A stretch of DNA of 64,000 nt from Candidatus Kerfeldbacteria bacterium (lineage in GTDB: Bacteria > Patescibacteriota > Patescibacteriia > UBA10025 > JAHIVO01), in assembly GCA_047946875.1 (NCBI GenBank), contig CP181398.1, positions 969,041-1,033,040 on the forward strand, read 5' to 3'. The notes beneath the pieces were generated by a model. It had not been told where the DNA came from. It was given only the letters and a program-made list of their open reading frames with translations, and made no database searches. The translations under genes and the position numbers were made by a program. Of this stretch, positions 1-64,000 are shown in pieces (position 1 is the stretch's first letter; each line of letters starts with the position of its first letter).

Positions 1-3
1 ATC

Positions 4-270
4 TCAATCATACCATTCAGTTGATAAATCAATCCATTTATTATTCATACTTTCTACTAATTTAATCTTCTTTACTCGCGAACCTCCTTTCAACTGTTTC
101 TCTCGCATTATAGCATCATAAGGGCTATTAAACTCTTCAAAATATACTAACTTGTTTACATTGTACTTACTAGTAAACCCTAGAAATACTTTATCTTTGT
201 GTTGCAAAACACGTCCTTGTAGATTACTAGTTATGCCAATATACAAAACCTTATTTGTTTTATTAGTCAT
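4..270 (-). CDS. GIY-YIG nuclease family protein (small stand-alone)
   Basis: 88-aa ORF. Contains the motif VLYIGITSNLQGRVLQH, which matches the GIY-YIG consensus (GIY...YIG, Arg, downstream Glu/Asn). Confidence 0.7.
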   Translation of the reverse strand: MTNKTNKVLYIGITSNLQGRVLQHKDKVFLGFTSKYNVNKLVYFEEFNSPYDAIMREKQLKGGSRVKKIKLVESMNNKWIDLSTEWYD

Positions 271-343
271 AATGTATATATGATATATTCTAAATATAAA
301 ACTTCCCCTATTTAGGAGGAAATTTTATAACGTTTATCGCATA

Positions 344-1600
344 CTATTTTTTATTATAAGCCTTAGCTTTATTCTTTCCATTTCCAATATTTTTTTTTGA
401 TTTAGCTTTTATTTTTTTCTCTTTCTTTTCTTCAACTACTTCCGATTCTGTTATATTTCCCTTCAATTCATCTACAATCTGCTGTCTCATCTTTTCTTCT
501 TTATCTTTCTCTTTAGCTTCACGTTTACCTTTTCGCATTCTTCTAATTATTACAATAATGATAATAATCAGTATTATTGTTCCTAAAATTATCAAAATCT
601 CAACTAATGGAATAATCCAAAATGAAATTTCTTTTTGCACTGGACGTAATGGGTCACCATACAGTAGAGTAATCTTGGCTCGATATTTACCAATCATCAA
701 GCCCGTGCCATAACTAGGAACTTCAAACGTTCTATCTGTACCAGGTAAAATAATTTTATTAACTTCATTGACCTGAATCTCCTCTGTTCGGGATCCCCAT
801 AGATCATTGATGATCTTAATATTACCATCTGGCTTCTGATGAGTATTCCCCTGGTTATCAATAGTGATTAAAAAATCTATTGGTGGTTTGAGGAAAAAAT
901 TCTTCGATTCAAAAAAATCCTTTTTATCAGCTGGTGATAATTTTGGATCTTTATTAGTAAAAACACCGGATTGAAAATCTACCTCAATATCATCTATAGT
1001 TGCTCCTAAAATTTTAATAAAAATATTGGTAGCTACATTGGAACCAACATAAACAGCTGCTCCATCAGAATCAGTTTCTTTAGAAGGCTTTAGCTGAAAT
1101 ACTAATGAAATAAGATGAGTACCCGGTTCAGCATCTCGTGGCACAACGATCTTATATGGAAAATCAACTAAAGTACCTTCGGCTGGCATAGTAATTGGTA
1201 TTTCTTCCTGGCCGTAAACTATATCAATATCTTCTTCAGTCTCCTCGACGTCTACTTCATCAGCATCAACGTTCTCTTCAGTCTCCTCGGCAGTAATTGG
1301 TACATTTGCCCATTGAATCCAAGATCGATCTGGCTTCAAATCCTGAGGGTCAGTCAGAATAAGAACAGCTCCTTCCTTTTCAGGTGATTCTGTAAAATTA
1401 TAAACTACTGGATATACAGTAGCACCAGAAAAAGACTCATCATAAAGCTGTACCAATTGCTCATCAATTGTTTCACCCGGTCTAGCTACAATTTCTAAAT
1501 TAAGTTGAGAAATTGTAACTGCCTCAGCTGGCTGGCTAATAAAAATAGAAGCCATAAGAATTATAGCAACGGCAATTATTGACAAAAAAGATTTTTTCAT
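344..1600 (-). CDS. Secreted protein with C-terminal transmembrane anchor and Lys-rich cytoplasmic tail, function unknown
   Basis: N-terminal signal peptide MKKSFLSIIAVAIILMASIFISQPAEA. After ~330 aa, a hydrophobic helix IIPLVEILIILGTIILIIIIIVII is followed by RRMRKGKREAKEK and a K/E-rich tail. Co-directional with the adjacent surface-protein genes. Confidence 0.6.
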   Translation of the reverse strand: MKKSFLSIIAVAIILMASIFISQPAEAVTISQLNLEIVARPGETIDEQLVQLYDESFSGATVYPVVYNFTESPEKEGAVLILTDPQDLKPDRSWIQWANVPITAEETEENVDADEVDVEETEEDIDIVYGQEEIPITMPAEGTLVDFPYKIVVPRDAEPGTHLISLVFQLKPSKETDSDGAAVYVGSNVATNIFIKILGATIDDIEVDFQSGVFTNKDPKLSPADKKDFFESKNFFLKPPIDFLITIDNQGNTHQKPDGNIKIINDLWGSRTEEIQVNEVNKIILPGTDRTFEVPSYGTGLMIGKYRAKITLLYGDPLRPVQKEISFWIIPLVEILIILGTIILIIIIIVIIRRMRKGKREAKEKDKEEKMRQQIVDELKGNITESEVVEEKKEKKIKAKSKKNIGNGKNKAKAYNKK

Positions 1601-1738
1601 AAATTTATTATATTTATTTTAATAGTAATATTATACCATTTTGCTAAATTATCCTCAAATAACTAACTCAACTAAGATATAACAAAAAGAGTCTCCTTAA
1701 TCGGAGACTCAATAATTGAATAATTTTAAAAATTAATT

Positions 1739-2767
1739 TTAGAAGTCTGCAGCAGCAGTATAGGTAACCGTGTGTGAGTGAGATCCTGCCGCAACTGAAG
1801 AATCAACCGCCACTTTATGTGTCACCGTGATATCATTACCACTTTCAGCAATAGCAGCACCCGAGGAAGCTAGTGCAATAGATGCTTCAATAGGCGAATC
1901 ATTATCCAAATATATAGTACCAAAAGTCCAAGTTCCACTTGTAGCTACCGAAATACCATATTCATCTGTACCGGCAGTAATAGCACCACTATCTTCCACA
2001 AAATCCGTAATACTGCCTAAATCACCGGATTCAGCAATAGAAATAGTTGCTCCACCACTCGCATTAGTACCCACATTAATATCGTAGTTACCAGAAGCAA
2101 CAGTGGTAGTAAGTACTACGCCAAGATTACAAGTTACAACCGGTGTACCAGTACAATAAGTGCCGTCCGCGTTATCAAGCAACATTGAAAGATTTGGTAA
2201 CACTGTAACTGAAACATTTACATCGTTGGCGTTACCGACATAAACCACACCAGCACCAGCGTCATCATTAGTTACCACAGATACGGTATATATATCTGCC
2301 CCAGCCGGATTATATAAACTGTCAGTACCACTTGTCCCTATAGTCATGGTCAATGAACTAGTATCTCCACCAGAGGCTACATCACAGCTAGCTGATAATC
2401 CAGCAGTGGCCGTAGCATCGGTCTGCACATAAGATCCAAATGTCGCACCGACCTGAGCACAAGTAATATCAGTGGAATCAATAGTACCATCCGTATCAAC
2501 CCATGGGTCACCGCCTGAATTCTCACCAATATATACAGTAATAGTGTCACCAGTCGTTATTGCAGTTGTCGGCGAAAAAACAATAGTAATTTGTGACTCA
2601 GTGTTTATAGCTTCACTAGTAACTAGGGTGGTAGTCACTATATCAATACCAGCTGCTTGTGCATCTCGTCCAGCAGAAAACTGGCTCATTACAAATACGA
2701 GAGTAATGATACTGATAATTGCTCCGGATTTTTTTAATAGATTAAAAAACCGCCTCCATTTGAACAT
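1739..2767 (-). CDS. Secreted Thr/Gly-rich surface protein, short paralogue of the giant protein downstream; shares the C-terminal module ending TYTAAADF
   Basis: The ORF runs to 2854. The likely start is M30, with the signal peptide MFKWRRFFNLLKKSGAIISIITLVFVMSQFSAG; alternative starts lie at 2824 and 2854. The C-terminal ~60 aa (TAGTDEYGIS...HTVTYTAAADF) align with the C-terminus of the 1709-aa protein. It shares the internal motif VSVTVLPNLS with the 104-aa protein. Confidence 0.6.
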   Translation of the reverse strand: MFKWRRFFNLLKKSGAIISIITLVFVMSQFSAGRDAQAAGIDIVTTTLVTSEAINTESQITIVFSPTTAITTGDTITVYIGENSGGDPWVDTDGTIDSTDITCAQVGATFGSYVQTDATATAGLSASCDVASGGDTSSLTMTIGTSGTDSLYNPAGADIYTVSVVTNDDAGAGVVYVGNANDVNVSVTVLPNLSMLLDNADGTYCTGTPVVTCNLGVVLTTTVASGNYDINVGTNASGGATISIAESGDLGSITDFVEDSGAITAGTDEYGISVATSGTWTFGTIYLDNDSPIEASIALASSGAAIAESGNDITVTHKVAVDSSVAAGSHSHTVTYTAAADF

Positions 2768-2979
2768 ATTGATATTGTGGAAATAGTGTGTATAAACCCT
2801 ATTTTTATGATTTTTGTTTTTCATTTTGTCCCTTATTTTAAAGGATATTTTCATTTTATTATATTCTTTCCCGCGTCTAAACAGGTAGTATATATATCTA
2901 TAATAGCATATATTCAGAAACTAGTCAATAATAAATCCAGTAATATTAAATGAACACATTATTGACTCACCTATTATTA

Positions 2980-5900
2980 TTAAAAATCTCCGGCGCAGGT
3001 ATAAGTAACAATATGCGAAAAAATAGCGCCTGCCGTAATAGCCGCTGCAGCCGCTTCGTAGGTCATAGCTGTAGCACTGGCAGTAACTCGTCCTGCATTA
3101 GATGCTACAGTAAGTGGCGCACCAGTAATAGCAACATCGTTAGCTCCTAATTGACAATCTGCTCCAGTACAACTAATGCCATATTCTTCACTACCGGCTG
3201 TCACCGTATTATCAACTACATCATCTATATCATCGGCTCCATTTCGAATATTACCATCCTCCACCACACTGCAGGTATAACCATTCGGAGCGTTGGTTGT
3301 AACTGTTAAATTATGATTATCACTTCCAACTGTTAGAGTATTAATAACTCCCAAATTCATCACATTAGCACTTAAAGAAAAACCTAAATTATCGCTCCAG
3401 TCCACGACAGCCCCGCTATTTTCTTGATCATATGCTTCACCTCCTTTATTTCCATCCCACCAAAGAAACTTCCAATAAACACCTGCACCGATTGCATCAA
3501 CATTAAAATCAACAATAGAATCTATCCCATCCCCATTATCATCAAATATAACATTCCTAAATATATCATCAGAAGTGATGCCATCCGCAACAATATACCT
3601 GGAATCAACTCCATCTCCGGCATTGTCAAAACTTCCATCAGATAGCTCTGTTACCGTTGCTGTAGTATGAATATACAACCCATCATTATCAATATAGTCA
3701 AAATCATAATATTGTGCGTTGATAGTGCCATTTATATCCATTGCATAGTTGCCCGTACTATCCCGAGTAATAAGTGTTCTATTTGAGGCGGCATTTTGGC
3801 CTTTTATTTCAAGGGTTTCACCATTATCTACAGTCATGGACGCTCCAGGAGCAAAGCGTACGTCTGCCTGACGGGTTACTGCCGCGCCGTCTTCAAAATC
3901 CTTGGCATAGCTCCAATACTCGTTGGTGCGGGAATTGCACGTACCATAGATATTAAGCCGGCCGGCACTGCCAGCGTGATCCTGAGAAAACAGGCAGCCG
4001 CCAGAATCAATGGTAAACGTAGTAGCTACAGAATCCCACATGACTATGTCTTCTGATGCCCCAATACGCAAGGTAATAAAAGTGTCTCCGAGATGCGTTT
4101 TATTATTAATGTTGTACATACCACCGGAGCCATTAAGATACAGAGTTGATCCAGTCCAGGTAGTATTAGCTCCGGCCACACTTAAGTCAAAATTACCCCC
4201 TACCTCCAAAACAACACTTGCTACAGAAAATGCGCTGGCTGCGGTCAATGTAAGGTTACTGCTTGTTGTCATATTATCGGTCTGTACAGTCCAGTCACCT
4301 GAAGCATGATTAAAAACAACTGTACCAAAACTTTGAGAGCCCGCCTCTACTGTTTCACTACCAGCATCTGAATCAAATGTCACCGTACCCGAGTTTGAAG
4401 TAAAGGTACCGTTGTTATCCCAGGAACCAGCCACATTGAATGCACTGGAATCTGATGCGTTCAACTCTGCTCCAGAAGTTATGGAAACGTTACCAGCTAC
4501 GTCAGTCACCGGATCATTGATTGTGAGATCCAACTCGCCGTCATTCACGGTCAACGCACCATCGACGGTAAATGCGCCGGAGATAATTACATCGTCAACA
4601 TCATCTGATGCCCCAGCGTTATTTGAATAAAAATTATAAAATGCTTTACTGCCCGTGGTGACAGTTTGATCAGCAGTACCATCCGGCTCTACAATTGAAT
4701 TTGTAAACGGAATAAACGTACCAGTACCAGACATAGTCCAGTTACCGCCGAATGTTACTGTGGTAGGATCTGCGTCAGCATTTGGCGCATCATCCTGTAA
4801 ATCAAAAGCACCAGTTCCCTGCACATCTATGGCCCCTGAAATATCTACTTCCCAGCCGTGTGTTTCAAGCCTATCACCCGTAGCTATAGTTAAACTACTG
4901 GCAGAAAAATCACTTTTTAATTTAGTAGTGCCGGGACTCTGGCCAATCTGCACAATACCCATATCTTGCTTAGCACCAGTGCTTTGATCATCAAACCACT
5001 GGTCATCCAGCACACCATCCAAAATAAGCTTACCTGTACCAGCTCCGGAAGAATCAAATGTACCCCCATCAGTAATGACAAAAGAAGTCTCTCCATCTCC
5101 AGTAGCAATAAAATCAACGTTATTACCGTGTGAAAAATTGGCGCTGGCACCAATACTAAAATCTGCCGCCACGGCTAGCTGATCAGCATTTGAAACATCA
5201 CCAGTGCCGGTAACAGACAAACCTTGAAATGTATTTCCGTCAGAAGTAATAGTCTTAGACGACCCGTCCATCTGGAAAGTATTACCACTGGTAAAAGTAA
5301 CGCTACCACCAGTAAAGTCAATATTACCCGTAACCGTCCAGGCACTTATTCCTGTGTTAAGTGTAGGCGTACCGCCTCCACCATAATTAGTAATTAGATC
5401 GCCGGTGATATTTATTATTGGATCATGTCCTACACCAGTTAAAATCGTAGTACCACCTAATGTATCATCAGTTACCTCCAAATTTCCAGAAAAAGTCAAC
5501 GTTTGACTACCCACCGTGCCAAGAGTAGCCGTATACGTATTTGCACCACTATTATTATAAATTTCTACATTATCACCATATGTTCTTTGGGGAATATTTG
5601 TATCACCTGATTCACTAATAAAAAACCTCAGAGGTGCTGAAATAGTCCCTGATGTAGGGAAAATATTTGATGACTGGTAATCCAGCAACCCCGTACCATC
5701 AATAGTGCCATTCAACGTAATAGATGATGAAGTGTCCATAGTTAACGTAACAGTATCAATAGTAAAAGTATCATCAGTCACTACAATTAAAGTACCACCA
5801 ACAGTCAGGCCACTCGTCTGCAAAGTAATAGTACCAGTTGAAGATGGATCGATTGTTAAGTTATTTAGAGTTTCATTACCGCCGACAATACTGTTTGACG

Positions 5901-8004
5901 TGCCGGTCATAGTTACCGCCGATGTGCCAGCAATAATAATACTACCAGTCATATTCAAATCACCCGCTACTGTATGAGTAGCATTAGCCAAAGTAATAGT
6001 ACCACCAGAGAGCGTTAAATTCTGTAGCGTATTGCCGGCCGTGGTTAATAAACCACCACCATCCATAACTAGCGTATTACCGGCGGTGGCAGTATAAGAT
6101 CCATCCGAAAAATTGACATTGCCGGAAACTGTCCAAGTGCCCGTGCCAGAAATAATATTTTCAGCACTAGTCCCCGCTCCAGTGAAATCCAAATCTCCCC
6201 CGATCGTAACAGTCGGATTGTTAGTAACCCCAGTCAAAGTTACATCACCAGGAGTATCTCCAGCCGCTATAACATAAAGATGAGAAGACGCTCCAGCCAA
6301 AGTATATGTCCCGGAGGCAAATGTAACCGTCCGACCTGTCGCACTATTAGAATATATCTCTACTAAACCACTGTATGTCCGAGCATCAAAAGTAGTTGAA
6401 GCTATATTACCAGCCGAAGTATCGAAACGTGTGATAGCGCTCAGTGTCCCAGCTCCCGCACCTGGACCACCAGAAGCATCAGTAAAGCATAGTCTGCCGG
6501 CACCCGTAATGTCCCCATCCAGCGTCATGGTCGCCCCAGTATGTGTAATAATCCGACCTGTATCAATAGTAAAAATATCACTGGTATCAACATCTACCGT
6601 ACCGCTAACCGTAAAATCGTTAGTCTGAGCTGTCCACGTACCACTACCATCACTGCCTATAAATGTCAGATTGTTAAAACCAGAACTACCCGCTTCTATA
6701 ATATTATCGGTGTCAGCCGCGTCAAAAGTAATTGTAGAAGATGAGGCCGTATAAGTACCGGTATTCACCCAATCTCCTGACACGGTAATGGACTCTGATG
6801 ATCCAGCCGTGTAAGTACCTACAATTTTTATATCATCAAAAACTGTCGTTCCGCCAGGCACGAATTCATCCCCGGTCCAAACATAAAATATCCTCGCATC
6901 ACTGACCGTCAGCGTACCGGCATTTGACGTGAATCCAATCTCAGTATCAATGCAGTTAGTACCGGAATCATTATCACAGTCAGCGAGATCAGCATTAGTT
7001 ACCGTAGTGGAATTTTCATCCCTAACAATAACCCGATCCTGATAAATTGACAGGCCGGTACAATTAGGCGAACCCGTACAGGCCGCCCCGTAAGTTACTA
7101 CCAGCGTGCCATCAGCCGTAGCACCATCCAGCCATATCACCAGCTCATCACCGTTGGAGGGCTCAGTAATGTTGACTGTCCAATTCCCTGATCCGTCCGT
7201 GCCGTCGGCATCCGAAGCCGTAGCACCAGTAGAACTATTTACTATTTTAATTGCTCCTCCGCTGTTATTCAGCGTGGCTACTCCTTCGTTAGTATAAGCA
7301 ATTCCAGAAATAGTGCTGGTTGCAGGTACACTGGCAATCACCCCAGGAATAACCGTATACGTATCCGACGGACTGGCCCGAAAACAATACGTTTCTGAAT
7401 CTGAGGCATTACTGGTAAAGGCCACCGTATATTCCATTTCCGTATAATAAGTTGTTAAGAGCGCTTTTTTGGGATCGGAAGTATTGGACGGATCCTCGGC
7501 CATATCACCGGTCTGAAATAACGAATTTTCATCAGCCAAAGTACAGCTTGTAACCGATGTACAATTTGTTGACTGATCATTATCTGCGTAATAACTAGTG
7601 GTGGTCATTTCCACCGGCTCGGTAGTAGGAGTAACGGGCACATTGGCAAAATTACCATCAGCCACACTTGTACACACACCTGCCCCGCCAAGAGCTGCAT
7701 ACTGCAAAATAAAAGAAGTGGTAGTGCTGGCAGCAGTCCCCTCATTTGACAGCTCAAAACGAATACGAAAATTAGTGCCGACTGTTACGCCATTAGAAGA
7801 ATCAGCGTCAACAGATGACAGGTCAGTATTAAGAAATGAAGCAGCAGTCTCCGAGCCATCATCATCACGCAACGAGTAGTGTATCTGGATAACATTAGGA
7901 CTGCCTGATTCATGGGCCAATGCAAAATCAACATATGTAAACAAACTTGCCGAGATTACAACAATTAATACAATGATATATTTTAATAATAAACTAAATT
8001 TCAT
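2980..8004 (-). CDS. Giant (~1675 aa) secreted Thr/Gly/Ser-rich beta-helix-like repeat surface protein (adhesin-like, PATR-like GxxTLxLSGGTITL repeats)
   Basis: Signal peptide MKFSLLLKYIIVLIVVISASLFTYVDFALA. The ORF track extends to 8109; the start was trimmed to the ATG at 8002-8004, with an alternative at 8031. The sequence is extremely T/G/S/N-rich with reiterated GT.T..G and NTL.NLTLSGGTITL motifs. The C-terminus (AGSEEYGIS...SHIVTYTCAGDF) is homologous to the 371-aa neighbour. Confidence 0.7.
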   Translation of the reverse strand: MKFSLLLKYIIVLIVVISASLFTYVDFALAHESGSPNVIQIHYSLRDDDGSETAASFLNTDLSSVDADSSNGVTVGTNFRIRFELSNEGTAASTTTSFILQYAALGGAGVCTSVADGNFANVPVTPTTEPVEMTTTSYYADNDQSTNCTSVTSCTLADENSLFQTGDMAEDPSNTSDPKKALLTTYYTEMEYTVAFTSNASDSETYCFRASPSDTYTVIPGVIASVPATSTISGIAYTNEGVATLNNSGGAIKIVNSSTGATASDADGTDGSGNWTVNITEPSNGDELVIWLDGATADGTLVVTYGAACTGSPNCTGLSIYQDRVIVRDENSTTVTNADLADCDNDSGTNCIDTEIGFTSNAGTLTVSDARIFYVWTGDEFVPGGTTVFDDIKIVGTYTAGSSESITVSGDWVNTGTYTASSSTITFDAADTDNIIEAGSSGFNNLTFIGSDGSGTWTAQTNDFTVSGTVDVDTSDIFTIDTGRIITHTGATMTLDGDITGAGRLCFTDASGGPGAGAGTLSAITRFDTSAGNIASTTFDARTYSGLVEIYSNSATGRTVTFASGTYTLAGASSHLYVIAAGDTPGDVTLTGVTNNPTVTIGGDLDFTGAGTSAENIISGTGTWTVSGNVNFSDGSYTATAGNTLVMDGGGLLTTAGNTLQNLTLSGGTITLANATHTVAGDLNMTGSIIIAGTSAVTMTGTSNSIVGGNETLNNLTIDPSSTGTITLQTSGLTVGGTLIVVTDDTFTIDTVTLTMDTSSSITLNGTIDGTGLLDYQSSNIFPTSGTISAPLRFFISESGDTNIPQRTYGDNVEIYNNSGANTYTATLGTVGSQTLTFSGNLEVTDDTLGGTTILTGVGHDPIINITGDLITNYGGGGTPTLNTGISAWTVTGNIDFTGGSVTFTSGNTFQMDGSSKTITSDGNTFQGLSVTGTGDVSNADQLAVAADFSIGASANFSHGNNVDFIATGDGETSFVITDGGTFDSSGAGTGKLILDGVLDDQWFDDQSTGAKQDMGIVQIGQSPGTTKLKSDFSASSLTIATGDRLETHGWEVDISGAIDVQGTGAFDLQDDAPNADADPTTVTFGGNWTMSGTGTFIPFTNSIVEPDGTADQTVTTGSKAFYNFYSNNAGASDDVDDVIISGAFTVDGALTVNDGELDLTINDPVTDVAGNVSITSGAELNASDSSAFNVAGSWDNNGTFTSNSGTVTFDSDAGSETVEAGSQSFGTVVFNHASGDWTVQTDNMTTSSNLTLTAASAFSVASVVLEVGGNFDLSVAGANTTWTGSTLYLNGSGGMYNINNKTHLGDTFITLRIGASEDIVMWDSVATTFTIDSGGCLFSQDHAGSAGRLNIYGTCNSRTNEYWSYAKDFEDGAAVTRQADVRFAPGASMTVDNGETLEIKGQNAASNRTLITRDSTGNYAMDINGTINAQYYDFDYIDNDGLYIHTTATVTELSDGSFDNAGDGVDSRYIVADGITSDDIFRNVIFDDNGDGIDSIVDFNVDAIGAGVYWKFLWWDGNKGGEAYDQENSGAVVDWSDNLGFSLSANVMNLGVINTLTVGSDNHNLTVTTNAPNGYTCSVVEDGNIRNGADDIDDVVDNTVTAGSEEYGISCTGADCQLGANDVAITGAPLTVASNAGRVTASATAMTYEAAAAAITAGAIFSHIVTYTCAGDF

Positions 8005-9571
8005 TGTTTGGTTCAAATAAATAAAATTCATATCCAAAATCTTCCAACGTAACATTACGTCCATATACAATAGTCGGGATATCCAGCGTATAGGAAGGAT
8101 TATAGTCATCGGTAAATATTGGTAATTCGCTCAATGTAAAATGATTCTCCAGTAATTCTCTGCCAAAAAAATTTGGTATCATCCCCCGGAAATCCTGCTC
8201 AACAAATTCACGGTCACTCGCAAAGTACACAATAGATCCATAGCCATCAGGATTAGACACAGAAAATTTCACCATAGAGAAAACACTTGCCAGCGTATTA
8301 TAAACAATGGGTTGCTGGTCTTCGGATTTTATCCATCCCATGGCATTCGTACTCAGGATACCATTGGGTTTGAGGATACTTTTTCCTTCAGTAAAAAACT
8401 CTTCAGTCACCATGTGGATCGATGGTTCAGATCCAATAACTATATCAATCATTATTAAATCATACTTTTTGTCAGTATGACGAACATAGTAACGTGCATC
8501 CTGTACGATATACGTAAAATTATCAGTGGTTGGCAAATCAAAAAATTCAGTACTGAGCTCAATAATGCGTGGATTTATCTCTACGATATCAACATTATGC
8601 GTGGTATCGCTTAACTCTTTGACTACGGCACCTCCGCCCAATCCAAGAATTAGGATATCAAGCTTTTGATCCTCCGGAAAAGCATTAATCGCTCCTCGAA
8701 AATACCGCGTATAAGGCCAGGCGGATGAATTAATATCATAATTCCAACAACTTTGGCTGGACGTATCAATCAGCAGACACCTGATGTTTTGGTTCACTGC
8801 CCGTAGTTCATACAGTTTAATATCCCCAAAATAACTTTGCTCCTTATAGATAATTTTTGCCTGAGCGGGTTGTGACACTACATGTGAAGGTAATAAAAAT
8901 TGGATAATTATCAAGAGAACAATTGTAATGATCGACGTGAATCCTCCTCGTTTCGCAAATAACCAGCCAAGAGCTAATATAATAAGCAATGCTCCGGTTG
9001 TACTAAAAATAACTGACAAAGAAAAATTTGGTATTAGAAAAAATCCGCTTGCAAGCGCGCCCACCAAAGAACCGACAGTGGCTATGGCAAAAATTCTTCC
9101 GCTCTGCATGCCTACTGTCCCGATATCCTTAGTTTGGTACCGAATAGCTATTGGGGAAATAGTACCGAGTAAAAATAATGGGATTGAAAACATAATTACC
9201 GAAGCAACCAAAGGACCAAAACGAATTCCAAAAGAATCCGTCCAAATAAGAATAATGCTGTCTAATTTTGGAATTATTAAAAAAATAATACCGGCTGAAA
9301 AAAGGATAGACACGAATAAATCAGTTATTTTTTTTACTTTGAATATTTTCAGGTCAAACTCTTTATCGTGTAATCTGTCGACAGCTTTGCCTCCAAGCCA
9401 ATACCCTAATGCAAGAAAAGCAAGTGCAGTAGAGATAAGCGAAGACCAAACAAAAATCGTTGAACCATAAAATGGAGAGAGGATCCTAGTACCCAAAATT
9501 TCCAAAACCATGACTGCTGCTCCATTAATAAGCAGTGTAACAACAAGCCAAATTTTATTAAATTTATTCAT
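7994..9571 (-). CDS. Membrane-fused spermidine synthase-like protein (polytopic N-terminal domain + aminopropyltransferase/SAM-MTase fold)
   Basis: About 7 N-terminal hydrophobic helices. The C-terminal domain has LDILILGLGGGAVVKEL (glycine-rich SAM/dcSAM motif), VDIVEINPRIIELS and YDLIMID, typical of SpeE-family enzymes. Starts with an ATG (9569-9571). Confidence 0.65.
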   Translation of the reverse strand: MNKFNKIWLVVTLLINGAAVMVLEILGTRILSPFYGSTIFVWSSLISTALAFLALGYWLGGKAVDRLHDKEFDLKIFKVKKITDLFVSILFSAGIIFLIIPKLDSIILIWTDSFGIRFGPLVASVIMFSIPLFLLGTISPIAIRYQTKDIGTVGMQSGRIFAIATVGSLVGALASGFFLIPNFSLSVIFSTTGALLIILALGWLFAKRGGFTSIITIVLLIIIQFLLPSHVVSQPAQAKIIYKEQSYFGDIKLYELRAVNQNIRCLLIDTSSQSCWNYDINSSAWPYTRYFRGAINAFPEDQKLDILILGLGGGAVVKELSDTTHNVDIVEINPRIIELSTEFFDLPTTDNFTYIVQDARYYVRHTDKKYDLIMIDIVIGSEPSIHMVTEEFFTEGKSILKPNGILSTNAMGWIKSEDQQPIVYNTLASVFSMVKFSVSNPDGYGSIVYFASDREFVEQDFRGMIPNFFGRELLENHFTLSELPIFTDDYNPSYTLDIPTIVYGRNVTLEDFGYEFYLFEPNNEI

Positions 9572-9621
9572 AAATTACAGTCATATTATACTAAAAATCA
9601 ACTTTTTTGTAAAAATTTCCT

Positions 9622-9936
9622 CTAATAATCTGCTGTGGCAGTCCAATATATTTCATTCTCACTGATTATATCCTTTCTTAATGTGGCCCCAAAAGGCCAG
9701 TTGGTAGTATATATTGGCAATCCATTATCTATTGATAAAGACAAATTTGGGAGAACAATTACTGACACATATACTTCCTTTTCTACGGATGCAAAACCCC
9801 CACTATCAATGGATTGAGCATTAGTTCCGTTATTAGGCGATAAAAAAATCAATATAAAAATTACTAAAACTAATACTATATTAGCTGTTACCAGCCATTT
9901 TTTTGAATCAATAAAATTTCTCAACATTAAAATCAT
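9622..9936 (-). CDS. Small secreted/membrane-anchored protein, short member of the VLPNLS/C-terminal T-A-x-A-D-[FY] family
   Basis: N-terminal hydrophobic segment LVTANIVLVLVIFILIFL. Carries VSVIVLPNLSLSIDN (compare VSVTVLPNLSMLLDN in the 371-aa protein) and ends YWTATADY (compare TYTAAADF and TYTCAGDF). Its start overlaps the stop of the upstream HTH gene by 4 nt. Confidence 0.5.
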   Translation of the reverse strand: MILMLRNFIDSKKWLVTANIVLVLVIFILIFLSPNNGTNAQSIDSGGFASVEKEVYVSVIVLPNLSLSIDNGLPIYTTNWPFGATLRKDIISENEIYWTATADY

Positions 9937-10100
9937 AAATTAGAATTATTCTTTAAGAATTTCTTAAGGTCTTTGCTGCCAATCCTCCACTGGCCAATAT
10001 GATAAGCACGGAGTTTTTTGGTTTTTATATAACGAAAAAGAGTCCTCTCACTTACGCGTAAGTATTTGGCGACCTCATTTAAGGTATATAACTTTTCCAT
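9933..10100 (-). CDS. Small helix-turn-helix DNA-binding protein (excisionase/MerR-like HTH)
   Basis: LYTLNEVAKYLRVSERTLFRYIKTKKLRAYHIGQWRIGSKDLKKF fits the HTH_17/excisionase-type fold. The ORF runs to 10145; the likely start is MEKLY at 10098-10100. Confidence 0.6.
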   Translation of the reverse strand: MEKLYTLNEVAKYLRVSERTLFRYIKTKKLRAYHIGQWRIGSKDLKKFLKNNSNL

Positions 10101-10160
10101 GCCTTTATGATAATAAGAGAAATTGTGTCTGTCAAGTTTTGTCAAGTTTTGTCAAAGAGG
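10101..10160 (-). promoter_or_regulatory. Three tandem 10-bp direct repeats TTGACAAAAC (minus strand) immediately upstream of the HTH gene; putative promoter/operator
   Basis: The plus strand at 10131-10156 reads gtcaagttttgtcaagttttgtcaa, which is TTGACAaaacTTGACAaaacTTGACA on the minus strand. Possible -10 elements lie downstream (TATTAT with a 14-nt spacer, or TATCAT with a 17-nt spacer, from the last repeat), ending ~10 nt before the ATG. Confidence 0.5.
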
Positions 10161-10355
10161 GAAGTGGACTATTTTTCTGCTAATTATAGCTATTTATATT
10201 CTATTTATAATGGTATTTTTTATAACGTAAATTTACAAAAAATTAATTTCCATTTTTCATTATTATTAATAGCAATCCCCTCACTTCTATAATAACTTGT
10301 AATTATTTTTTTAAAATAAAAAAACCGTTTGAATTTCTTCAAACGGTTTATTTCT

Positions 10356-11819
10356 TTAATCTTTCTTTTCAAGAAGGATTTTACATGGAGCACCGAAACA
10401 TGTCCGGCAATAATCAGAGGCATCTCCCCCACCTTCGACGATCACCCGATCAAGCCACTTAAGTGGCAAGTAGAGCAGTGAAGCGATATCTAATTCCTGA
10501 CGAATTTCATCTTCCTTGATTTTAGCAGCAATCAACTGATCATGTGTTTTCATGTCAATCCCAAAGAAACAAGGATCTGTAATCATGGGAGCGCTGATAC
10601 GGAAATGAATCTCTTCATATCCGGCCTGACGAATTTTTTTCGCCAATACCTTGGCTGTAGTCAGTCTAACAATACTGTCGTCACAGACTATCACCTTTTT
10701 CATGGGTTTAATAAGTACATTACCCTCAGCATCATAGACACCATTTGGGACATCTCTCAAAACCGTATATTTCCTGATAGCTTTCAAACGACGAGCTGCC
10801 TGACCAGGAGAAATAAACGTTCGGCCGGTATAAGCATCTTTCATAATGCCATTACGCATTATAATTTTGCTTTGCCATGAGTAACCATCGGTAAAATAAT
10901 CACCGGATTGAGGAACGCTGACAACACAATCAGCTTCAGGAAACTGACCATTCCTTTCTAATTCATATTTAGCCGTGGCGATACCTAGACGACGACGAAA
11001 TGACGCACCAGTCTCATTGCCAAAAACGATACTATCCGGACGAGAGAAATAAATAGCCTCGAAGATACATTTGGCCAAGGGACCAGGATCCATAGCAATA
11101 ATAGATCTGTATTCACCATTTGGTGCAACAGCAATTATCTCTCCTCCTTTTACTTCTCGCTCGATGGTAGCTCCGATCAGATCAAAGACGCCTGTTTCTG
11201 AAGCGGACACAAAAGTACCATTCTTCTGACCGATAAAAAGCGGTCTATTTTCATAACGATCACGAAATACATACATCTGCGTACCGGTTAATAAACCACC
11301 GGAAAAAGTTGCAGTCAGTGTCCGCATAACCTTTTCAATCGCGTAGATATAATCCATTTTCCAATCCGGATTATCAGCCGCGATGATAGAAAATATCATC
11401 TTCAGAATGAATTCAGCATCGTTCTCGTTGTGGAATACCGCACCAGAACTATCAAATAATTCGATCTTCCGCTGATCCAAATTTGGAACATCACCATTGA
11501 GTGCTATGGACACACGACCCTTTTGATTTTCCAACCATTGAGGTTGAGCATTTTTTCTAGCACCTTCACCAGCGGTCGCATAACGAGTATGACCAATGAT
11601 CATAGATGGTTTGTGTTTTTCAATTCGGTCAAGCATGGTCATATCTAAAAGCTGACTGACCAAACCCATACCTTTAGTTCCATGAACCCTTCCATGTGAA
11701 TCAGTCCATGAACCGCCAGCACTTTCCGGACCACGATGTTGTAATCTTGGTAAAGCTAAAGCAAATGATTTCACTAATTCCGTAGAATCTCCACCTGCTA
11801 ATCCTAAAAAACCACACAT
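10356..11819 (-). CDS. purF: Amidophosphoribosyltransferase (glutamine PRPP amidotransferase)
   Basis: N-terminal MCGFLGL (Ntn Cys of a class II glutamine amidotransferase; the start was trimmed to the Met before Cys). PRTase motif VIVCDDSIVRLTTAK. A C-terminal CxxC (CRTCFGAPC) plus an internal Cys suggest the [4Fe-4S]-containing type. Confidence 0.85.
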   Translation of the reverse strand: MCGFLGLAGGDSTELVKSFALALPRLQHRGPESAGGSWTDSHGRVHGTKGMGLVSQLLDMTMLDRIEKHKPSMIIGHTRYATAGEGARKNAQPQWLENQKGRVSIALNGDVPNLDQRKIELFDSSGAVFHNENDAEFILKMIFSIIAADNPDWKMDYIYAIEKVMRTLTATFSGGLLTGTQMYVFRDRYENRPLFIGQKNGTFVSASETGVFDLIGATIEREVKGGEIIAVAPNGEYRSIIAMDPGPLAKCIFEAIYFSRPDSIVFGNETGASFRRRLGIATAKYELERNGQFPEADCVVSVPQSGDYFTDGYSWQSKIIMRNGIMKDAYTGRTFISPGQAARRLKAIRKYTVLRDVPNGVYDAEGNVLIKPMKKVIVCDDSIVRLTTAKVLAKKIRQAGYEEIHFRISAPMITDPCFFGIDMKTHDQLIAAKIKEDEIRQELDIASLLYLPLKWLDRVIVEGGGDASDYCRTCFGAPCKILLEKKD

Positions 11820-11935
11820 ATATTTTACCTCCATGTGTATATTATGTTAAATATCTATTTTTTTATTTGTTAGAAGTCTTTTATCTTACAATTAATAGAA
11901 TGATATGTCAAAAATATTTATGCTATACTATAAGT

Positions 11936-12352
11936 ATGAAAAAGGTACTTATAACAGGTACATTTGATCACATTCATCCAGGACATATTGATTTCCTTAA
12001 GCAAGCCAAAAAACTTGGTGATTTTCTAATTGTGGTTATTGCTAGAGACAAAACTGTCACTAAAATAAAAGACAAAACCCCCCTAAAAAATGAATATCAA
12101 AGACAAGATGAAATAAAGAAATTGAAGATCGCTGATCGAGTTATCTTAGGGAAGATTGGAGATAAATTTGAGGTAATTGAATTGCAAAAACCAGATATTA
12201 TTTGCTTAGGATATGACCAAAAATCTTTTACCAAAGGGCTAAGGGTAGAATTAAAAAAAAGAGGTTTAAAGCCAAAAATAGTTAGACTGAAATCATTCAA
12301 GCCTAATTTATACAAATCATCTATTATTAAAAAAGCACTAAAAAAGACTTGA
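11936..12352 (+). CDS. Cytidylyltransferase-like nucleotidyltransferase (TagD/RibL-like, HxGH motif)
   Basis: MKKVLITGTFDHIHPGHIDFLKQAKKLGDFLIVVIARD is a classic (T/H)xGH nucleotidyltransferase N-terminus. Size ~139 aa. The start was trimmed from 11867 to the ATG at 11936. Confidence 0.65.
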   Translation: MKKVLITGTFDHIHPGHIDFLKQAKKLGDFLIVVIARDKTVTKIKDKTPLKNEYQRQDEIKKLKIADRVILGKIGDKFEVIELQKPDIICLGYDQKSFTKGLRVELKKRGLKPKIVRLKSFKPNLYKSSIIKKALKKT

Positions 12353-12393
12353 TTAATAAATAAAAGCCTGCTAAACTAATTTCATTATAAAAT

Positions 12394-12442
12394 TCCGGCA
12401 ATACCTGCCCTACTTAGGCAGGCCGGATCAGGCTCTGCCTGA
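12394..12442 (+). terminator. Two adjacent GC-rich hairpins between the cytidylyltransferase gene and rpsT (terminator and/or rpsT leader structure)
   Basis: tCCGGcaatacCTGCCctacttaGGCAGgCCGGa followed by CAGGCtctGCCTG. There is no long T-tract, so intrinsic-terminator status is uncertain. Confidence 0.35.
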
Positions 12443-12467
12443 AATTAATATTTAAAATAGAAAAAAT

Positions 12468-12731
12468 ATGCCAATCAAAAAATCAGCTATCAAATATCTA
12501 AGGAAAACGAAAAAAAGAACTTCCCGCAACAAGGCAGCTAAGAGTATTACTAAGGATGTCGTGAAGAAAACTCGTGAGATTATCTTAGGGAAAGATAAAA
12601 ACAAGGCTTCCGAATCTCTAAAAAAAGCTATCAAAACTTTGGATAAGGCTGCTCAGAATAAGAGGATCAAAAAAAATAAAGCTTCTCGACTTAAATCAAG
12701 ATTAACAAAACAAGTTAATAAATTAAGTTAA
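12468..12731 (+). CDS. rpsT: 30S ribosomal protein S20
   Basis: 87-aa Lys/Arg/Ala-rich protein: MPIKKSAIKYLRKTKKRTSRNKAAKS...KAIKTLDKAAQNKRIKKNKASRLKSRL. Typical bS20 composition and length. Confidence 0.8.
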   Translation: MPIKKSAIKYLRKTKKRTSRNKAAKSITKDVVKKTREIILGKDKNKASESLKKAIKTLDKAAQNKRIKKNKASRLKSRLTKQVNKLS

Positions 12732-12732
12732 T

Positions 12733-13704
12733 TTATTTAACTTTACAAACGCTAGTAATAAATAAATCAAACAGTAGACGAGGATCGTCACTGGTTGATT
12801 TTATTTTTGTATCTATATTCAATAACTGACGATAAATTATTTTTAACTCCTCAAGAGTAAATTGGTTAGCATCTCTGATTGCCTTCTGAGCAACAAATGG
12901 ATGTAATTTTAATCTAGAAGCAATAGTAAAATGATTTGGTTCTTTATCCATCACTTCTCTGGTCTGTAATAAAATACGAAACTGACGGATCAACATAGTC
13001 AAAATATATAACTCATGTGCTCCAGCTGCTAACTGCTCATACAATAATTTGAAAGAAAGTTTTGCATCTTTTGCAGCTAGAGCATCTGTCAGGTGAAAAA
13101 TATTTTCATCAAATTTTGCTTTTACCATTAGACGAACATCATCAGCTGTTATTGGCTGACCACTTTTATAATTAATTAATTTTTCTACCTCTGTAGACAT
13201 GCTCCATAAATCAGACCCGACCAAACTCGCCAACTCCAATACCGCCGGTGGCTCAATATTACCACCTCGCTCTTTTACTTCCTGACGAATCCATTGATTT
13301 AATTGTTCTCCTGACAATAAATTAAATTCTTCTGTTTTTTCTTTTGACAACCTTTTTAATAATTTTGAAGTTACCTTTTTACCATACTTTGTTTTTTCAG
13401 TCTCTTCCATAAAAACAAGTACATTATCATCTGACCATTCTTTGTCTAGATATTCAACCATTTCATCTTGAATAGTTTTCTTTTTATTTTTACCAACCAA
13501 TCCCTCTATAACTATAAATCTTTTCTCAGCTAGAAATCCCATCTGACCAGTATGCTTACGAATTTCTTCCATAGTCATCTTCTCACCATCTAGTCGAACA
13601 ATATTCAAACCAGACTGATCATATTTCTTGATAAATCCAGCTTGATAATAATTTAGTTTTTTTCTTGCCCGATAAATATCAGAGCCATAGAGTAAAATAA
13701 TCAT
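12733..13704 (-). CDS. holA: DNA polymerase III delta subunit
   Basis: 323 aa. N-terminus MIILLYGSDIYRARKKL...IVRLDGEKMTMEEI and overall length match HolA. The stops of rpsT (ending 12731) and holA (ending 12733) are convergent and 2 nt apart. Confidence 0.65.
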   Translation of the reverse strand: MIILLYGSDIYRARKKLNYYQAGFIKKYDQSGLNIVRLDGEKMTMEEIRKHTGQMGFLAEKRFIVIEGLVGKNKKKTIQDEMVEYLDKEWSDDNVLVFMEETEKTKYGKKVTSKLLKRLSKEKTEEFNLLSGEQLNQWIRQEVKERGGNIEPPAVLELASLVGSDLWSMSTEVEKLINYKSGQPITADDVRLMVKAKFDENIFHLTDALAAKDAKLSFKLLYEQLAAGAHELYILTMLIRQFRILLQTREVMDKEPNHFTIASRLKLHPFVAQKAIRDANQFTLEELKIIYRQLLNIDTKIKSTSDDPRLLFDLFITSVCKVK

Positions 13705-13967
13705 ATAACTATAATATAACTATTCGCTGATTAAAACAAATTTTGGATTATTCACTATTTAGTTAAACCACTTTTTAACATATCTTATGTTGAAGCGGTT
13801 TTATTTTTGACAACCATCGATATATAATCTAAGATTATTAAATTGATCTTTATCATTTGTCCGTCTATAATTTACGGGCAACAACATTTAACCTTTACTG
13901 AATGCGCGACTAATGTGTACACCAAAAAACACGTAAAAAGTTGAGCGCATAGCAAAAGGAGGACTCT

Positions 13968-14513
13968 ATGTCCACCAAACTATTACAGGTATTACCTGTA
14001 ATATTCACCAAAGATACTGCTCTCTATGGAGGGGATCCGATTTTCATCGGGGCACACTACCCAATTACTGAAATTCAAGAATCAGGTGGGTACGGCTACA
14101 TTGATGATCAAAAGATTTGCCAAGGTCCACTCAAGCTCATGCCATCATTTGTAAAAGGTTCTGGCATCGAACTGAAAGCGGAATGCAGCGTGTGCGGATT
14201 GAAAATCGAACCATCCCAAGCTGTATTTAAAAGCAAGCGCGACTGGTATGGTGCACTCAACCGTTGGATTATCTCAAAAGTTGAACGGACACATTATTCA
14301 GATTTATCTTGTCCAACAGCGTCTCTCTCAATCAATCGTAATCTTAATCCAGCAGCACCCTTACTTGACCTGCCTCCCGTTATGCTGGCACTATTACATT
14401 CACCCGAAATACACGAGCATGCGAACGAAGCATACTCAATGATAATAAGGCGGTTATTAAAAATAACCAGAAATGCATCTAGCGATGTAAAGCGAGAAAT
14501 AGGATACAAATAG
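13968..14513 (+). CDS. Hypothetical protein (possible CxxC zinc-ribbon element)
   Basis: 181 aa. Good RBS aaaaggagg 6 nt upstream. Contains ...C-x(n)-CSVCG. No recognisable family. Confidence 0.5.
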   Translation: MSTKLLQVLPVIFTKDTALYGGDPIFIGAHYPITEIQESGGYGYIDDQKICQGPLKLMPSFVKGSGIELKAECSVCGLKIEPSQAVFKSKRDWYGALNRWIISKVERTHYSDLSCPTASLSINRNLNPAAPLLDLPPVMLALLHSPEIHEHANEAYSMIIRRLLKITRNASSDVKREIGYK

Positions 14514-14521
14514 TATATTCA

Positions 14522-14556
14522 ATACCACGACTGACAACGGTCGTGGTATTTTTTTC
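14522..14556. terminator. Bidirectional intrinsic terminator between the convergent hypothetical gene and polA
   Basis: 10-bp perfect stem ATACCACGAC / GTCGTGGTAT with an 8-nt loop, followed by ttttttt. The flanking A-run on the other side also makes it usable on the minus strand. Confidence 0.75.
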
Positions 14557-14565
14557 TTAATAAAT

Positions 14566-17340
14566 TTATACTTCTTTTAACTCTCCCCAGCTATTACCAA
14601 TCGCGATATCTGTTTTGATTGGAACTTTTAACTTATAAACATTATTCATCTCTTCGGCTATAAACTTAGCTACTTTATCAACTTCTTTCTCAGGAACTTC
14701 AAAAACTAATTCGTCATGCACCTGTAAAATAATTTTTGTTTTATTACTTATAGCGGGAAGTTTTTTATATATATTTATCATCGCAATTTTTAATAAATCA
14801 GCCGCGGTGCCTTGGACTGGCATATTTACTGCCATTCTTTCTGCCGATGCACGCATCTGTGGCATACTTGCATTTATTTCTGGCAAATATCGACGTCGTC
14901 CAAACAATGTCTCAACATACTCTTGGTCTTTGGCCGTGGCAATAGTTGTTGCTAAATATTCTTGGATTTCTTGATGAGTAAAAAAGTATTTTTCTATAAA
15001 TGCTCGAGCTCTTTCTCGAGTCATGCCTTGACGCGTAGCCAGACCCCAAGCTCCCATCCCATACAGAATCCCAAAATTCACTTCCTTAGCTTCATAACGC
15101 TGTTGTTTTGTTACCTCTTCGAGTTCAATGCCGTGTATATCCGCCGCGGTACGTTTATGAATATCCTCATCTTTATTAAATGACTCTATCATTTTTACAT
15201 CTCCGGCTAGAGAGGCTATTATTCTTAGCTCAATCTGAGAATAATCCGCAGCGATAATCTTATAACCTGGTTCCGCCACAAAAGCATTCCTTATTTTTCG
15301 TCCTTCTTCCGTACGAATAGGAATATTTTGTAAATTCGGATCAGATGAAGATAGTCTACCTGTGGCCGTTACTGTTTGATTAAAGCTTGTATGTACTCGC
15401 CCTGTCTTTGGATGAACTAATTTTGGCAGTGCTAATAAATAAGTAGACTGCAGTTTTGCTAATTCACGATAATCAGTTATAAAAGGTATTATCTCATGTC
15501 TATTTTTTAATTTATCCAATTCCGCAGCCGCAGTTGATAGTCCTGTTTTTGTTTTACTTATGCCTTCGGTACTAATTTCCAGTTTTTCGAATAATATTTC
15601 CTTTAGTTGCTTAGGAGAATTAATATTAAAAGTAACTCCTGCTGCTTTATATATATCCTGTTCTAGTTTTTCTAGAGTAGCGCCGGTTTGTTTAGATAGT
15701 TTTTCTAAAAATTTTACATCGATCTTAACCCCATTTTTTTCAATGTCTGCAATTACCTTAACTAGAGGCATTTCAATCTCCCTCATTAATTTTAATAGCT
15801 GCTTCTCCTCTAACTCTTCTTTGAAATAATTACATAAACGCCATGTGTAGTCAGCATCTTCCGCTGCATACCAAGCTAACTTATCTAGAGGTACTACTTC
15901 CATCGGTATTTGATCTTTTCCTTTACCAATTAAGTCAACGATTGGTTGCATGCCATAGTTAAAATTTTCTAAAGCTAAATTATCCAAACTATGACCTCGA
16001 GACCCAGGGTTCAATAAATATGAAGCTATCATACTATCAAAGCTCATAGGATTAAGTATTATGCCAGCTTCTCGTAATATCTCATAATCATATTTCAAAT
16101 TATGCCCACATTTTTTTATTTTTTCATTCTCTAGTAAAATCTTCAAGCTTTTCAACCATGTTTTATTATCCTTGATATTTATATAATATGCTTGATCATC
16201 TTTCCAAGAGAAGCTGACACCCAATAATTTTGCAGACCACGGAACTAGACTAGTCGTCTCTGTGTCTATCGCCATGTACTTCTGCTTGTTGGCCAAAGCT
16301 ATAAAATCTTCAAAGTCTTTATCATTATTAATTAATTTGTATTTAGAATTAGATTTTTTTTCTTCTACAACTTCTTGTTCTACTATCTCCTCTTTAACTT
16401 CTTCTGTTTTCTCAACAATCTTGGCTGGAGCTTTCAGATTTTTTTTTGGTTCTATACCAAATTCCGGCAACCTAGATAACATTGTTTTGAATTCGTACTT
16501 ATTAAACAAATCAAAAATTACCTGACGATCATACGGACGCAATAAACATTCTTCAGGATCAAAATCAATCGGCACGTCCAGGACTATAGTCGCCAATCTT
16601 TTGCTTAACAATGCTTCCTTCTTTTGTTCTGTCAGTAGTTTATATTGTCTTGCTTTGATATCTACATCTTCTCCCTGTTTTTCAATCGCTTCATATATAC
16701 CTTCCAAGCTACCAAACTTTTGTAATAAATACGTAGCACCTTTATCACCTATACCGCGTACCCCAGGAATATTGTCGGAAGGATCACCAGCAATACCTTT
16801 GAGGTCTATAATCTGCTTAGGCTCTAGTCCATATCTTTCACGAAACGCTTCTTCGTCATAAGTAACTGTATCTGACATTCCTTTACGCAAAGTATAAACT
16901 TTTGTTTTTGGAGTAATTAATTGAAATGCGTCTTTATCGCCTGTTACTATAATAGTCTCTAAATTATTTTTTTCATTAATGGTTGCTACTGTACCAATAA
17001 CATCGTCTGCTTCAAATCCTACTTTAGTAAAAACTGGGATATTAAATGCTTTAAGCACTTCTTTAGCCATAGGTATCTGATCATAAAATTCATCAGGTGC
17101 TTTTACTCGACCTGCCTTATACTCTTTGAACTCTTTGTGGCGGAATGTTTTTTCTTTCAAATCAAAAGCGACAGCCATATAAGCAGGCTTTATCTCTTTG
17201 TAAACTTTTAGTAATACATTAGTAAAACCGTAAACAGCATTAATTAGTACTCCTTTTTTAGTAGCAAGAGGTGGTATCGCATGAAAACTTCTATGCAATA
17301 ATGCATTTGCATCTATAATAATAAATTTTTTTGTAGCCAT
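14566..17340 (-). CDS. polA: DNA polymerase I (5'-3' exo, 3'-5' exo and polymerase domains)
   Basis: 924 aa. N-terminal 5'-3' exonuclease MATKKFIIIDANALLHRSFHA. Polymerase motifs RRxxK, DYSQIELR (motif A) and QVHDELV (motif C). Confidence 0.9.
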   Translation of the reverse strand: MATKKFIIIDANALLHRSFHAIPPLATKKGVLINAVYGFTNVLLKVYKEIKPAYMAVAFDLKEKTFRHKEFKEYKAGRVKAPDEFYDQIPMAKEVLKAFNIPVFTKVGFEADDVIGTVATINEKNNLETIIVTGDKDAFQLITPKTKVYTLRKGMSDTVTYDEEAFRERYGLEPKQIIDLKGIAGDPSDNIPGVRGIGDKGATYLLQKFGSLEGIYEAIEKQGEDVDIKARQYKLLTEQKKEALLSKRLATIVLDVPIDFDPEECLLRPYDRQVIFDLFNKYEFKTMLSRLPEFGIEPKKNLKAPAKIVEKTEEVKEEIVEQEVVEEKKSNSKYKLINNDKDFEDFIALANKQKYMAIDTETTSLVPWSAKLLGVSFSWKDDQAYYINIKDNKTWLKSLKILLENEKIKKCGHNLKYDYEILREAGIILNPMSFDSMIASYLLNPGSRGHSLDNLALENFNYGMQPIVDLIGKGKDQIPMEVVPLDKLAWYAAEDADYTWRLCNYFKEELEEKQLLKLMREIEMPLVKVIADIEKNGVKIDVKFLEKLSKQTGATLEKLEQDIYKAAGVTFNINSPKQLKEILFEKLEISTEGISKTKTGLSTAAAELDKLKNRHEIIPFITDYRELAKLQSTYLLALPKLVHPKTGRVHTSFNQTVTATGRLSSSDPNLQNIPIRTEEGRKIRNAFVAEPGYKIIAADYSQIELRIIASLAGDVKMIESFNKDEDIHKRTAADIHGIELEEVTKQQRYEAKEVNFGILYGMGAWGLATRQGMTRERARAFIEKYFFTHQEIQEYLATTIATAKDQEYVETLFGRRRYLPEINASMPQMRASAERMAVNMPVQGTAADLLKIAMINIYKKLPAISNKTKIILQVHDELVFEVPEKEVDKVAKFIAEEMNNVYKLKVPIKTDIAIGNSWGELKEV

Positions 17341-17750
17341 AGTAGATGTATTGTATCAATTTTTTCTTCATCTGACTATCAATTATATCATATTTTTTGA
17401 CAAATTTTTTCGTATATAATAAGATAGAGCCCTGAACATTGTCATTATATAAAAGAAGTACGAATATGAAGATCGAGATGTGGTTTTTTGTTTAGACCGT
17501 TCTAGCAAAGCTCCAAGTCCAAGGACGCGGAGGCCTGCCAAATAGGCTATTCAGAGGGTTGTTCTCGACAGCTCTTATTTTCCTTTCGTTATGTTTCATG
17601 CCAAGAAATATAATTTATGAATGAAGAATGGTTAATGGAAGAGTTAACCAATGGCGAATTCCCACTTCAGGGTCTGGCTAGACTTTTATATAATGATACC
17701 TACTTCAACTATCAATCCAAATAGTTGAGGTATTTTTTATCATATTATAC

Positions 17751-17779
17751 TTGACAAACTTGTTTTTTTGTGCTAATAT
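17751..17779 (+). promoter_or_regulatory. Consensus sigma70-type promoter (TTGACA - 17 nt - TAATAT, with TGn)
   Basis: The sequence reads ttgacaaacttgtttttttgtgctaatat. The spacer is exactly 17 nt and carries an extended -10 TG. Confidence 0.6.
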
Positions 17780-17786
17780 TAAGATG

Positions 17787-17903
17787 TTAGTAAAAATAAA
17801 AATAAAAAGTAAACAAAAAGCTCTTTATATTATGGAGCAATCGCTTACCAATATCTCTTTAACCTCTTTAGAGGGATGCTGGTAGCGATTGCTCCTATTT
17901 TTT
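17787..17903 (+). ncRNA. Candidate ~115-nt small RNA (promoter-to-terminator unit), function unknown
   Basis: It starts ~7 nt after the -10 above. It ends at a 16-bp perfect hairpin, GGAGCAATCGCTTACC (17834-17849) paired with GGTAGCGATTGCTCC (17881-17895), followed by tattttttt. The only internal ORF is 17 codons (MEQSLTNISLTSLEGCW), with no SD sequence. Confidence 0.4.
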
Positions 17904-17908
17904 TACCC

Positions 17909-17937
17909 TTGACATTTTACCTATAACAATCTACTAT
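17909..17937 (+). promoter_or_regulatory. Sigma70-like promoter for the 18010 gene (TTGACA - 17 nt - TACTAT)
   Basis: The sequence reads ttgacattttacctataacaatctactat. It sits directly after the sRNA terminator, ~70 nt upstream of the RBS aaggagg of the 18010 CDS. Confidence 0.45.
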
Positions 17938-18009
17938 TACAAATTATATTTGATAGCTATTTTAAATTGCAACTTAAAAAACCGTCAAATTCCAAGGAGG
18001 AATTAAAAA

Positions 18010-18483
18010 ATGGCAAGTAAAAAGGATTGTAATCGTACAACATCAATTGAAACTCTTCACACCATTACCGAATATTCGAGTGGAAAAGCTAGAATTGCTC
18101 GTAACAGAGTTATTCATCTCAATAATCTATTGAACGTTCTTCTAGAACCGACATTCAATGAAGGAGAGGCCGCTCGCATTATTGATGGTCTAAAAAAACT
18201 TCGTTGCCCAAGTCAGATGATTCAAACTCGAGTACTGAGTGTCTTAGCTTTTCACGAAGCTATGGATCCAGATAAATGGTCAAACTGCCGCGGTGAATGG
18301 ATAAAAGCTTGCGGTAGATTGGAAATTTCTGAATTCGCCACCGGTCAAGCCATCAGTGTCGGACAAAGTATTCGAGCTCAATTGTACCTTGAAAAAGCAA
18401 ATAAAAAGAATTTCCAAGTTGAAATTCGAAAAGAAGTCCAAAAAGTTTTCTTTGGTGCTAAACGAGTCATCAAACAACTATAA
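18010..18483 (+). CDS. Hypothetical protein (157 aa), elevated GC relative to the surroundings
   Basis: Strong RBS ccaaggaggaattaaaaaATG. No recognisable motifs. GC is about 40% against roughly 30-33% in the flanking housekeeping genes. Confidence 0.55.
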   Translation: MASKKDCNRTTSIETLHTITEYSSGKARIARNRVIHLNNLLNVLLEPTFNEGEAARIIDGLKKLRCPSQMIQTRVLSVLAFHEAMDPDKWSNCRGEWIKACGRLEISEFATGQAISVGQSIRAQLYLEKANKKNFQVEIRKEVQKVFFGAKRVIKQL

Positions 18484-18494
18484 CAAAAAATTAT

Positions 18495-18528
18495 CCCCCG
18501 CATATGAAATACTATGCGGGCTTTTTTT
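18495..18528 (+). terminator. Intrinsic terminator after the 18010 gene
   Basis: CCCGCATAtgaaatacTATGCGGG followed by cttttttt. Confidence 0.75.
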
Positions 18529-18576
18529 AATAAAAAAATCCCCTAATCATACTATAATGACTAGGGGGGGTTATTA

Positions 18577-19932
18577 TTATCGTTTGCGAGTTAAGGCTCT
18601 GTGAGATGTTATTTTATCTCCTTTGCCACGCTTATGCTTAACGACAAACGTCTCGCCTTCTTGGAGCTCTATACCAAACTCTTCGAATGCTAACAATCTT
18701 GCAGCAGGCGAAGCTTTATGCCCTTCAGGAAGTCTCCGAATATGTTCAGTAACTTCATGACGTCGCTTAATACTCATACGTCGTTCTGTTTCCTGAACAC
18801 CCTCTTCTACCTCCCGGGAGAGCATATCATTTATTCTAGACATATTGTCCAATGAACGAATTCTTGGAACAACAAGATCAGAAATCGATGATAGCTTTTT
18901 TCTCGTTACTACATTTATTGCACGTTCCGACCAAGTTGGTTTTGGTCCAGTTATCGAAGGAATTGTAGCAACAACTTCAATAGGTGCAATGAGATCATAC
19001 AGACAGAACATCAATTGCATTCGTAACGCATGATATTCTAGTTCACGTCCTTCTTGTTCAAAAATACGACGTACTAGACTTTGATCAAAACCGGCGGTTA
19101 AATCTAAGTTACCCTGCCAGTTCATGCTCCAAACAAATTTCCCATCAAATGGTAATTTAACCCAGTTAACTTCAGTGGAACCAACACCGGTTTCATGATG
19201 ATATTGTGGGCGAAGATCTATCAACCCTCTTTTCCCAGCTAATGCAATCTGAGCGACATAGTTGTCAGATGTAGCTGGGCCACCAGGAAAAGTTTTGCCC
19301 ATGAAATCTCTGTACCCCCAGAAAACCCAGGCATCATTTGGTGATGTCATTTTTTGAAGCTCAAAAAATGAAGGCTTCACACCATATTTACGAATTTCTC
19401 GAAGCTTCTCCATCATCTCGATCATATATCGATCGATCTCGGTAATGGAAGATTCAATAGTATCACGTAAATGTAAGCCGGCGGGGATCTTCAGACCATT
19501 AACATACGAACGGGTTTGTCTAGTCTGTTCGATGGCTTGTTTTAGAATCAATAATTTCGGATAAAACCAAACCGTCCGCTTATCTTCACTATCTTTAATT
19601 TCTCCGATGGTTGTTTTGAGTTGTTTCTCAGCTTTATCTGCTTCAGTTATATCCAAAGCAAACTGATAAGCAAGGGCTCGAATGATAGGATTACTCATCA
19701 CTGTAGTAGCTTTGAACCCAATTGCTTTGATTTTTGCTTGGTCAATACTATAACAAAGTCCAAGAAAAGTTTGCAATGAATCATCAAAATTTTTACCAAA
19801 CATGAAGCGTTTATAAATCGATTCAGATAAGGTTAAAATTTTATCAACTGATGCTCTGGTTCTAACAATTATGCCAACTTGACTCTCAAACTGCTTAAAC
19901 CCTGCAATCTCTCGGATATACATCTCAGGCAT
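18577..19932 (-). CDS. Hypothetical protein (451 aa), basic C-terminus, no recognisable family
   Basis: Long ORF with balanced, non-low-complexity composition. Ends ...VKHKRGKGDKITSHRALTRKR. Elevated GC. A hairpin (cccctaatcatactataatgactaggggg) lies just downstream of the stop. Confidence 0.55.
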   Translation of the reverse strand: MPEMYIREIAGFKQFESQVGIIVRTRASVDKILTLSESIYKRFMFGKNFDDSLQTFLGLCYSIDQAKIKAIGFKATTVMSNPIIRALAYQFALDITEADKAEKQLKTTIGEIKDSEDKRTVWFYPKLLILKQAIEQTRQTRSYVNGLKIPAGLHLRDTIESSITEIDRYMIEMMEKLREIRKYGVKPSFFELQKMTSPNDAWVFWGYRDFMGKTFPGGPATSDNYVAQIALAGKRGLIDLRPQYHHETGVGSTEVNWVKLPFDGKFVWSMNWQGNLDLTAGFDQSLVRRIFEQEGRELEYHALRMQLMFCLYDLIAPIEVVATIPSITGPKPTWSERAINVVTRKKLSSISDLVVPRIRSLDNMSRINDMLSREVEEGVQETERRMSIKRRHEVTEHIRRLPEGHKASPAARLLAFEEFGIELQEGETFVVKHKRGKGDKITSHRALTRKR

Positions 19933-20037
19933 CTAAAAACCTCCTTGTTTTTTAATATACAATTTTTATTTTTCATTAGACATTAGCAAAAAGAAAGTAT
20001 TTTGTCAAGCCCTAGGAAGAAATAAAATATATAAATT

Positions 20038-20077
20038 AAAAACCCCATTTCATATGATCTGGGGTTTTGTTTTTTTG
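20038..20077. terminator. Bidirectional intrinsic terminator downstream of the 20082..20636 gene
   Basis: aAACCCCAtttcatatgatcTGGGGTTttgttttttt, with A-rich sequence on the other side. Confidence 0.65.
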
Positions 20078-20081
20078 TCTA

Positions 20082-20636
20082 TTATTTTGGATTGGCGGCT
20101 ACCCATACTTTCCATAGGGGGGCAAAGTACGGATTGGAGCTTATCGAAACATATTCTTTTGCTTGCTCCAGAGTGATCCAATCAAAATATACTGCCAATA
20201 CAAGGCACAGAGCCTCATCAGCCAATTCCGGAAGTCCAGAGAATGATACGGCAAATTCCCCGCACCATACGGCACCACCGAATTGATTGGAACTTTCGTT
20301 ACGTGATTGCCATGATAATACATGACCTTGTTGAGCCATTAGGATAAGTCGCTTGGCTTTTTCCTGCGAACACCATAGAAATTTACGGGCCCGGGTTGTG
20401 TGAATAGAATCAGAAGTTATAACGTGTAAGATTGTACCAATACGACAACACAGTAGTAATTCTTCTGATGATTTTAGGCGAATGGTGAGATATCCACCTT
20501 TACGAATCTCTTGGAATTCCGGAAAACCGTTCAGTAACTGCATAACCTCCTCTGCCGCAGATAGAATTACAGGTAATGCAAAGTTTGTACTTTGGCTGAC
20601 ATCGGTTTTCGTGAAATCAACGTTTACGTCTGTCAT
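20082..20636 (-). CDS. Hypothetical protein (184 aa)
   Basis: ORF with elevated GC (about 42%). Cys/Trp/His content is unusual for this genome. No recognisable motif. Confidence 0.5.
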   Translation of the reverse strand: MTDVNVDFTKTDVSQSTNFALPVILSAAEEVMQLLNGFPEFQEIRKGGYLTIRLKSSEELLLCCRIGTILHVITSDSIHTTRARKFLWCSQEKAKRLILMAQQGHVLSWQSRNESSNQFGGAVWCGEFAVSFSGLPELADEALCLVLAVYFDWITLEQAKEYVSISSNPYFAPLWKVWVAANPK

Positions 20637-20810
20637 ATTTCCTCCATAAAATAGTTAATGAAAAGAACTGTTTTATTTTTTGTAATTAAAGTAGCTTAAC
20701 CACTTTTCGTTTTATTGTCAAGGATATATTGTGACCAAAAAAAGTAAAAATAATAAAATTATTTAATATAAAAATTAAACATTCACATTAATTAATAAAG
20801 AGATAAATAT

Positions 20811-21338
20811 CTAAAATGCATTATATAAAAATAATACTACACCGACTGAACCGACTAATAACAATAAAGTATCAACTATCCCACCTGTTTTAACTCTCAA
20901 TGCCTTAGGTAACAATCCTAAACGTTTTTTAATTGGCCAAAAAAATTCAATTCCTGATTTTGTTAAGGCATCAAGAACTAAATGACTAACATAACCTAGC
21001 ATTATCACTAAGGTAATTACAGAGTAAGTATTAGGAATCGCTGACATTAGGCCGACTGACAACAGTATCAATATTAATAAAGAATGCATTACACCTCGAT
21101 GACGAAATATGGATGAAATAACAAAAGCAATAGGTAAAAATGGTTTGAACCAAATTTTAGTTCCTCCGATATATCCACCTACTTTCAAATTTTTAATTTT
21201 TGATTCCGAAGCATCCAAATCTGGTAACAAGGCAGCCAAAGCACCAACAGCTACAAGCCAAGGATCAACCACAGTACCAACTAAAAAAGGGATCCAAACT
21301 ACATTGGCTCCGATTATTGCATGTGTCTTACCTTTCAT
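20811..21338 (-). CDS. Membrane-bound metal-dependent hydrolase, YdjM/DUF457-like
   Basis: 175 aa, with 4-5 transmembrane helices. Carries the HRGxxHS motif (FRHRGVMHSLL) and HLVLD, characteristic of the YdjM family. Confidence 0.55.
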   Translation of the reverse strand: MKGKTHAIIGANVVWIPFLVGTVVDPWLVAVGALAALLPDLDASESKIKNLKVGGYIGGTKIWFKPFLPIAFVISSIFRHRGVMHSLLILILLSVGLMSAIPNTYSVITLVIMLGYVSHLVLDALTKSGIEFFWPIKKRLGLLPKALRVKTGGIVDTLLLLVGSVGVVLFLYNAF

Positions 21339-22460
21339 TTATTTTTTTTCTAATGTTATTTCTACTATCTCTGGAAAGTTACCAATCCGCATTGGCGGTC
21401 CCCAAGTACCAACCCCATTAGATGTATATATAGTAAAATCATTATCTGTGTGTAATCCATAATAATAATCACCATAAACTAATTTTGCTATCCAACCAAA
21501 TGGCCACATCTGTCCTTTATGTGTATGGCCAGATAACAATAAATCTACTCCCGCTTCTTTAACCATTTTCCATACCTGTTCTTTCGGTTCATGGTATAAA
21601 ACTATACTGGGACGACTATTATCCAGTTTATTCAAAACGGGCTTCAAGTCGTGCTCAGCTCCTGGCATTGGATAATCTATTCCTAATATTTGTAATCCTT
21701 CAATCTCAATCAACTCATCACGCAAAGTTATCGCACTTGTTTCACTTACTGCTTTTAATGCGGCTTCCAAACCAATATATGTTTCATGATTACCATCAAT
21801 ATAATATGTCCCATGTGTAACCTTGAAATCATTAATTGGCTCTGCAAGATGATTTAGTTTTTGACCTGCTCCATCAAATAAATCTCCGGTCAGAAAAATA
21901 ATATCAGGATTTAATTCATTAACCTGCTTAACCAACTTATTCATGAATCCTCTATGATAGATAGTTCCTAAATGAATATCTGAAAGTTGAATAATTTTCT
22001 TTCCCTGCCAATAATCTGGCAAGTCTCTTATACTGACATTTATGCTTTTAACTCTTGGGTGAAAAGCATTCCATATACCATAGCTAGAATATGCTACTGC
22101 GGCAACCAATAATACAATTGAAATTGCCATTATCGGGAACTTAATATCTGCATATCTACCCAACCAGATAAACCCCCAAGTAGCTGAAACTGACAAAGCT
22201 ATATACCATACCATCCCTAACCAAACTGCAGAAATCAAATATAAATTACTTATAAATGGTGTTTCGTGCCAGTGAACCAACCCCATCCCAACAATAAAAC
22301 TAATAGACATAATTCCAAGAAATATGCCTAATATTTCTTTGACCATCAAACTATTAATACTAAAAAATTTAATAAAAGATATCCAAAGACCAGCATGACC
22401 AGTGACCATCATAACTAAAGATAGTAAAACAAAGATTATTATAAAAAGTTTTATATACAT
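21339..22460 (-). CDS. Membrane-anchored metallophosphoesterase (calcineurin-like phosphoesterase)
   Basis: N-terminal transmembrane helices are followed by the motifs QLSDIHLG, FLTGDLFDG, IDGNHE and LLSGHTHKGQ (the metallophosphatase signature DxH...GDxxD...GNH[DE]...GH.H). Confidence 0.8.
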   Translation of the reverse strand: MYIKLFIIIFVLLSLVMMVTGHAGLWISFIKFFSINSLMVKEILGIFLGIMSISFIVGMGLVHWHETPFISNLYLISAVWLGMVWYIALSVSATWGFIWLGRYADIKFPIMAISIVLLVAAVAYSSYGIWNAFHPRVKSINVSIRDLPDYWQGKKIIQLSDIHLGTIYHRGFMNKLVKQVNELNPDIIFLTGDLFDGAGQKLNHLAEPINDFKVTHGTYYIDGNHETYIGLEAALKAVSETSAITLRDELIEIEGLQILGIDYPMPGAEHDLKPVLNKLDNSRPSIVLYHEPKEQVWKMVKEAGVDLLLSGHTHKGQMWPFGWIAKLVYGDYYYGLHTDNDFTIYTSNGVGTWGPPMRIGNFPEIVEITLEKK

Positions 22461-22511
22461 GGTATATAGTATAATTGTTTCGAAATAAATAGCAAACCAA
22501 CAATTTTTAAC

Positions 22512-23495
22512 TTATTTATTCATGGCTAGCTTGATTTGTTGAGAAAGAAACTCTCCAAAACTTAACCCAATAGCTTTAGCCTCTTTTGGGCAAATACTTT
22601 CTTCTGTGATCCCAGGAATAGTATTAATTTCTAGAAAATAATATACATTGTCCTTCAAAATAAAGTCGGTCCTTGTAAGGCCATCACCACCTATCAATAA
22701 ATGAATTTGTTTTGACAGCTCTTGTACCTTTTTCGTCTGACCTGAAGTTATTTTTGCCGGGCATATCTCATCAACCCAATCATCATCATACTTAGCTTTA
22801 AAATCAAAAAATTTATTTTTGGGGACTATCTCTACTGGCGGTAATATAACTATTTTACCCTTTTCAGAATTTCCTAATACCCCACAAGTTATTTCCCGAC
22901 CATCTATGAACTCTTCTACCAAGACAGTATTATCTTCTTTGAAAGCAAGTTTTAAAGCCTTTGGTAGCTCTTTTAGACTTTCTACTCGACTTATGCCAAG
23001 ACTTGATCCAGATTTATTTGGTTTAACAAAGCATGGATAAGTCAAAACGTTTTTTAATGACTTAACATCTTTAAAACTTTTTTCAATTACTAGTTGTTTC
23101 GGAACAGCAACTCCTGATAATTTAACAAGTTCGCTGGTCTTAATTTTGTCCATTGCCAGAGCACTAGCCAAAACGCCAGAGCCCGTATACGGCAATCCAA
23201 TAATATCTAATAAAGCTTGGATTTTCCCATCCTCTCCAAACTGTCCGTGTAATGCTATAAATGCAACATCGAATTTTTTTAGCTCAGATTTTTTATAACC
23301 AGTTTTTGAATCGTATAATTTTAACGGTTTTTTATTATTATAAAGCCAACGACCATCCTTGGTAATATTAATTAAGATTGATATGTATTTGTCTTCAGGC
23401 AAATTATCATATACCTGCTTCGCCGATTTTATTGATACACTCCTCTCACTTGAAGTACCTCCGCTGATAACGGCTACTTTGATTTTCTTAGACAT
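22512..23495 (-). CDS. ddl: D-alanine--D-alanine ligase
   Basis: 327 aa. Motifs KVAVISGGTSSERSVSIKSA, DVAFIALHGQFGEDGKIQALLDIIGLPYTGSG and an ATP-grasp C-terminal half. Confidence 0.85.
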   Translation of the reverse strand: MSKKIKVAVISGGTSSERSVSIKSAKQVYDNLPEDKYISILINITKDGRWLYNNKKPLKLYDSKTGYKKSELKKFDVAFIALHGQFGEDGKIQALLDIIGLPYTGSGVLASALAMDKIKTSELVKLSGVAVPKQLVIEKSFKDVKSLKNVLTYPCFVKPNKSGSSLGISRVESLKELPKALKLAFKEDNTVLVEEFIDGREITCGVLGNSEKGKIVILPPVEIVPKNKFFDFKAKYDDDWVDEICPAKITSGQTKKVQELSKQIHLLIGGDGLTRTDFILKDNVYYFLEINTIPGITEESICPKEAKAIGLSFGEFLSQQIKLAMNK

Positions 23496-23581
23496 AAATT
23501 AATCCTTTCTTTAATTATTATATATCTAATTCAATAAATAAAAAAGTACTCAAGTTGCCTTAAGTACTTTATCTTTACTTT

Positions 23582-24211
23582 CTAATCGAAATCTCTGTTT
23601 GTATTGACATCCAAAGCGATATCTATCACTTGGTGCTCATTGGGATACTTTTTATAAAGCATCTCTTTTAGATCAGGCGAATCTTTATCAGATCCATCTT
23701 TTATCTTCGTCTTGCGATGGGTGAAGGCATCAACAAAATCACAAATTGATACAATCATTGCAATATCAAGTAGTTTTTTTATTGTTGCCAAGCCCCAGTC
23801 TTTTGGAAAATCTTCGATGGTCAGACCATAGCCTGCATCATACATAGCATGATGAAGACCAGCACAAAGCGCAGTAAATAAATGATGACCCTGAAGAGCA
23901 AGGAGACCATTTAGTGCATGTGTCTTTATTTCAGCATATTCTTCACCAGAAATGTCGTGACCATCAAACAATTCATATGGTAAAACCAATTTACCAATAT
24001 CATGAAGTACTCCAGCAAAAAATGCAGCCTTGCTGTCTTTCTCCAACCTTATTGCCACTCTATCAGATAGCAATGCTACCCTTTCAACGTGACCTTTAAC
24101 TGAACCATGGTTAATAGAGCTAAGAATCAGAAAAAAATTAGCCGTATGCTCCAAGTCACCCTGAGGCTTATACAATTTAATTCCAGTTTGAACTAGTATG
24201 GACGCGTCCAT
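23582..24211 (-). CDS. HD-domain phosphohydrolase
   Basis: H...HD motif: GVLHDIGKLVLPYELF preceded by a conserved His, with downstream LHHAMYD. Confidence 0.6.
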   Translation of the reverse strand: MDASILVQTGIKLYKPQGDLEHTANFFLILSSINHGSVKGHVERVALLSDRVAIRLEKDSKAAFFAGVLHDIGKLVLPYELFDGHDISGEEYAEIKTHALNGLLALQGHHLFTALCAGLHHAMYDAGYGLTIEDFPKDWGLATIKKLLDIAMIVSICDFVDAFTHRKTKIKDGSDKDSPDLKEMLYKKYPNEHQVIDIALDVNTNRDFD

Positions 24212-24330
24212 ATATCGCCTTCCTTCATTTTAAATGTTCTATTTTATTTCATAATAATTTAACACCTAATCTATAATAAGTCAATAAATAAAAAAGGACT
24301 GAAATTAACTTTCAATCCTTTGTAAAATAT

Positions 24331-25179
24331 TTAAGGTACGTAATTAACAGAATCTGCATTGACCATAAACCAATGCGATCCTTTTAAGAAATCGTGACAT
24401 TGAGGACTCGCCACCTTACCATAGTATGGCGCGGTAAACTTTATCACAATTTCAGCATTAGCCGGTACCTCCATAGGACCGACCCAAATCATAAGGCTTT
24501 TCTCACCATAAACTTGAAAAAAGATCTCTTCTCCGTTTACGAATATAGCTGGCTCGACATCACTTGGCTTATTGCCTAATGTTATCCGATCAAAACCCAA
24601 TAGAACTCTCTGAGAGTATGGATTATTTAGATTGACAGTGTCTGCCCACTTCTCCCATTCAAGTTTCCATGGGCTACATTCATAATACACAAGATCATGA
24701 ATTGGAATATACACTGTATCAGTCTCAGTAATAATCTGGATAACTGTATCCGGAGGCAACTCCACAAACGTGGTGTCAAAGATTGTGACTGTATCTGGTG
24801 GAAGTTCCACGAATGTAGTATCAAATATTGTTACTGTATCCGGAGGCAGTTCTATTAATATAGTATCAACACGATCTATATATAGAGTATCAATTCTATC
24901 AACAAAAGTTGTATCATAATGATTCACAATTACCATATGTATTTCTATAATAATTGTTGTATCATAAACATATTCAACAACCGTATCAATTTCTACAACA
25001 ATTGTTGTATCGTAATGATCAAAAACTAAAGTATCAACCTGAACAACAATTGTTGAATCATACTCAACGACTGTGTCCGTATCAACATCTGACCCACTTA
25101 TGTCCATCGGATCAGAACAGTTGATAGATAGTAATAGACTCATTAACCCAAAAAAGCAAAGTAAGATTGGCCGCTTCAT
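24331..25179 (-). CDS. Secreted (possibly lipo-)protein with tandem D/T/V-rich repeats
   Basis: Signal peptide MKRPILLCFFGLMSLLLSINC. Contains 15-aa tandem repeats LPPDTVTIFDTTFVE (three copies) and degenerate (V/I)DT(V/I)VEY-type repeats. Confidence 0.6.
   Translation of the reverse strand: MKRPILLCFFGLMSLLLSINCSDPMDISGSDVDTDTVVEYDSTIVVQVDTLVFDHYDTTIVVEIDTVVEYVYDTTIIIEIHMVIVNHYDTTFVDRIDTLYIDRVDTILIELPPDTVTIFDTTFVELPPDTVTIFDTTFVELPPDTVIQIITETDTVYIPIHDLVYYECSPWKLEWEKWADTVNLNNPYSQRVLLGFDRITLGNKPSDVEPAIFVNGEEIFFQVYGEKSLMIWVGPMEVPANAEIVIKFTAPYYGKVASPQCHDFLKGSHWFMVNADSVNYVP
24740..24880. repeat. About three tandem 45-bp coding repeats inside the 24331..25179 gene
   Basis: actgtatccggaggcaactccacaaacgtggtgtcaaagattgtg, then actgtatctggtggaagttccacgaatgtagtatcaaatattgtt, then actgtatccggaggcagttc... 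Confidence 0.6.
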
Positions 25180-26126
25180 TTTTCACCTCCGAAAAAAAGG
25201 TTATAAGAGACGGAAATCAACCATTGATTTTTTTTGGATACAGCATAATCTCGGTCCATTTCTGCCAACCTTTGCTTATTAGGAAAATATTTTCCTTCAA
25301 GCTCAAAGTTTTCAAAAAATTGAAACCGTATACCCATAGTCAAACCTTCTGACATTAGAGCATACTTATAATGATGCTGCGAAATTTCTTCCAAGCGAAT
25401 CCAACCGGCAGAAAAACCTACCGTCTTTTTTTCAAATGGAAAAATTACTAACTGACCACCAGTAAACCGGGACCAAGTATCATGAGATTTACCAGCTACA
25501 TCCCGACTATCTGACCAAAATGTATGACCGAACAATCCTTCTATATACAGCCATTTTTTATAAACGACCGCACCAGAAACAAACGGAATAATACCAGATG
25601 GAGTGCTGGTAACACCTAGTCCAAGCTTCAGACCAAATTCATCATTATAATAATTATGATGAATCTCTTTTACCTGAATTTGTGGCACCAGATAAACTGT
25701 ATCTGCTTTTGGCATTGGTAATGGCAATTCTCTTCTGACGCGAATACTAGAATAACGATATTCATCACCTTTTACTTTGACATCCGTTGACTGAATAATT
25801 AACTGTGTAGAATCTACACAAAATTTTTCAATCATTAACTGCTTTAACACATGGGCTCTACCCAAGGCTAGGCCAGGATTTTTTGTGTCATTGTTTTTAT
25901 GATATTTATAGCCATCAGCTACACCTGTAATAATGCCATCGGCAGTCGGATTCTGATTAAGAACATCAGCAACTTCTTGCAATTGGCTATAAACAGGTTC
26001 GAAAAAATCATTGCTGACACTACCAGCTACCCCTTTTGGGTATCCAGCAATTACGACTTCCTGCGACCACCCATGTGCGGTCATTAAGAAAATCATTACC
26101 AGCAAATAACAAATAGGTTTCTTCAA
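25176..26126 (-). CDS. Secreted protein with an N-terminal OmpA-like motif and a beta-strand-rich C-terminal half
   Basis: Signal peptide MKKPICYLLVMIFLMTAHGWSQE. NPGLALGRAHVLKQLM resembles the OmpA_C N...LS..RA..V motif. The C-terminal half shows alternating hydrophobic residues. Overlaps the upstream gene by 4 nt. Confidence 0.5.
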   Translation of the reverse strand: MKKPICYLLVMIFLMTAHGWSQEVVIAGYPKGVAGSVSNDFFEPVYSQLQEVADVLNQNPTADGIITGVADGYKYHKNNDTKNPGLALGRAHVLKQLMIEKFCVDSTQLIIQSTDVKVKGDEYRYSSIRVRRELPLPMPKADTVYLVPQIQVKEIHHNYYNDEFGLKLGLGVTSTPSGIIPFVSGAVVYKKWLYIEGLFGHTFWSDSRDVAGKSHDTWSRFTGGQLVIFPFEKKTVGFSAGWIRLEEISQHHYKYALMSEGLTMGIRFQFFENFELEGKYFPNKQRLAEMDRDYAVSKKNQWLISVSYNLFFGGEK

Positions 26127-26426
26127 AACTACTCCTTTGGTTAATTGAATTTATTGTATAAACTATCCTTGTTTTTAAAGTTCTATCCTTTCTCCTATAT
26201 TTTATGTTCATTTTATGAATTAACTATTCTAGTACACGTTATGATATATGTCAAGCTTATTTATACAAAAAAAGAACACCTTATTAAAATGTGAATTTAC
26301 AAAGACAGTCAGGAAAAGTGAAATTAGAATTGGTGTTGGCAAAAATCCGGAACACTTGCTATTATTGGATATTTCGACAAATAAAAAAAGAGTTCTGACA
26401 AAATGACAAAACCCTTATTATTGAAG

Positions 26427-26648
26427 CTACATACTTCGACAAACGTTACCGCAAAAACTGTTACGGAACAATGCTCCGAAATAATACTGGAAACCTTTCC
26501 GAAAACTATTCTCAGAAATAATAGCTGACGGAAACCATCCACCACTTAGGCTAAATAGAAACCAATTGATTTGCTGTGTAGCAAGAGAGATTATCCCTCC
26601 AACAACAGCAACGACTAAGTAGGTCCACAAAAAATAATTCCATTTCAT
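26427..26648 (-). CDS. Small hydrophobic membrane protein (2 TM)
   Basis: 73 aa. Strong RBS: AGGAGG sits 9 nt upstream of ATGaaATG on the minus strand. Two hydrophobic segments. Confidence 0.5.
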   Translation of the reverse strand: MKWNYFLWTYLVVAVVGGIISLATQQINWFLFSLSGGWFPSAIISENSFRKGFQYYFGALFRNSFCGNVCRSM

Positions 26649-26775
26649 AATGAAATTCCTCCTACGATAGTTAAAGAACTACGTTTAGATTATCAATATA
26701 TTCTAAATTCAGCAAATAAAAAAGTCCATTAGATTATTATCTTCCAACGTCCGAGTTATCATCAATTATTTTTAT

Positions 26776-27135
26776 TTACCTTAAAATATTTTCTAAATCT
26801 ATTTGCAATTTACCAACCCAACTATCTAGCTCATCAAATGTCGCGTCACGATTTTTAAATTCATTAAAAATCTTATTAATTTCACTGGGTAACATTTTTT
26901 CTGAATACTCCTTTACCTCTTTAACTTCTTCTGTTTCTAATGCTAAGGCTGTCTCAATCGGCAACTTCATTTCTTCATGCACCCCTAAAACCATTGGCAT
27001 AGATTTGGTAATCTCTACAACCACGGTTGGTTTATTTATTTCTGTACTGTAATACCAAAAAAAACCAGTACTAGAAATACCGACTACTACTATTATGGCA
27101 AGGTATGCTATCTCATTAGACCAACGTTGAATCAT
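26776..27135 (-). CDS. Small membrane-anchored hypothetical protein
   Basis: 119 aa, with the N-terminal transmembrane helix IAYLAIIVVVGISSTGFFWYY. Confidence 0.5.
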   Translation of the reverse strand: MIQRWSNEIAYLAIIVVVGISSTGFFWYYSTEINKPTVVVEITKSMPMVLGVHEEMKLPIETALALETEEVKEVKEYSEKMLPSEINKIFNEFKNRDATFDELDSWVGKLQIDLENILR

Positions 27136-27190
27136 AAATTTATTCCTTAATACAACATTATATCCATTTACCCTACTTTGTCAATGAAAG

Positions 27191-29455
27191 TTATATGTCG
27201 TCCTTTTCTAAATGGTCGTCTGATTTACTATTATTTATGTAGAATTTTTTTATTAACAAACCTCCAATTATTATTATTAAAAAACCGACTGTAATATATA
27301 GATATAATTTTACCTGTTTATCTTTGTTATTAGGCATAAATTCATATGTCTCAGTTTCATCAATATCAACTCCTAAAACCTTAGTAGAATTAGGCTCAAT
27401 TTGCCTTTTTGTAATAGAAATATCCTCCTCTGTACGAGGTAATAAACGTAGCCCAGCTGAAGTTTTGTCCAACAATCCAACTACAGTCATCTTATCTCCA
27501 GGCTCAACATCTGGCTTATTAATATTGGTCTTTTTTTGTATATAAACACGTAATAAATGACCAGCTTCATCCATTAAATATATGCTCAAACTTTTAATAC
27601 TTTCTACCTCACCAGTAACAATCAATACCCTTCCTAATAATGTTTCATTAACATTACTAATATTTATTTCCATCGGGCTTAAATTTTCCAGTTCTTCTTG
27701 TGCCATTTCAACTTCGTTGTCAATTTCACTGAAGACAATTATATTTTCATTACTTGGTGTTATTTCTTCTGTCCAGCTCCATTGGTTATTATTCCTATCA
27801 TAAGAAAATGATAAATCTGATTTTGCATCCTTATATTCTACTCCGTTAATAATTTTATCCCTCGGATCTATTAGATAAATTACATCACCAGAATTATTCA
27901 AAGTTATTTTACTTTCTTTTCTATCAACAACTAAATAGTCACCTTGTTCAATTATTTCATTCGGGAAAAAATATTCATTTTTTAGATCGGTTAACTTCCA
28001 TCCTGCCAAATTTATCTCTCGACCATCATCATTATAGATCTCTATAAACTCGCAATCAGCATCTGCTCCTTCGCATGATGGTAAAATTTCGGATAAAATT
28101 ATTTTATCTGAATAATCATAATCAGTCACATGAATAATTTGTTCTATAATATCTTCAGCTCCCAACTCATCTATTACAGTCAGAGAAATTACATAGTCAC
28201 CAACCTGTTTATAACTATACTCAACTTCAGGTGTTTCAAGAAAATCCTCATTACCAAAATTCCATCTAAATAATAATTTATCCTCATCTGGATCACTTGA
28301 AGATGAGGCATCAAGCTGAATAATTTGTCCCACTCTAACGTTTATCTCTTCCAATTCGAACTTGGCAACTGGCGGATTGTTATCAATAACGAAATTATTT
28401 GCCCTCCCAGGAGTGTAATCACTTGACCAAATCCATTGTTCACTTATTAGGCTGTAGGACTTATCTTCTTGGCTTTTTTCATATTCAATTTTTTCTACCA
28501 GCGTACCATTAGCATCGTAAAGATAAGCTGCGTCTGTTGTATTGTTTAAACTAATTTTTGATATTTCTTTCTCAATTACTATATATTGATTTGGACCAAC
28601 AAAAGTAGTATCAAAATCGTCTATACTTATTATATATCTCCGCGTACTATTATCTCCCAACTGCCAGCCAGCTAAATTTATTTCTTTTGTATCATTATTA
28701 TATAGCTCTATAAACTCACTATCGTCTGATCCTAGAGGATTTGGAAATAATTCTGTTATTATAATATCCCCAAATCCTCCTTCCATTATTGGATTATCAG
28801 AATTATTGTCTGGAATTACTATTTCTAGGTACTCAACTTCCGAGCTTGAATTCTGAGGCGTAAGCTGTGAGCTTATAATAAAATCATTTGCATTATTATC
28901 AGTATCTTCACTATTACCTAAAAAATAATCCTTGCCTCCTTCCACCATACTATCTGAGTCAGAAGTACTTTTTGCTTTTCGCTCTATACTTTTATTACTA
29001 CCTGGATTGCTCGTTGCCTCTCCTTCATAATCAGAGGACGCCCCCATGCCCACCTTATCAACTTCTTCGCTCATGTCATTTAATAGTATTACCGAATTAT
29101 TGCTTGAAATTGAATTTGTTGTTGAATAATATATATCTGGGTTAATTTCTCCGCTGTAACCAGCTGGGTGCGCTATTAATATGAATGCGTGAGCTTTAAT
29201 AAGTTTCTCGTTGAAATTTTCTACCAATATATATTCATTCCCAGCAGCGGTCTGTTTTATCAAACTCCAGTTAGCTAAGCTGACATCCTGATCAGTCGGA
29301 TTATATAACTCTAAAAATTCGTCTGTACTAAATCCACTCCCACCAGTTATTTTAATTTCACTGATCACAATATGTTCTGCTTCTGCCGAAACAAAATTTA
29401 TACTAACTATTATAATTACAATTATTATAATAAAATATTTTTCTACTTTTAACAT
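27191..29455 (-). CDS. Cell-surface protein with three lamin-tail (LTD) domains and a PKD domain, C-terminal TM anchor
   Basis: Signal peptide. LTD motifs: ISEIKITGG..DEFLELYNPTDQDVSLANWSL, ITELFPNP..SEFIELYNNDTKEINLAGWQL and LSEILPSCEG..CEFIEIYNDDGREINLAGWKL. PKD-like segment FRWNFGNEDFLETPEVEYSYKQVGDYVISLTVIDELG. C-terminal transmembrane helix LYLYITVGFLIIIIGGLLIKKF. Confidence 0.75.
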   Translation of the reverse strand: MLKVEKYFIIIIVIIIVSINFVSAEAEHIVISEIKITGGSGFSTDEFLELYNPTDQDVSLANWSLIKQTAAGNEYILVENFNEKLIKAHAFILIAHPAGYSGEINPDIYYSTTNSISSNNSVILLNDMSEEVDKVGMGASSDYEGEATSNPGSNKSIERKAKSTSDSDSMVEGGKDYFLGNSEDTDNNANDFIISSQLTPQNSSSEVEYLEIVIPDNNSDNPIMEGGFGDIIITELFPNPLGSDDSEFIELYNNDTKEINLAGWQLGDNSTRRYIISIDDFDTTFVGPNQYIVIEKEISKISLNNTTDAAYLYDANGTLVEKIEYEKSQEDKSYSLISEQWIWSSDYTPGRANNFVIDNNPPVAKFELEEINVRVGQIIQLDASSSSDPDEDKLLFRWNFGNEDFLETPEVEYSYKQVGDYVISLTVIDELGAEDIIEQIIHVTDYDYSDKIILSEILPSCEGADADCEFIEIYNDDGREINLAGWKLTDLKNEYFFPNEIIEQGDYLVVDRKESKITLNNSGDVIYLIDPRDKIINGVEYKDAKSDLSFSYDRNNNQWSWTEEITPSNENIIVFSEIDNEVEMAQEELENLSPMEINISNVNETLLGRVLIVTGEVESIKSLSIYLMDEAGHLLRVYIQKKTNINKPDVEPGDKMTVVGLLDKTSAGLRLLPRTEEDISITKRQIEPNSTKVLGVDIDETETYEFMPNNKDKQVKLYLYITVGFLIIIIGGLLIKKFYINNSKSDDHLEKDDI

Positions 29456-29562
29456 AAAATTAATTTTAATTCTTACTCCCTATCTATCCAACCTTATCGA
29501 GACCTTCCCCAAGAACGATAAGGTCAGAAGATAAGGAGTAATCTCCTTATCTACCCACCTTT

Positions 29563-29973
29563 TTATTTTCCCGCCTTACTAACGTCAATTTCCTCAACCA
29601 CAATTTCATCATTTACTTTATCCGTTTGCTTATCTTCTTTATCCTTTGCTCCACCAAGCATAATAAGATTGGTCATAACGATCTCTGTCTTATAATGCTT
29701 GATTTTTTCTTTATCCTCCCAATTACGTGTGCGCAATCTCCCTTCAAGATAAACACGATCACCTTTTTTTAGATACTCACCTACTACATCACCTAATTTG
29801 CCCCAAGCAATAACAGAATGAAACTCTGTATTTTGCTGTTTTGCTTTGGTTTTTGCATCTTTCCAAGTATAGTTAGTTGCTACTCGAAAATCTGCTACCG
29901 ATTGCCCTGAAGACAACGATTTTACTACTGGATCAGCAGCTAAATTGCCGATCAACTCTGCTTTATTAAGATT
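29563..29973 (-). CDS. ssb: Single-stranded DNA-binding protein
   Basis: MNLNKAELIGNLAADPVVKSLSSGQSVADFRVATN...HSVIAWGKLGDVVGEYLKKGDRVYLEGRLRTRNWEDKEKIKHYKTEIV is a canonical OB-fold SSB. The start was trimmed from 30051 to the MNLNK ATG. Confidence 0.85.
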   Translation of the reverse strand, partial: NLNKAELIGNLAADPVVKSLSSGQSVADFRVATNYTWKDAKTKAKQQNTEFHSVIAWGKLGDVVGEYLKKGDRVYLEGRLRTRNWEDKEKIKHYKTEIVMTNLIMLGGAKDKEDKQTDKVNDEIVVEEIDVSKAGK

Positions 29974-30280
29974 CATAACTTTATCCTTTCTCTTTTTGGT
30001 TAGTTTATTATTCATAACTATAGTTTTCCACACCGACGATTGGGCTAGCACCGATCAAAGCTGTTTCCAACTAAATTATTTTTTTAATATTGGCTAATGT
30101 TAGTTAATTAATAAGTTATTGACTTTAATATTTAAAGAGTTAAAATGAAAATAAGCTCTTAGAGAATGTCTTTACTAAATAAGCTTTTCTTATCTGAACT
30201 CTCCTACACGTTAGGATGCTTAAGATGAAAAAGACCGTAATAGAAATTTTCTATATAAAAATACACAGCTTCCAAAATTT

Positions 30281-30330
30281 GGACGACCGGCCTTTCAAAA
30301 CTAAGGTCGTCTTTTTGGGTTTAGATTATA
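30281..30330. terminator. Hairpin with flanking T/A runs downstream of the 30362..30952 gene
   Basis: gGACGACCggcctttcaaaactaagGTCGTCtttttgggttt. Confidence 0.5.
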
Positions 30331-30361
30331 AAAACTCGAAACTTTCTAACATATTATTTAT

Positions 30362-30952
30362 TTAAAATTTAATTGGTATGGCATCTACTCCTAAAGAAAT
30401 GTCTAACAAATATTTATCTTCACCTACTAACAATGTAAGTGTTTCATTTTCAACATCAATTAATTCAGTGGATAGTGTAAAAACATTATTAATATCCGTA
30501 TAAACTATCTCCGTAAGAGCATATGGATCATAATCACTAGAATCAATATAAAAAAGTGTTATATAATCCCGATCTTCATTTTTAGAAATAAAATATATTC
30601 GAGAATTATTATCATTCCAAATAAACCCAGTGTATTGATGGTTTATTTCACCGTAACCCTGAACAATACTTGAACCTAAATCTCTTTTAGTTTCATCTCC
30701 AAGATTTTTCATTTTTAATCTTTGGGTATTATCGTCATAAGATTCAACATCTAATTCAAATATACCTCCGCTAAAAGTGTAAGATTCCGTATTTAAAATT
30801 GATTTGGTATTACTATTTACAATATTGGTATTTAACTTAATGTTGGTATCCACTTCATTTTTGGGTGAAACAAATATTATAATTGCAATTATTACTCCAA
30901 TAGTTAACAAACCAACTAAATAATTTTTTTTAATTTTTAAATTTTTATTCAT
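30362..30952 (-). CDS. Membrane-anchored/secreted hypothetical protein
   Basis: The ORF track extends to 31195 but overlaps the M23 gene. It was trimmed to the ATG at 30950-30952 (MNKNLKIKKNYLVGLLTIGVIIAIIIFVSP, an N-terminal TM/signal anchor). Confidence 0.55.
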   Translation of the reverse strand: MNKNLKIKKNYLVGLLTIGVIIAIIIFVSPKNEVDTNIKLNTNIVNSNTKSILNTESYTFSGGIFELDVESYDDNTQRLKMKNLGDETKRDLGSSIVQGYGEINHQYTGFIWNDNNSRIYFISKNEDRDYITLFYIDSSDYDPYALTEIVYTDINNVFTLSTELIDVENETLTLLVGEDKYLLDISLGVDAIPIKF

Positions 30953-31013
30953 ATATTTTTTAAATAATTGGGGAGAGATTATTCTCTCCCCAATAATATG
31001 TAGGCTAAATAGC

Positions 31014-31745
31014 TTACCACCAATAAAAAAAAGTGGCGCAGCTATACCATTCAGGACTGCATACAGATGGAATAATGGGATTACCGTTATTATGAACCAC
31101 ATTCTCATATGCAACGAGGTGTAAATGTTCCGTGAATCCCCCAGGCGAATTACCAAGCCAACCAATATGTTGACCAGCTCTAACGTATTGACCAACTCCT
31201 ACTACACTTGCTAGGATCAAATGTGCATAACGAACCGCTACATGACGTCCAGCATCATAAATCACAACGCAATTACCATAGCCTCCTGAATTACCGGCTT
31301 TCACAACCTTACCGCTTATTCCTGCATAAATTGGCTTAGCCCATTGTGATCCATCATAACGACTGAAATCTCGAGCATGCCAATCAGCACCAGTATGTGA
31401 ATTTAATCTGCGCCCACATGCAGTAATAGTGCCGCCACCTGTTTTCCAGCCTTCATCACCTCTCCACCAATTTGGATGTTCATATCTACCAAATGGCCAA
31501 GCAATACCTAGAGCAGCGTATCTTTTTGCTGCACCTCCCTCAATATCAACATCCCCTATTATGGCGCCTGAATCAATCGAAATTGTGTCAGCCTGAAACG
31601 CCATATCATCGGGATAAACTGGTAAATCCAAACTAATCTCGGATGACTCAATCGGATTCTCATTTTCACTGCAACCCTGCACCAAAGCAAGGGTCGCGAC
31701 CATTGCGATCACGCTTAACGCAATCAATAATTTCTTAAGTAACAT
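31014..31745 (-). CDS. M23 family (LytM-type) peptidoglycan peptidase lipoprotein
   Basis: Lipoprotein signal MLLKKLLIALSVIAMVATLALVQGC. M23 motifs HTGADWHA (HxxxD), YAGISGKVV and TEHLHLV (HxH). Confidence 0.8.
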   Translation of the reverse strand: MLLKKLLIALSVIAMVATLALVQGCSENENPIESSEISLDLPVYPDDMAFQADTISIDSGAIIGDVDIEGGAAKRYAALGIAWPFGRYEHPNWWRGDEGWKTGGGTITACGRRLNSHTGADWHARDFSRYDGSQWAKPIYAGISGKVVKAGNSGGYGNCVVIYDAGRHVAVRYAHLILASVVGVGQYVRAGQHIGWLGNSPGGFTEHLHLVAYENVVHNNGNPIIPSVCSPEWYSCATFFYWW

Positions 31746-31938
31746 TTCTGTTACCTCCTTTGATAAGTTTAAGTTAAATTATACAATTTCTGTGAGCTTA
31801 AACGTTAATCATTAAGGAGTAGCCCACGCAACTCCCAAATAACTATTGATAACATAGCACCTGCCTTTCTACTCTTTTTTAAGATTTAAAGAACTGTTTT
31901 TTGTTTGGTTAATTATTTTATATTTTATATAAAACCAT

Positions 31939-32313
31939 TTACTTAATATAAATATCTTTTTTCACTCCACAAAATTCAATAATAATATTTTCTTTTTTTG
32001 GAAACAAGACCCCATATTCTAAATTTGAATCAAGTGATAAGGTAATATTTACAGTATCTGATTTTATAGCCACACTACATTCTTCTTGACTACTATTTTT
32101 TAGTATTGCAGATACATCTGTCCATTTGCTTATATTTTTTTCAAAAAGATCCTTTGGATCTGTTACAATATCTAGTCCTTCCGTTGTATAAGTAATATCA
32201 ATATAATTAAATTCATCTACAAAAAAACTTGGTATCCAGAACATAAAAAAAGCTAATAGCCCCATAAAAATTACTGCCACAGAACCAATTAATAAGTTTT
32301 TTTTATTTTTCAT
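31939..32313 (-). CDS. Small membrane-anchored hypothetical protein
   Basis: 124 aa, with the N-terminal TM LLIGSVAVIFMGLLAFFMFWIP. Confidence 0.45.
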   Translation of the reverse strand: MKNKKNLLIGSVAVIFMGLLAFFMFWIPSFFVDEFNYIDITYTTEGLDIVTDPKDLFEKNISKWTDVSAILKNSSQEECSVAIKSDTVNITLSLDSNLEYGVLFPKKENIIIEFCGVKKDIYIK

Positions 32314-32384
32314 AAATAATTTACAATAAATTTAATTAATATAGATTAGGTGAATTGAAATTTAAAGAACTGTTTTTTGTTTAA

Positions 32385-32690
32385 TTAATTGTTTTCCCTG
32401 TCTAAATAATTATTATCTTTATTTGCTTGTTTAATTAATTTTCTAAATAATATTTGATAAATAATCATTACTGTTGAATACACTCCAATAACAACATAAA
32501 TCATACTTTTTGAATTCGTTAGATCTGAAAGATTCGACACAACTAAAAAAAATATTATAGTTACTAAAAATCCAAAAATTATCAATATAGCAAGTTTATT
32601 ATTTTTAAACTTTGCGTATGTCCGTAACAATGCAAACAAAACAAATGTATAGATGATTATAATTCCTAAAATTGACCAAAAATCTAACAT
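32385..32690 (-). CDS. Small integral membrane protein (3 TM), hypothetical
   Basis: 101 aa, almost entirely hydrophobic helices. Confidence 0.45.
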   Translation of the reverse strand: MLDFWSILGIIIIYTFVLFALLRTYAKFKNNKLAILIIFGFLVTIIFFLVVSNLSDLTNSKSMIYVVIGVYSTVMIIYQILFRKLIKQANKDNNYLDRENN

Positions 32691-32796
32691 ATTTTTAAAC
32701 TAATTAATTTTTTTAAAATAATATATACATATATATATTATATAGGGAGCAAACTTACGTTTGCCCCCTAGAGAGTAAAGTGATTAGCATTTACAA

Positions 32797-33411
32797 TTAA
32801 TATTTGCATATAATAAATGCACAGAGCCAAGCAGAAAAACCACAAATGCCAGTAACACATGGGTACCAAAATGGTCCAGCATAAATGCAACCAATGGCAC
32901 CACCTCCACATTTATCAAGAACACATAGCCAGAAGCAGCTCCACCAAGACGAAGCTGCCGCTTTGGACATAATGCCTTTCTTTGACACATTATAAGTCGT
33001 GCCTACAGCAGTCTCACTATCAATAACATTTACTTCAGTTACATCAACCGATACTACTTCATTCTCTTCAATGAAACGTAACAGATAAAAACTACTATCA
33101 TTTTTTCCCTTAAATGGAATAATAATACCAGTAATACCTTCCGACTGACCACCAATTGCCTGATCATAGTTCACCTCATAACCACGATCACTTAATTCTT
33201 TCACAGCAACTATTGTCATTTCATTTGCTTTTACATACGCTATTGCGTCACTAAGCTGTTGTTCATCTAACAACCCATCATATTGTGAAGCAATAGGATT
33301 ATGTTGAGATGAATCATTGTCAGAACAACCAACAGTCATTAGTATCATAGAAAACATCGCCAGTGTCATGAAACCCATGGCGAACTTTTTAAAAACAGTA
33401 TTTGTCAGCAT
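32797..33411 (-). CDS. Lipoprotein with a C-terminal Gly/Cys/Trp-rich hydrophobic tail
   Basis: Signal peptide with lipobox (LMTVGC). C-terminal CGGGAIGCIYAGPFWYPCVTGICGFSAWLCAFIICKY. Confidence 0.5.
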   Translation of the reverse strand: MLTNTVFKKFAMGFMTLAMFSMILMTVGCSDNDSSQHNPIASQYDGLLDEQQLSDAIAYVKANEMTIVAVKELSDRGYEVNYDQAIGGQSEGITGIIIPFKGKNDSSFYLLRFIEENEVVSVDVTEVNVIDSETAVGTTYNVSKKGIMSKAAASSWWSCFWLCVLDKCGGGAIGCIYAGPFWYPCVTGICGFSAWLCAFIICKY

Positions 33412-33716
33412 GACAATACTCCTTAAATAAAAACATTTACCGTAGGCTCTTTATTTTTAAATATCATTCGTAAGAAGCGACCCACGTTATCTTCTTACTA
33501 ATTAAAAATAAATTTTAGCACCACACCTCTCTTTCTTCACTTTTTTAATGATCATTTTTGGTTTTATTTGTTGCTATCCACAGATTTTTCCGACGGCAAT
33601 TTCATGCGACGGCTCATTTTATCGTTGAAATAATATTTTGTTTCATTGATTTTTTTTAGCTTCACTTAATTACCTAGCCGTCTCTTTTTTATTTCTCAAT
33701 GTTCATTTCTACCTTT

Positions 33717-33745
33717 ATTTTAGCACAAAAAACGACCTTAGTAAA
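33717..33745 (-). promoter_or_regulatory. Copy 3 of the recurrent promoter cassette (minus strand: TTTACT - 17 nt - TGcTAAAAT)
   Basis: The plus strand reads ...atttctacctttattttagcacaaaaaacgaccttagtaaa. The reverse complement gives TTTACTaaggtcgttttttgtgcTAAAAT. It lies ~60 nt after the stop of the last metalloprotease gene and ~300 nt upstream of the 33411 start. Confidence 0.45.
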
Positions 33746-33805
33746 TTATACAAGGATAAAATAAATTACTTTTTTTATTAAATACTAGTTAGTAATAATA
33801 AAATA

Positions 33806-35953
33806 TTATAAGTTTTCTTGATACCATGCTTCATATTCCCCTTGCGTCCAATCAGTTCCAACTGGAGAATATGCGGCTGGAGGATCACATGGATCCGGTC
33901 CACCAAGAAAAAGAGACGCAACAAGATAGGTAAGGTCCGCAACCGACACTCGTGTATCCAAATCAACATTTGCAGCTGCATAAGGGTAAGGCGCTATTCC
34001 TCCTGTAAATAAATACGAAACAAGGAACGTAACATCAGCAATATTAATACTCCCACTATTATCTACATCACCGCACATGATGTTATTATTGACGATCATG
34101 TTGGTAAAAATAAAACTGGAATTATTAGGCGCGCCGTAAGGAGCACCTGCATTATCATATACGCGTGCCTGTACAAATTCCAAACCATTCAAGACCTCGC
34201 GAGAATCAAAAACTCCCTCATAGGGTACGATAGCATCCGTACCAAGAGAAACTAATCCGCTACGAAAAAAATCCACTTTTTCTATTCCTGAAAGATCGGA
34301 TGCAGAAACAACCAGTGGAACCAAACCAGATACTTCTGTTCCCATTTTCGGAGATGTGAATAACGCTGTTGGTGGATCAAAATCTGTTTTACCGATAATA
34401 ACAGTAACATTCATATACGAATTTTCCGGATTTCCGGAATCTTCAAAAACTTCATCAACTTGAACGACAGTACCGGTAACCGGATCAGTAAATGAAAACA
34501 GTTCCGGTAAAATCTCCGGGCACCCAGAATCACCAGGAGTTATATCCAAAAGCCAGGAACGTGCCGGATCAACCAACCCGTACTCACGACCATTAACATG
34601 TAACAAAGCACCGCCAAGTATGGAACAACTCAAATCACTGTCCGTGCCGTACGGCTGGCGAAATTCGAGATACAAATAATCTCCGGGAGTCCGTGGAATC
34701 TTTAATGCTTTAATTTCCTGTGCGCCGCCTGTCACCGGTGTTTCAATCGGCTTTAAAGTGAAAGTGCCGCTCTCTGATGCTTCATGAATTTGATAGGTAT
34801 CATTAAACCAACCCATATATTCTTTGTGTACTGAATTGAAATGGCCCGAAAATCCTCTTCCCATAATATCGTACCAATCTCCATATTCTGAAAGTTCACA
34901 ATTTTCATAATCAAGTGTAATAATTTCTTCACCACAATCAATAAAACTTGCATGACGAGCTCCGAGCCCATGTCCAAGCTCATGGCCCGGAACGTAATAA
35001 CTCGTATACGTCATATACACCGAACGGACCACCTGTATTGAAAATGGCGTAACACCGTCATCTGTAGGATGAGGGGATTTACCGATAGTTGATAAACCCG
35101 CCCACGCACAACTGGATTCTACGGGCACAACAATCATTACGTGGTCATACTGCGTAAAATCAACATCAGGATCCACTAAATTTATTGTTGCATCATATAT
35201 CTCATTAAAACCACATGTATGATTAATCGGAAGTGTGGACCATCCTTCCGCCAGACCCAAGAGTGTCTCACCACTCAGATTCATCTGATTGAATGACACT
35301 TCCTGATAATATTCATTTATTGATCCAAAAACTACCTGATCTATCTCTGCGTTCGTAATGCTTGGCAGTTCTGTATCTTGAAAATTCGCCGGTATTACCA
35401 AAACCCGCTGTTCACCAAGCACGGAATCTCGTTCACCGGATTTTAATTGAGCTATGCCGGTTTTACTCTCTTCATTTTCATCTATAATATTCTCAATCAA
35501 AAGCGTGTTGTTCCCCACATCATACCCAGTAACCAACATAGTGGTTCCGGATATTAATCCTGGTTCTGATTCACTTGTAAAAAAGAGTTGATATTTAACG
35601 CCGTCATCAGTATGTAAGAAAAATTCACTCCACGCTGTATTCTTATCAAAATCATCATAAGCAACTTCCTGTAATATTCCTTGTAATGTGATAATACTAC
35701 CACTACATTCTTCCATATCTACAGTTTTGTATGACTGGTCAATTATATCTAAACGTATATTGCTGCTAGCCCACTGATCCGTATTTACAGAAGGACACCT
35801 GCTGATTTCTTGATTCACGTGATCAATCCGACTGCTGAACATTCCAATAATTATTCCCGCCGCCAAACACAAAGATGTAGCCATCATAACTGCAATAATA
35901 ATTTTTTCTTCAATGGAAACTTTAGTTTTTACCTGCATTTGGATTAATTCCAT
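33806..35953 (-). CDS. Membrane-anchored reprolysin-like zinc metalloprotease (metzincin) with a C-terminal dockerin-like domain; paralogue g of the array
   Basis: N-terminal signal anchor QVKTKVSIEEKIIIAVMMATSLCLAAGIIIGMF. Zinc motif VPGHELGHGLGARHAS (HExxHxxGxxH). C-terminal CGDVDNSGSINIADVTFLVSYLF...ANVDLDTRVSVADLTYLVASLF is a duplicated dockerin-type Ca-binding repeat. Confidence 0.75.
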   Translation of the reverse strand: MELIQMQVKTKVSIEEKIIIAVMMATSLCLAAGIIIGMFSSRIDHVNQEISRCPSVNTDQWASSNIRLDIIDQSYKTVDMEECSGSIITLQGILQEVAYDDFDKNTAWSEFFLHTDDGVKYQLFFTSESEPGLISGTTMLVTGYDVGNNTLLIENIIDENEESKTGIAQLKSGERDSVLGEQRVLVIPANFQDTELPSITNAEIDQVVFGSINEYYQEVSFNQMNLSGETLLGLAEGWSTLPINHTCGFNEIYDATINLVDPDVDFTQYDHVMIVVPVESSCAWAGLSTIGKSPHPTDDGVTPFSIQVVRSVYMTYTSYYVPGHELGHGLGARHASFIDCGEEIITLDYENCELSEYGDWYDIMGRGFSGHFNSVHKEYMGWFNDTYQIHEASESGTFTLKPIETPVTGGAQEIKALKIPRTPGDYLYLEFRQPYGTDSDLSCSILGGALLHVNGREYGLVDPARSWLLDITPGDSGCPEILPELFSFTDPVTGTVVQVDEVFEDSGNPENSYMNVTVIIGKTDFDPPTALFTSPKMGTEVSGLVPLVVSASDLSGIEKVDFFRSGLVSLGTDAIVPYEGVFDSREVLNGLEFVQARVYDNAGAPYGAPNNSSFIFTNMIVNNNIMCGDVDNSGSINIADVTFLVSYLFTGGIAPYPYAAANVDLDTRVSVADLTYLVASLFLGGPDPCDPPAAYSPVGTDWTQGEYEAWYQENL

Positions 35954-36011
35954 AAATTTTTATCATCATACAAATAAAATTCTGCTTAATATCAATCTAC
36001 AGACTATTTTA

Positions 36012-38339
36012 TTATCTATACACTGGTCTTGGACAACATGGATGACCATCATTCGCAGGATTATCACAATTAACAGCACATTCACAAGAACGATTTACAG
36101 TATCACATTGATAATCACTAGGACAGCCACAATCAGTACAATCTGTTTCAGTTAGTTCACCGTCAATACATATCTTCCCAGTATCACCCGGTATATTACA
36201 TTCTCCTGGTAAAACACCATCTTCACAAATTTGTTCACAATAACCTTCATCAGTACATACATCTCCCGCGTCTACACAGAGTCCTTCATGATCTCCACAG
36301 GCAAAACAATGAGCCCAAGAATCAAAACCACACGTACGATCACCACAGCTACTTACAGCTGGCACACTTTCACAATAAGCATCAGCTGTACCGGCACCAA
36401 CGCAAGTATCTACGGTACACCAATCATCATCAGCACAATCTTTATTGACTTTACAAAGAAATTCTACTTCTACGGTCAGTTTTCTTTCTTCCATTGGTAC
36501 ACTATCATCGGAAACAGATAGAGGTGTAATTACTACGCCTGTTTCTAAATCGGTCCATGAGTTATTAAGTTGAAGGGCTACATTTTTACTTGCACCATGA
36601 TACCAACCTCCACAACCACCATAAGGAGGATCGCAAAGATCAAGAAGAAATGATTTATGGCTATATGGATAATCAATTCCCATTGAACGTTCTGTGGTAT
36701 GAATAAGTGCACCTGTAAGAAGATTAGAACTAGTAACTGAGGTTTCATCAAAACCAATTGGCTGGCGATACTCAACATATATATAATGATTATCCCCACG
36801 GGGTATTTTTAGTGCTTTGAGTTTTAATCTGTCAGCAATCTCAATTGGATATAGTTCATATGTTCCACTATTAGTAATAGTCTGAATTTCAATAACGTTC
36901 ATCCAGCCCGTTGCATCTTTATGAAGCGCGTTGTAATGAGACATTGTGACATAACCCATTGCATCGTGGAGATCTAAGGCTTCGTCAATACCACCAGCAA
37001 AAACACATTCACTTAATGGCGTTGTAAATGTATTACAGCGAAGAACCGCTGCATGTTTATTACCAAGATTGTGTCCAAGTTCATGACCTAAATAATGAGC
37101 ACTTTTTCTAAAATCATAATCATAACCAACCGCACCTTCTGCAACAGGAAAATCAAGCGCCCTAACTGTTACACGGCCTATTTGATACTCATCACCAGGC
37201 TCTGTACCAGGTATAGTAATAGCATCTTGATCAACTGACCCAATACTTGCCATTCCAGCCCAAGTACATGAATCTCCATTACTCTTTCGCCATGGTGCAA
37301 TAATTACCAAATGATCATATTCCGTAAAGTCAATACTATCATCAGCATCATAGGCTTCTTGCATGGACTGCTCATAAAAAGATATATAAACTTCACATGA
37401 TACATCCAAATCAATCTTGTACCTAGAATTTGGATTTGTGGGATAAATATCAGCTGAGGCTGTAGGGTTTGCTATTCCAGCAAAGTGCAGTTGATCATAT
37501 GAGTTTTCTACATAGTAATCATTAATATTGTCCATTACTTTTCCAATAGTTTCATGTTCAGGGCTTGTTTCAGAGGTATTAGCAAAATCAACTTTCAAGA
37601 TTATTGTTTTACGCTCACCAGTAACTGACTTGTCGGATTTCTCTAATGTTACCCTATAACCTGAGAGGTTCTCTGAAGACTTTTCAGCTAGGTTATTTGC
37701 TCCGTCAAATAATAGCTTGTCATCCAATACATAACCAACAATTTGAGCGATGGTTCTTGAGGTTGTAATATACTTTGGTGATACTGATGGAAAGAGGCTT
37801 ATTGAACTGTCATCATCTGTAACAAAGGTATATGAGTCTTTACTGATGCCTTCTTCAAAATTATCAAAAGTATTTATATAAACCTTTCCGTCATACGTAG
37901 TTAATATTTCTGAACAATTAGTAGCATAGGTATTTACTTTATCAAGCTCTGCTTTGGTAAATACTGATTCTAAAGCTGCAGATGAATCCATCTGCATTAG
38001 ATCTGATAAAAGCTGTTTTCTGATAATAATAAGGGATTGGATTGTACTGACATTCTTCCCTGCTGCCAAGGCTGCTCTGAGATCAGTATTTACTTTGTTC
38101 ATTGAGCTTATCATCTCCTTAATATCAGTACTGTCTACTACTGGTTTTTCTAATATCAATGGTTTTGACTCAGCACACGTTACTTTTACTATCCTTTGTT
38201 CAACAGTTGTAATTGGTGAACTAAAAAACCCTGCAATAATCCCTGTTGCCAAACACAAAGACGCTCCCATCATTACGGCAACAACAATTTTTTCTTCAAT
38301 AGAAACTTTGGTTTTTACCTGTTGTTGATCTAATTTCAT
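36012..38339 (-). CDS. Membrane-anchored reprolysin-like zinc metalloprotease with a C-terminal ~150-aa Cys-rich module; paralogue f
   Basis: Signal anchor QVKTKVSIEEKIVVAVMMGASLCLATGIIAGFF. Zinc motif YLGHELGHNLGNKHAAVLRCN (HExxHxxGxxH). The C-terminal module CADDDWCTVDTC...GDRTCGFDSWAHCFACGDHEGLC...PCCPRPVYR has about 30 Cys. Confidence 0.8.
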   Translation of the reverse strand: MKLDQQQVKTKVSIEEKIVVAVMMGASLCLATGIIAGFFSSPITTVEQRIVKVTCAESKPLILEKPVVDSTDIKEMISSMNKVNTDLRAALAAGKNVSTIQSLIIIRKQLLSDLMQMDSSAALESVFTKAELDKVNTYATNCSEILTTYDGKVYINTFDNFEEGISKDSYTFVTDDDSSISLFPSVSPKYITTSRTIAQIVGYVLDDKLLFDGANNLAEKSSENLSGYRVTLEKSDKSVTGERKTIILKVDFANTSETSPEHETIGKVMDNINDYYVENSYDQLHFAGIANPTASADIYPTNPNSRYKIDLDVSCEVYISFYEQSMQEAYDADDSIDFTEYDHLVIIAPWRKSNGDSCTWAGMASIGSVDQDAITIPGTEPGDEYQIGRVTVRALDFPVAEGAVGYDYDFRKSAHYLGHELGHNLGNKHAAVLRCNTFTTPLSECVFAGGIDEALDLHDAMGYVTMSHYNALHKDATGWMNVIEIQTITNSGTYELYPIEIADRLKLKALKIPRGDNHYIYVEYRQPIGFDETSVTSSNLLTGALIHTTERSMGIDYPYSHKSFLLDLCDPPYGGCGGWYHGASKNVALQLNNSWTDLETGVVITPLSVSDDSVPMEERKLTVEVEFLCKVNKDCADDDWCTVDTCVGAGTADAYCESVPAVSSCGDRTCGFDSWAHCFACGDHEGLCVDAGDVCTDEGYCEQICEDGVLPGECNIPGDTGKICIDGELTETDCTDCGCPSDYQCDTVNRSCECAVNCDNPANDGHPCCPRPVYR
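37815..38150. repeat. About 330-bp near-identical direct repeat (copy 1) shared with 47395..47730
   Basis: Compared by eye, the stretch from ggtatatgagtctttactgatgcc through tggtttttctaatatcaa matches the second copy with only 1-3 mismatches. It encodes the identical ~100-aa N-proximal segment (MISSMNKVNTDLRAALAAGKNVSTIQSLIIIRKQLLSDLMQMDSSAALESVFTKAELDKVNTYATNCSEILTTYDGKVYINTFDNF) of paralogues f and c. Confidence 0.7.
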
Positions 38340-38366
38340 ATTTCTTTTCTTTTCTTCATATGAAAA

Positions 38367-41300
38367 TTAATCCATTCCTCCAGCTGGATCTGTACCTGCA
38401 CAAGCTGGATCAGGTTTACGTGGATTATAGTTACTACACTCTGGATCATCTGGTTGTGGTGTTGGTGCTTCACACTGACCACTAGCACATGAGCCCATGC
38501 ACTGTAGTGGTACTCCAACACATTCATCCCATCCCGGATGATATTGATCACTACAATAATATTCCATATATTGAGTTGAATTTACACATGTTATTTCATT
38601 ATATTCATCTTTATCATAACATTTACCAAATTCTGTAGGATTAAATCCTCCACAATCTCCTCCATCACACCAATTATCAGAATCATAACAAACACAGTTA
38701 GAACCAGCACAACCAATTGCACATGTCCAAAGTTCTGCTGGTTCACAGCCACTTGTACCACATTGATAGCCTTGGACATTACCTGCATTACATGTTTGAG
38801 AATGGTAACCAGCTAAATCAGTACAAGATGTTACAACGCTTTGTAAATCTGGGTCACGATAATCAATCCAACCGTCACAATCATCATCAAGATAGTTTAG
38901 GCACACTTCGTTATCGCTGCAATCCCAATCGTGATAAAAGTAAATATCATCATTATCGTTACCATTCACCCCATATGCATTCCACACTATTCGATTTTCA
39001 GAAATTGCCATATATCCCAAAGATATATATGGATCTGATGATCCACTCATTAATTCAGTAAGTCCTGCTGCTGTATTATCAAGATCATATAAATACAGTG
39101 GATTATCATCATTAAAATAAGAAGCTTTTAACAATATAATCTTTGAACCATCAATATCTAGTGCTTCTATATGGCCCTCGGGAATGCTATAAATCAATTG
39201 TTGGCCTGCTGTAGGGTTTGACAAATCATATAGATAAAGTTTGTTATAATTCTTCCAAATGATAGTATTGCCAGAAATTCTAGCAAACGCACCATCAGAT
39301 TCGGCTATCAGCTGCTTACCGGCAGCGGGATTGGATAGGTCAAACATATATATATACGGATTTTCGTCTCCCCAATCAACCCACACTATCTTACCTTCAT
39401 CGATATCTAATAAGTGTCTCTCTGCTTCAGTTCCAGGGAGTTGTTGGACTCCAGCAGCGGGATTGGATAGGTCGTAGTGGTAAATAAAATAGACTTCCCA
39501 CAAACCAGTTTCCGACCAAATGATATTATCACCTGATATTTCAAGTACATCAAGCTCATACAAATTAGAATCAGCTATCTGTTGAACACCAGCTCCTGGA
39601 TTAGATAGATTATAATAGTAAATAAAACCAGCTGTAGTCCACACTACATTATCACCCGAAATAGATAAATTAGTAACATACCAATCGGCGGATAAAGCAA
39701 TACTTTGAATTCCCTCTTGCGGATTATCAAAATCAAAGGTGTCTATATAGGTATCATCATAATTATATCTAGCCCACACTGCACGACTACCCGATATATC
39801 TGGCTTGATGTTATGTTCCCAGTCCCCATCAACTGTGTAGCCATATCCATGCGTTAATTTTGCTGGACCACGAGATGCAAGCTGTATCGGCGTATCATAT
39901 ACAAATCCCCCTATTGCAGAATTGACTGATAAACGAATTGTGTAGTCACCAATTGGCACATTCAATATATTCCATTCACCAAGAATGCCATCTATTACTG
40001 GTGTTGTGACTAGACCTCCTATTGCTACCCAATCATCTTTGCCTGTTTCGCTATATAAAAGCTGATATGATGTTTGAGGAAAACCAACTGTGGCAGCATG
40101 TGCTGTTCCCGTGATAGTTATTGTATCCAGCAGCAATTCCTGCGGATACAGATATGTATACAAAGCTGGACTAGTAATTTCAGCAACCTCAGTGACAGGG
40201 AATGGATATAATCCATTTACTTCAGCAGCGGCCTGAATTTCTGCAAAATGTGGTGTGCCATTAATAATAATTCCGTCATCATCGTCAAGTACTATAAGGT
40301 CAAATAATGCATAAGGGATATTAGGTGAATTTGCAAGTACGGTCGACATTACCAAACTCTCTGCTATATCTACACCAAGCATTTGACGTAACTGCCATGC
40401 AAAACCAACCCATGCCTGTCCCAGCCTATGAACTTCATCAACTCCGCCCTGGGGGTATTGATAATCATTTTCAGCAGTACGAATGTAAGTATCTTCTCCG
40501 AAAAAACCTTCACCAATAATCGGCTGATCAGTTGCATAAGTAGCAAAAATATCTGCCCACCCTTCTGATAAACCAATTCCTGCGTTAGTATCTGGTATGC
40601 CACCGGCCATATGGTCAATAAAATGACCGTATTCATGATATAGTATTGTATCATACGCACTATATATACAGCTTTGACCTAGCCATTGATCATATCCTGC
40701 GCGATAAAAACCTATTTCCTGGTCATCGTCGTTGTATGCAAAATATGCATTACATAATGTACTGCAACAACCAGACGTTCTATTTACTAACGCCCGTAAA
40801 GGAATATCTATTCCCGTCAATGGCACTGGCAAATGTTCCTGTGCCCAATCATGTATATATGTCGTGTGGTAATAGGCATTCACCTGCGACGTTAAAGACT
40901 CGTTATTACCATCTGGATTAAATGGTAGGTCAATTGATACACCGGGATCAGCCGACTCATCAAATTCAATGTTTTCTGCGCCACTCAAGGAATACACAGC
41001 AGCCCATTGACCAAATAATTGTGCCTGTACGTTTGTTGGACTCGTTTCAGTCGGGAATATAAAGCTACCATCGTCATTGGTAAACTGCTCACTCCCTGAT
41101 GTTGTTGAAACGGTTAAATCATCGAGTTCAAAATTCGTCAGATCGTCTAACGTCACTAATGGATCAAATAAAACGCCGCGGCCATGAACAGAACCCTGGA
41201 TAGTGGCGTACAGACGCTTATCACGGACTCGGGCAGCGCCAGTGTGTTTATCTACGAATACTGTTTCAACTGCTTCTTCATACTGTACTTTTTGCAACTT

Positions 41301-42224
41301 TCTCCAACGTCCATCCATATATTTAATTATTTCTTCTGAACCCTTGGGGATCAATCGACTGGCCTCCAAATTTAGGGATGTCGCAGCAGCTCGCTGAATA
41401 GATATATCATCCCGTTCCACTGCTTTCGGTAAATCAAGATCTGGGTATACTTGAGCGCTTGCATATACAACCGTGCTCTTATCTTTCCATTGTTTTATCG
41501 CAAAGTGTACATATGAACCCACCACATCAAGCCCATCGTGCATCTGAATAAAATCTACGAATACAGTTGATGGTTTATTTACCTCGCCCGGTATTGTAAC
41601 AATATAAGTATGCTTCATTTCCCCCGCTTTGATTCCACCGATGAAGTCAGTATTACTTACTAAATAATTCTCAAGTTCATCAACAACCGCAGCTTCTGTT
41701 TGAGGGTTCCCGCGCAGATCAACAGATCCAATGCTTTTTCTAACCGCATGCTGAGGCATTTCACTTTGTTGAATACCAAGATTCCATTCTTTAATTACAT
41801 TCGATAGTCTAGAATCTGGTAACCGTGTAGTCATTGTAGCAACAATTCCAAATGAAATTCCTGCTATTTCTTCATATGCCTCCAACTTTGGAACGGCTGA
41901 ATACGGAATCTGTGCAATAAATGCACCAGCGTCATAAACGCGTCTAATCATTCCGCCTTCGCGTTCAATAATATTCTTCACAGAATCTATGTCTTCATAT
42001 GCAGTCTCAGATACGATAACAAGTGCTTCCTGGTTAGCTTCTTCCTGTATGGTTGGTAATACGGCAGGTTGGGTAACAGTCGTGGTATCTTTCGATGCCA
42101 GCGTTAACAGGAATATTCCAAAAGCAACTCCAACACAGGACACCGCGATCATACCTACTCCAAGCGTTATCTTGGTCGCGTTGATTTGTCGTACCTTTAC
42201 TACGGTGTCTTGTTGGTTTTCCAT
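38367..42224 (-). CDS. Membrane-anchored thermolysin-like (HExxH...ExxxD) zinc metalloprotease with PD40/TolB-like beta-propeller repeats and a C-terminal Cys-rich region; paralogue e
   Basis: N-terminus MENQQDTVVKVRQINATKITLGVGMIAVSCVGVAFGIFLL. ILYHEYGHFIDHMAGG plus GLSEGWADIFA 20 aa downstream (compare thermolysin HELTH...NEAISDIFG). Five to six ~48-aa repeats of ISGDNIIW...IYxYDLSNPAAGxQQL. C-terminal ~200 aa with more than 30 Cys. Confidence 0.75.
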   Translation of the reverse strand: MENQQDTVVKVRQINATKITLGVGMIAVSCVGVAFGIFLLTLASKDTTTVTQPAVLPTIQEEANQEALVIVSETAYEDIDSVKNIIEREGGMIRRVYDAGAFIAQIPYSAVPKLEAYEEIAGISFGIVATMTTRLPDSRLSNVIKEWNLGIQQSEMPQHAVRKSIGSVDLRGNPQTEAAVVDELENYLVSNTDFIGGIKAGEMKHTYIVTIPGEVNKPSTVFVDFIQMHDGLDVVGSYVHFAIKQWKDKSTVVYASAQVYPDLDLPKAVERDDISIQRAAATSLNLEASRLIPKGSEEIIKYMDGRWRKLQKVQYEEAVETVFVDKHTGAARVRDKRLYATIQGSVHGRGVLFDPLVTLDDLTNFELDDLTVSTTSGSEQFTNDDGSFIFPTETSPTNVQAQLFGQWAAVYSLSGAENIEFDESADPGVSIDLPFNPDGNNESLTSQVNAYYHTTYIHDWAQEHLPVPLTGIDIPLRALVNRTSGCCSTLCNAYFAYNDDDQEIGFYRAGYDQWLGQSCIYSAYDTILYHEYGHFIDHMAGGIPDTNAGIGLSEGWADIFATYATDQPIIGEGFFGEDTYIRTAENDYQYPQGGVDEVHRLGQAWVGFAWQLRQMLGVDIAESLVMSTVLANSPNIPYALFDLIVLDDDDGIIINGTPHFAEIQAAAEVNGLYPFPVTEVAEITSPALYTYLYPQELLLDTITITGTAHAATVGFPQTSYQLLYSETGKDDWVAIGGLVTTPVIDGILGEWNILNVPIGDYTIRLSVNSAIGGFVYDTPIQLASRGPAKLTHGYGYTVDGDWEHNIKPDISGSRAVWARYNYDDTYIDTFDFDNPQEGIQSIALSADWYVTNLSISGDNVVWTTAGFIYYYNLSNPGAGVQQIADSNLYELDVLEISGDNIIWSETGLWEVYFIYHYDLSNPAAGVQQLPGTEAERHLLDIDEGKIVWVDWGDENPYIYMFDLSNPAAGKQLIAESDGAFARISGNTIIWKNYNKLYLYDLSNPTAGQQLIYSIPEGHIEALDIDGSKIILLKASYFNDDNPLYLYDLDNTAAGLTELMSGSSDPYISLGYMAISENRIVWNAYGVNGNDNDDIYFYHDWDCSDNEVCLNYLDDDCDGWIDYRDPDLQSVVTSCTDLAGYHSQTCNAGNVQGYQCGTSGCEPAELWTCAIGCAGSNCVCYDSDNWCDGGDCGGFNPTEFGKCYDKDEYNEITCVNSTQYMEYYCSDQYHPGWDECVGVPLQCMGSCASGQCEAPTPQPDDPECSNYNPRKPDPACAGTDPAGGMD

Positions 42225-42271
42225 ATATTTATTATTGGATAAATTAGATATTTATTTAGTAAGTATATGTA

Positions 42272-45200
42272 TTATCTATACACTGGCGTTGGACAACATG
42301 AATGATCATCATTTTCAGGCCTGCTACAATCAACATTACACTCACAAGTACGACTTACAGTATCACATTGATAACCACTTCTGCAGTCACAATCCATACA
42401 ATCTGTTTCAGTTAGTTCACCATCAATACATATTTTCCCGGTATCACCTGGTATATTACATTCTCCTGGTAAAACACCGCCCTCACAAACTTGTTCACAA
42501 TATCCTTCATCAGTACAAACATCTCCGGCTTCCACACATAGTCCTTCATTGTCTCCACAAGCAAAACAATGTGCCCATGAATCAAACCCACACGTACGAT
42601 CACCACAACTGCTTACAGCTGGAGTACTTTCACAATAAGCATCAGCCGTTCCTGTATCAACGCAAGTATCTACTGTGCAAGGATCATCATCAGCACAAGT
42701 TCTATTTTCTATACACGTAACACACTCGTTAATTGCTGTATTACAAATATAATCACTCTCACATCCACACTTGATACAGTCATTTGCTAAATAACGACCA
42801 TCACAATACTGACGGCTAGCATTGCAACTATAAGGATCCGTACCATCATCACAACCATCTCCAACATCAACATCAATTGTAGTTATTCCATAATTAGGTC
42901 CCGGACCTGCTATTGCAGGAATTGTTACATTAATATATTGCTCACCAACTATCGTCAGAAAAACTTCATGTTCATAATAGGGGTATCCAAATACTTCCAG
43001 CTTATGGACTCCTTCGGTAATAGAGATACGAACGGATGATGTTCCTTCAGAACTCTTTATATCTCTTTGAGCTTGAGCTTGAGGTTGATCATCTATATAT
43101 ACATACACTCTTCCATCTAGGCCTTCCGGATTGTTAATATTAATTTCAAGTATATCAGTATCCCCCCAGCCAATTTGGGCCATAGTATGCCAATCAAACA
43201 TAGGTTCTCCGAGATCATCACAGAAATGACCACAATCACTCCAAGCGCCATTCTTCATGAGACTATCAATTTGGTATGGACTGCAAATAATATCATTTTC
43301 ATTAGTCTTGGCTGAATTTCCTCCTGCAGCAATGACCCGATTAGCAGCTGTAGCACGTGCGTTGCATCCAATACTGTCTGTACGCCCATATTCATCCTCG
43401 GCAAAAAATACATGTGCTGATTCGTGAGCAGCAACACTTGAATCTCGGCGAAGATCACGCGCTCCCTCAAGAAAAATACCTATCTCATTATCACCAAACA
43501 CAGTGCCACCTGAACCGGAGTCTAAACGATAAATAGCGGAGCCAACTAACCTATAGTAACTATTACTTAGCGAATCTACGACTATACTCCCTGAGTATAA
43601 GGCATCTGCACTTTCAATATTATCACCAAACGTTGTTCCTCCTGTGCCAGAATCAAAGCGATAATCGTAAAACATATTAAACCCCGAAACATACACTTTA
43701 TCATGCACCGTATCAATAGCAATATCTTGAGGAATACTAATTCCTATGGTGTTCCAATTATCACCAAACACAGTGCCACCTGAACCGGAGTCAAAAAGTA
43801 CAACACGACCATTCATTTCATCAGCTACATAAACCTTATTACCCACACTATCAATGGCAATGCCTAATGGATTCCAAAAACGATTAGTTCCGCCCCATCC
43901 ATAGGATCCAAATGTTTCCCAATTATCACCAAATACCGTCCCGCCAGAACCCGAGTCAAAACGGGCAACACGATTATTAGATGTATCAACAACATAGACT
44001 TTATTATTAATATCATCAATAGCAATTCCTTTTGGACCATTAAATTGACCAACGCCGGATCCAACAGTTCCAAATTGTTCAATATTAAAACCAAGTGTAG
44101 TCCCGCCTGAGCCGGAGTCAAAACGTACAACACGGTTATTAGACGTATCAGCTACATAGACTTTGTTATTACCCGAATCAACTGAAACGCCCCACGGTGA
44201 TGAAAGTCCTAATCCCAAAGTCATACTCTCTTGATTCTGCCCGAATGTTGTCCCTCCTGAGCCGGAGTCAAAACGGGCAACACGATTATTGAATTTATCA
44301 ACTGTATATAATTTATTATTAATCTGATCAATCGCAAGGCCAGTTGGTTCATCCAAATTATTCATTCCATAAGACCAATTAAGAATAGCAAAGTGCCCCA
44401 GATATGCTTGAGGCCAATAATTATCGCCATTCACCGCTGGACGTAATTCATCCTTAACTACAAAAATAACAAAAGCTGTTTGTGCATTAAAATAATCAGC
44501 CATTTCTTGAGAGTATTTATCTACCTCGGATTGAAAACTATTTACAGTATCAAAACAAATATCAAAGTCAGTAGTACCAAATACACACACATTACGATTC
44601 CGCATTAATTGGTGCACCCAATACTTATTCTCAACATTTGTTGAAGGTTCATATTCAGTTTGTTGATCTGAATCAGCAGGATTTTCATAAAGTACATGAA
44701 ATGAAAGATTTTTACTCTCTGGAGCAGCATCGGCTAATCCATAAAGACCGTATAAAGTATTTAACGAGTGATCAATATATTGATCGTATGTCCAATTTTC
44801 ATCACCGGATCCACTGGCTGCACTCTCAACATAAATAAGATCAACGTAAATCAATCCGTGCATGCCACTTGCTCCCGGTGTAGAGCTTTTTTCTCCTCCG
44901 TCCATCTGTGATTCATAATAATCCTGGTGTATCTGAATTTCTCCTTGTCGCTCCTCTTTTGTTAGCGATGAATCATTATTAACATCTTCAATAATCATCT
45001 CTAATGCTTCTTCATCGGTTATTGTATCTTTTCCTAAATCTAAAACCTCTTTACGATCACTAACTACCACCTCACTATAAACTATTTTTTTATATGAATT
45101 GAGAAACTCCTGGGTTACAGCACTATACTCATCAAGTGAATCTTTGGCTAATATATCATTACTTGTGATAAGCTCTGTTACTAATGCGTTTTCACGAATC

Positions 45201-45598
45201 ACTTCATAATTATCCTCTGCTATCCGACCAATAAAAAGGTGCTCTGACTCAAGACTATTTAACTCCTGATTTTTTCTTTTGGATAAAATGAGAAATATTC
45301 TATCCCCTCTATTCTCAATTTCTTCTTTGAACGCAGCAATATCCGACTCCGGTTTATCTGAATTGACCACAAGAGCTGTTAAATCAAAATTCTCCACGAC
45401 AACCATGCGAAAATTTGGTCCTTCCTCAACAACTGGTAAAGGCTGTACAATAGGTGCTGGTTGTTCAGTTTTTGTCATAAGTGATCCAAGCACTCCAACA
45501 AAAGCCAACCCCACAAAAAACGCTGCTATCATCCCAACCGTAATTCCTACGGCTAGACGAGTTTCGGTAGCTACTTTTGTGACTTGTTTATTCTCCAT
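42272..45598 (-). CDS. Membrane-anchored HExxH metalloprotease-like protein with NHL beta-propeller repeats and a C-terminal Cys-rich module; paralogue d
   Basis: The ORF runs to 45643; the start was trimmed to the MENKQVTKV ATG (45596-45598) by analogy with the MENQ starts of the paralogues. TM LAVGITVGMIAAFFVGLAFVGVL. NHL repeats YVADTSNNRVVRFDSGSGGTT (about five copies). AAHESAHVF (HExxH). The C-terminal Cys module ends SCCPTPVYR. Confidence 0.7.
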   Translation of the reverse strand: MENKQVTKVATETRLAVGITVGMIAAFFVGLAFVGVLGSLMTKTEQPAPIVQPLPVVEEGPNFRMVVVENFDLTALVVNSDKPESDIAAFKEEIENRGDRIFLILSKRKNQELNSLESEHLFIGRIAEDNYEVIRENALVTELITSNDILAKDSLDEYSAVTQEFLNSYKKIVYSEVVVSDRKEVLDLGKDTITDEEALEMIIEDVNNDSSLTKEERQGEIQIHQDYYESQMDGGEKSSTPGASGMHGLIYVDLIYVESAASGSGDENWTYDQYIDHSLNTLYGLYGLADAAPESKNLSFHVLYENPADSDQQTEYEPSTNVENKYWVHQLMRNRNVCVFGTTDFDICFDTVNSFQSEVDKYSQEMADYFNAQTAFVIFVVKDELRPAVNGDNYWPQAYLGHFAILNWSYGMNNLDEPTGLAIDQINNKLYTVDKFNNRVARFDSGSGGTTFGQNQESMTLGLGLSSPWGVSVDSGNNKVYVADTSNNRVVRFDSGSGGTTLGFNIEQFGTVGSGVGQFNGPKGIAIDDINNKVYVVDTSNNRVARFDSGSGGTVFGDNWETFGSYGWGGTNRFWNPLGIAIDSVGNKVYVADEMNGRVVLFDSGSGGTVFGDNWNTIGISIPQDIAIDTVHDKVYVSGFNMFYDYRFDSGTGGTTFGDNIESADALYSGSIVVDSLSNSYYRLVGSAIYRLDSGSGGTVFGDNEIGIFLEGARDLRRDSSVAAHESAHVFFAEDEYGRTDSIGCNARATAANRVIAAGGNSAKTNENDIICSPYQIDSLMKNGAWSDCGHFCDDLGEPMFDWHTMAQIGWGDTDILEININNPEGLDGRVYVYIDDQPQAQAQRDIKSSEGTSSVRISITEGVHKLEVFGYPYYEHEVFLTIVGEQYINVTIPAIAGPGPNYGITTIDVDVGDGCDDGTDPYSCNASRQYCDGRYLANDCIKCGCESDYICNTAINECVTCIENRTCADDDPCTVDTCVDTGTADAYCESTPAVSSCGDRTCGFDSWAHCFACGDNEGLCVEAGDVCTDEGYCEQVCEGGVLPGECNIPGDTGKICIDGELTETDCMDCDCRSGYQCDTVSRTCECNVDCSRPENDDHSCCPTPVYR

Positions 45599-45669
45599 GT
45601 TTTTATCATTAAATGTATTAGATGATTTATTTTGTTGAGCCATATTTAATATATATTAATAAATATTTT

Positions 45670-47919
45670 TTAATAATACACGGGAGCTTCTGGTATACAA
45701 CATTTCCATTCAATATGAGAACAATAATATTTAACACCACTAGCATCATAAAGATCGTAATCATCACATTCATTTATAAATTTATTAATACACGTACCAC
45801 CCTCATCTTCGCATGTACTTGTGCTACATTGTCCGCTCATACAATAACTTCCTGCTTCGCACTCACCACAATCAAAACATCCATCAACACTTTGACCACA
45901 CACTTTATCACCGCACGAGTTTTGTATTAATTCATTAGAGCAATTCGCATCAGCAGTACCAACATCAGCACATATATCGGTCGTACACCTATCTCCATCG
46001 TCACATTCGCTGTTAGTACTGCAGAGATAAAGATATTCTATTTCAACTGTCAATTTTCGTTCTTCTGTGGGAACACTGTCATCAGAAACTGATAGTGGGC
46101 TAATTTTTACATTTGCCTCTATATCAGTCCATGAATTCCCGACTTGTAATGCTACATTCCTACTGGCGGCGTTAAACCAATTTCCACACTCGCCATATGG
46201 AGGTCCACAAAGATCAATTAAATATGATTTAGCACTATTTGGGAAATCTACTCCTGCTGAACGTTCTGTAGTATGAACAAGTGCACCTGTAATAAGATTA
46301 GACCAATTAACTGAAGTCTCATCATAGCCAATTGGCTGGCGGTACTCTACATATACATAATGATCATCTCCACGTGGTATTTTAAGAGCTTTTAACTTTG
46401 ATCTGTCTGCAATTTCAATCGGATACAACTCATATATTCCATTGGCATCAACTGTTTGAATTTCTGTGCCGTCAATAAACCATCCTGTTACATCTTTATG
46501 GAGAGCATTATAATGAGACATTGCTGTATTGCCCATAATTTCATGGCTATCGCGATATTCATCGCCACTATCAAAAACACATTCACTTAATGGTGTTGTA
46601 AAGGCGTTACACCGAAGAACCGCAGCATGACGATTGCCAAAATTATGCCCAAGTTCATGTCCGGAATTAATTGAAATTTGCCTAAAATATGAATCATAAT
46701 TTGGTACACCTTCATAGGCTGGATAATATCTAGATTGAAGTGTTACACGTCCTATTTCATATTCATCACCCGGGTTCGTACCTGGTATTGTCATTTCATC
46801 CTGATCAGCAGACCCAAGACTTGCATATGCAGCCCACCAACATGGACTACCATCACTCTCCTGCCAAGGTGCTACGACAACTACATGATCGTATTCCGTA
46901 AAATCAATGTCATCAGCATCATAGGCTTTTTGCATAGATTGTTCAAAAAATGTTTTTAAATATGTTTCATAATCACAAGTAGTATTGAAATCAACCTTAT
47001 ACCGTGAACTTGGATTGCTAGGATAAATATCAGCTGTTTCTCCAGGATTTACTACTCCTCTAAAGCTTAATTGGTTATATGAGTTTTCTAGATAGTAATC
47101 GTTTGTATTATCCATTACTTTTCCGATAGTTTCATGCTCTGGGCTTGTTTCAGATGTATTGGCAAAGTTAACCTTTAAGATTATTGTTTTACGTTCACCA
47201 AGATATGATGTATTAGATTTGTCTTGTGTCACTAAATATCCCGATATGCCATCAGCAGGATTTTCAATTAAATTCCGCGCCCCGTCTAATAATAACTTAT
47301 CATCAAGCACATATCCAATAATTTCAGCCGTGGTACTTGAAACTGTAATATCTTTTGGTGGTACGGATGGGAACAGATTTATTGAGTTATCATCATTTGT
47401 AATAAAGGTATATGAGTCTTTACTGATGCCTTCTCCAAAATTATCAAAAGTATTTATATAAACCTTTCCGTCATACGTAGTTAATATTTCTGAACAATTA
47501 GTAGCATAGGTATTTACTTTATCAAGCTCTGCTTTGGTAAATACTGATTCTAAAGCTGCAGATGAATCCATCTGCATTAGATCTGATAAAAGCTGTTTTC
47601 TGATAATAATAAGGGATTGGATTGTACTGACATTCTTCCCTGCTGCCAAGGCTGCTCTGAGATCAGTATTTACTTTGTTCATTGAGCTTATCATCTCCTT
47701 AATATCAGTACTGTCTGCTACTGGTTTTTCTAATATCAACGGCTTTGATTCAGTACACGTTACTTTTACTATCCTTCGTTCAATAGATGACGTTGGTGTA
47801 CTAAAAAATCCAACAACAATCCCTGTCGCCAAACACAAAGACGCTCCCATCATAACCGCAATAATGATTTTTTCTTCAATTGAAACTTTGGTTTTTATTT
47901 GTGGTTGATCTAATTTCAT
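45670..47919 (-). CDS. Membrane-anchored reprolysin-like zinc metalloprotease with a variant C-terminal Cys-rich module; paralogue c
   Basis: The start was trimmed to MKLDQPQIKTKVSIEEKI (47917-47919). Zinc motif SGHELGHNFGNRHAAVLRCN. The C-terminal Cys-rich module ends KCCIPEAPVYY. Confidence 0.8.
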   Translation of the reverse strand: MKLDQPQIKTKVSIEEKIIIAVMMGASLCLATGIVVGFFSTPTSSIERRIVKVTCTESKPLILEKPVADSTDIKEMISSMNKVNTDLRAALAAGKNVSTIQSLIIIRKQLLSDLMQMDSSAALESVFTKAELDKVNTYATNCSEILTTYDGKVYINTFDNFGEGISKDSYTFITNDDNSINLFPSVPPKDITVSSTTAEIIGYVLDDKLLLDGARNLIENPADGISGYLVTQDKSNTSYLGERKTIILKVNFANTSETSPEHETIGKVMDNTNDYYLENSYNQLSFRGVVNPGETADIYPSNPSSRYKVDFNTTCDYETYLKTFFEQSMQKAYDADDIDFTEYDHVVVVAPWQESDGSPCWWAAYASLGSADQDEMTIPGTNPGDEYEIGRVTLQSRYYPAYEGVPNYDSYFRQISINSGHELGHNFGNRHAAVLRCNAFTTPLSECVFDSGDEYRDSHEIMGNTAMSHYNALHKDVTGWFIDGTEIQTVDANGIYELYPIEIADRSKLKALKIPRGDDHYVYVEYRQPIGYDETSVNWSNLITGALVHTTERSAGVDFPNSAKSYLIDLCGPPYGECGNWFNAASRNVALQVGNSWTDIEANVKISPLSVSDDSVPTEERKLTVEIEYLYLCSTNSECDDGDRCTTDICADVGTADANCSNELIQNSCGDKVCGQSVDGCFDCGECEAGSYCMSGQCSTSTCEDEGGTCINKFINECDDYDLYDASGVKYYCSHIEWKCCIPEAPVYY
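47395..47730. repeat. About 330-bp near-identical direct repeat (copy 2) shared with 37815..38150
   Basis: See copy 1. The duplicated antisense ORFs 37954..38328 and 47534..47908 (both MVNTDSKAADESICIRSDKSCFLIIIRDW...) are a by-product of this identity. Confidence 0.7.
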
Positions 47920-47990
47920 AGATTTATTATTATACGATTTTTTTAGTTGAATGGGCATTAGTACAAAATATTATGAACGGATAGTATATT

Positions 47991-50900
47991 TTATCTATGC
48001 ACTGGCGTTGAACAACATGCATGATTTGGATAGTTTGCACAATTAACAGAACATTCGCAATAATAATCTCCTTGGCCATTATCCCAACAGGAATACCCGC
48101 CACTACATCCGCATACTCGGCAATCCGTATCAATTAGTTGGCCATCTTCGCATAACAGAGCGCCATTACCCACTCCATTACATGCTCCGGCGGGAGTACT
48201 TCCACAATCTGAATAACAATAGTTATCAAGACATGTATTACCTCCTACACACGATCCATTATAATCTCCACATACGGAACAATGTTTCCATGTATCCCAA
48301 CCGCATTCATAATCACCACATTCACTTGCTACAGGAGCGTTTGTGCAATATGAATCAACCCCAGTTCCAACACAAATATCATTCGTGCATAAATTACTAT
48401 CATAACAATCTTCATTAACACTACACGTTATAACCGTAAGCGTCATTGATACTGTGTTGAACTTCTCTGGATTTGCTACTTCCCTCACACCAAAGGTGAG
48501 ATCATAACTGCCAACCTGTTCTATAGTAGGTGTCCACATAAATACTCCATTGGCAGAAAGAAGGTTAGCTCCAGCTGGCAGATTGTCCACATAATATTCT
48601 ATCGCATCACCATCAAAATCCATGCCTTTCAAAAGAAGATTAAAGGAAGAACCAGCAATTACTTCTCGATCATCGATAGCACGGATAACTGGATCGTTAT
48701 TGATATATGTCCAATAAATATCCCAATTAGACCCGCCAGCTCGATTATCCATCCAAACAACTTTATCTCCTGATATTGCTGGATTTGTTTGTCTGTCTGT
48801 ATCAAAAGTCAACTGTACTCCACTTAAAGTGGGATTAGCTAAATCATAGAAATAAATATCATCATTGCCACTTCGTGTGTCCATAAATACAATATAATCT
48901 CCATCAATCGAAGGTTGTTGTTGATCTGCTGGATGATCAAATACTCTTTCCATTGTCTGACTAGTAATATTATAGATAAACAGATTATAATTATATGTAT
49001 CCCATACTATATTACCATCCGAAAAATCAAGTTCTCTAAGCCAAGTAGCCTTGCTAACAGCCAACTGTGCCCCAAGCTCTGGCTTATCAAGTTGGTAATA
49101 ATAAATATCATCATCATCTAGAAAATCACGCGGCGTAGAAAAAAACACAATTGTATCACCATCCATACTTGCATCATATGACTGTATTGAAGAATCATCA
49201 GTTAACTGTTGTATACCTAAACCCGGATTAATAATATCAAACAAATATATTTCTTTCGGACCTGTCCCCTCATCATGAAATACGATTTTGTTATTCGCCA
49301 TATCCATTTTAGAATTACAACACCCAATAAGTCCGGTAGCAGCTAACTGCTCTCCTGCAACCGAATTATTAAGATCATAGTAATATATTTCTTTTTTAGT
49401 ATAATCAAGCCAGACGATATAATTTTGATCTACAATAGGATACCTCTGAAAATCTGAATCAAATGTAATTCTTTGTTCTCCGGCCCCAGGATTATTCAAA
49501 TCATAATAATAAATATCATAACCATTACGCTCATCTTGCCAGACGATTATATCACCACTAATTTGTGGTCTATTTTGACTACCTAAATCCGTCGTAAGCT
49601 GAATAGGCGGAATTATACCAATGCTAACTGTTTGTGTATCAATAAAATAACCCACCGATGTGCTCACTATAAGCTTCAGAGTATAAACACCTAGTTGTAA
49701 ATTATGTACATCCCACTCACCAATCACTCCGTTATCAACATCTGTAAAACCCTCTATAATCTGTGTCCAAGTATCTGGATTTGTACCTTCCCCATAATAT
49801 AATTTATAATCATCTAGCTCTGCCACAATTCCCAGTGCATTTGCATTACCCATAACTGAAACAAAGTTCTCGCCAGCCAAGAAAAGTTCTGACAAATATA
49901 TTGTCTCAACTGGTTGTGTAATCAACGCTACAGTATCAAGATGGAATGGATATAAATTATGATTTTCAGCTGCATTAATGATAGCGCCTAGATGTGGTGT
50001 GCCATTTCCCAAGTTAGCATCATTATCATCAATAATAAGTAAATCAAGCACAGCACTAGGAATATCAGATGAATTAGCTAATATAGTTGGTAATACAATA
50101 TCTTCGGCTGTTTCCGCGCCAAGTGCTCGCCTAAGATCCCAAGCTAAACCAACCCATGCTTGTCCTAGATCATGCTCATCAACACCCTCGGGATTTTCAG
50201 GATACTGGTAATCATTATCCGCTGTTCGTATATGTTCACCCATTGCCCAGTAATTTTCTCCAATTAATGGTTGGCCAGTAGCAAATGTTGAGAAAATATC
50301 AGCCCATCCTTCAGATAAACCTTTATTAGTAATGCCCCCAAGTTTATGATCCACAAAATGACCATACTCATGATAAATTATTGTGTCATAAGCAGGATTT
50401 AAACAAATCCCGTCGCCAGAGAGATAAAATTCAATATGGAAAAAATAGCGATCATATGATGCATTACATATATAATCTGGATCAGGGTTATTTACATGCA
50501 ACCGAACTGGATAATCAAGCCCAAAAAAAATTTCATTAATAACAGACACTTGGCTGCCCAATTCTGACTCTATCCAGTCATGAATAAAAGAACCATGATA
50601 GTAAGCATTTACCTGAACTGTAGAATGTTCATCATTACCCGTGGGATTCAAATGTATTATCTCATCAATACTTTCTGTCGCATTGTCATTTTCATAATAT
50701 ACCCATGGTTCGCTCCAAGTTCCACTAAAAAGATGTTCTCCTCTCATAGCAGCTGTAATACCAATTGGTGTAGTGCTAACATCAAGTGAGAAATCGCCTG
50801 ATTCATCAGTGTAAGCTACATCATTATCATCAGACCAAACTTTCATATTTTTTAATGGTGCTTCGGTCAAACTATCTCCTGTTGTCCTTGGATCAAATTC

Positions 50901-51989
50901 TACAAAACGTCCCGTTACATTGCCTTGTATCTGAGCAAAGATAAGGCCATTTTCCCGGAACACTTCACCGTTATCACGGTCTACTATTGCGATATCCGTA
51001 GAACCTTTAAAGGCATAAATATTAACTCTACGCCAAGCATTATCAATGTATCTAACTGATGATTCAACTATTGGTGTTTCATAATTACTATCATCAAGCG
51101 TGAGTGCTCCAACTATCGAAGCTTTATCTGTACTATCATCAATTCCCAGTACTTCTGTTGCTCGTTGTTCTAGTATTCTTTCTAACTGAGGCGTTGCTGT
51201 AACAAGTGACAATTCTGGATAAACATTACTTGACGCGTATTGGATGACACTTTCGGTGTCAGTCATTTTAATAGCGAAATGAACATAGGTGTCTTCAACC
51301 GGTAAACCGTCTTTCATTTGTACGAAGTCAACAAAGGCTGTAGCTGCTCTACTTTCTGTAGCTGGGATTATGACACTGTATGTTTCTTCAAAATTATTGA
51401 CTGATAGACTTCCAATTAAGTCAGAACTTAATTGGGACTGTACTGCATCAACAATAGCTTGTTTCTCTGTAATCTTAGTGGTCGCAATTAGTTCAGTTCC
51501 ACTCTTTCCGGCTAATAGTGCAGGCGGCTGCTGTTTGTTAAATTCACTTGTATTCCATTGATCAATGACCTCCTCATAATATGCCTGCTCTTTCGGATCA
51601 TATTCCGACTGGATAGCACCAAAAAAGACATCCTTCACACTGTCGTCAGCTCTTAGTGCTTCAATGCTTGAATATGGAATTGTTGCGTACAAAGCAACCT
51701 CTGATGATTGATCGGCAATTATTCCACCGCTTTTTTCAATAATACTGATAAGAGAGGTGGTATCGACATCAGTAACTAAGAGTATCATTGCATCCCTGTT
51801 TTGATCTACGGCAACTAAGGTATCTTCTGGTGGTGGTTGAATTGCTTCTATATCCTGATCAAGCTTTGAAAAAAGCAGCAATCCAAAAGCAGCACCAACA
51901 CATAATACCGCGATCATGCCTATTCCAAGCATTATCTTAGTCGCGTTGATTTGTCGTACCTTAACTTTAGTATCTTGTTGGTTTTCCAT
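47991..51989 (-). CDS. Membrane-anchored thermolysin-like zinc metalloprotease with PD40-like beta-propeller repeats and a C-terminal Cys-rich module; paralogue b
   Basis: The start was trimmed to MENQQDTKVKVRQINATKI (the ORF runs to 52007). IIYHEYGHFVDHKLGG plus GLSEGWADIFS. Repeats DIYYYDLNNPGAGEQ. The C-terminal Cys module ends ACCSTPVHR. Confidence 0.75.
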   Translation of the reverse strand: MENQQDTKVKVRQINATKIMLGIGMIAVLCVGAAFGLLLFSKLDQDIEAIQPPPEDTLVAVDQNRDAMILLVTDVDTTSLISIIEKSGGIIADQSSEVALYATIPYSSIEALRADDSVKDVFFGAIQSEYDPKEQAYYEEVIDQWNTSEFNKQQPPALLAGKSGTELIATTKITEKQAIVDAVQSQLSSDLIGSLSVNNFEETYSVIIPATESRAATAFVDFVQMKDGLPVEDTYVHFAIKMTDTESVIQYASSNVYPELSLVTATPQLERILEQRATEVLGIDDSTDKASIVGALTLDDSNYETPIVESSVRYIDNAWRRVNIYAFKGSTDIAIVDRDNGEVFRENGLIFAQIQGNVTGRFVEFDPRTTGDSLTEAPLKNMKVWSDDNDVAYTDESGDFSLDVSTTPIGITAAMRGEHLFSGTWSEPWVYYENDNATESIDEIIHLNPTGNDEHSTVQVNAYYHGSFIHDWIESELGSQVSVINEIFFGLDYPVRLHVNNPDPDYICNASYDRYFFHIEFYLSGDGICLNPAYDTIIYHEYGHFVDHKLGGITNKGLSEGWADIFSTFATGQPLIGENYWAMGEHIRTADNDYQYPENPEGVDEHDLGQAWVGLAWDLRRALGAETAEDIVLPTILANSSDIPSAVLDLLIIDDNDANLGNGTPHLGAIINAAENHNLYPFHLDTVALITQPVETIYLSELFLAGENFVSVMGNANALGIVAELDDYKLYYGEGTNPDTWTQIIEGFTDVDNGVIGEWDVHNLQLGVYTLKLIVSTSVGYFIDTQTVSIGIIPPIQLTTDLGSQNRPQISGDIIVWQDERNGYDIYYYDLNNPGAGEQRITFDSDFQRYPIVDQNYIVWLDYTKKEIYYYDLNNSVAGEQLAATGLIGCCNSKMDMANNKIVFHDEGTGPKEIYLFDIINPGLGIQQLTDDSSIQSYDASMDGDTIVFFSTPRDFLDDDDIYYYQLDKPELGAQLAVSKATWLRELDFSDGNIVWDTYNYNLFIYNITSQTMERVFDHPADQQQPSIDGDYIVFMDTRSGNDDIYFYDLANPTLSGVQLTFDTDRQTNPAISGDKVVWMDNRAGGSNWDIYWTYINNDPVIRAIDDREVIAGSSFNLLLKGMDFDGDAIEYYVDNLPAGANLLSANGVFMWTPTIEQVGSYDLTFGVREVANPEKFNTVSMTLTVITCSVNEDCYDSNLCTNDICVGTGVDSYCTNAPVASECGDYECGWDTWKHCSVCGDYNGSCVGGNTCLDNYCYSDCGSTPAGACNGVGNGALLCEDGQLIDTDCRVCGCSGGYSCWDNGQGDYYCECSVNCANYPNHACCSTPVHR

Positions 51990-52044
51990 ATATTTATTAT
52001 TAGACATATTAGATATTTATTTAGTAAATATGTGAAATTTATTT

Positions 52045-54399
52045 TTATCTATACACTGGTGTTGGACAACATGGATGATCATCATTAGCGGGATTATCAC
52101 AATTAACATTACATTCACAATAACGATTTTCTGGGTCCGTGAAGTTACATTGATAACCGCTTCTACACCCACAATCTAAACAATCTGTTTCAACTAATTC
52201 ACCATCAATACATATTTTTCCAGTATCGCCCACTATATTACATTCTCCTGGCAGAATACCACCTTCACAGATTTGTTCACAATAACCTTCATCAGTACAT
52301 ACGTCTCCATCATCAACACATAGTCCTTCATTATCTCCACAAGCAAAACAATGTGCCCATGAATCAAAACCACAAGTACGATCACCGCAACCACTTACAG
52401 CTGGAGTACTTTCACAGTGTGCATCGGGTGTCCCAGCGTCAACACAAGTATCTACTGTACACCAATCATCATCAGCACAATCTCTGTTAACTTTACAAAG
52501 AAATTCTACTTCTACTGTTAGTTTTCTTTCTTCCATTGGTACACTATCATCAGAAACAGATAGAGGCGTAATTACTACACCTGTTTCTAGATCAGTCCAT
52601 GAGTTATTAAGCTGAAGTGCTGTATTTTTGCATACACCACCCCAAGGTGAACAATTTCCGCAACCACCATAAGGAGGTCCACAAAGATCAAGAAGGAATG
52701 ATTTATTTCTATGAAAATCAATTCCAGCTGAACGCTCTGTGGTATGAATAAGTGCGCCAGTCATAAGATTAGACCAATTAACTGCAAACTCATCAAAACC
52801 AATTGGTTGACGATACTCAATGTATATATAGTGATCATCTCCTCGTGGTATTTTTATGGCTTTAAGTTTTAATCTATCAGAAATTTCAATAGGATATAAT
52901 TCATATGTTCCACTATTGGTAATAGTTTGAATTTCAATACCATTCATCCATCCTGTTACATCTTTATGGAGAGCATTATAGTGAGACATTGAATAATAAC
53001 CCATAATATCATGAGCATCTTTATATTCATCACTACTATTAAAAACACATTCGCTCAATGGAGTTGTAAGTGCGTTACAGCGAAGAAGTGCTGCATGTTT
53101 ACTACCAAGATTATGTCCGAATTCATGTCCAACAATCCTTGAAGAATTATTAAGATCAAATTCATAATTTGGATATTCCGGATCTTCATAAGGAGGGAAG
53201 TATTCTGAAATAGCTGTCATATAACTTATACTATACTCGTCACCAGACTCCGTACCAGGCACGGTAATAGCATCTTGATCATATGATCCAAGGGTTGCCG
53301 ATCCAAGCCACCCACACGAATCTCCGTCACTATGTTGCCATGGTGCTATTGCTACCACATGATCGTATTCCGTAAAATCAATACCATTAGCATCATAAGC
53401 AACTTGCATAGATTGTTCAAAAAAAGTTTCCCATATTTGATCCTCTTCCCCATGATCACATGTTTTATTCATACTAATCTTATACCGTGAATTTGGATTA
53501 ATAGGATAAATATCAGCTGAGGCTGTAGGGTTTGCTATACCTGCAAAGTGTAGTTGATTATATGAATTTTCTACATAGTAATCATCAACATTATCCATAA
53601 CTTTTCCGATAGTTTCATGCTCCGGGCTTGATTCAGAAGTATTGGCAAAATCAACTTTTAATATTATGGTCTTGCGCTCACCAAGGTATGCTCTACTAGA
53701 CTTTTCTAGAGTTACTCTATAGCCTGAAAGACTATTTGCAGACTTTTCAGCAAGGTTGTTTGCTCCATCAAATAATAGTTTATTATCAATAGTATAGCCA
53801 ACTATTTGAGCTACTGTTCTGGAAGTTGTTATTTCTGGTGGTGGTGTTGAAGGGAATAAACTTATTCTATTATTATTTGATACAAAGGTATATAGTTCTT
53901 TACTTATGCCTTCTTCAAAACCATCAAAAGTAGTTATATAGACTTTTCCATCATAAGTATTTAATATTTCTGTACAATTATTAGAGTAGGTATTTACTTT
54001 ATCTAGCTCTGCTTTGGTAAATACTGAATCCAAAGCTGCGGATGAATCTACCTGCATCAGATCTGATAAAAGCTGTTTTCTTTCAATAATGAGTTCTTGT
54101 ATTAAACTGACATTCTTGCCTACTGAAAGTGCTTGTCTGAGATCAATATTTAATTTACCCATAGAGTTTGTCATCTCTTCAATGTCAGTACTATCTGCTA
54201 CTAGTTTTTCTAATACCAGTGGCCTTGATTCAATACAAGTTACTTTTACTATCTTTTGTTCAACAAATGATATTGGTGTACTAAAAAACCCAACAACAAT
54301 CCCTGCTGCCAAACACAAAGACGCTCCCATCATCAGAGCAACGCCAATCTTTTCTTCAATTGAAACTTTAGTTTTTACTTGTACTTCGTTTGATTCCAT
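52045..54399 (-). CDS. Membrane-anchored reprolysin-like zinc metalloprotease with a C-terminal Cys-rich module; paralogue a (first gene of the array)
   Basis: MESNEVQVKTKVSIEEKIGVALMMGASLCLAAGIVVGFF. RIVGHEFGHNLGSKHAALLRCN (HExxHxxGxxH). The C-terminal module ends PCCPTPVYR. Confidence 0.8.
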   Translation of the reverse strand: MESNEVQVKTKVSIEEKIGVALMMGASLCLAAGIVVGFFSTPISFVEQKIVKVTCIESRPLVLEKLVADSTDIEEMTNSMGKLNIDLRQALSVGKNVSLIQELIIERKQLLSDLMQVDSSAALDSVFTKAELDKVNTYSNNCTEILNTYDGKVYITTFDGFEEGISKELYTFVSNNNRISLFPSTPPPEITTSRTVAQIVGYTIDNKLLFDGANNLAEKSANSLSGYRVTLEKSSRAYLGERKTIILKVDFANTSESSPEHETIGKVMDNVDDYYVENSYNQLHFAGIANPTASADIYPINPNSRYKISMNKTCDHGEEDQIWETFFEQSMQVAYDANGIDFTEYDHVVAIAPWQHSDGDSCGWLGSATLGSYDQDAITVPGTESGDEYSISYMTAISEYFPPYEDPEYPNYEFDLNNSSRIVGHEFGHNLGSKHAALLRCNALTTPLSECVFNSSDEYKDAHDIMGYYSMSHYNALHKDVTGWMNGIEIQTITNSGTYELYPIEISDRLKLKAIKIPRGDDHYIYIEYRQPIGFDEFAVNWSNLMTGALIHTTERSAGIDFHRNKSFLLDLCGPPYGGCGNCSPWGGVCKNTALQLNNSWTDLETGVVITPLSVSDDSVPMEERKLTVEVEFLCKVNRDCADDDWCTVDTCVDAGTPDAHCESTPAVSGCGDRTCGFDSWAHCFACGDNEGLCVDDGDVCTDEGYCEQICEGGILPGECNIVGDTGKICIDGELVETDCLDCGCRSGYQCNFTDPENRYCECNVNCDNPANDDHPCCPTPVYR

Positions 54400-54541
54400 A
54401 AGCCTATATTTCTATATATTTAAAATATTAAATTTAATATTAAAAAGCGGAGGAAATTCAAATAATATATTTCACCCCCACCCAACTATTAATTACCAAA
54501 CGATCTATTATTATTTTTTTGTTGAGTTCATTTCTACCCTA

Positions 54542-54570
54542 ACTATGGCACAAAAAATCCCTTTAGTCAA
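54542..54570 (-). promoter_or_regulatory. Copy 2 of the recurrent promoter cassette: TTGACT - 17 nt - TGcCATAGT (minus strand), 140 nt upstream of the first metalloprotease gene
   Basis: The plus strand reads tttctaccctaactatggcacaaaaaatccctttagtcaa. The reverse complement gives TTGACTaaagggattttttgtgcCATAGTtagggtagaaa. It is the only promoter-like element between the subtilase stop (54737) and the 54399 start. Confidence 0.55.
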
Positions 54571-54736
54571 TCTCTTTGAAATTAATAAACTAATAAATTA
54601 AAATATTATGAATTGCCAATTAATATTATAAAAACTATTTACCTATATACCAAAACACCACGGATATATATCCGTGGTGAAATGGTTACCCCTAAATTTA
54701 ATGATTTAAGGAATCATATTATATTCTATGAAAAGA

Positions 54737-57700
54737 TTACTCTATTCCTGCCGCTGGCTGTGACTGCAAACCGCCACACTGCCATGAACCACCTAATTTT
54801 TTGCAACACTCTCCCCCCATACATGTATATCCTGTGGAACACGCTACTCCGCATAAACCACATTGATTTATATATTGCCCACTCTCATTACAATAATCAC
54901 TTCCATTACACTCGCCAGAGGGTGTGCCATCATAACATTGAACATCATTGAATGAATAATTACTCGTGTTTAAAAAATCATGGTACCGTTTTGGCCAGTC
55001 AGACCTATAATCAACACCGTCAAAACTAACAACAAACAACAGCCCATAGTCGCCTGGTACTACTAAATTTGCATATCCATCGTCATCGGCATCAGCTATT
55101 ACCGGATTAACAAACCTACTTACAAGATTAATTGGAAAATCTGGTAGCATGTTTCCATCTTTATCAAAAGCATAAACATAGCCAAATTCATTCATCCCGC
55201 AAATTATTTCAGAAATTCCATCTCCTGTAATATCCCCGATCACTGCTCCGCTCGCTAAGCCTAATTCACCAAAATCGTTAATGAAAACATCTTTTGGAAC
55301 TTTAAACCGTAACGTGGCATTGCCATTAGCATCAAGATCCCACACCGACAAATCATGGCCAGTATATACGATTTCTAAAGTACCGTCATGTTCTAAATCT
55401 GTCACTACCGGAGCTGCCTTTACAGTTGAAAAGGGGCTGTAATATGGATCAACTGGAACACCATACGGAGAATTACCAATATGATTACCAGAAGAATCAA
55501 GGATACTCATTCCTCCCTGAAAACCGAGAATAAGCTCTTCTGATGCATCTCCTGTTATATTTGCTAACGTTACCTCGGATAATTCCGGAAAGGTCATAGC
55601 ATACGAACCGACTGGGAAATTAACAATATTGTCATTGGTAGTTATGTCAATCGCGTGTATATCAGCCCAACGCTCGGAAGCAGTAGGTGCATCATAATGT
55701 AAAACTGTATGAATAATTTCTTTATTCCCGTCACCATTCAGATCTGCTACAGATGGAGTGGATTTTACTTTTATATCACCAGGTATTGCATAGGGTGCTA
55801 AAAAATCAGATCCATCATCGTTTAAAACATATCGTGTAATTCTGTCGCTCATTACAATAATTTCCAAATCACCATCACCATCCAGATCACTAACTACCGG
55901 TTGCGGTCCAGCAACAAAACCATAATAAAAATCTGAATAGCTTATACCATCACGTTGCCAAAGTATGGATCCGTCATCGTTATAGACATAAAAATTACCA
56001 TCCAAAGCCGCCACAAGCAATTCAAGATCTCCATTTTGATCCAAATCAACCACTACTGGCGAACCCCAGTAACCCCATTCATTTTCAACCGGCCAACCTA
56101 CTAAATCATTTCCTAAATGGTCAAAAGCGTAAATTTTTCGTACCGTTAATCCGCCTCCTTCAGAACACATTTTACAAGGTCCTGATGCAATAATATAATC
56201 CGTAACGCCATTCTGATCAAAATCAACCACCAACGGCGTAGTAATAAAAACTTCACCATCTCCAGTTAATTCATATATTATTTCAACATCCATGTTAGTA
56301 GTATTAGAATATGAATCTTCTATATGCCAAACATTTATTTTATCAACACTCTTTTCACCAGTATATGATTGAACTGTAAGCCGGATAGTAGAAGAAGATC
56401 CATGGTTTAATAACCTTGAATCATCTATTTGAGCTAATAATCCATTGGTTACCGCAGTAGTTGATTCAGTAACTAGTGTCCATGAATCAGGATAAGCATA
56501 ATTGCCATATTCAACCTTATAGCTAATAAAATCAGTTCCTCCAGCTGATCCCTCAATATTAATAACTTCACCTGAACCATCTATATGAAAATTTTTAAAA
56601 TACCTATCATCATAGTCGGGGCTTAAAAAAGCTAATGGTGGAGAATCAATCTGTAGCGCCTGATAAAGATTTATCCGACCGGTCCCAACATAGTCACTTC
56701 GTTGGCCAATTAATATATCATTTACTCCTGTATGCAGGATATTTTTAACATCTTGGGCATCCAAACTTGGATCTTTAGATAAAATTAAACCCGCTAAACC
56801 AACCACTTGTGGTGTGGCCATGCTGGTACCAGACCAAGAAGCATAATTATTTCCCGGCAAAGCACTTAATATCTCATGTCCCGGTGCTGCAACATCCACC
56901 CATGAACCATAAGTAGAAAAATAAGCCCTAGTATCATTACTATCAGTTGCTGCTACTGAAATAACAGCGTCATAAGCGGCGGGATAGTTTTGGGTGATTA
57001 TAAAATCATTTCCCGCAGCTGCAACTAAAACAACTCCCTGATCAGCTGCATAATCAATAGCTGCCTCTTCATCCGAATTATATGGACCACCATAGCTCAT
57101 ATTTATCACACTTGCTCCATTATCAGCAGCATAATGCAATGCCTGAATTGTATCACTTTTCAATAATGCCGCATTTCCATTAGTTCTCTTCCATCCTGCC
57201 CGTAACGGCATAATACTACAATCCTGACATACGCCGGCAATGCCTATTCCATTATTAGTTACTGCGGCTGCAATACCGGAAACATGCGTGCCGTGACCAT
57301 AAACATCCATTGGATCGCTATCCTCAATAGTACAATCCTCATCAGCCGCACACAACTCTAATGCAGTCGTTCCTTCCAGATTAACAAAGTCATAACCTGC
57401 CATCATATTAGCAGACAAATCTTCATGGTTATAATCAACGCCAGTATCAATAACCGCAATAATAACTGACGAGTTACCTGTTGTAATTCCCCAACCTTGC
57501 TCAGACTCCATTACTTGGTGAGACCACTGGTCAGAAAACATAGGATCATTAGTCAAGACATAAGAGTAATAATTTGGTTCTACATTTTCAATACTGGCAT
57601 CCTTTTCAAACTCCTTAATAATATCAACAATATTTTCATCTGCATCTTGGTCAAATTTAATCAAGAAGAGACCTTCCCAATTATGCTCTCCACGATCATT

Positions 57701-58132
57701 TGCATTAGGAACTAGTTGCTCAATGTTAGTCTCAAGTACCGGTGGCAAAGAACGGTTTAACTTAGATAGTGATAACAATTTTTGAGCAACTTCCTTTTCC
57801 GTATCAATGCCAGAATTTTTGGTAAAACGGACCAACAACTGACCTAATGCATAATTTTTTACTAATTCCTCACCGCAAGAGACAATTTCGCCATTTGAAT
57901 CCTTTTTTGAAATACACGGTATTTCATAATCAATAACTTCTTTTTCTTCTACAACATCAGGTATAGGTTGTAAAACACTTTTTTCTGTTTTATCGGTTAA
58001 ATCACCAATTGTTGTTATTAACGCAATTCCAAGTAGAGCTGCTGCTACCACACCAAACGCCAAACCTACAATAAGGCGTGTTTTGGTAGTTGACTTGGTA
58101 ATTGTTTCTTGTTTGTCAGGTTGATTTTCCAT
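54737..58132 (-). CDS. Membrane-anchored subtilisin-like serine protease (S8) with FG-GAP/VCBS-type repeats and a Cys-rich C-terminal tail
   Basis: N-terminus MENQPDKQETITKSTTKTRLIVGLAFGVVAAALLGIALI (signal anchor). Catalytic triad motifs VIIAVIDTGVDYNHEDL (Asp), YGHGTHVSGIAAA (His) and GTSMATPQVVGLAGLIL (Ser). Repeats DLDGDGDLEIIV, DLNGDGNKEII and DLDQNGDLELLV. C-terminal CGLCGVACSTGYTCMGGECCKK. Confidence 0.85.
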   Translation of the reverse strand: MENQPDKQETITKSTTKTRLIVGLAFGVVAAALLGIALITTIGDLTDKTEKSVLQPIPDVVEEKEVIDYEIPCISKKDSNGEIVSCGEELVKNYALGQLLVRFTKNSGIDTEKEVAQKLLSLSKLNRSLPPVLETNIEQLVPNANDRGEHNWEGLFLIKFDQDADENIVDIIKEFEKDASIENVEPNYYSYVLTNDPMFSDQWSHQVMESEQGWGITTGNSSVIIAVIDTGVDYNHEDLSANMMAGYDFVNLEGTTALELCAADEDCTIEDSDPMDVYGHGTHVSGIAAAVTNNGIGIAGVCQDCSIMPLRAGWKRTNGNAALLKSDTIQALHYAADNGASVINMSYGGPYNSDEEAAIDYAADQGVVLVAAAGNDFIITQNYPAAYDAVISVAATDSNDTRAYFSTYGSWVDVAAPGHEILSALPGNNYASWSGTSMATPQVVGLAGLILSKDPSLDAQDVKNILHTGVNDILIGQRSDYVGTGRINLYQALQIDSPPLAFLSPDYDDRYFKNFHIDGSGEVINIEGSAGGTDFISYKVEYGNYAYPDSWTLVTESTTAVTNGLLAQIDDSRLLNHGSSSTIRLTVQSYTGEKSVDKINVWHIEDSYSNTTNMDVEIIYELTGDGEVFITTPLVVDFDQNGVTDYIIASGPCKMCSEGGGLTVRKIYAFDHLGNDLVGWPVENEWGYWGSPVVVDLDQNGDLELLVAALDGNFYVYNDDGSILWQRDGISYSDFYYGFVAGPQPVVSDLDGDGDLEIIVMSDRITRYVLNDDGSDFLAPYAIPGDIKVKSTPSVADLNGDGNKEIIHTVLHYDAPTASERWADIHAIDITTNDNIVNFPVGSYAMTFPELSEVTLANITGDASEELILGFQGGMSILDSSGNHIGNSPYGVPVDPYYSPFSTVKAAPVVTDLEHDGTLEIVYTGHDLSVWDLDANGNATLRFKVPKDVFINDFGELGLASGAVIGDITGDGISEIICGMNEFGYVYAFDKDGNMLPDFPINLVSRFVNPVIADADDDGYANLVVPGDYGLLFVVSFDGVDYRSDWPKRYHDFLNTSNYSFNDVQCYDGTPSGECNGSDYCNESGQYINQCGLCGVACSTGYTCMGGECCKKLGGSWQCGGLQSQPAAGIE

Positions 58133-58179
58133 ATTTTTTATAATTTTATTAATTATGCTAAATATTAAATTTCTACCTT

Positions 58180-58208
58180 AACTATAGCACAAAAAAGCCC
58201 TTTAGTCA
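58180..58208 (-). promoter_or_regulatory. Copy 1 of the recurrent promoter cassette: TTGACT - 17 nt - TGcTATAGT (minus strand) ~45 nt upstream of the subtilase start
   Basis: The plus strand reads tttctaccttaactatagcacaaaaaagccctttagtcaa. The reverse complement gives TTGACTaaagggcttttttgtgcTATAGTtaaggtagaaa, a consensus extended -10 promoter. Confidence 0.6.
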
Positions 58209-58247
58209 ATTTGAAACTAAATATTTTTTTTATTTATTTAGATAATT

Positions 58248-58754
58248 TTATGGCACTGCTATTCCATCCGGATTTGCTACATGCATCCCCGGATTAATAT
58301 CATTAACTCCAACTTCAAGAGTATAAGTCATGTCATAATACATATATGGACTTGCTCCTATTCCCGTATAATTATATTCTGTTCCATTCAAAGAAGGATC
58401 TGTGGGAACTATTTCCATATAATCTGGTACCAACCCTTCAAAATTATCTGGATAATTTCCATTATTATCTTTATAATTTTCCAAAGCTTCCTGCATTTTT
58501 TTAATATCAGTAAGTCTTGTCTCATCTCTATCTGATGCTTCGTTACTTTCTTCTTCAGTTAACTCTTTGGCTGGTTCACCAATCGTTTCTTCGTTAATAG
58601 CAGTTGGTTGAAAAGATGTTTCTGGTCCAGTATTAACGATAGCTCCCTGATTACTTTCTTCCTGCCACAAAGCAAAACCAAACAGAATTAACAATGCAAC
58701 GACTGCAATGATTATAATAGTTGGAAATCTTTTTTCACTATTAATAATTTTCAT
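58248..58754 (-). CDS. Pseudopilin/type IV pilin-like protein (GspG-like C-terminal domain) with an atypical N-terminal anchor
   Basis: LTDIKKMQEALENYKDNNGNYPDNFEGLVPDYMEIVPTDP matches the GspG/PulG signature (AL..Y..DNG.YP...GL..L....P.DP). The N-terminal hydrophobic segment KRFPTIIIIAVVALLILFGFAL lacks the canonical G/FTLIE prepilin site. The ORF track starts at a TTG (58775); the first ATG is at 58754. Confidence 0.45.
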   Translation of the reverse strand: MKIINSEKRFPTIIIIAVVALLILFGFALWQEESNQGAIVNTGPETSFQPTAINEETIGEPAKELTEEESNEASDRDETRLTDIKKMQEALENYKDNNGNYPDNFEGLVPDYMEIVPTDPSLNGTEYNYTGIGASPYMYYDMTYTLEVGVNDINPGMHVANPDGIAVP

Positions 58755-58821
58755 ATTAGATAAATTATACCGCAAATAAAAAAGACTGTCGATATAATCA
58801 ACAGCCTTAAGTCAATTTCTT

Positions 58822-59835
58822 CTAGTTGAACATCCCATCAATAGCACTAATAGAATCATTAATATGAGTACGATAAATTGCTTCGCCAATGAGCTCACCG
58901 CATGGCACGATTGTTACCAAATCAGATGGCAAATCACCATTGCTCCGTCTAATAGAATCTGTCACATAGACATGTTTCAAGGCGCCTGATTTCTGAGCCG
59001 CTAATAATTTTTCGACACACTGTCCCGAAAATTGACCATGTGTAATAAATACATATACACCAATAACGCCCATTTCTACAAGTTTATCGATAAGTGCAAT
59101 CAACGTTCCGCCTGTATCCAAAATGTCATCAAAGATAGCAGCAATCTTGCCTTTAACATCGCCATGTATCTTCCGGATAGTTACTTTACCAGTAGTTGGG
59201 TGGCGATGTTTATCACCAACCACATAATCAAGCTGAAGATGCTTAGCATATGATTCTGCGATTGCACCGGCACCGATATCTGGGGCAACAGGAACCACAA
59301 GTGATATATCATCACCTAGCTGTTGTTTCAAAGCCCGAATGAATATATCTCTTGGGTAAAGTAAATCAGATGACGCATCCGAAAATACAGCTTGAACCTG
59401 TGGAAAATGCGGTTGCATTATCATGATATGACGTTCGGGCACACCACGCATTGCGTTTTCAATTTCTTGAACATTCATCTGCGCTGTTATTGGTACTCTT
59501 GGCTTATCTTTACGATCCTGCCTAAGCCCGGCCATAAATGGAAAGACTGCTGTAATACGACGCACAGATGAACCGGCTGCTCCTTTTGCAAGTAACTTCA
59601 TATATTTAAAGTTTTCTTCGGGAGAATTTGTTGGCTGTACTACATAAAAATCAGATCCTCTTACACTATCTAGAATCTGGGGTAAAAAATCTCCATCAGG
59701 AAATTTCTTGTCATCCCATTGAGTAAAATCAAATAATTCATCCCCTGACATTTCAATGATTTTACGCTTAATTCCTTGTTTCAAAGTCTCAGCACAAGCT
59801 GGTCCTGCAATTACTTTAAGTTGCACTATACACAC
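58822..59835 (-). CDS. prs: Ribose-phosphate pyrophosphokinase (PRPP synthetase)
   Basis: RRITAVFPFMAGLRQDRKDKPRVPITAQ (PRPP synthase signature region) and the PRPP-binding loop DYVVGDKHRHPTTGKV...AAIFDDILDTGGTL. Confidence 0.85.
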   Translation of the reverse strand: MCIVQLKVIAGPACAETLKQGIKRKIIEMSGDELFDFTQWDDKKFPDGDFLPQILDSVRGSDFYVVQPTNSPEENFKYMKLLAKGAAGSSVRRITAVFPFMAGLRQDRKDKPRVPITAQMNVQEIENAMRGVPERHIMIMQPHFPQVQAVFSDASSDLLYPRDIFIRALKQQLGDDISLVVPVAPDIGAGAIAESYAKHLQLDYVVGDKHRHPTTGKVTIRKIHGDVKGKIAAIFDDILDTGGTLIALIDKLVEMGVIGVYVFITHGQFSGQCVEKLLAAQKSGALKHVYVTDSIRRSNGDLPSDLVTIVPCGELIGEAIYRTHINDSISAIDGMFN

Positions 59836-60036
59836 TCCTTGTTTATTATATTAATGTTCTATATTTACTATATATTTTAATAGTTATATATTTTAACTCT
59901 GCCACCAAAAACTGTCAAACTTACTTGCAAAATTGCATTATTTCTATATAATAGTTAGAATGTTATTAATACAAGCTGGGATGGTGGAATCCCGCATAAT
60001 ATTGCGGGACAAGCTGGCATATAGTATTAATATCAT

Positions 60037-60123
60037 GCCGAGGTGGTGAAATTGGTAGACACGCTAGCCTTAGGAGCTAGTGCTTGTAAAAGCATGGGAG
60101 TTCAAGTCTCCCCCTCGGCACCA
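60037..60123 (+). tRNA. tRNA-Leu (anticodon TAG), class II long variable arm, CCA encoded
   Basis: GCCGAGGTGGTGAAATTGGTAGACACGCTAGCCTTAGGAGCTAGTGCTTGTAAAAGCATGGGAGTTCAAGTCTCCCCCTCGGCACCA. The 7-bp acceptor stem GCCGAGG pairs with CCTCGGC. Anticodon loop CTTAGGA. Long variable arm. T-loop GTTCAAGTC. Confidence 0.85.
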
Positions 60124-60326
60124 CTAATTTAATATTCTAAATAAACTAACCAGTCTTCCCAGCACCAAAAAATTGACTATTTACATATAATAGTCTTTTT
60201 TGATTTACAAATACTCATGAATATTATAAAACTCACATTCAACTTGAAAGAAGTTATGCGCTAAAGAAGAAAAACAAGTCATTCATAAATCAAATGACTT
60301 TTATTTTTTAAATATTGCAAGTACTT

Positions 60327-60355
60327 GACATCCTTTTAGTTTTATATTATATATA
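60327..60355 (+). promoter_or_regulatory. Sigma70-like promoter upstream of the 60436 gene (TTGACA - 17 nt - TATATA)
   Basis: The sequence reads ttgacatccttttagttttatattatata. Confidence 0.35.
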
Positions 60356-60435
60356 ATTACTAGCTCATTAAACATTTAAATACTTTTGTAACTAGCCATA
60401 GCCTCAAGATACTCTATTTAGGGTATTTTAAGACT

Positions 60436-61152
60436 ATGGCTACAAAAAGTGGTCCTCTAGTACTAACCTATTCAAAAAGAAGGAGACTAATGATGGGACT
60501 AATCTCAACAGACCAATCTTATCAGGTCATTGCCACTCTTCTTGCCAATACCGATTGGAATAAATTGGATTTCAATCTAAACGCATTGCAAGAATTAGTT
60601 GTTCGTAGCCCAAAAGAGGCTGGACGACATTTTACAGCCTTTCTAAAAAATGGTGGTCGAATGAACTTTCCAGTTTGGAAAATTATCCAACTTGGTAAAA
60701 ATCATAATACTGTTAATGATTATCTTAGATTAATCAGAGACAATTCTAGTGGCACCGCTGAGATATTAGATTTCATGCTAAATCATGATTCTTTCACCAT
60801 AGAAGATACGCCCACATATGTAAATTTAGTTTTACTATCTGTTGCCGATCTTGGCTTCCCACACGGAGCTAAATATGAAGAAGTCTGTGAAAGAGCCTTT
60901 AAGTATGGACTTGAACTCTGTCCAGCAGAAGTGGGACCACAATATGTTTTACAATATGGAAATCAAATAGAAAACGATGATTTTTCGATAGCAATGGAAC
61001 CAATTCATGATACCATCATCTCATATCTATTTAGTATTTCATTTGAAGACAATATTCCCAGGCTCACATGGAATAATGGTCACAAAAACTGCAATTATAA
61101 TGCTAAAAGCAAACTTGCATTCGTCAGCCGTAAGAAATTAGTTTTGTCCTAA
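60436..61152 (+). CDS. Hypothetical protein (238 aa)
   Basis: ATG start. No recognisable motifs. Followed by the terminator at 61168-61203. Confidence 0.5.
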   Translation: MATKSGPLVLTYSKRRRLMMGLISTDQSYQVIATLLANTDWNKLDFNLNALQELVVRSPKEAGRHFTAFLKNGGRMNFPVWKIIQLGKNHNTVNDYLRLIRDNSSGTAEILDFMLNHDSFTIEDTPTYVNLVLLSVADLGFPHGAKYEEVCERAFKYGLELCPAEVGPQYVLQYGNQIENDDFSIAMEPIHDTIISYLFSISFEDNIPRLTWNNGHKNCNYNAKSKLAFVSRKKLVLS

Positions 61153-61167
61153 GTATTTATATAACAC

Positions 61168-61203
61168 AACAACCTATACTAATATGGGTTGTTTTATTTT
61201 TTC
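61168..61203 (+). terminator. Intrinsic terminator
   Basis: AACAACCtatactaatatgGGTTGTT followed by ttattttttt. Confidence 0.65.
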
Positions 61204-61247
61204 CAATAAAAAAACCGCCTCACAATAAATGTAAGACGGTGCGCTGG

Positions 61248-61469
61248 CTATTTCTTGTCAGCTATTTCCTTCCTTAGAAAATTTTTAACAAACGATAATC
61301 CCCTGAGTCTGTCTTCAACAGTAACATTTGCCTCAATTGAATCTTGGACATCTTCCGGAAGATCAGGAAACCGATCTTTTCCACTTTCCTCAATTGCATT
61401 TAACAGTAGCTGTCCGGAAAGCAATTCTTGCTTTTCCATAATCATCCTTTCTTTTTGAATTTCAACCAT
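61248..61469 (-). CDS. Small acidic hypothetical protein (73 aa)
   Basis: ORF only. Its start overlaps the end of the upstream membrane protein gene. Confidence 0.35.
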   Translation of the reverse strand: MVEIQKERMIMEKQELLSGQLLLNAIEESGKDRFPDLPEDVQDSIEANVTVEDRLRGLSFVKNFLRKEIADKK

Positions 61470-62062
61470 ATAACCAAAGTGATCATCATAATTGATATGG
61501 AAACAGAATTAAAAATCATCAAAACCAAATCATTGATGGTAAATACATAGCTCAGCCAAAAAATCCCAGCTAAAATATAAACTATAATCATTCTGATATC
61601 AACCACTCCCGAATCCCGATTTCTCCAAATTTCAATTGGTTGTAAGGCCATGGTTCCAAGTACGCCCCAAGAAAAAATGAAAAAATACCATTCAATCCAA
61701 GGAATGATTAGGGATGTACAAACTGCAACGAAAATTAAAACCGTACTTATTTTTTCGATTTTATTATACCCCTTGAACTTCCAGAGGCCGATTAAAATAG
61801 GTATTAAGAAAAACCCTCGTGACAAACCATTAATTACCATGGTTAAACTTTTTATTTCAAACCCATAAACCACTCCGATTAATTGATAGCCGGCAAAATA
61901 AGCAAACCACACAATTGAAACAGAAGTTCCTTTCTGCTTCGACCAAATTAGCTTATTTTGTTTTAACATAGCCCAAACATTCCACCCGACAAAAACAAGA
62001 ATTCCAACAGCCCCAATGGTTTGAGCGTTCCAGCCAAAATTATTTATTTCAATCCAGTTCAT
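61442..62062 (-). CDS. Polytopic membrane protein (6-7 TM), Trp-rich, function unknown
   Basis: 206 aa, highly hydrophobic with many Trp residues at helix ends. Confidence 0.5.
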   Translation of the reverse strand: MNWIEINNFGWNAQTIGAVGILVFVGWNVWAMLKQNKLIWSKQKGTSVSIVWFAYFAGYQLIGVVYGFEIKSLTMVINGLSRGFFLIPILIGLWKFKGYNKIEKISTVLIFVAVCTSLIIPWIEWYFFIFSWGVLGTMALQPIEIWRNRDSGVVDIRMIIVYILAGIFWLSYVFTINDLVLMIFNSVSISIMMITLVIWLKFKKKG

Positions 62063-62073
62063 TTTATAACTCC

Positions 62074-62137
62074 ATTTTCAAAGTACATTTTAATAAAAGG
62101 AGAAAAAATTAATCTTCTCCTTGCGAAAAATGTGCTT
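62074..62137. repeat. Intergenic repeat element copy 1 (hairpin AAGGAGAA...TTCTCCTT), also present at 62941..63003
   Basis: ttttcaaagtacattttaataaaaggagaaaaaattaatcttctccttgcgaaaaatgtgctt compared with ttttcaaagtacattttaataaaaggagaagggtttaatcttctccttacaaaaaatgtgctt. Identity is about 90%. Confidence 0.6.
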
Positions 62138-62187
62138 TTGACTTAACGTTTTCAGCTTTCAACTAATTTGTTTTTAAGAAAGAAGAT

Positions 62188-62922
62188 TTATTTTAATCTT
62201 AGCTCATCAATATACAATAAACCTTGTTGAATTCCATTTAGTGAATTGTGCGTCCATTTTCTTTTAACGTCATAACCAAATTTTGGAGCTACGCTCATGG
62301 GATCGTTAAATTCTCCACCAAGGCTATAAGAAGGTATAACAACTACACCGCCTGATTTGAGATATTTTTTTGAATCGATTAAAAATCTTTCAAACAATTC
62401 TGGAGGTATTATCATGCTGGCAGCAATTGTATCTCCTTTTGGTGGTGTTCCAGGGAAAAATGGAATATTCCATAAAATCATATCTACTATCTCACTAATG
62501 TTCTCAAATAAATCTCCTTGGACAACGTGAATATTTTCTTCGAGTCCGAATTTTATTGCATTATCTATTGTATTTTGACAGGCAAGGAGAGATATATCAC
62601 TTGCTATTACTTTTTTGGCTCCATATTTAGCCATTACGATATCCATAAGGCCTGTTCCGCAACCCATCTCTATGGCAGTTTTTCCATAAAATAAATGATT
62701 ATTGTAGAATAAATATCTTGCATGATATCTCCCAGAAGCTAAAAAAGGATCCCATACTCCTTCGCCTACAATAAATCTATTTATGACATCTCCTTCTCCA
62801 CTAACATTAAAATCTATTTCATAGGTTTCATGTTGATGTTTTTGCCATTGTGTTAGAACTATTTCTTTTTGGATGTCGTCCATTAAAGTGAGATTCTTCT
62901 CTGTAAGTGTATTTTTTTTCAT
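62188..62922 (-). CDS. Class I SAM-dependent methyltransferase (methyltransferase-small/RsmC-like)
   Basis: Motif I IEMGCGTGLMDIV. Acidic motif II VIASDIS. Motif IV-like ILWNIPFFPG (NPPF-type). Confidence 0.65.
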   Translation of the reverse strand: MKKNTLTEKNLTLMDDIQKEIVLTQWQKHQHETYEIDFNVSGEGDVINRFIVGEGVWDPFLASGRYHARYLFYNNHLFYGKTAIEMGCGTGLMDIVMAKYGAKKVIASDISLLACQNTIDNAIKFGLEENIHVVQGDLFENISEIVDMILWNIPFFPGTPPKGDTIAASMIIPPELFERFLIDSKKYLKSGGVVVIPSYSLGGEFNDPMSVAPKFGYDVKRKWTHNSLNGIQQGLLYIDELRLK

Positions 62923-62940
62923 CTTAATTCTCCCATTTTA

Positions 62941-63003
62941 TTTTCAAAGTACATTTTAATAAAAGGAGAAGGGTTTAATCTTCTCCTTACAAAAAATGTG
63001 CTT
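62941..63003. repeat. Intergenic repeat element copy 2
   Basis: See copy 1. It overlaps the stop codon of the 63002.. gene and lies ~20 nt upstream of the methyltransferase start. Confidence 0.6.
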
Positions 63004-63580
63004 ACATCGGAATCTTGAAATGTAATAGTACCGCCGCAGTCGGATTGTCCGTAATCCCTGCCCATAACGATATTTTATTCAGACTCCCAGACCCAAGCTT
63101 CAGGTCTACTCGTGGTCCGAAGACCCACTTTTGAACATTATTAATATGATAATGTTCAAAATTCATCCCCATTGAGAAACCATCAGTGATTTCTGGCACG
63201 TCTACCAAAACGAAACCTTCTTGAAAAACATTATTAAAAGAAATTTTTTCCAGATTGAAATCATTAACGCTCAGACACGTAAACCTACCTTGTCTAAAAA
63301 ATAGATTTACGGAACCGTTTCCATTAACCGTACTATCAGCGACACGCCAATCGCCACCAATTTTTGTCGTTACAGTTAAAGGTCCAAACTTGAATCGTGG
63401 TCCAATCGCGATCTTTAGATTAGCATTCTTTAGTACGAACACTTCAAGATGAGATGTCCGATACCAAATGTTAATCTTGTCAGTAGAGGTACGAGATTCA
63501 TACTCTCCATGAATATTTCCCGCTACAGACATTGAGGTAGTAGCCAGAACCATCATTAGAACCAACATTACTGTTCTCAT
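63002..63580 (-). CDS. Secreted beta-strand-rich hypothetical protein
   Basis: The start was trimmed to MRTVMLVLMMVLATTSMSVAG (signal peptide). The ORF extends to 63646. Confidence 0.5.
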   Translation of the reverse strand: MRTVMLVLMMVLATTSMSVAGNIHGEYESRTSTDKINIWYRTSHLEVFVLKNANLKIAIGPRFKFGPLTVTTKIGGDWRVADSTVNGNGSVNLFFRQGRFTCLSVNDFNLEKISFNNVFQEGFVLVDVPEITDGFSMGMNFEHYHINNVQKWVFGPRVDLKLGSGSLNKISLWAGITDNPTAAVLLHFKIPM

Positions 63581-63690
63581 TTGAGACTCCTTTGTTATTG
63601 TTTCAATGTACTCTCTCCTCTTCTTTAACAAATAATCATATAACATAATTGATTTTATGTCATTTATGTCGTCATAGTATTGAAAATATT

Positions 63691-63719
63691 GACTTTTACT
63701 AAGAAATATGCTAATATTA
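63691..63719 (+). promoter_or_regulatory. Consensus sigma70-type promoter (TTGACT - 17 nt - TGcTAATAT)
   Basis: ttgacttttactaagaaatatgctaatat sits ~30 nt upstream of the ATG at 63752. Confidence 0.5.
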
Positions 63720-63751
63720 TGTTGACGAATAATCCGACATAAATCAGCAAA

Positions 63752-64000
63752 ATGCCAGATAATAAACTTATCAACACACTTATAAACCTTGGCTTAAGCG
63801 AAAACGAAGCTAAGGTTTATTTTGCTTCCCTATCACTTGGTCCTACCACTATCCTAAATATCGCCAGGGCCTCCGAAACCAAAAGGACAACAGTTTATTC
63901 GGTTGTAGAGTCATTGAAAGAAAAAGGATTGATGAGATTGAATATAAAAGGATTCAAACAATTTTATGTTGCGGAAGATCCAAACAAATTGGAATCAATT
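63752..64000 (+). CDS. TrmB-family HTH transcriptional regulator (3' end truncated by the window edge)
   Basis: MPDNKLINTLINLGLSENEAKVYFASLSLGPTTILNIARASETKRTTVYSVVESLKEKGLMRL is a typical TrmB N-terminal winged-HTH. It is not in the ORF track because no stop codon falls within the window. Confidence 0.65.
   Translation, partial: MPDNKLINTLINLGLSENEAKVYFASLSLGPTTILNIARASETKRTTVYSVVESLKEKGLMRLNIKGFKQFYVAEDPNKLESI

Follow-up and report, generated by a model that had tools for sequence, protein, structure and literature searches.

Bacteria of the Candidate Phyla Radiation (CPR) are tiny and mostly episymbiotic, with reduced genomes, and their nutrients must come from outside the cell. To our knowledge, the way in which they organise the enzymes on their surface is largely unknown. 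Elsewhere, several N-terminal signals are carried by large surface or secreted proteins. The YSIRK-G/S signal of Firmicutes (TIGR01168 / PF04650) places a conserved motif in an extended n-region ahead of the hydrophobic core; it is spread over surface proteins of unrelated folds, and is thought to set the site of secretion and not whether a protein is secreted. The KxYKxGKxW signal of accessory-Sec glycoproteins (TIGR03715) is a long, conserved, Lys-rich n-region on very large surface proteins, while ESPR (PF13018), found in autotransporters and two-partner secretion, is a conserved extension ahead of the export signal of very large secreted proteins, including proteases. In eukaryotes, the type II transmembrane serine proteases (matriptase, hepsin and the TMPRSS family) have a short cytoplasmic tail, an uncleaved N-terminal signal anchor and, outside the cell, a protease domain carried on accessory domains that form a stem; tail and anchor govern trafficking and shedding. 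Class III prepilins (TIGR02532) combine a charged peptide, a Gly and a long hydrophobic helix. It is to these systems that the N-termini described below bear a likeness, in the case of prepilins for two sequence types (D and B) only.

The N-termini belong to large proteases of Candidatus Kerfeldbacteria, encoded in a window of 64,000 nucleotides (the whole stretch of DNA that was analysed). We argue that they probably form a selected, lineage-specific and exchangeable type II signal-anchor module, referred to here also as the tag, which serves a co-regulated group of proteases.

A protease island with a common N-terminal module

The eight genes of a minus-strand tandem array (33806-58132) each encode a large protease, and together they cover four or more catalytic types; a ninth protease, a second subtilase, lies 9 kb off. 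Each N-terminus consists of a hydrophilic peptide of 17-22 residues followed by a hydrophobic helix of 22-26 residues. The genes and their modules are as follows; f and g lie just beyond the range (38367-58132) covered by an earlier note on this DNA.

54737..58132, minus strand, S8-1: S8 subtilase, 1131 aa (Pfam Peptidase_S8, 4.8e-52), with FG-GAP propeller and short Cys-rich C-terminus; module 57944..58132, minus strand, D type, 63 aa, with tail MENQPDKQETITKSTTKTR, helix LIVGLAFGVVAAALLGIALITTIG and linker DLTDKTEKSVLQPIPDVVEE
52045..54399, minus strand, gene a: M6-like HExxH metalloprotease, 784 aa, with Cys-rich C-terminal domain; module 54283..54399, minus strand, Q type, 39 aa, MESNEVQVKTKVSIEEKI followed by GVALMMGASLCLAAGIVVGFF
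47991..52007, minus strand, gene b: HEYGH...SEGWAD metalloprotease, 1338 aa, M36-like (below threshold), with beta-propeller repeats, He_PIG and Cys-rich C-terminus; module 51870..51989, minus strand, B subtype of the D type, 40 aa, counted from Met7 of the ORF
45670..47958, minus strand, gene c: ORF of 762 aa, paralogue of a and f; module 47803..47919, minus strand, Q type, 39 aa, counted from Met14 of the ORF
42272..45643, minus strand, gene d: NHL-repeat protein with HESAH motif and Cys-rich C-terminal domain; module 45422..45598, minus strand, D type, 59 aa, counted from Met16 of the ORF
38367..42224, minus strand, gene e: 1285 aa, paralogue of b (32% aa identity overall); module 42105..42224, minus strand, B subtype, 40 aa
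36012..38339, minus strand, gene f: 775 aa, paralogue of a and c; module 38223..38339, minus strand, Q type, 39 aa
33806..35953, minus strand, gene g: M6/M11-like metalloprotease, 715 aa, with Big_7 domain and dockerin-like C-terminus; module 35837..35953, minus strand, Q type, 39 aa

S8-1 is named by NCBI as an S8 family serine peptidase of Candidatus Kerfeldbacteria. Beyond the module, g is only ~30% identical to a, c and f, and a homologue search with f returned its own paralogues and one weak match only, adding no carriers; the a/c/f family is almost an orphan. At the other end of the proteins, a Cys-rich module is common to almost all nine tagged proteases (that of d has 82-85% nucleotide identity to those of a and f), and the Cys-rich domains end in CCPTPVYR or similar, with neither LPXTG nor a C-terminal helix.

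The N-terminal module takes up the first 40-65 residues. Its tail is rich in Thr, Lys and Val and closes on a [KR]-[IL] pair, and its helix is rich in Gly, Ala and Ser and is 22-26 residues long in all carriers. d and the subtilases also conserve a Pro-rich linker that follows the helix just outside the membrane, a feature limited to the D type. Two sequence types are found. The pre-anchor peptides that the earlier note had quoted for the first type, D/B, are all present exactly as given (b MENQQDTKVKVRQINATKI, e MENQQDTVVKVRQINATKI, d MENKQVTKVATETRLAVG and S8-1 MENQPDKQETITKSTTKTRLIVG), b and e having the B subtype. Its second set (a, c, f and g) does share Q[VI]KTKVSIEEKI, and the tail of this Q type is QVKTKVSIEEKI. 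The Q and D types are weakly but detectably related.

BLASTP scores reach 37-76 bits for pairs within a type and 23-35 bits for B-D pairs, against a maximum of 21.6 bits among 1,521 control pairs with the N-termini of 117 unrelated subtilases. In composition-adjusted BLASTP, d and the subtilase are 43% identical across 65 aligned positions (E 9e-13). Since the type scores exceed the control maximum and this E-value is significant, the similarity is above chance, and the match with the subtilase, which the earlier note allowed might be low-complexity only, is not of that kind. It is limited to the first 63 residues, beyond which the two sequences are unrelated. A larger shared unit including the prodomain had been considered when an early BLAST alignment of d and the subtilase reached 153 residues, and was rejected once the composition-adjusted comparison left ~63.

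AlphaFold draws the N-terminus of d as a single long helix (residues 3-44; pLDDT 72-87 across residues 11-40). The hydrophobicity of the tail alternates as in a strand, whereas AlphaFold renders the tail as low-confidence helix. Conservation in the membrane helix has no significant helical periodicity (p 0.11 and 0.16), and one-sided conservation, which would argue for protein contact, was dropped as a candidate. A single N-terminal hydrophobic segment of at least ~20 residues, the criterion for a type II signal anchor, is present in all carriers, and no consistent small-x-small site after the helix was seen on reading their sequences. From sequence, the predicted topology has the N-terminus inside and the bulk of the protein outside, with the helix left uncleaved; the catalytic part is placed outside because of the Cys-rich, dockerin, FG-GAP and Ig-like domains.

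Carriers in other genomes and selection on the peptide

The module is translated and is common to several enzyme families and genomes. An exhaustive profile search of 1.84e9 representative proteins (E<=1e-3) gave 12 matches, comprising six window genes, the second subtilase 9 kb beyond the window and, from other metagenomes, five proteins. Next to one of these five lies another outside carrier, making six proteins from four other metagenomic sources, and hence the motif is not confined to recently duplicated paralogues, the outcome that the earlier note had named as fatal to its idea. The outside carriers are:

P0007: C25 gingipain-like protease (Pfam), Q tag, other metagenome
P0010 and P0012: S8 proteases, Q tag, other metagenomes
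P0009: M6-like protease, as a/c/f, D tag, other metagenome
P0008: d-like protein, D tag, other metagenome
L004:6168-9986: b/e-type protease, Q tag

Because Q and D tags are shuffled over S8, C25, M6-like, M36-like and d-like carriers, the type of tag is not tied to the enzyme family. In a small uncultured group (Candidatus Kerfeldbacteria and a few relatives), the large multidomain peptidases that begin with the module represent five or more catalytic types. Pilin-like genes are found near some carriers (58248-58775 in the window; T4SS_pilin in L006).

The earlier note proposed testing whether the peptides are enriched in large extracellular proteins. In ~86 kb of this genome scanned with the profile, the nine peptidases are the only matches; the other large exported proteins of the window lack the tag, and at least eight other exported window proteins have classical signal or lipoprotein peptides. 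Classical signal peptides also stand at the N-terminus of the protease homologues examined in other phyla, and no tag was found in 80 loci from other phyla with b/e-type homologues (1.06 Mb, 12,725 ORFs; best score 9.6 bits). A degenerate DNA pattern of the Q-type helix core had no match in 185,579 GTDB species representatives and matched a Loki's Castle contig only in JGI metagenomes, and the corresponding D-type pattern had none in metagenomes. Both patterns do match known tag copies, so that either the tag is rare or these collections do not hold the relevant genomes.

Across genomes the core of the module is [TV]-K-[VL]-x-[TV]...[KR]-[IL] followed by the helix. Between genomes, the 33-residue Q core has 48-73% amino acid identity. 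Its identical residues have the same codon in ~13-69% of cases (mostly 30-55%), around the background level for the rest of these genes (~0.4-0.55), and the changes fall mostly at third codon positions. The peptide is thus conserved across genomes while synonymous sites are saturated, which demonstrates purifying selection on the peptide. Mean column entropy in the Q type is 0.79 bits in the tail core, 0.79 bits in the helix and 2.09 bits after it, so the edge of conservation is sharp and lies at the outer end of the helix. The conserved pre-anchor peptide put forward in the earlier note is real, but the helix is conserved equally, and the leading MENQ is peculiar to this genome.

DNA exchange, co-regulation and the proposed role

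Within the window, part of the N-terminal identity is the result of recent DNA exchange. A 616-nt tract occurs in two copies (81.8% nucleotide identity), one across the junction of d with e and one across that of a with b; each takes in the 3' end of one gene, the spacer and ~40 codons at the start of the gene that follows:

42117..42715, minus strand: junction tract, covering the 3' end of d (Cys-rich), the intergenic spacer and ~36 codons at the start of e
51882..52497, minus strand: partner copy, covering the 3' end of a, the intergenic spacer and ~42 codons at the start of the b ORF

The N-termini of b and e owe their near-identity to this tract, and it is largely a copy at the DNA level; codon identity over the first 40 codons is raised both for b/e (0.75 against 0.49) and for g/f (0.67 against 0.48). 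The module has thus moved between genes by recombination. It could be argued that this is all there is to explain, i.e. that generic anchors were spread or homogenised among neighbouring proteases by duplication, gene conversion and recombination of 5' ends, with no specific recognition. The nine carriers detected in this genome lie within ~37 kb, a clustering that also fits local spread by recombination; the Cys-rich C-terminal domain has been shuffled likewise, and accessory genes were not found near carriers. A generic anchor would, however, be expected to drift as fast as the adjoining sequence, whereas here the peptide is kept between genomes with synonymous sites at background, and conservation ceases right where the helix ends on its outer side. 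Codon identity between d and the subtilase (0.31 against a background of 0.41) shows no excess despite 43-46% amino acid identity, and both tag types recur on differing enzyme families in several genomes. We therefore regard a mere by-product of recombination as rather unlikely; if that is what the tag proves to be, it would still illustrate clearly how modules are shuffled from one gene to the next across their junctions.

Could the conservation instead reside in the nucleic acid, as a shared 5' leader, a translation-initiation region or a small-RNA target that co-regulates the protease genes? Three elements were noted beside S8-1 and gene a:

58181..58209, minus strand: promoter-like element TTGACTAAAGGGCTTTTTTGTGCTATAGT, upstream of S8-1
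54542..54570, minus strand: the same promoter-like element again, ahead of gene a
54656..54679, minus strand: terminator-like hairpin and T run, downstream of S8-1

The shared promoter-like element ahead of both genes suggests that S8-1 and a are co-regulated, the copy at 54542..54570 probably being the promoter of an a-g operon, and the high nucleotide identity of b and e (~-50 to +110) includes non-coding sequence. However, that upstream identity is due to the junction-spanning copy, and the codon pattern, with third positions changing and amino acids kept between genomes, largely refutes a nucleic-acid explanation. Folding of the 5' regions is not significant (z -1.8 to +1.3) and no Rfam family was found in the region; with the codon pattern, this led us to discard an RNA element, and we find such an origin hardly plausible.

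Under the signal-anchor reading that we prefer, SRP and Sec would insert the module with its N-terminus inside, and the uncleaved helix would hold the protease at the outer surface of the membrane. Because tail and helix are conserved well beyond the needs of insertion, they would probably work together as one handle, either for a partner that the proteases share, if there is one, or for contacts between anchors, and this handle could serve the sorting, clustering or controlled release of the co-regulated proteases. A bolder version sees a novel CPR sorting or assembly tag, by which a membrane or cytoplasmic partner factor, or anchor contacts, would gather serine, cysteine and metallo-proteases into a surface complex or for joint release, for instance where the bacterium touches a host cell; we offer it tentatively, as a real but minor possibility. 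If true, the CPR would have its first known N-terminal sorting signal that is specific to one class of proteins. The tag also provides a sequence handle for finding the protease arsenal of this lineage, a way into testing whether CPR bacteria sort or cluster surface enzymes, and a case in which to study the making of new protease architectures through recombination at conserved gene ends.

Comparison with known N-terminal signals

The earlier note proposed that the peptides are recognised by a particular secretion or sorting route dedicated to their carriers. A functional module fits both the uncoupling of tag type from catalytic family and the purifying selection, but the dedicated route gained no direct support. 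In favour of a YSIRK-G/S- or KxYKxGKxW-like pathway with its own machinery are the unusually long and conserved n-region, the presence of the tag on unrelated catalytic families within a single functional class of surface proteins, and the classical signal peptides of the segment's other exported proteins and of homologues in other phyla. Against it, six N-termini compared with NCBIfam and Pfam at E<=10 gave only sub-threshold matches to generic membrane helices, and none to the models for TIGR01168, TIGR03715, ESPR, Tat or prepilin. The YSIRK string is absent from every sequence, and the G/S and KxYKxGKxW motifs are missing too. Also counting against the analogy with these two signals are the anchor length of the segment and the b/e identity, which is largely a DNA copy. 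The accessory genes that the note had suggested looking for were not found either: carrier neighbours in four loci have nothing in common, with no SecA2/SecY2, sortase or rhomboid near carriers, and the carriers in the window, L003, L004, L006 and L007 have no accessory Sec genes (SecA2/SecY2, Asp proteins) within 10 kb. Two unannotated neighbours of carriers in two genomes (462 and 446 aa) were considered as a shared accessory gene, but are unrelated, and nothing else recurs. Since conservation is equally strong in helix and tail, any signal would not lie in the tail alone. A dedicated pathway is, in our judgement, decidedly unlikely.

An RR pair, as in the S/T-R-R-x-F-L-K motif of Tat signals, occurs in 0 of 16 tails. 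The Cys of the Q type does not make a lipobox of the form [LVI][ASTVI][GAS]C at the end of the h-region; it lies mid-helix in A-S-L-C (Leu at -1), and P0012 and L004:6168-9986 have Ser in its place. Prepilin-type signals, cut after a conserved Gly ahead of the helix so that the proteases are displayed on or with pili, might be suggested by the Gly before the hydrophobic stretch in the D and B types ([KR]-[ILV]-x-[VIL]-G) and by the pilin-like genes near some carriers. The G-F-T-L-x-E pattern is missing, however: position +5 is Met or another residue in the D and B types and never Glu, position -2 is uncharged, and the Q type has no conserved Gly there; together with the lack of a TIGR02532 match, this makes pilus display very improbable.

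Set against the systems introduced at the outset, the signal-anchor module differs from each in its own way. YSIRK-G/S has a short, cleavable h-region, usually with a C-terminal LPXTG, whereas the tag has an anchor-length segment of 22-26 residues that is itself conserved, without LPXTG, and its carriers are all peptidases of a CPR lineage. The cargo of KxYKxGKxW consists of Ser-rich adhesins and that of the tag of proteases, with neither SecA2/SecY2 nor glycosyltransferases among the neighbours. ESPR belongs to diderm Proteobacteria and is followed by a cleavable signal peptide, while the helix of the tag appears to stay as an anchor. In the type II transmembrane serine proteases, the order of tail, anchor, stem and protease domain is alike and there is no sequence relationship, and the tag, unlike theirs, has been swapped among serine, cysteine and several metallo-peptidases.

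The protease array and its N-terminal module

Eight large genes lie in tandem at 33806-58132 on the minus strand, and their products, with that of a second subtilase gene in the same genome, can be described as follows.

54737-58132, minus: S8-1, subtilase with an FG-GAP propeller (Pfam Peptidase_S8, 4.8e-52)
52045-54399, minus: gene a, HExxH protein with weak M6 and reprolysin model matches
47991-52007, minus: gene b, motifs HEYGH...SEGWAD, Peptidase_M36 match below threshold
45670-47958, minus: gene c, HExxH protein with weak M6 and reprolysin model matches
42272-45643, minus: gene d, NHL repeats and an HESAH motif
38367-42224, minus: gene e, motifs HEYGH...SEGWAD as in b
36012-38339, minus: gene f, HExxH protein with weak M6 and reprolysin model matches
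33806-35953, minus: gene g, M6/M11-like protease with a dockerin-like end
L003:2397-5708, about 9 kb past window position 64000: S8-2, S8/FG-GAP subtilase of 1103 aa, D-type tag MSNKATTKLDTDIRVKLGLSLGMIAAAFVGMAFIGVLS
58181-58209 and 54542-54570, minus: two copies of a promoter-like element, before S8-1 and gene a
54656-54679, minus: terminator-like hairpin after S8-1

The array proteins correspond to XOU94161-94167 (Candidatus Kerfeldbacteria) and are also present on a 1.31 Mb contig. Identity is 62-75% among a, c and f, about 30% between g and these three, and just 32% between b and e overall (35% outside the tag). The NHL repeats of gene d (43487-44341, minus) include DNA segments repeated internally almost unchanged (identity up to 97.5% over 40 nt, and 69-83% where the match is longer), a sign that the repeats expanded recently.

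The promoter-like element (TTGACT-N17-TATAGT/CATAGT with an upstream TG; in full TTGACTAAAGGGxTTTTTTGTGCxATAGT) was found upstream of S8-1 and gene a only, within the window and L003; S8-2 lies outside the tandem array and is without it. Because this element is shared, a hairpin follows S8-1, and the spacers among genes a-g are only 26-58 nt, the arrangement suggests a single-gene S8-1 unit and a predicted a-g operon under the same control.

The peptides quoted in the earlier note, one motif for a, c, f and g (Q type) and another for d, the subtilase, b and e (D type, with b and e as its B subtype), were all found exactly as given in the window translations. The conserved Met of b, c and d is encoded by an ATG inside the longest ORF, and the upstream ATG of b has no equivalent in e in their alignment. 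Each tagged protein has a tail of 17-22 residues and then a hydrophobic segment 22-26 residues long. The subtilase match is real, since composition-adjusted BLASTP aligns the first 63 residues of d and S8-1 (E 9e-13) and the two are unrelated beyond them, so that the shared unit is local and not a low-complexity effect. As a control, 13 tag sequences were set against the N-terminal 75 residues of 117 unrelated subtilases, and the highest score among the 1,521 pairs was 21.6 bits. Tag pairs within one type score 37-76 bits, b/e against D type 23-35 bits, and the best Q-to-D and Q-to-B pairs 22-32 bits. Separate Q and D profiles recover each other's members at 12-15 bits, with none of 12,725 background ORFs above 9.6 bits. 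As the cross-type scores exceed control and background, the two motifs represent branches of a single, weakly related module family.

Mean column entropy in Q-type tags is 0.79 bits both over the last 12 tail residues and over the helix, and rises to 2.09 beyond it; the helix is thus conserved equally to the tail, and conservation does not extend past the outer end of the helix. D-type tags additionally keep a Pro-rich linker (KTE..QP[IL]P.VVEE in d and S8-1, looser in S8-2 and the metagenomic protein P0008). AlphaFold, run with an eight-sequence alignment, predicted one helix over residues 3-44 of d, with a mean pLDDT of 72-87 at residues 11-40, against 56 for the first ten.

Distribution among enzymes and genomes

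An exhaustive profile search of 1.84 billion representatives returned 12 matches at E<=1e-3, comprising six window genes, S8-2 and five proteins from other samples, and hence the tag extends beyond the tandem paralogues. Carriers outside this genome are of several enzyme types.

P0007: C25 gingipain-like cysteine protease with FG-GAP repeats, Q tag
P0008: d-like, D tag
P0009: M6-like, as a/c/f, D tag
P0010: S8 subtilase, Q tag
P0012: S8 subtilase, Q tag, on a contig from Loki's Castle deep-sea sediment (SDBT01, PMC6401483)
L004:6168-9986, adjoining P0012: b/e-type, Q tag

Tags are thus D or Q on subtilases, Q or D on M6-like proteins and B or Q on b/e-type proteins, which uncouples the tag from the catalytic domain. 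P0014, the nearest S8-1 homologue, retains a decayed D tag (22.5 bits). The other carrier loci have a G+C content of 41-42%, against 36.5% for the window.

Exact-pattern scans, with both patterns validated on known tag copies, bear out the rarity of the tag: none of 185,579 GTDB species representatives matched the Q pattern, whose sole match in JGI metagenomes was the Loki contig, and the D pattern had none in metagenomes. Across the window and its flanks the profile matches nine peptidases only, while at least eight other exported proteins of the window use classical signal or lipoprotein peptides (e.g. 344-1600, 2980-8109, 27191-29455 and the M23 peptidase at 31014-31745). None of the 80 loci recovered for b/e-type homologues in other phyla (Omnitrophota, Planctomycetota, Elusimicrobiota, Woesearchaeota, Methanosarcina and others) has the tag, and those homologues examined begin with ordinary signal peptides. 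Among GTDB genome representatives (L010-L089), the nearest b/e-type relatives belong to these five named groups and not to other CPR bacteria, which hints that this metalloprotease may have been acquired horizontally and then given the local anchor tag.

A second module, Cys-rich and C-terminal, has 10-29 Cys among the final 160 residues, with CCPTPVYR as its end in a, d and f. It lies at 36012-36455, 42272-42715, 47991-48440 and 52045-52497 (all minus), and at the C-termini of c, e, S8-1, S8-2 (L003:2397-5708), P0007-P0010 and L004:6168-9986. Of 15 tag carriers 13 have it, as against only 4 of the 117 control subtilases; it matches no Pfam family and moves between enzyme families as the tag does.

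Further features concern the other exported proteins. Three otherwise different ones (1739-2854, 2980-8109 and 9622-9936, minus; one of 1709 aa) share an internal V.V.VLPNLS stretch and similar C-terminal peptides (...TYTAAADF, ...TYTCAGDF and ...WTATADY), possibly a domain or signal that their C-termini have in common. Predicted lipoproteins with lipobox-type signals cluster at 24331-25179, 25176-26126, 31014-31745 and 32797-33411 (minus); among them are a protein with tandem DTTFVELPPDTVTIF repeats and an M23-like peptidase, and every one has an ordinary signal, not the protease tag.

Selection and DNA copying

The tag similarity could be a pure by-product of DNA copying, and this accounts for much of the identity inside the window. 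A 616-nt tract (42117-42715 against 51882-52497, minus strand) is 81.8% identical and spans two gene junctions, from the Cys-rich 3' end of d/a through the spacer to the first ~40 codons of e/b. The b and e tags (80% identical) fall within it, and hence derive from a copy across the gene junction, of about the same age as the a/c/f duplications. Such a tract speaks for segmental copying or gene conversion without regard to gene boundaries in the array. Similarly, about 110-130 nt at the 5' end of g are 78-79% identical to the 5' ends of a, c and f. The by-product explanation is, however, weakened by the cross-genome data. The 33-residue Q core keeps 48-73% amino-acid identity between genomes, yet codon agreement at identical residues is only about 13-69% (mostly 30-55%), around background level, and nucleotide changes fall mostly at third codon positions; the region is thus translated and under purifying selection. 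Codon identity between d and S8-1 likewise shows no excess (0.31 against a background of 0.41). Selection and DNA copying each contribute to the similarity of the tags.

Proposed anchoring and known signals

The earlier note took the peptide for a recognition signal of a dedicated secretion or sorting route, like YSIRK or KxYKxGKxW. Such a route may exist but gains no support here: the tag matched no curated N-terminal family (YSIRK, KxYKxGKxW, ESPR, Tat, prepilin or any other) even at E<=10, and no gene recurs beside the carriers at four loci. A small protein directly upstream of S8-1 (58248-58775, minus) combines a hydrophobic segment at its N-terminus with C-terminal sequence resembling pseudopilins (type II secretion G-like); it is not recurrent near other carriers. 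The Q-type Cys was rejected as a lipobox residue, being outside any lipobox and not conserved. An RNA element was also rejected, with no significant RNA structure in the 5' regions; the Rfam scan of the window matched a single tRNA gene (60037-60120, plus) and nothing in the tag 5' regions.

The best-supported reading of these sequences makes the tag a type II signal-anchor module, lineage-specific and exchangeable, which would head a set of large surface peptidases and be kept by selection acting on both its cytoplasmic and its membrane-embedded part. We infer membrane tethering with the N-terminus inside because an anchor-length helix precedes extracellular-type domains, and the degree and sharp boundary of conservation may further reflect a shared partner or anchor-anchor association. 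The module offers a concrete, testable starting point for studying how CPR bacteria organise their surface enzymes, with its mechanism an inferred one. The tag is real and absent from the curated libraries searched. It differs from prepilin signals in that the Gly before the helix in the D/B type does not stand in a prepilin context, and in the Q type there is no such Gly; it is a new sequence version of the specialised N-terminal export or anchor regions.
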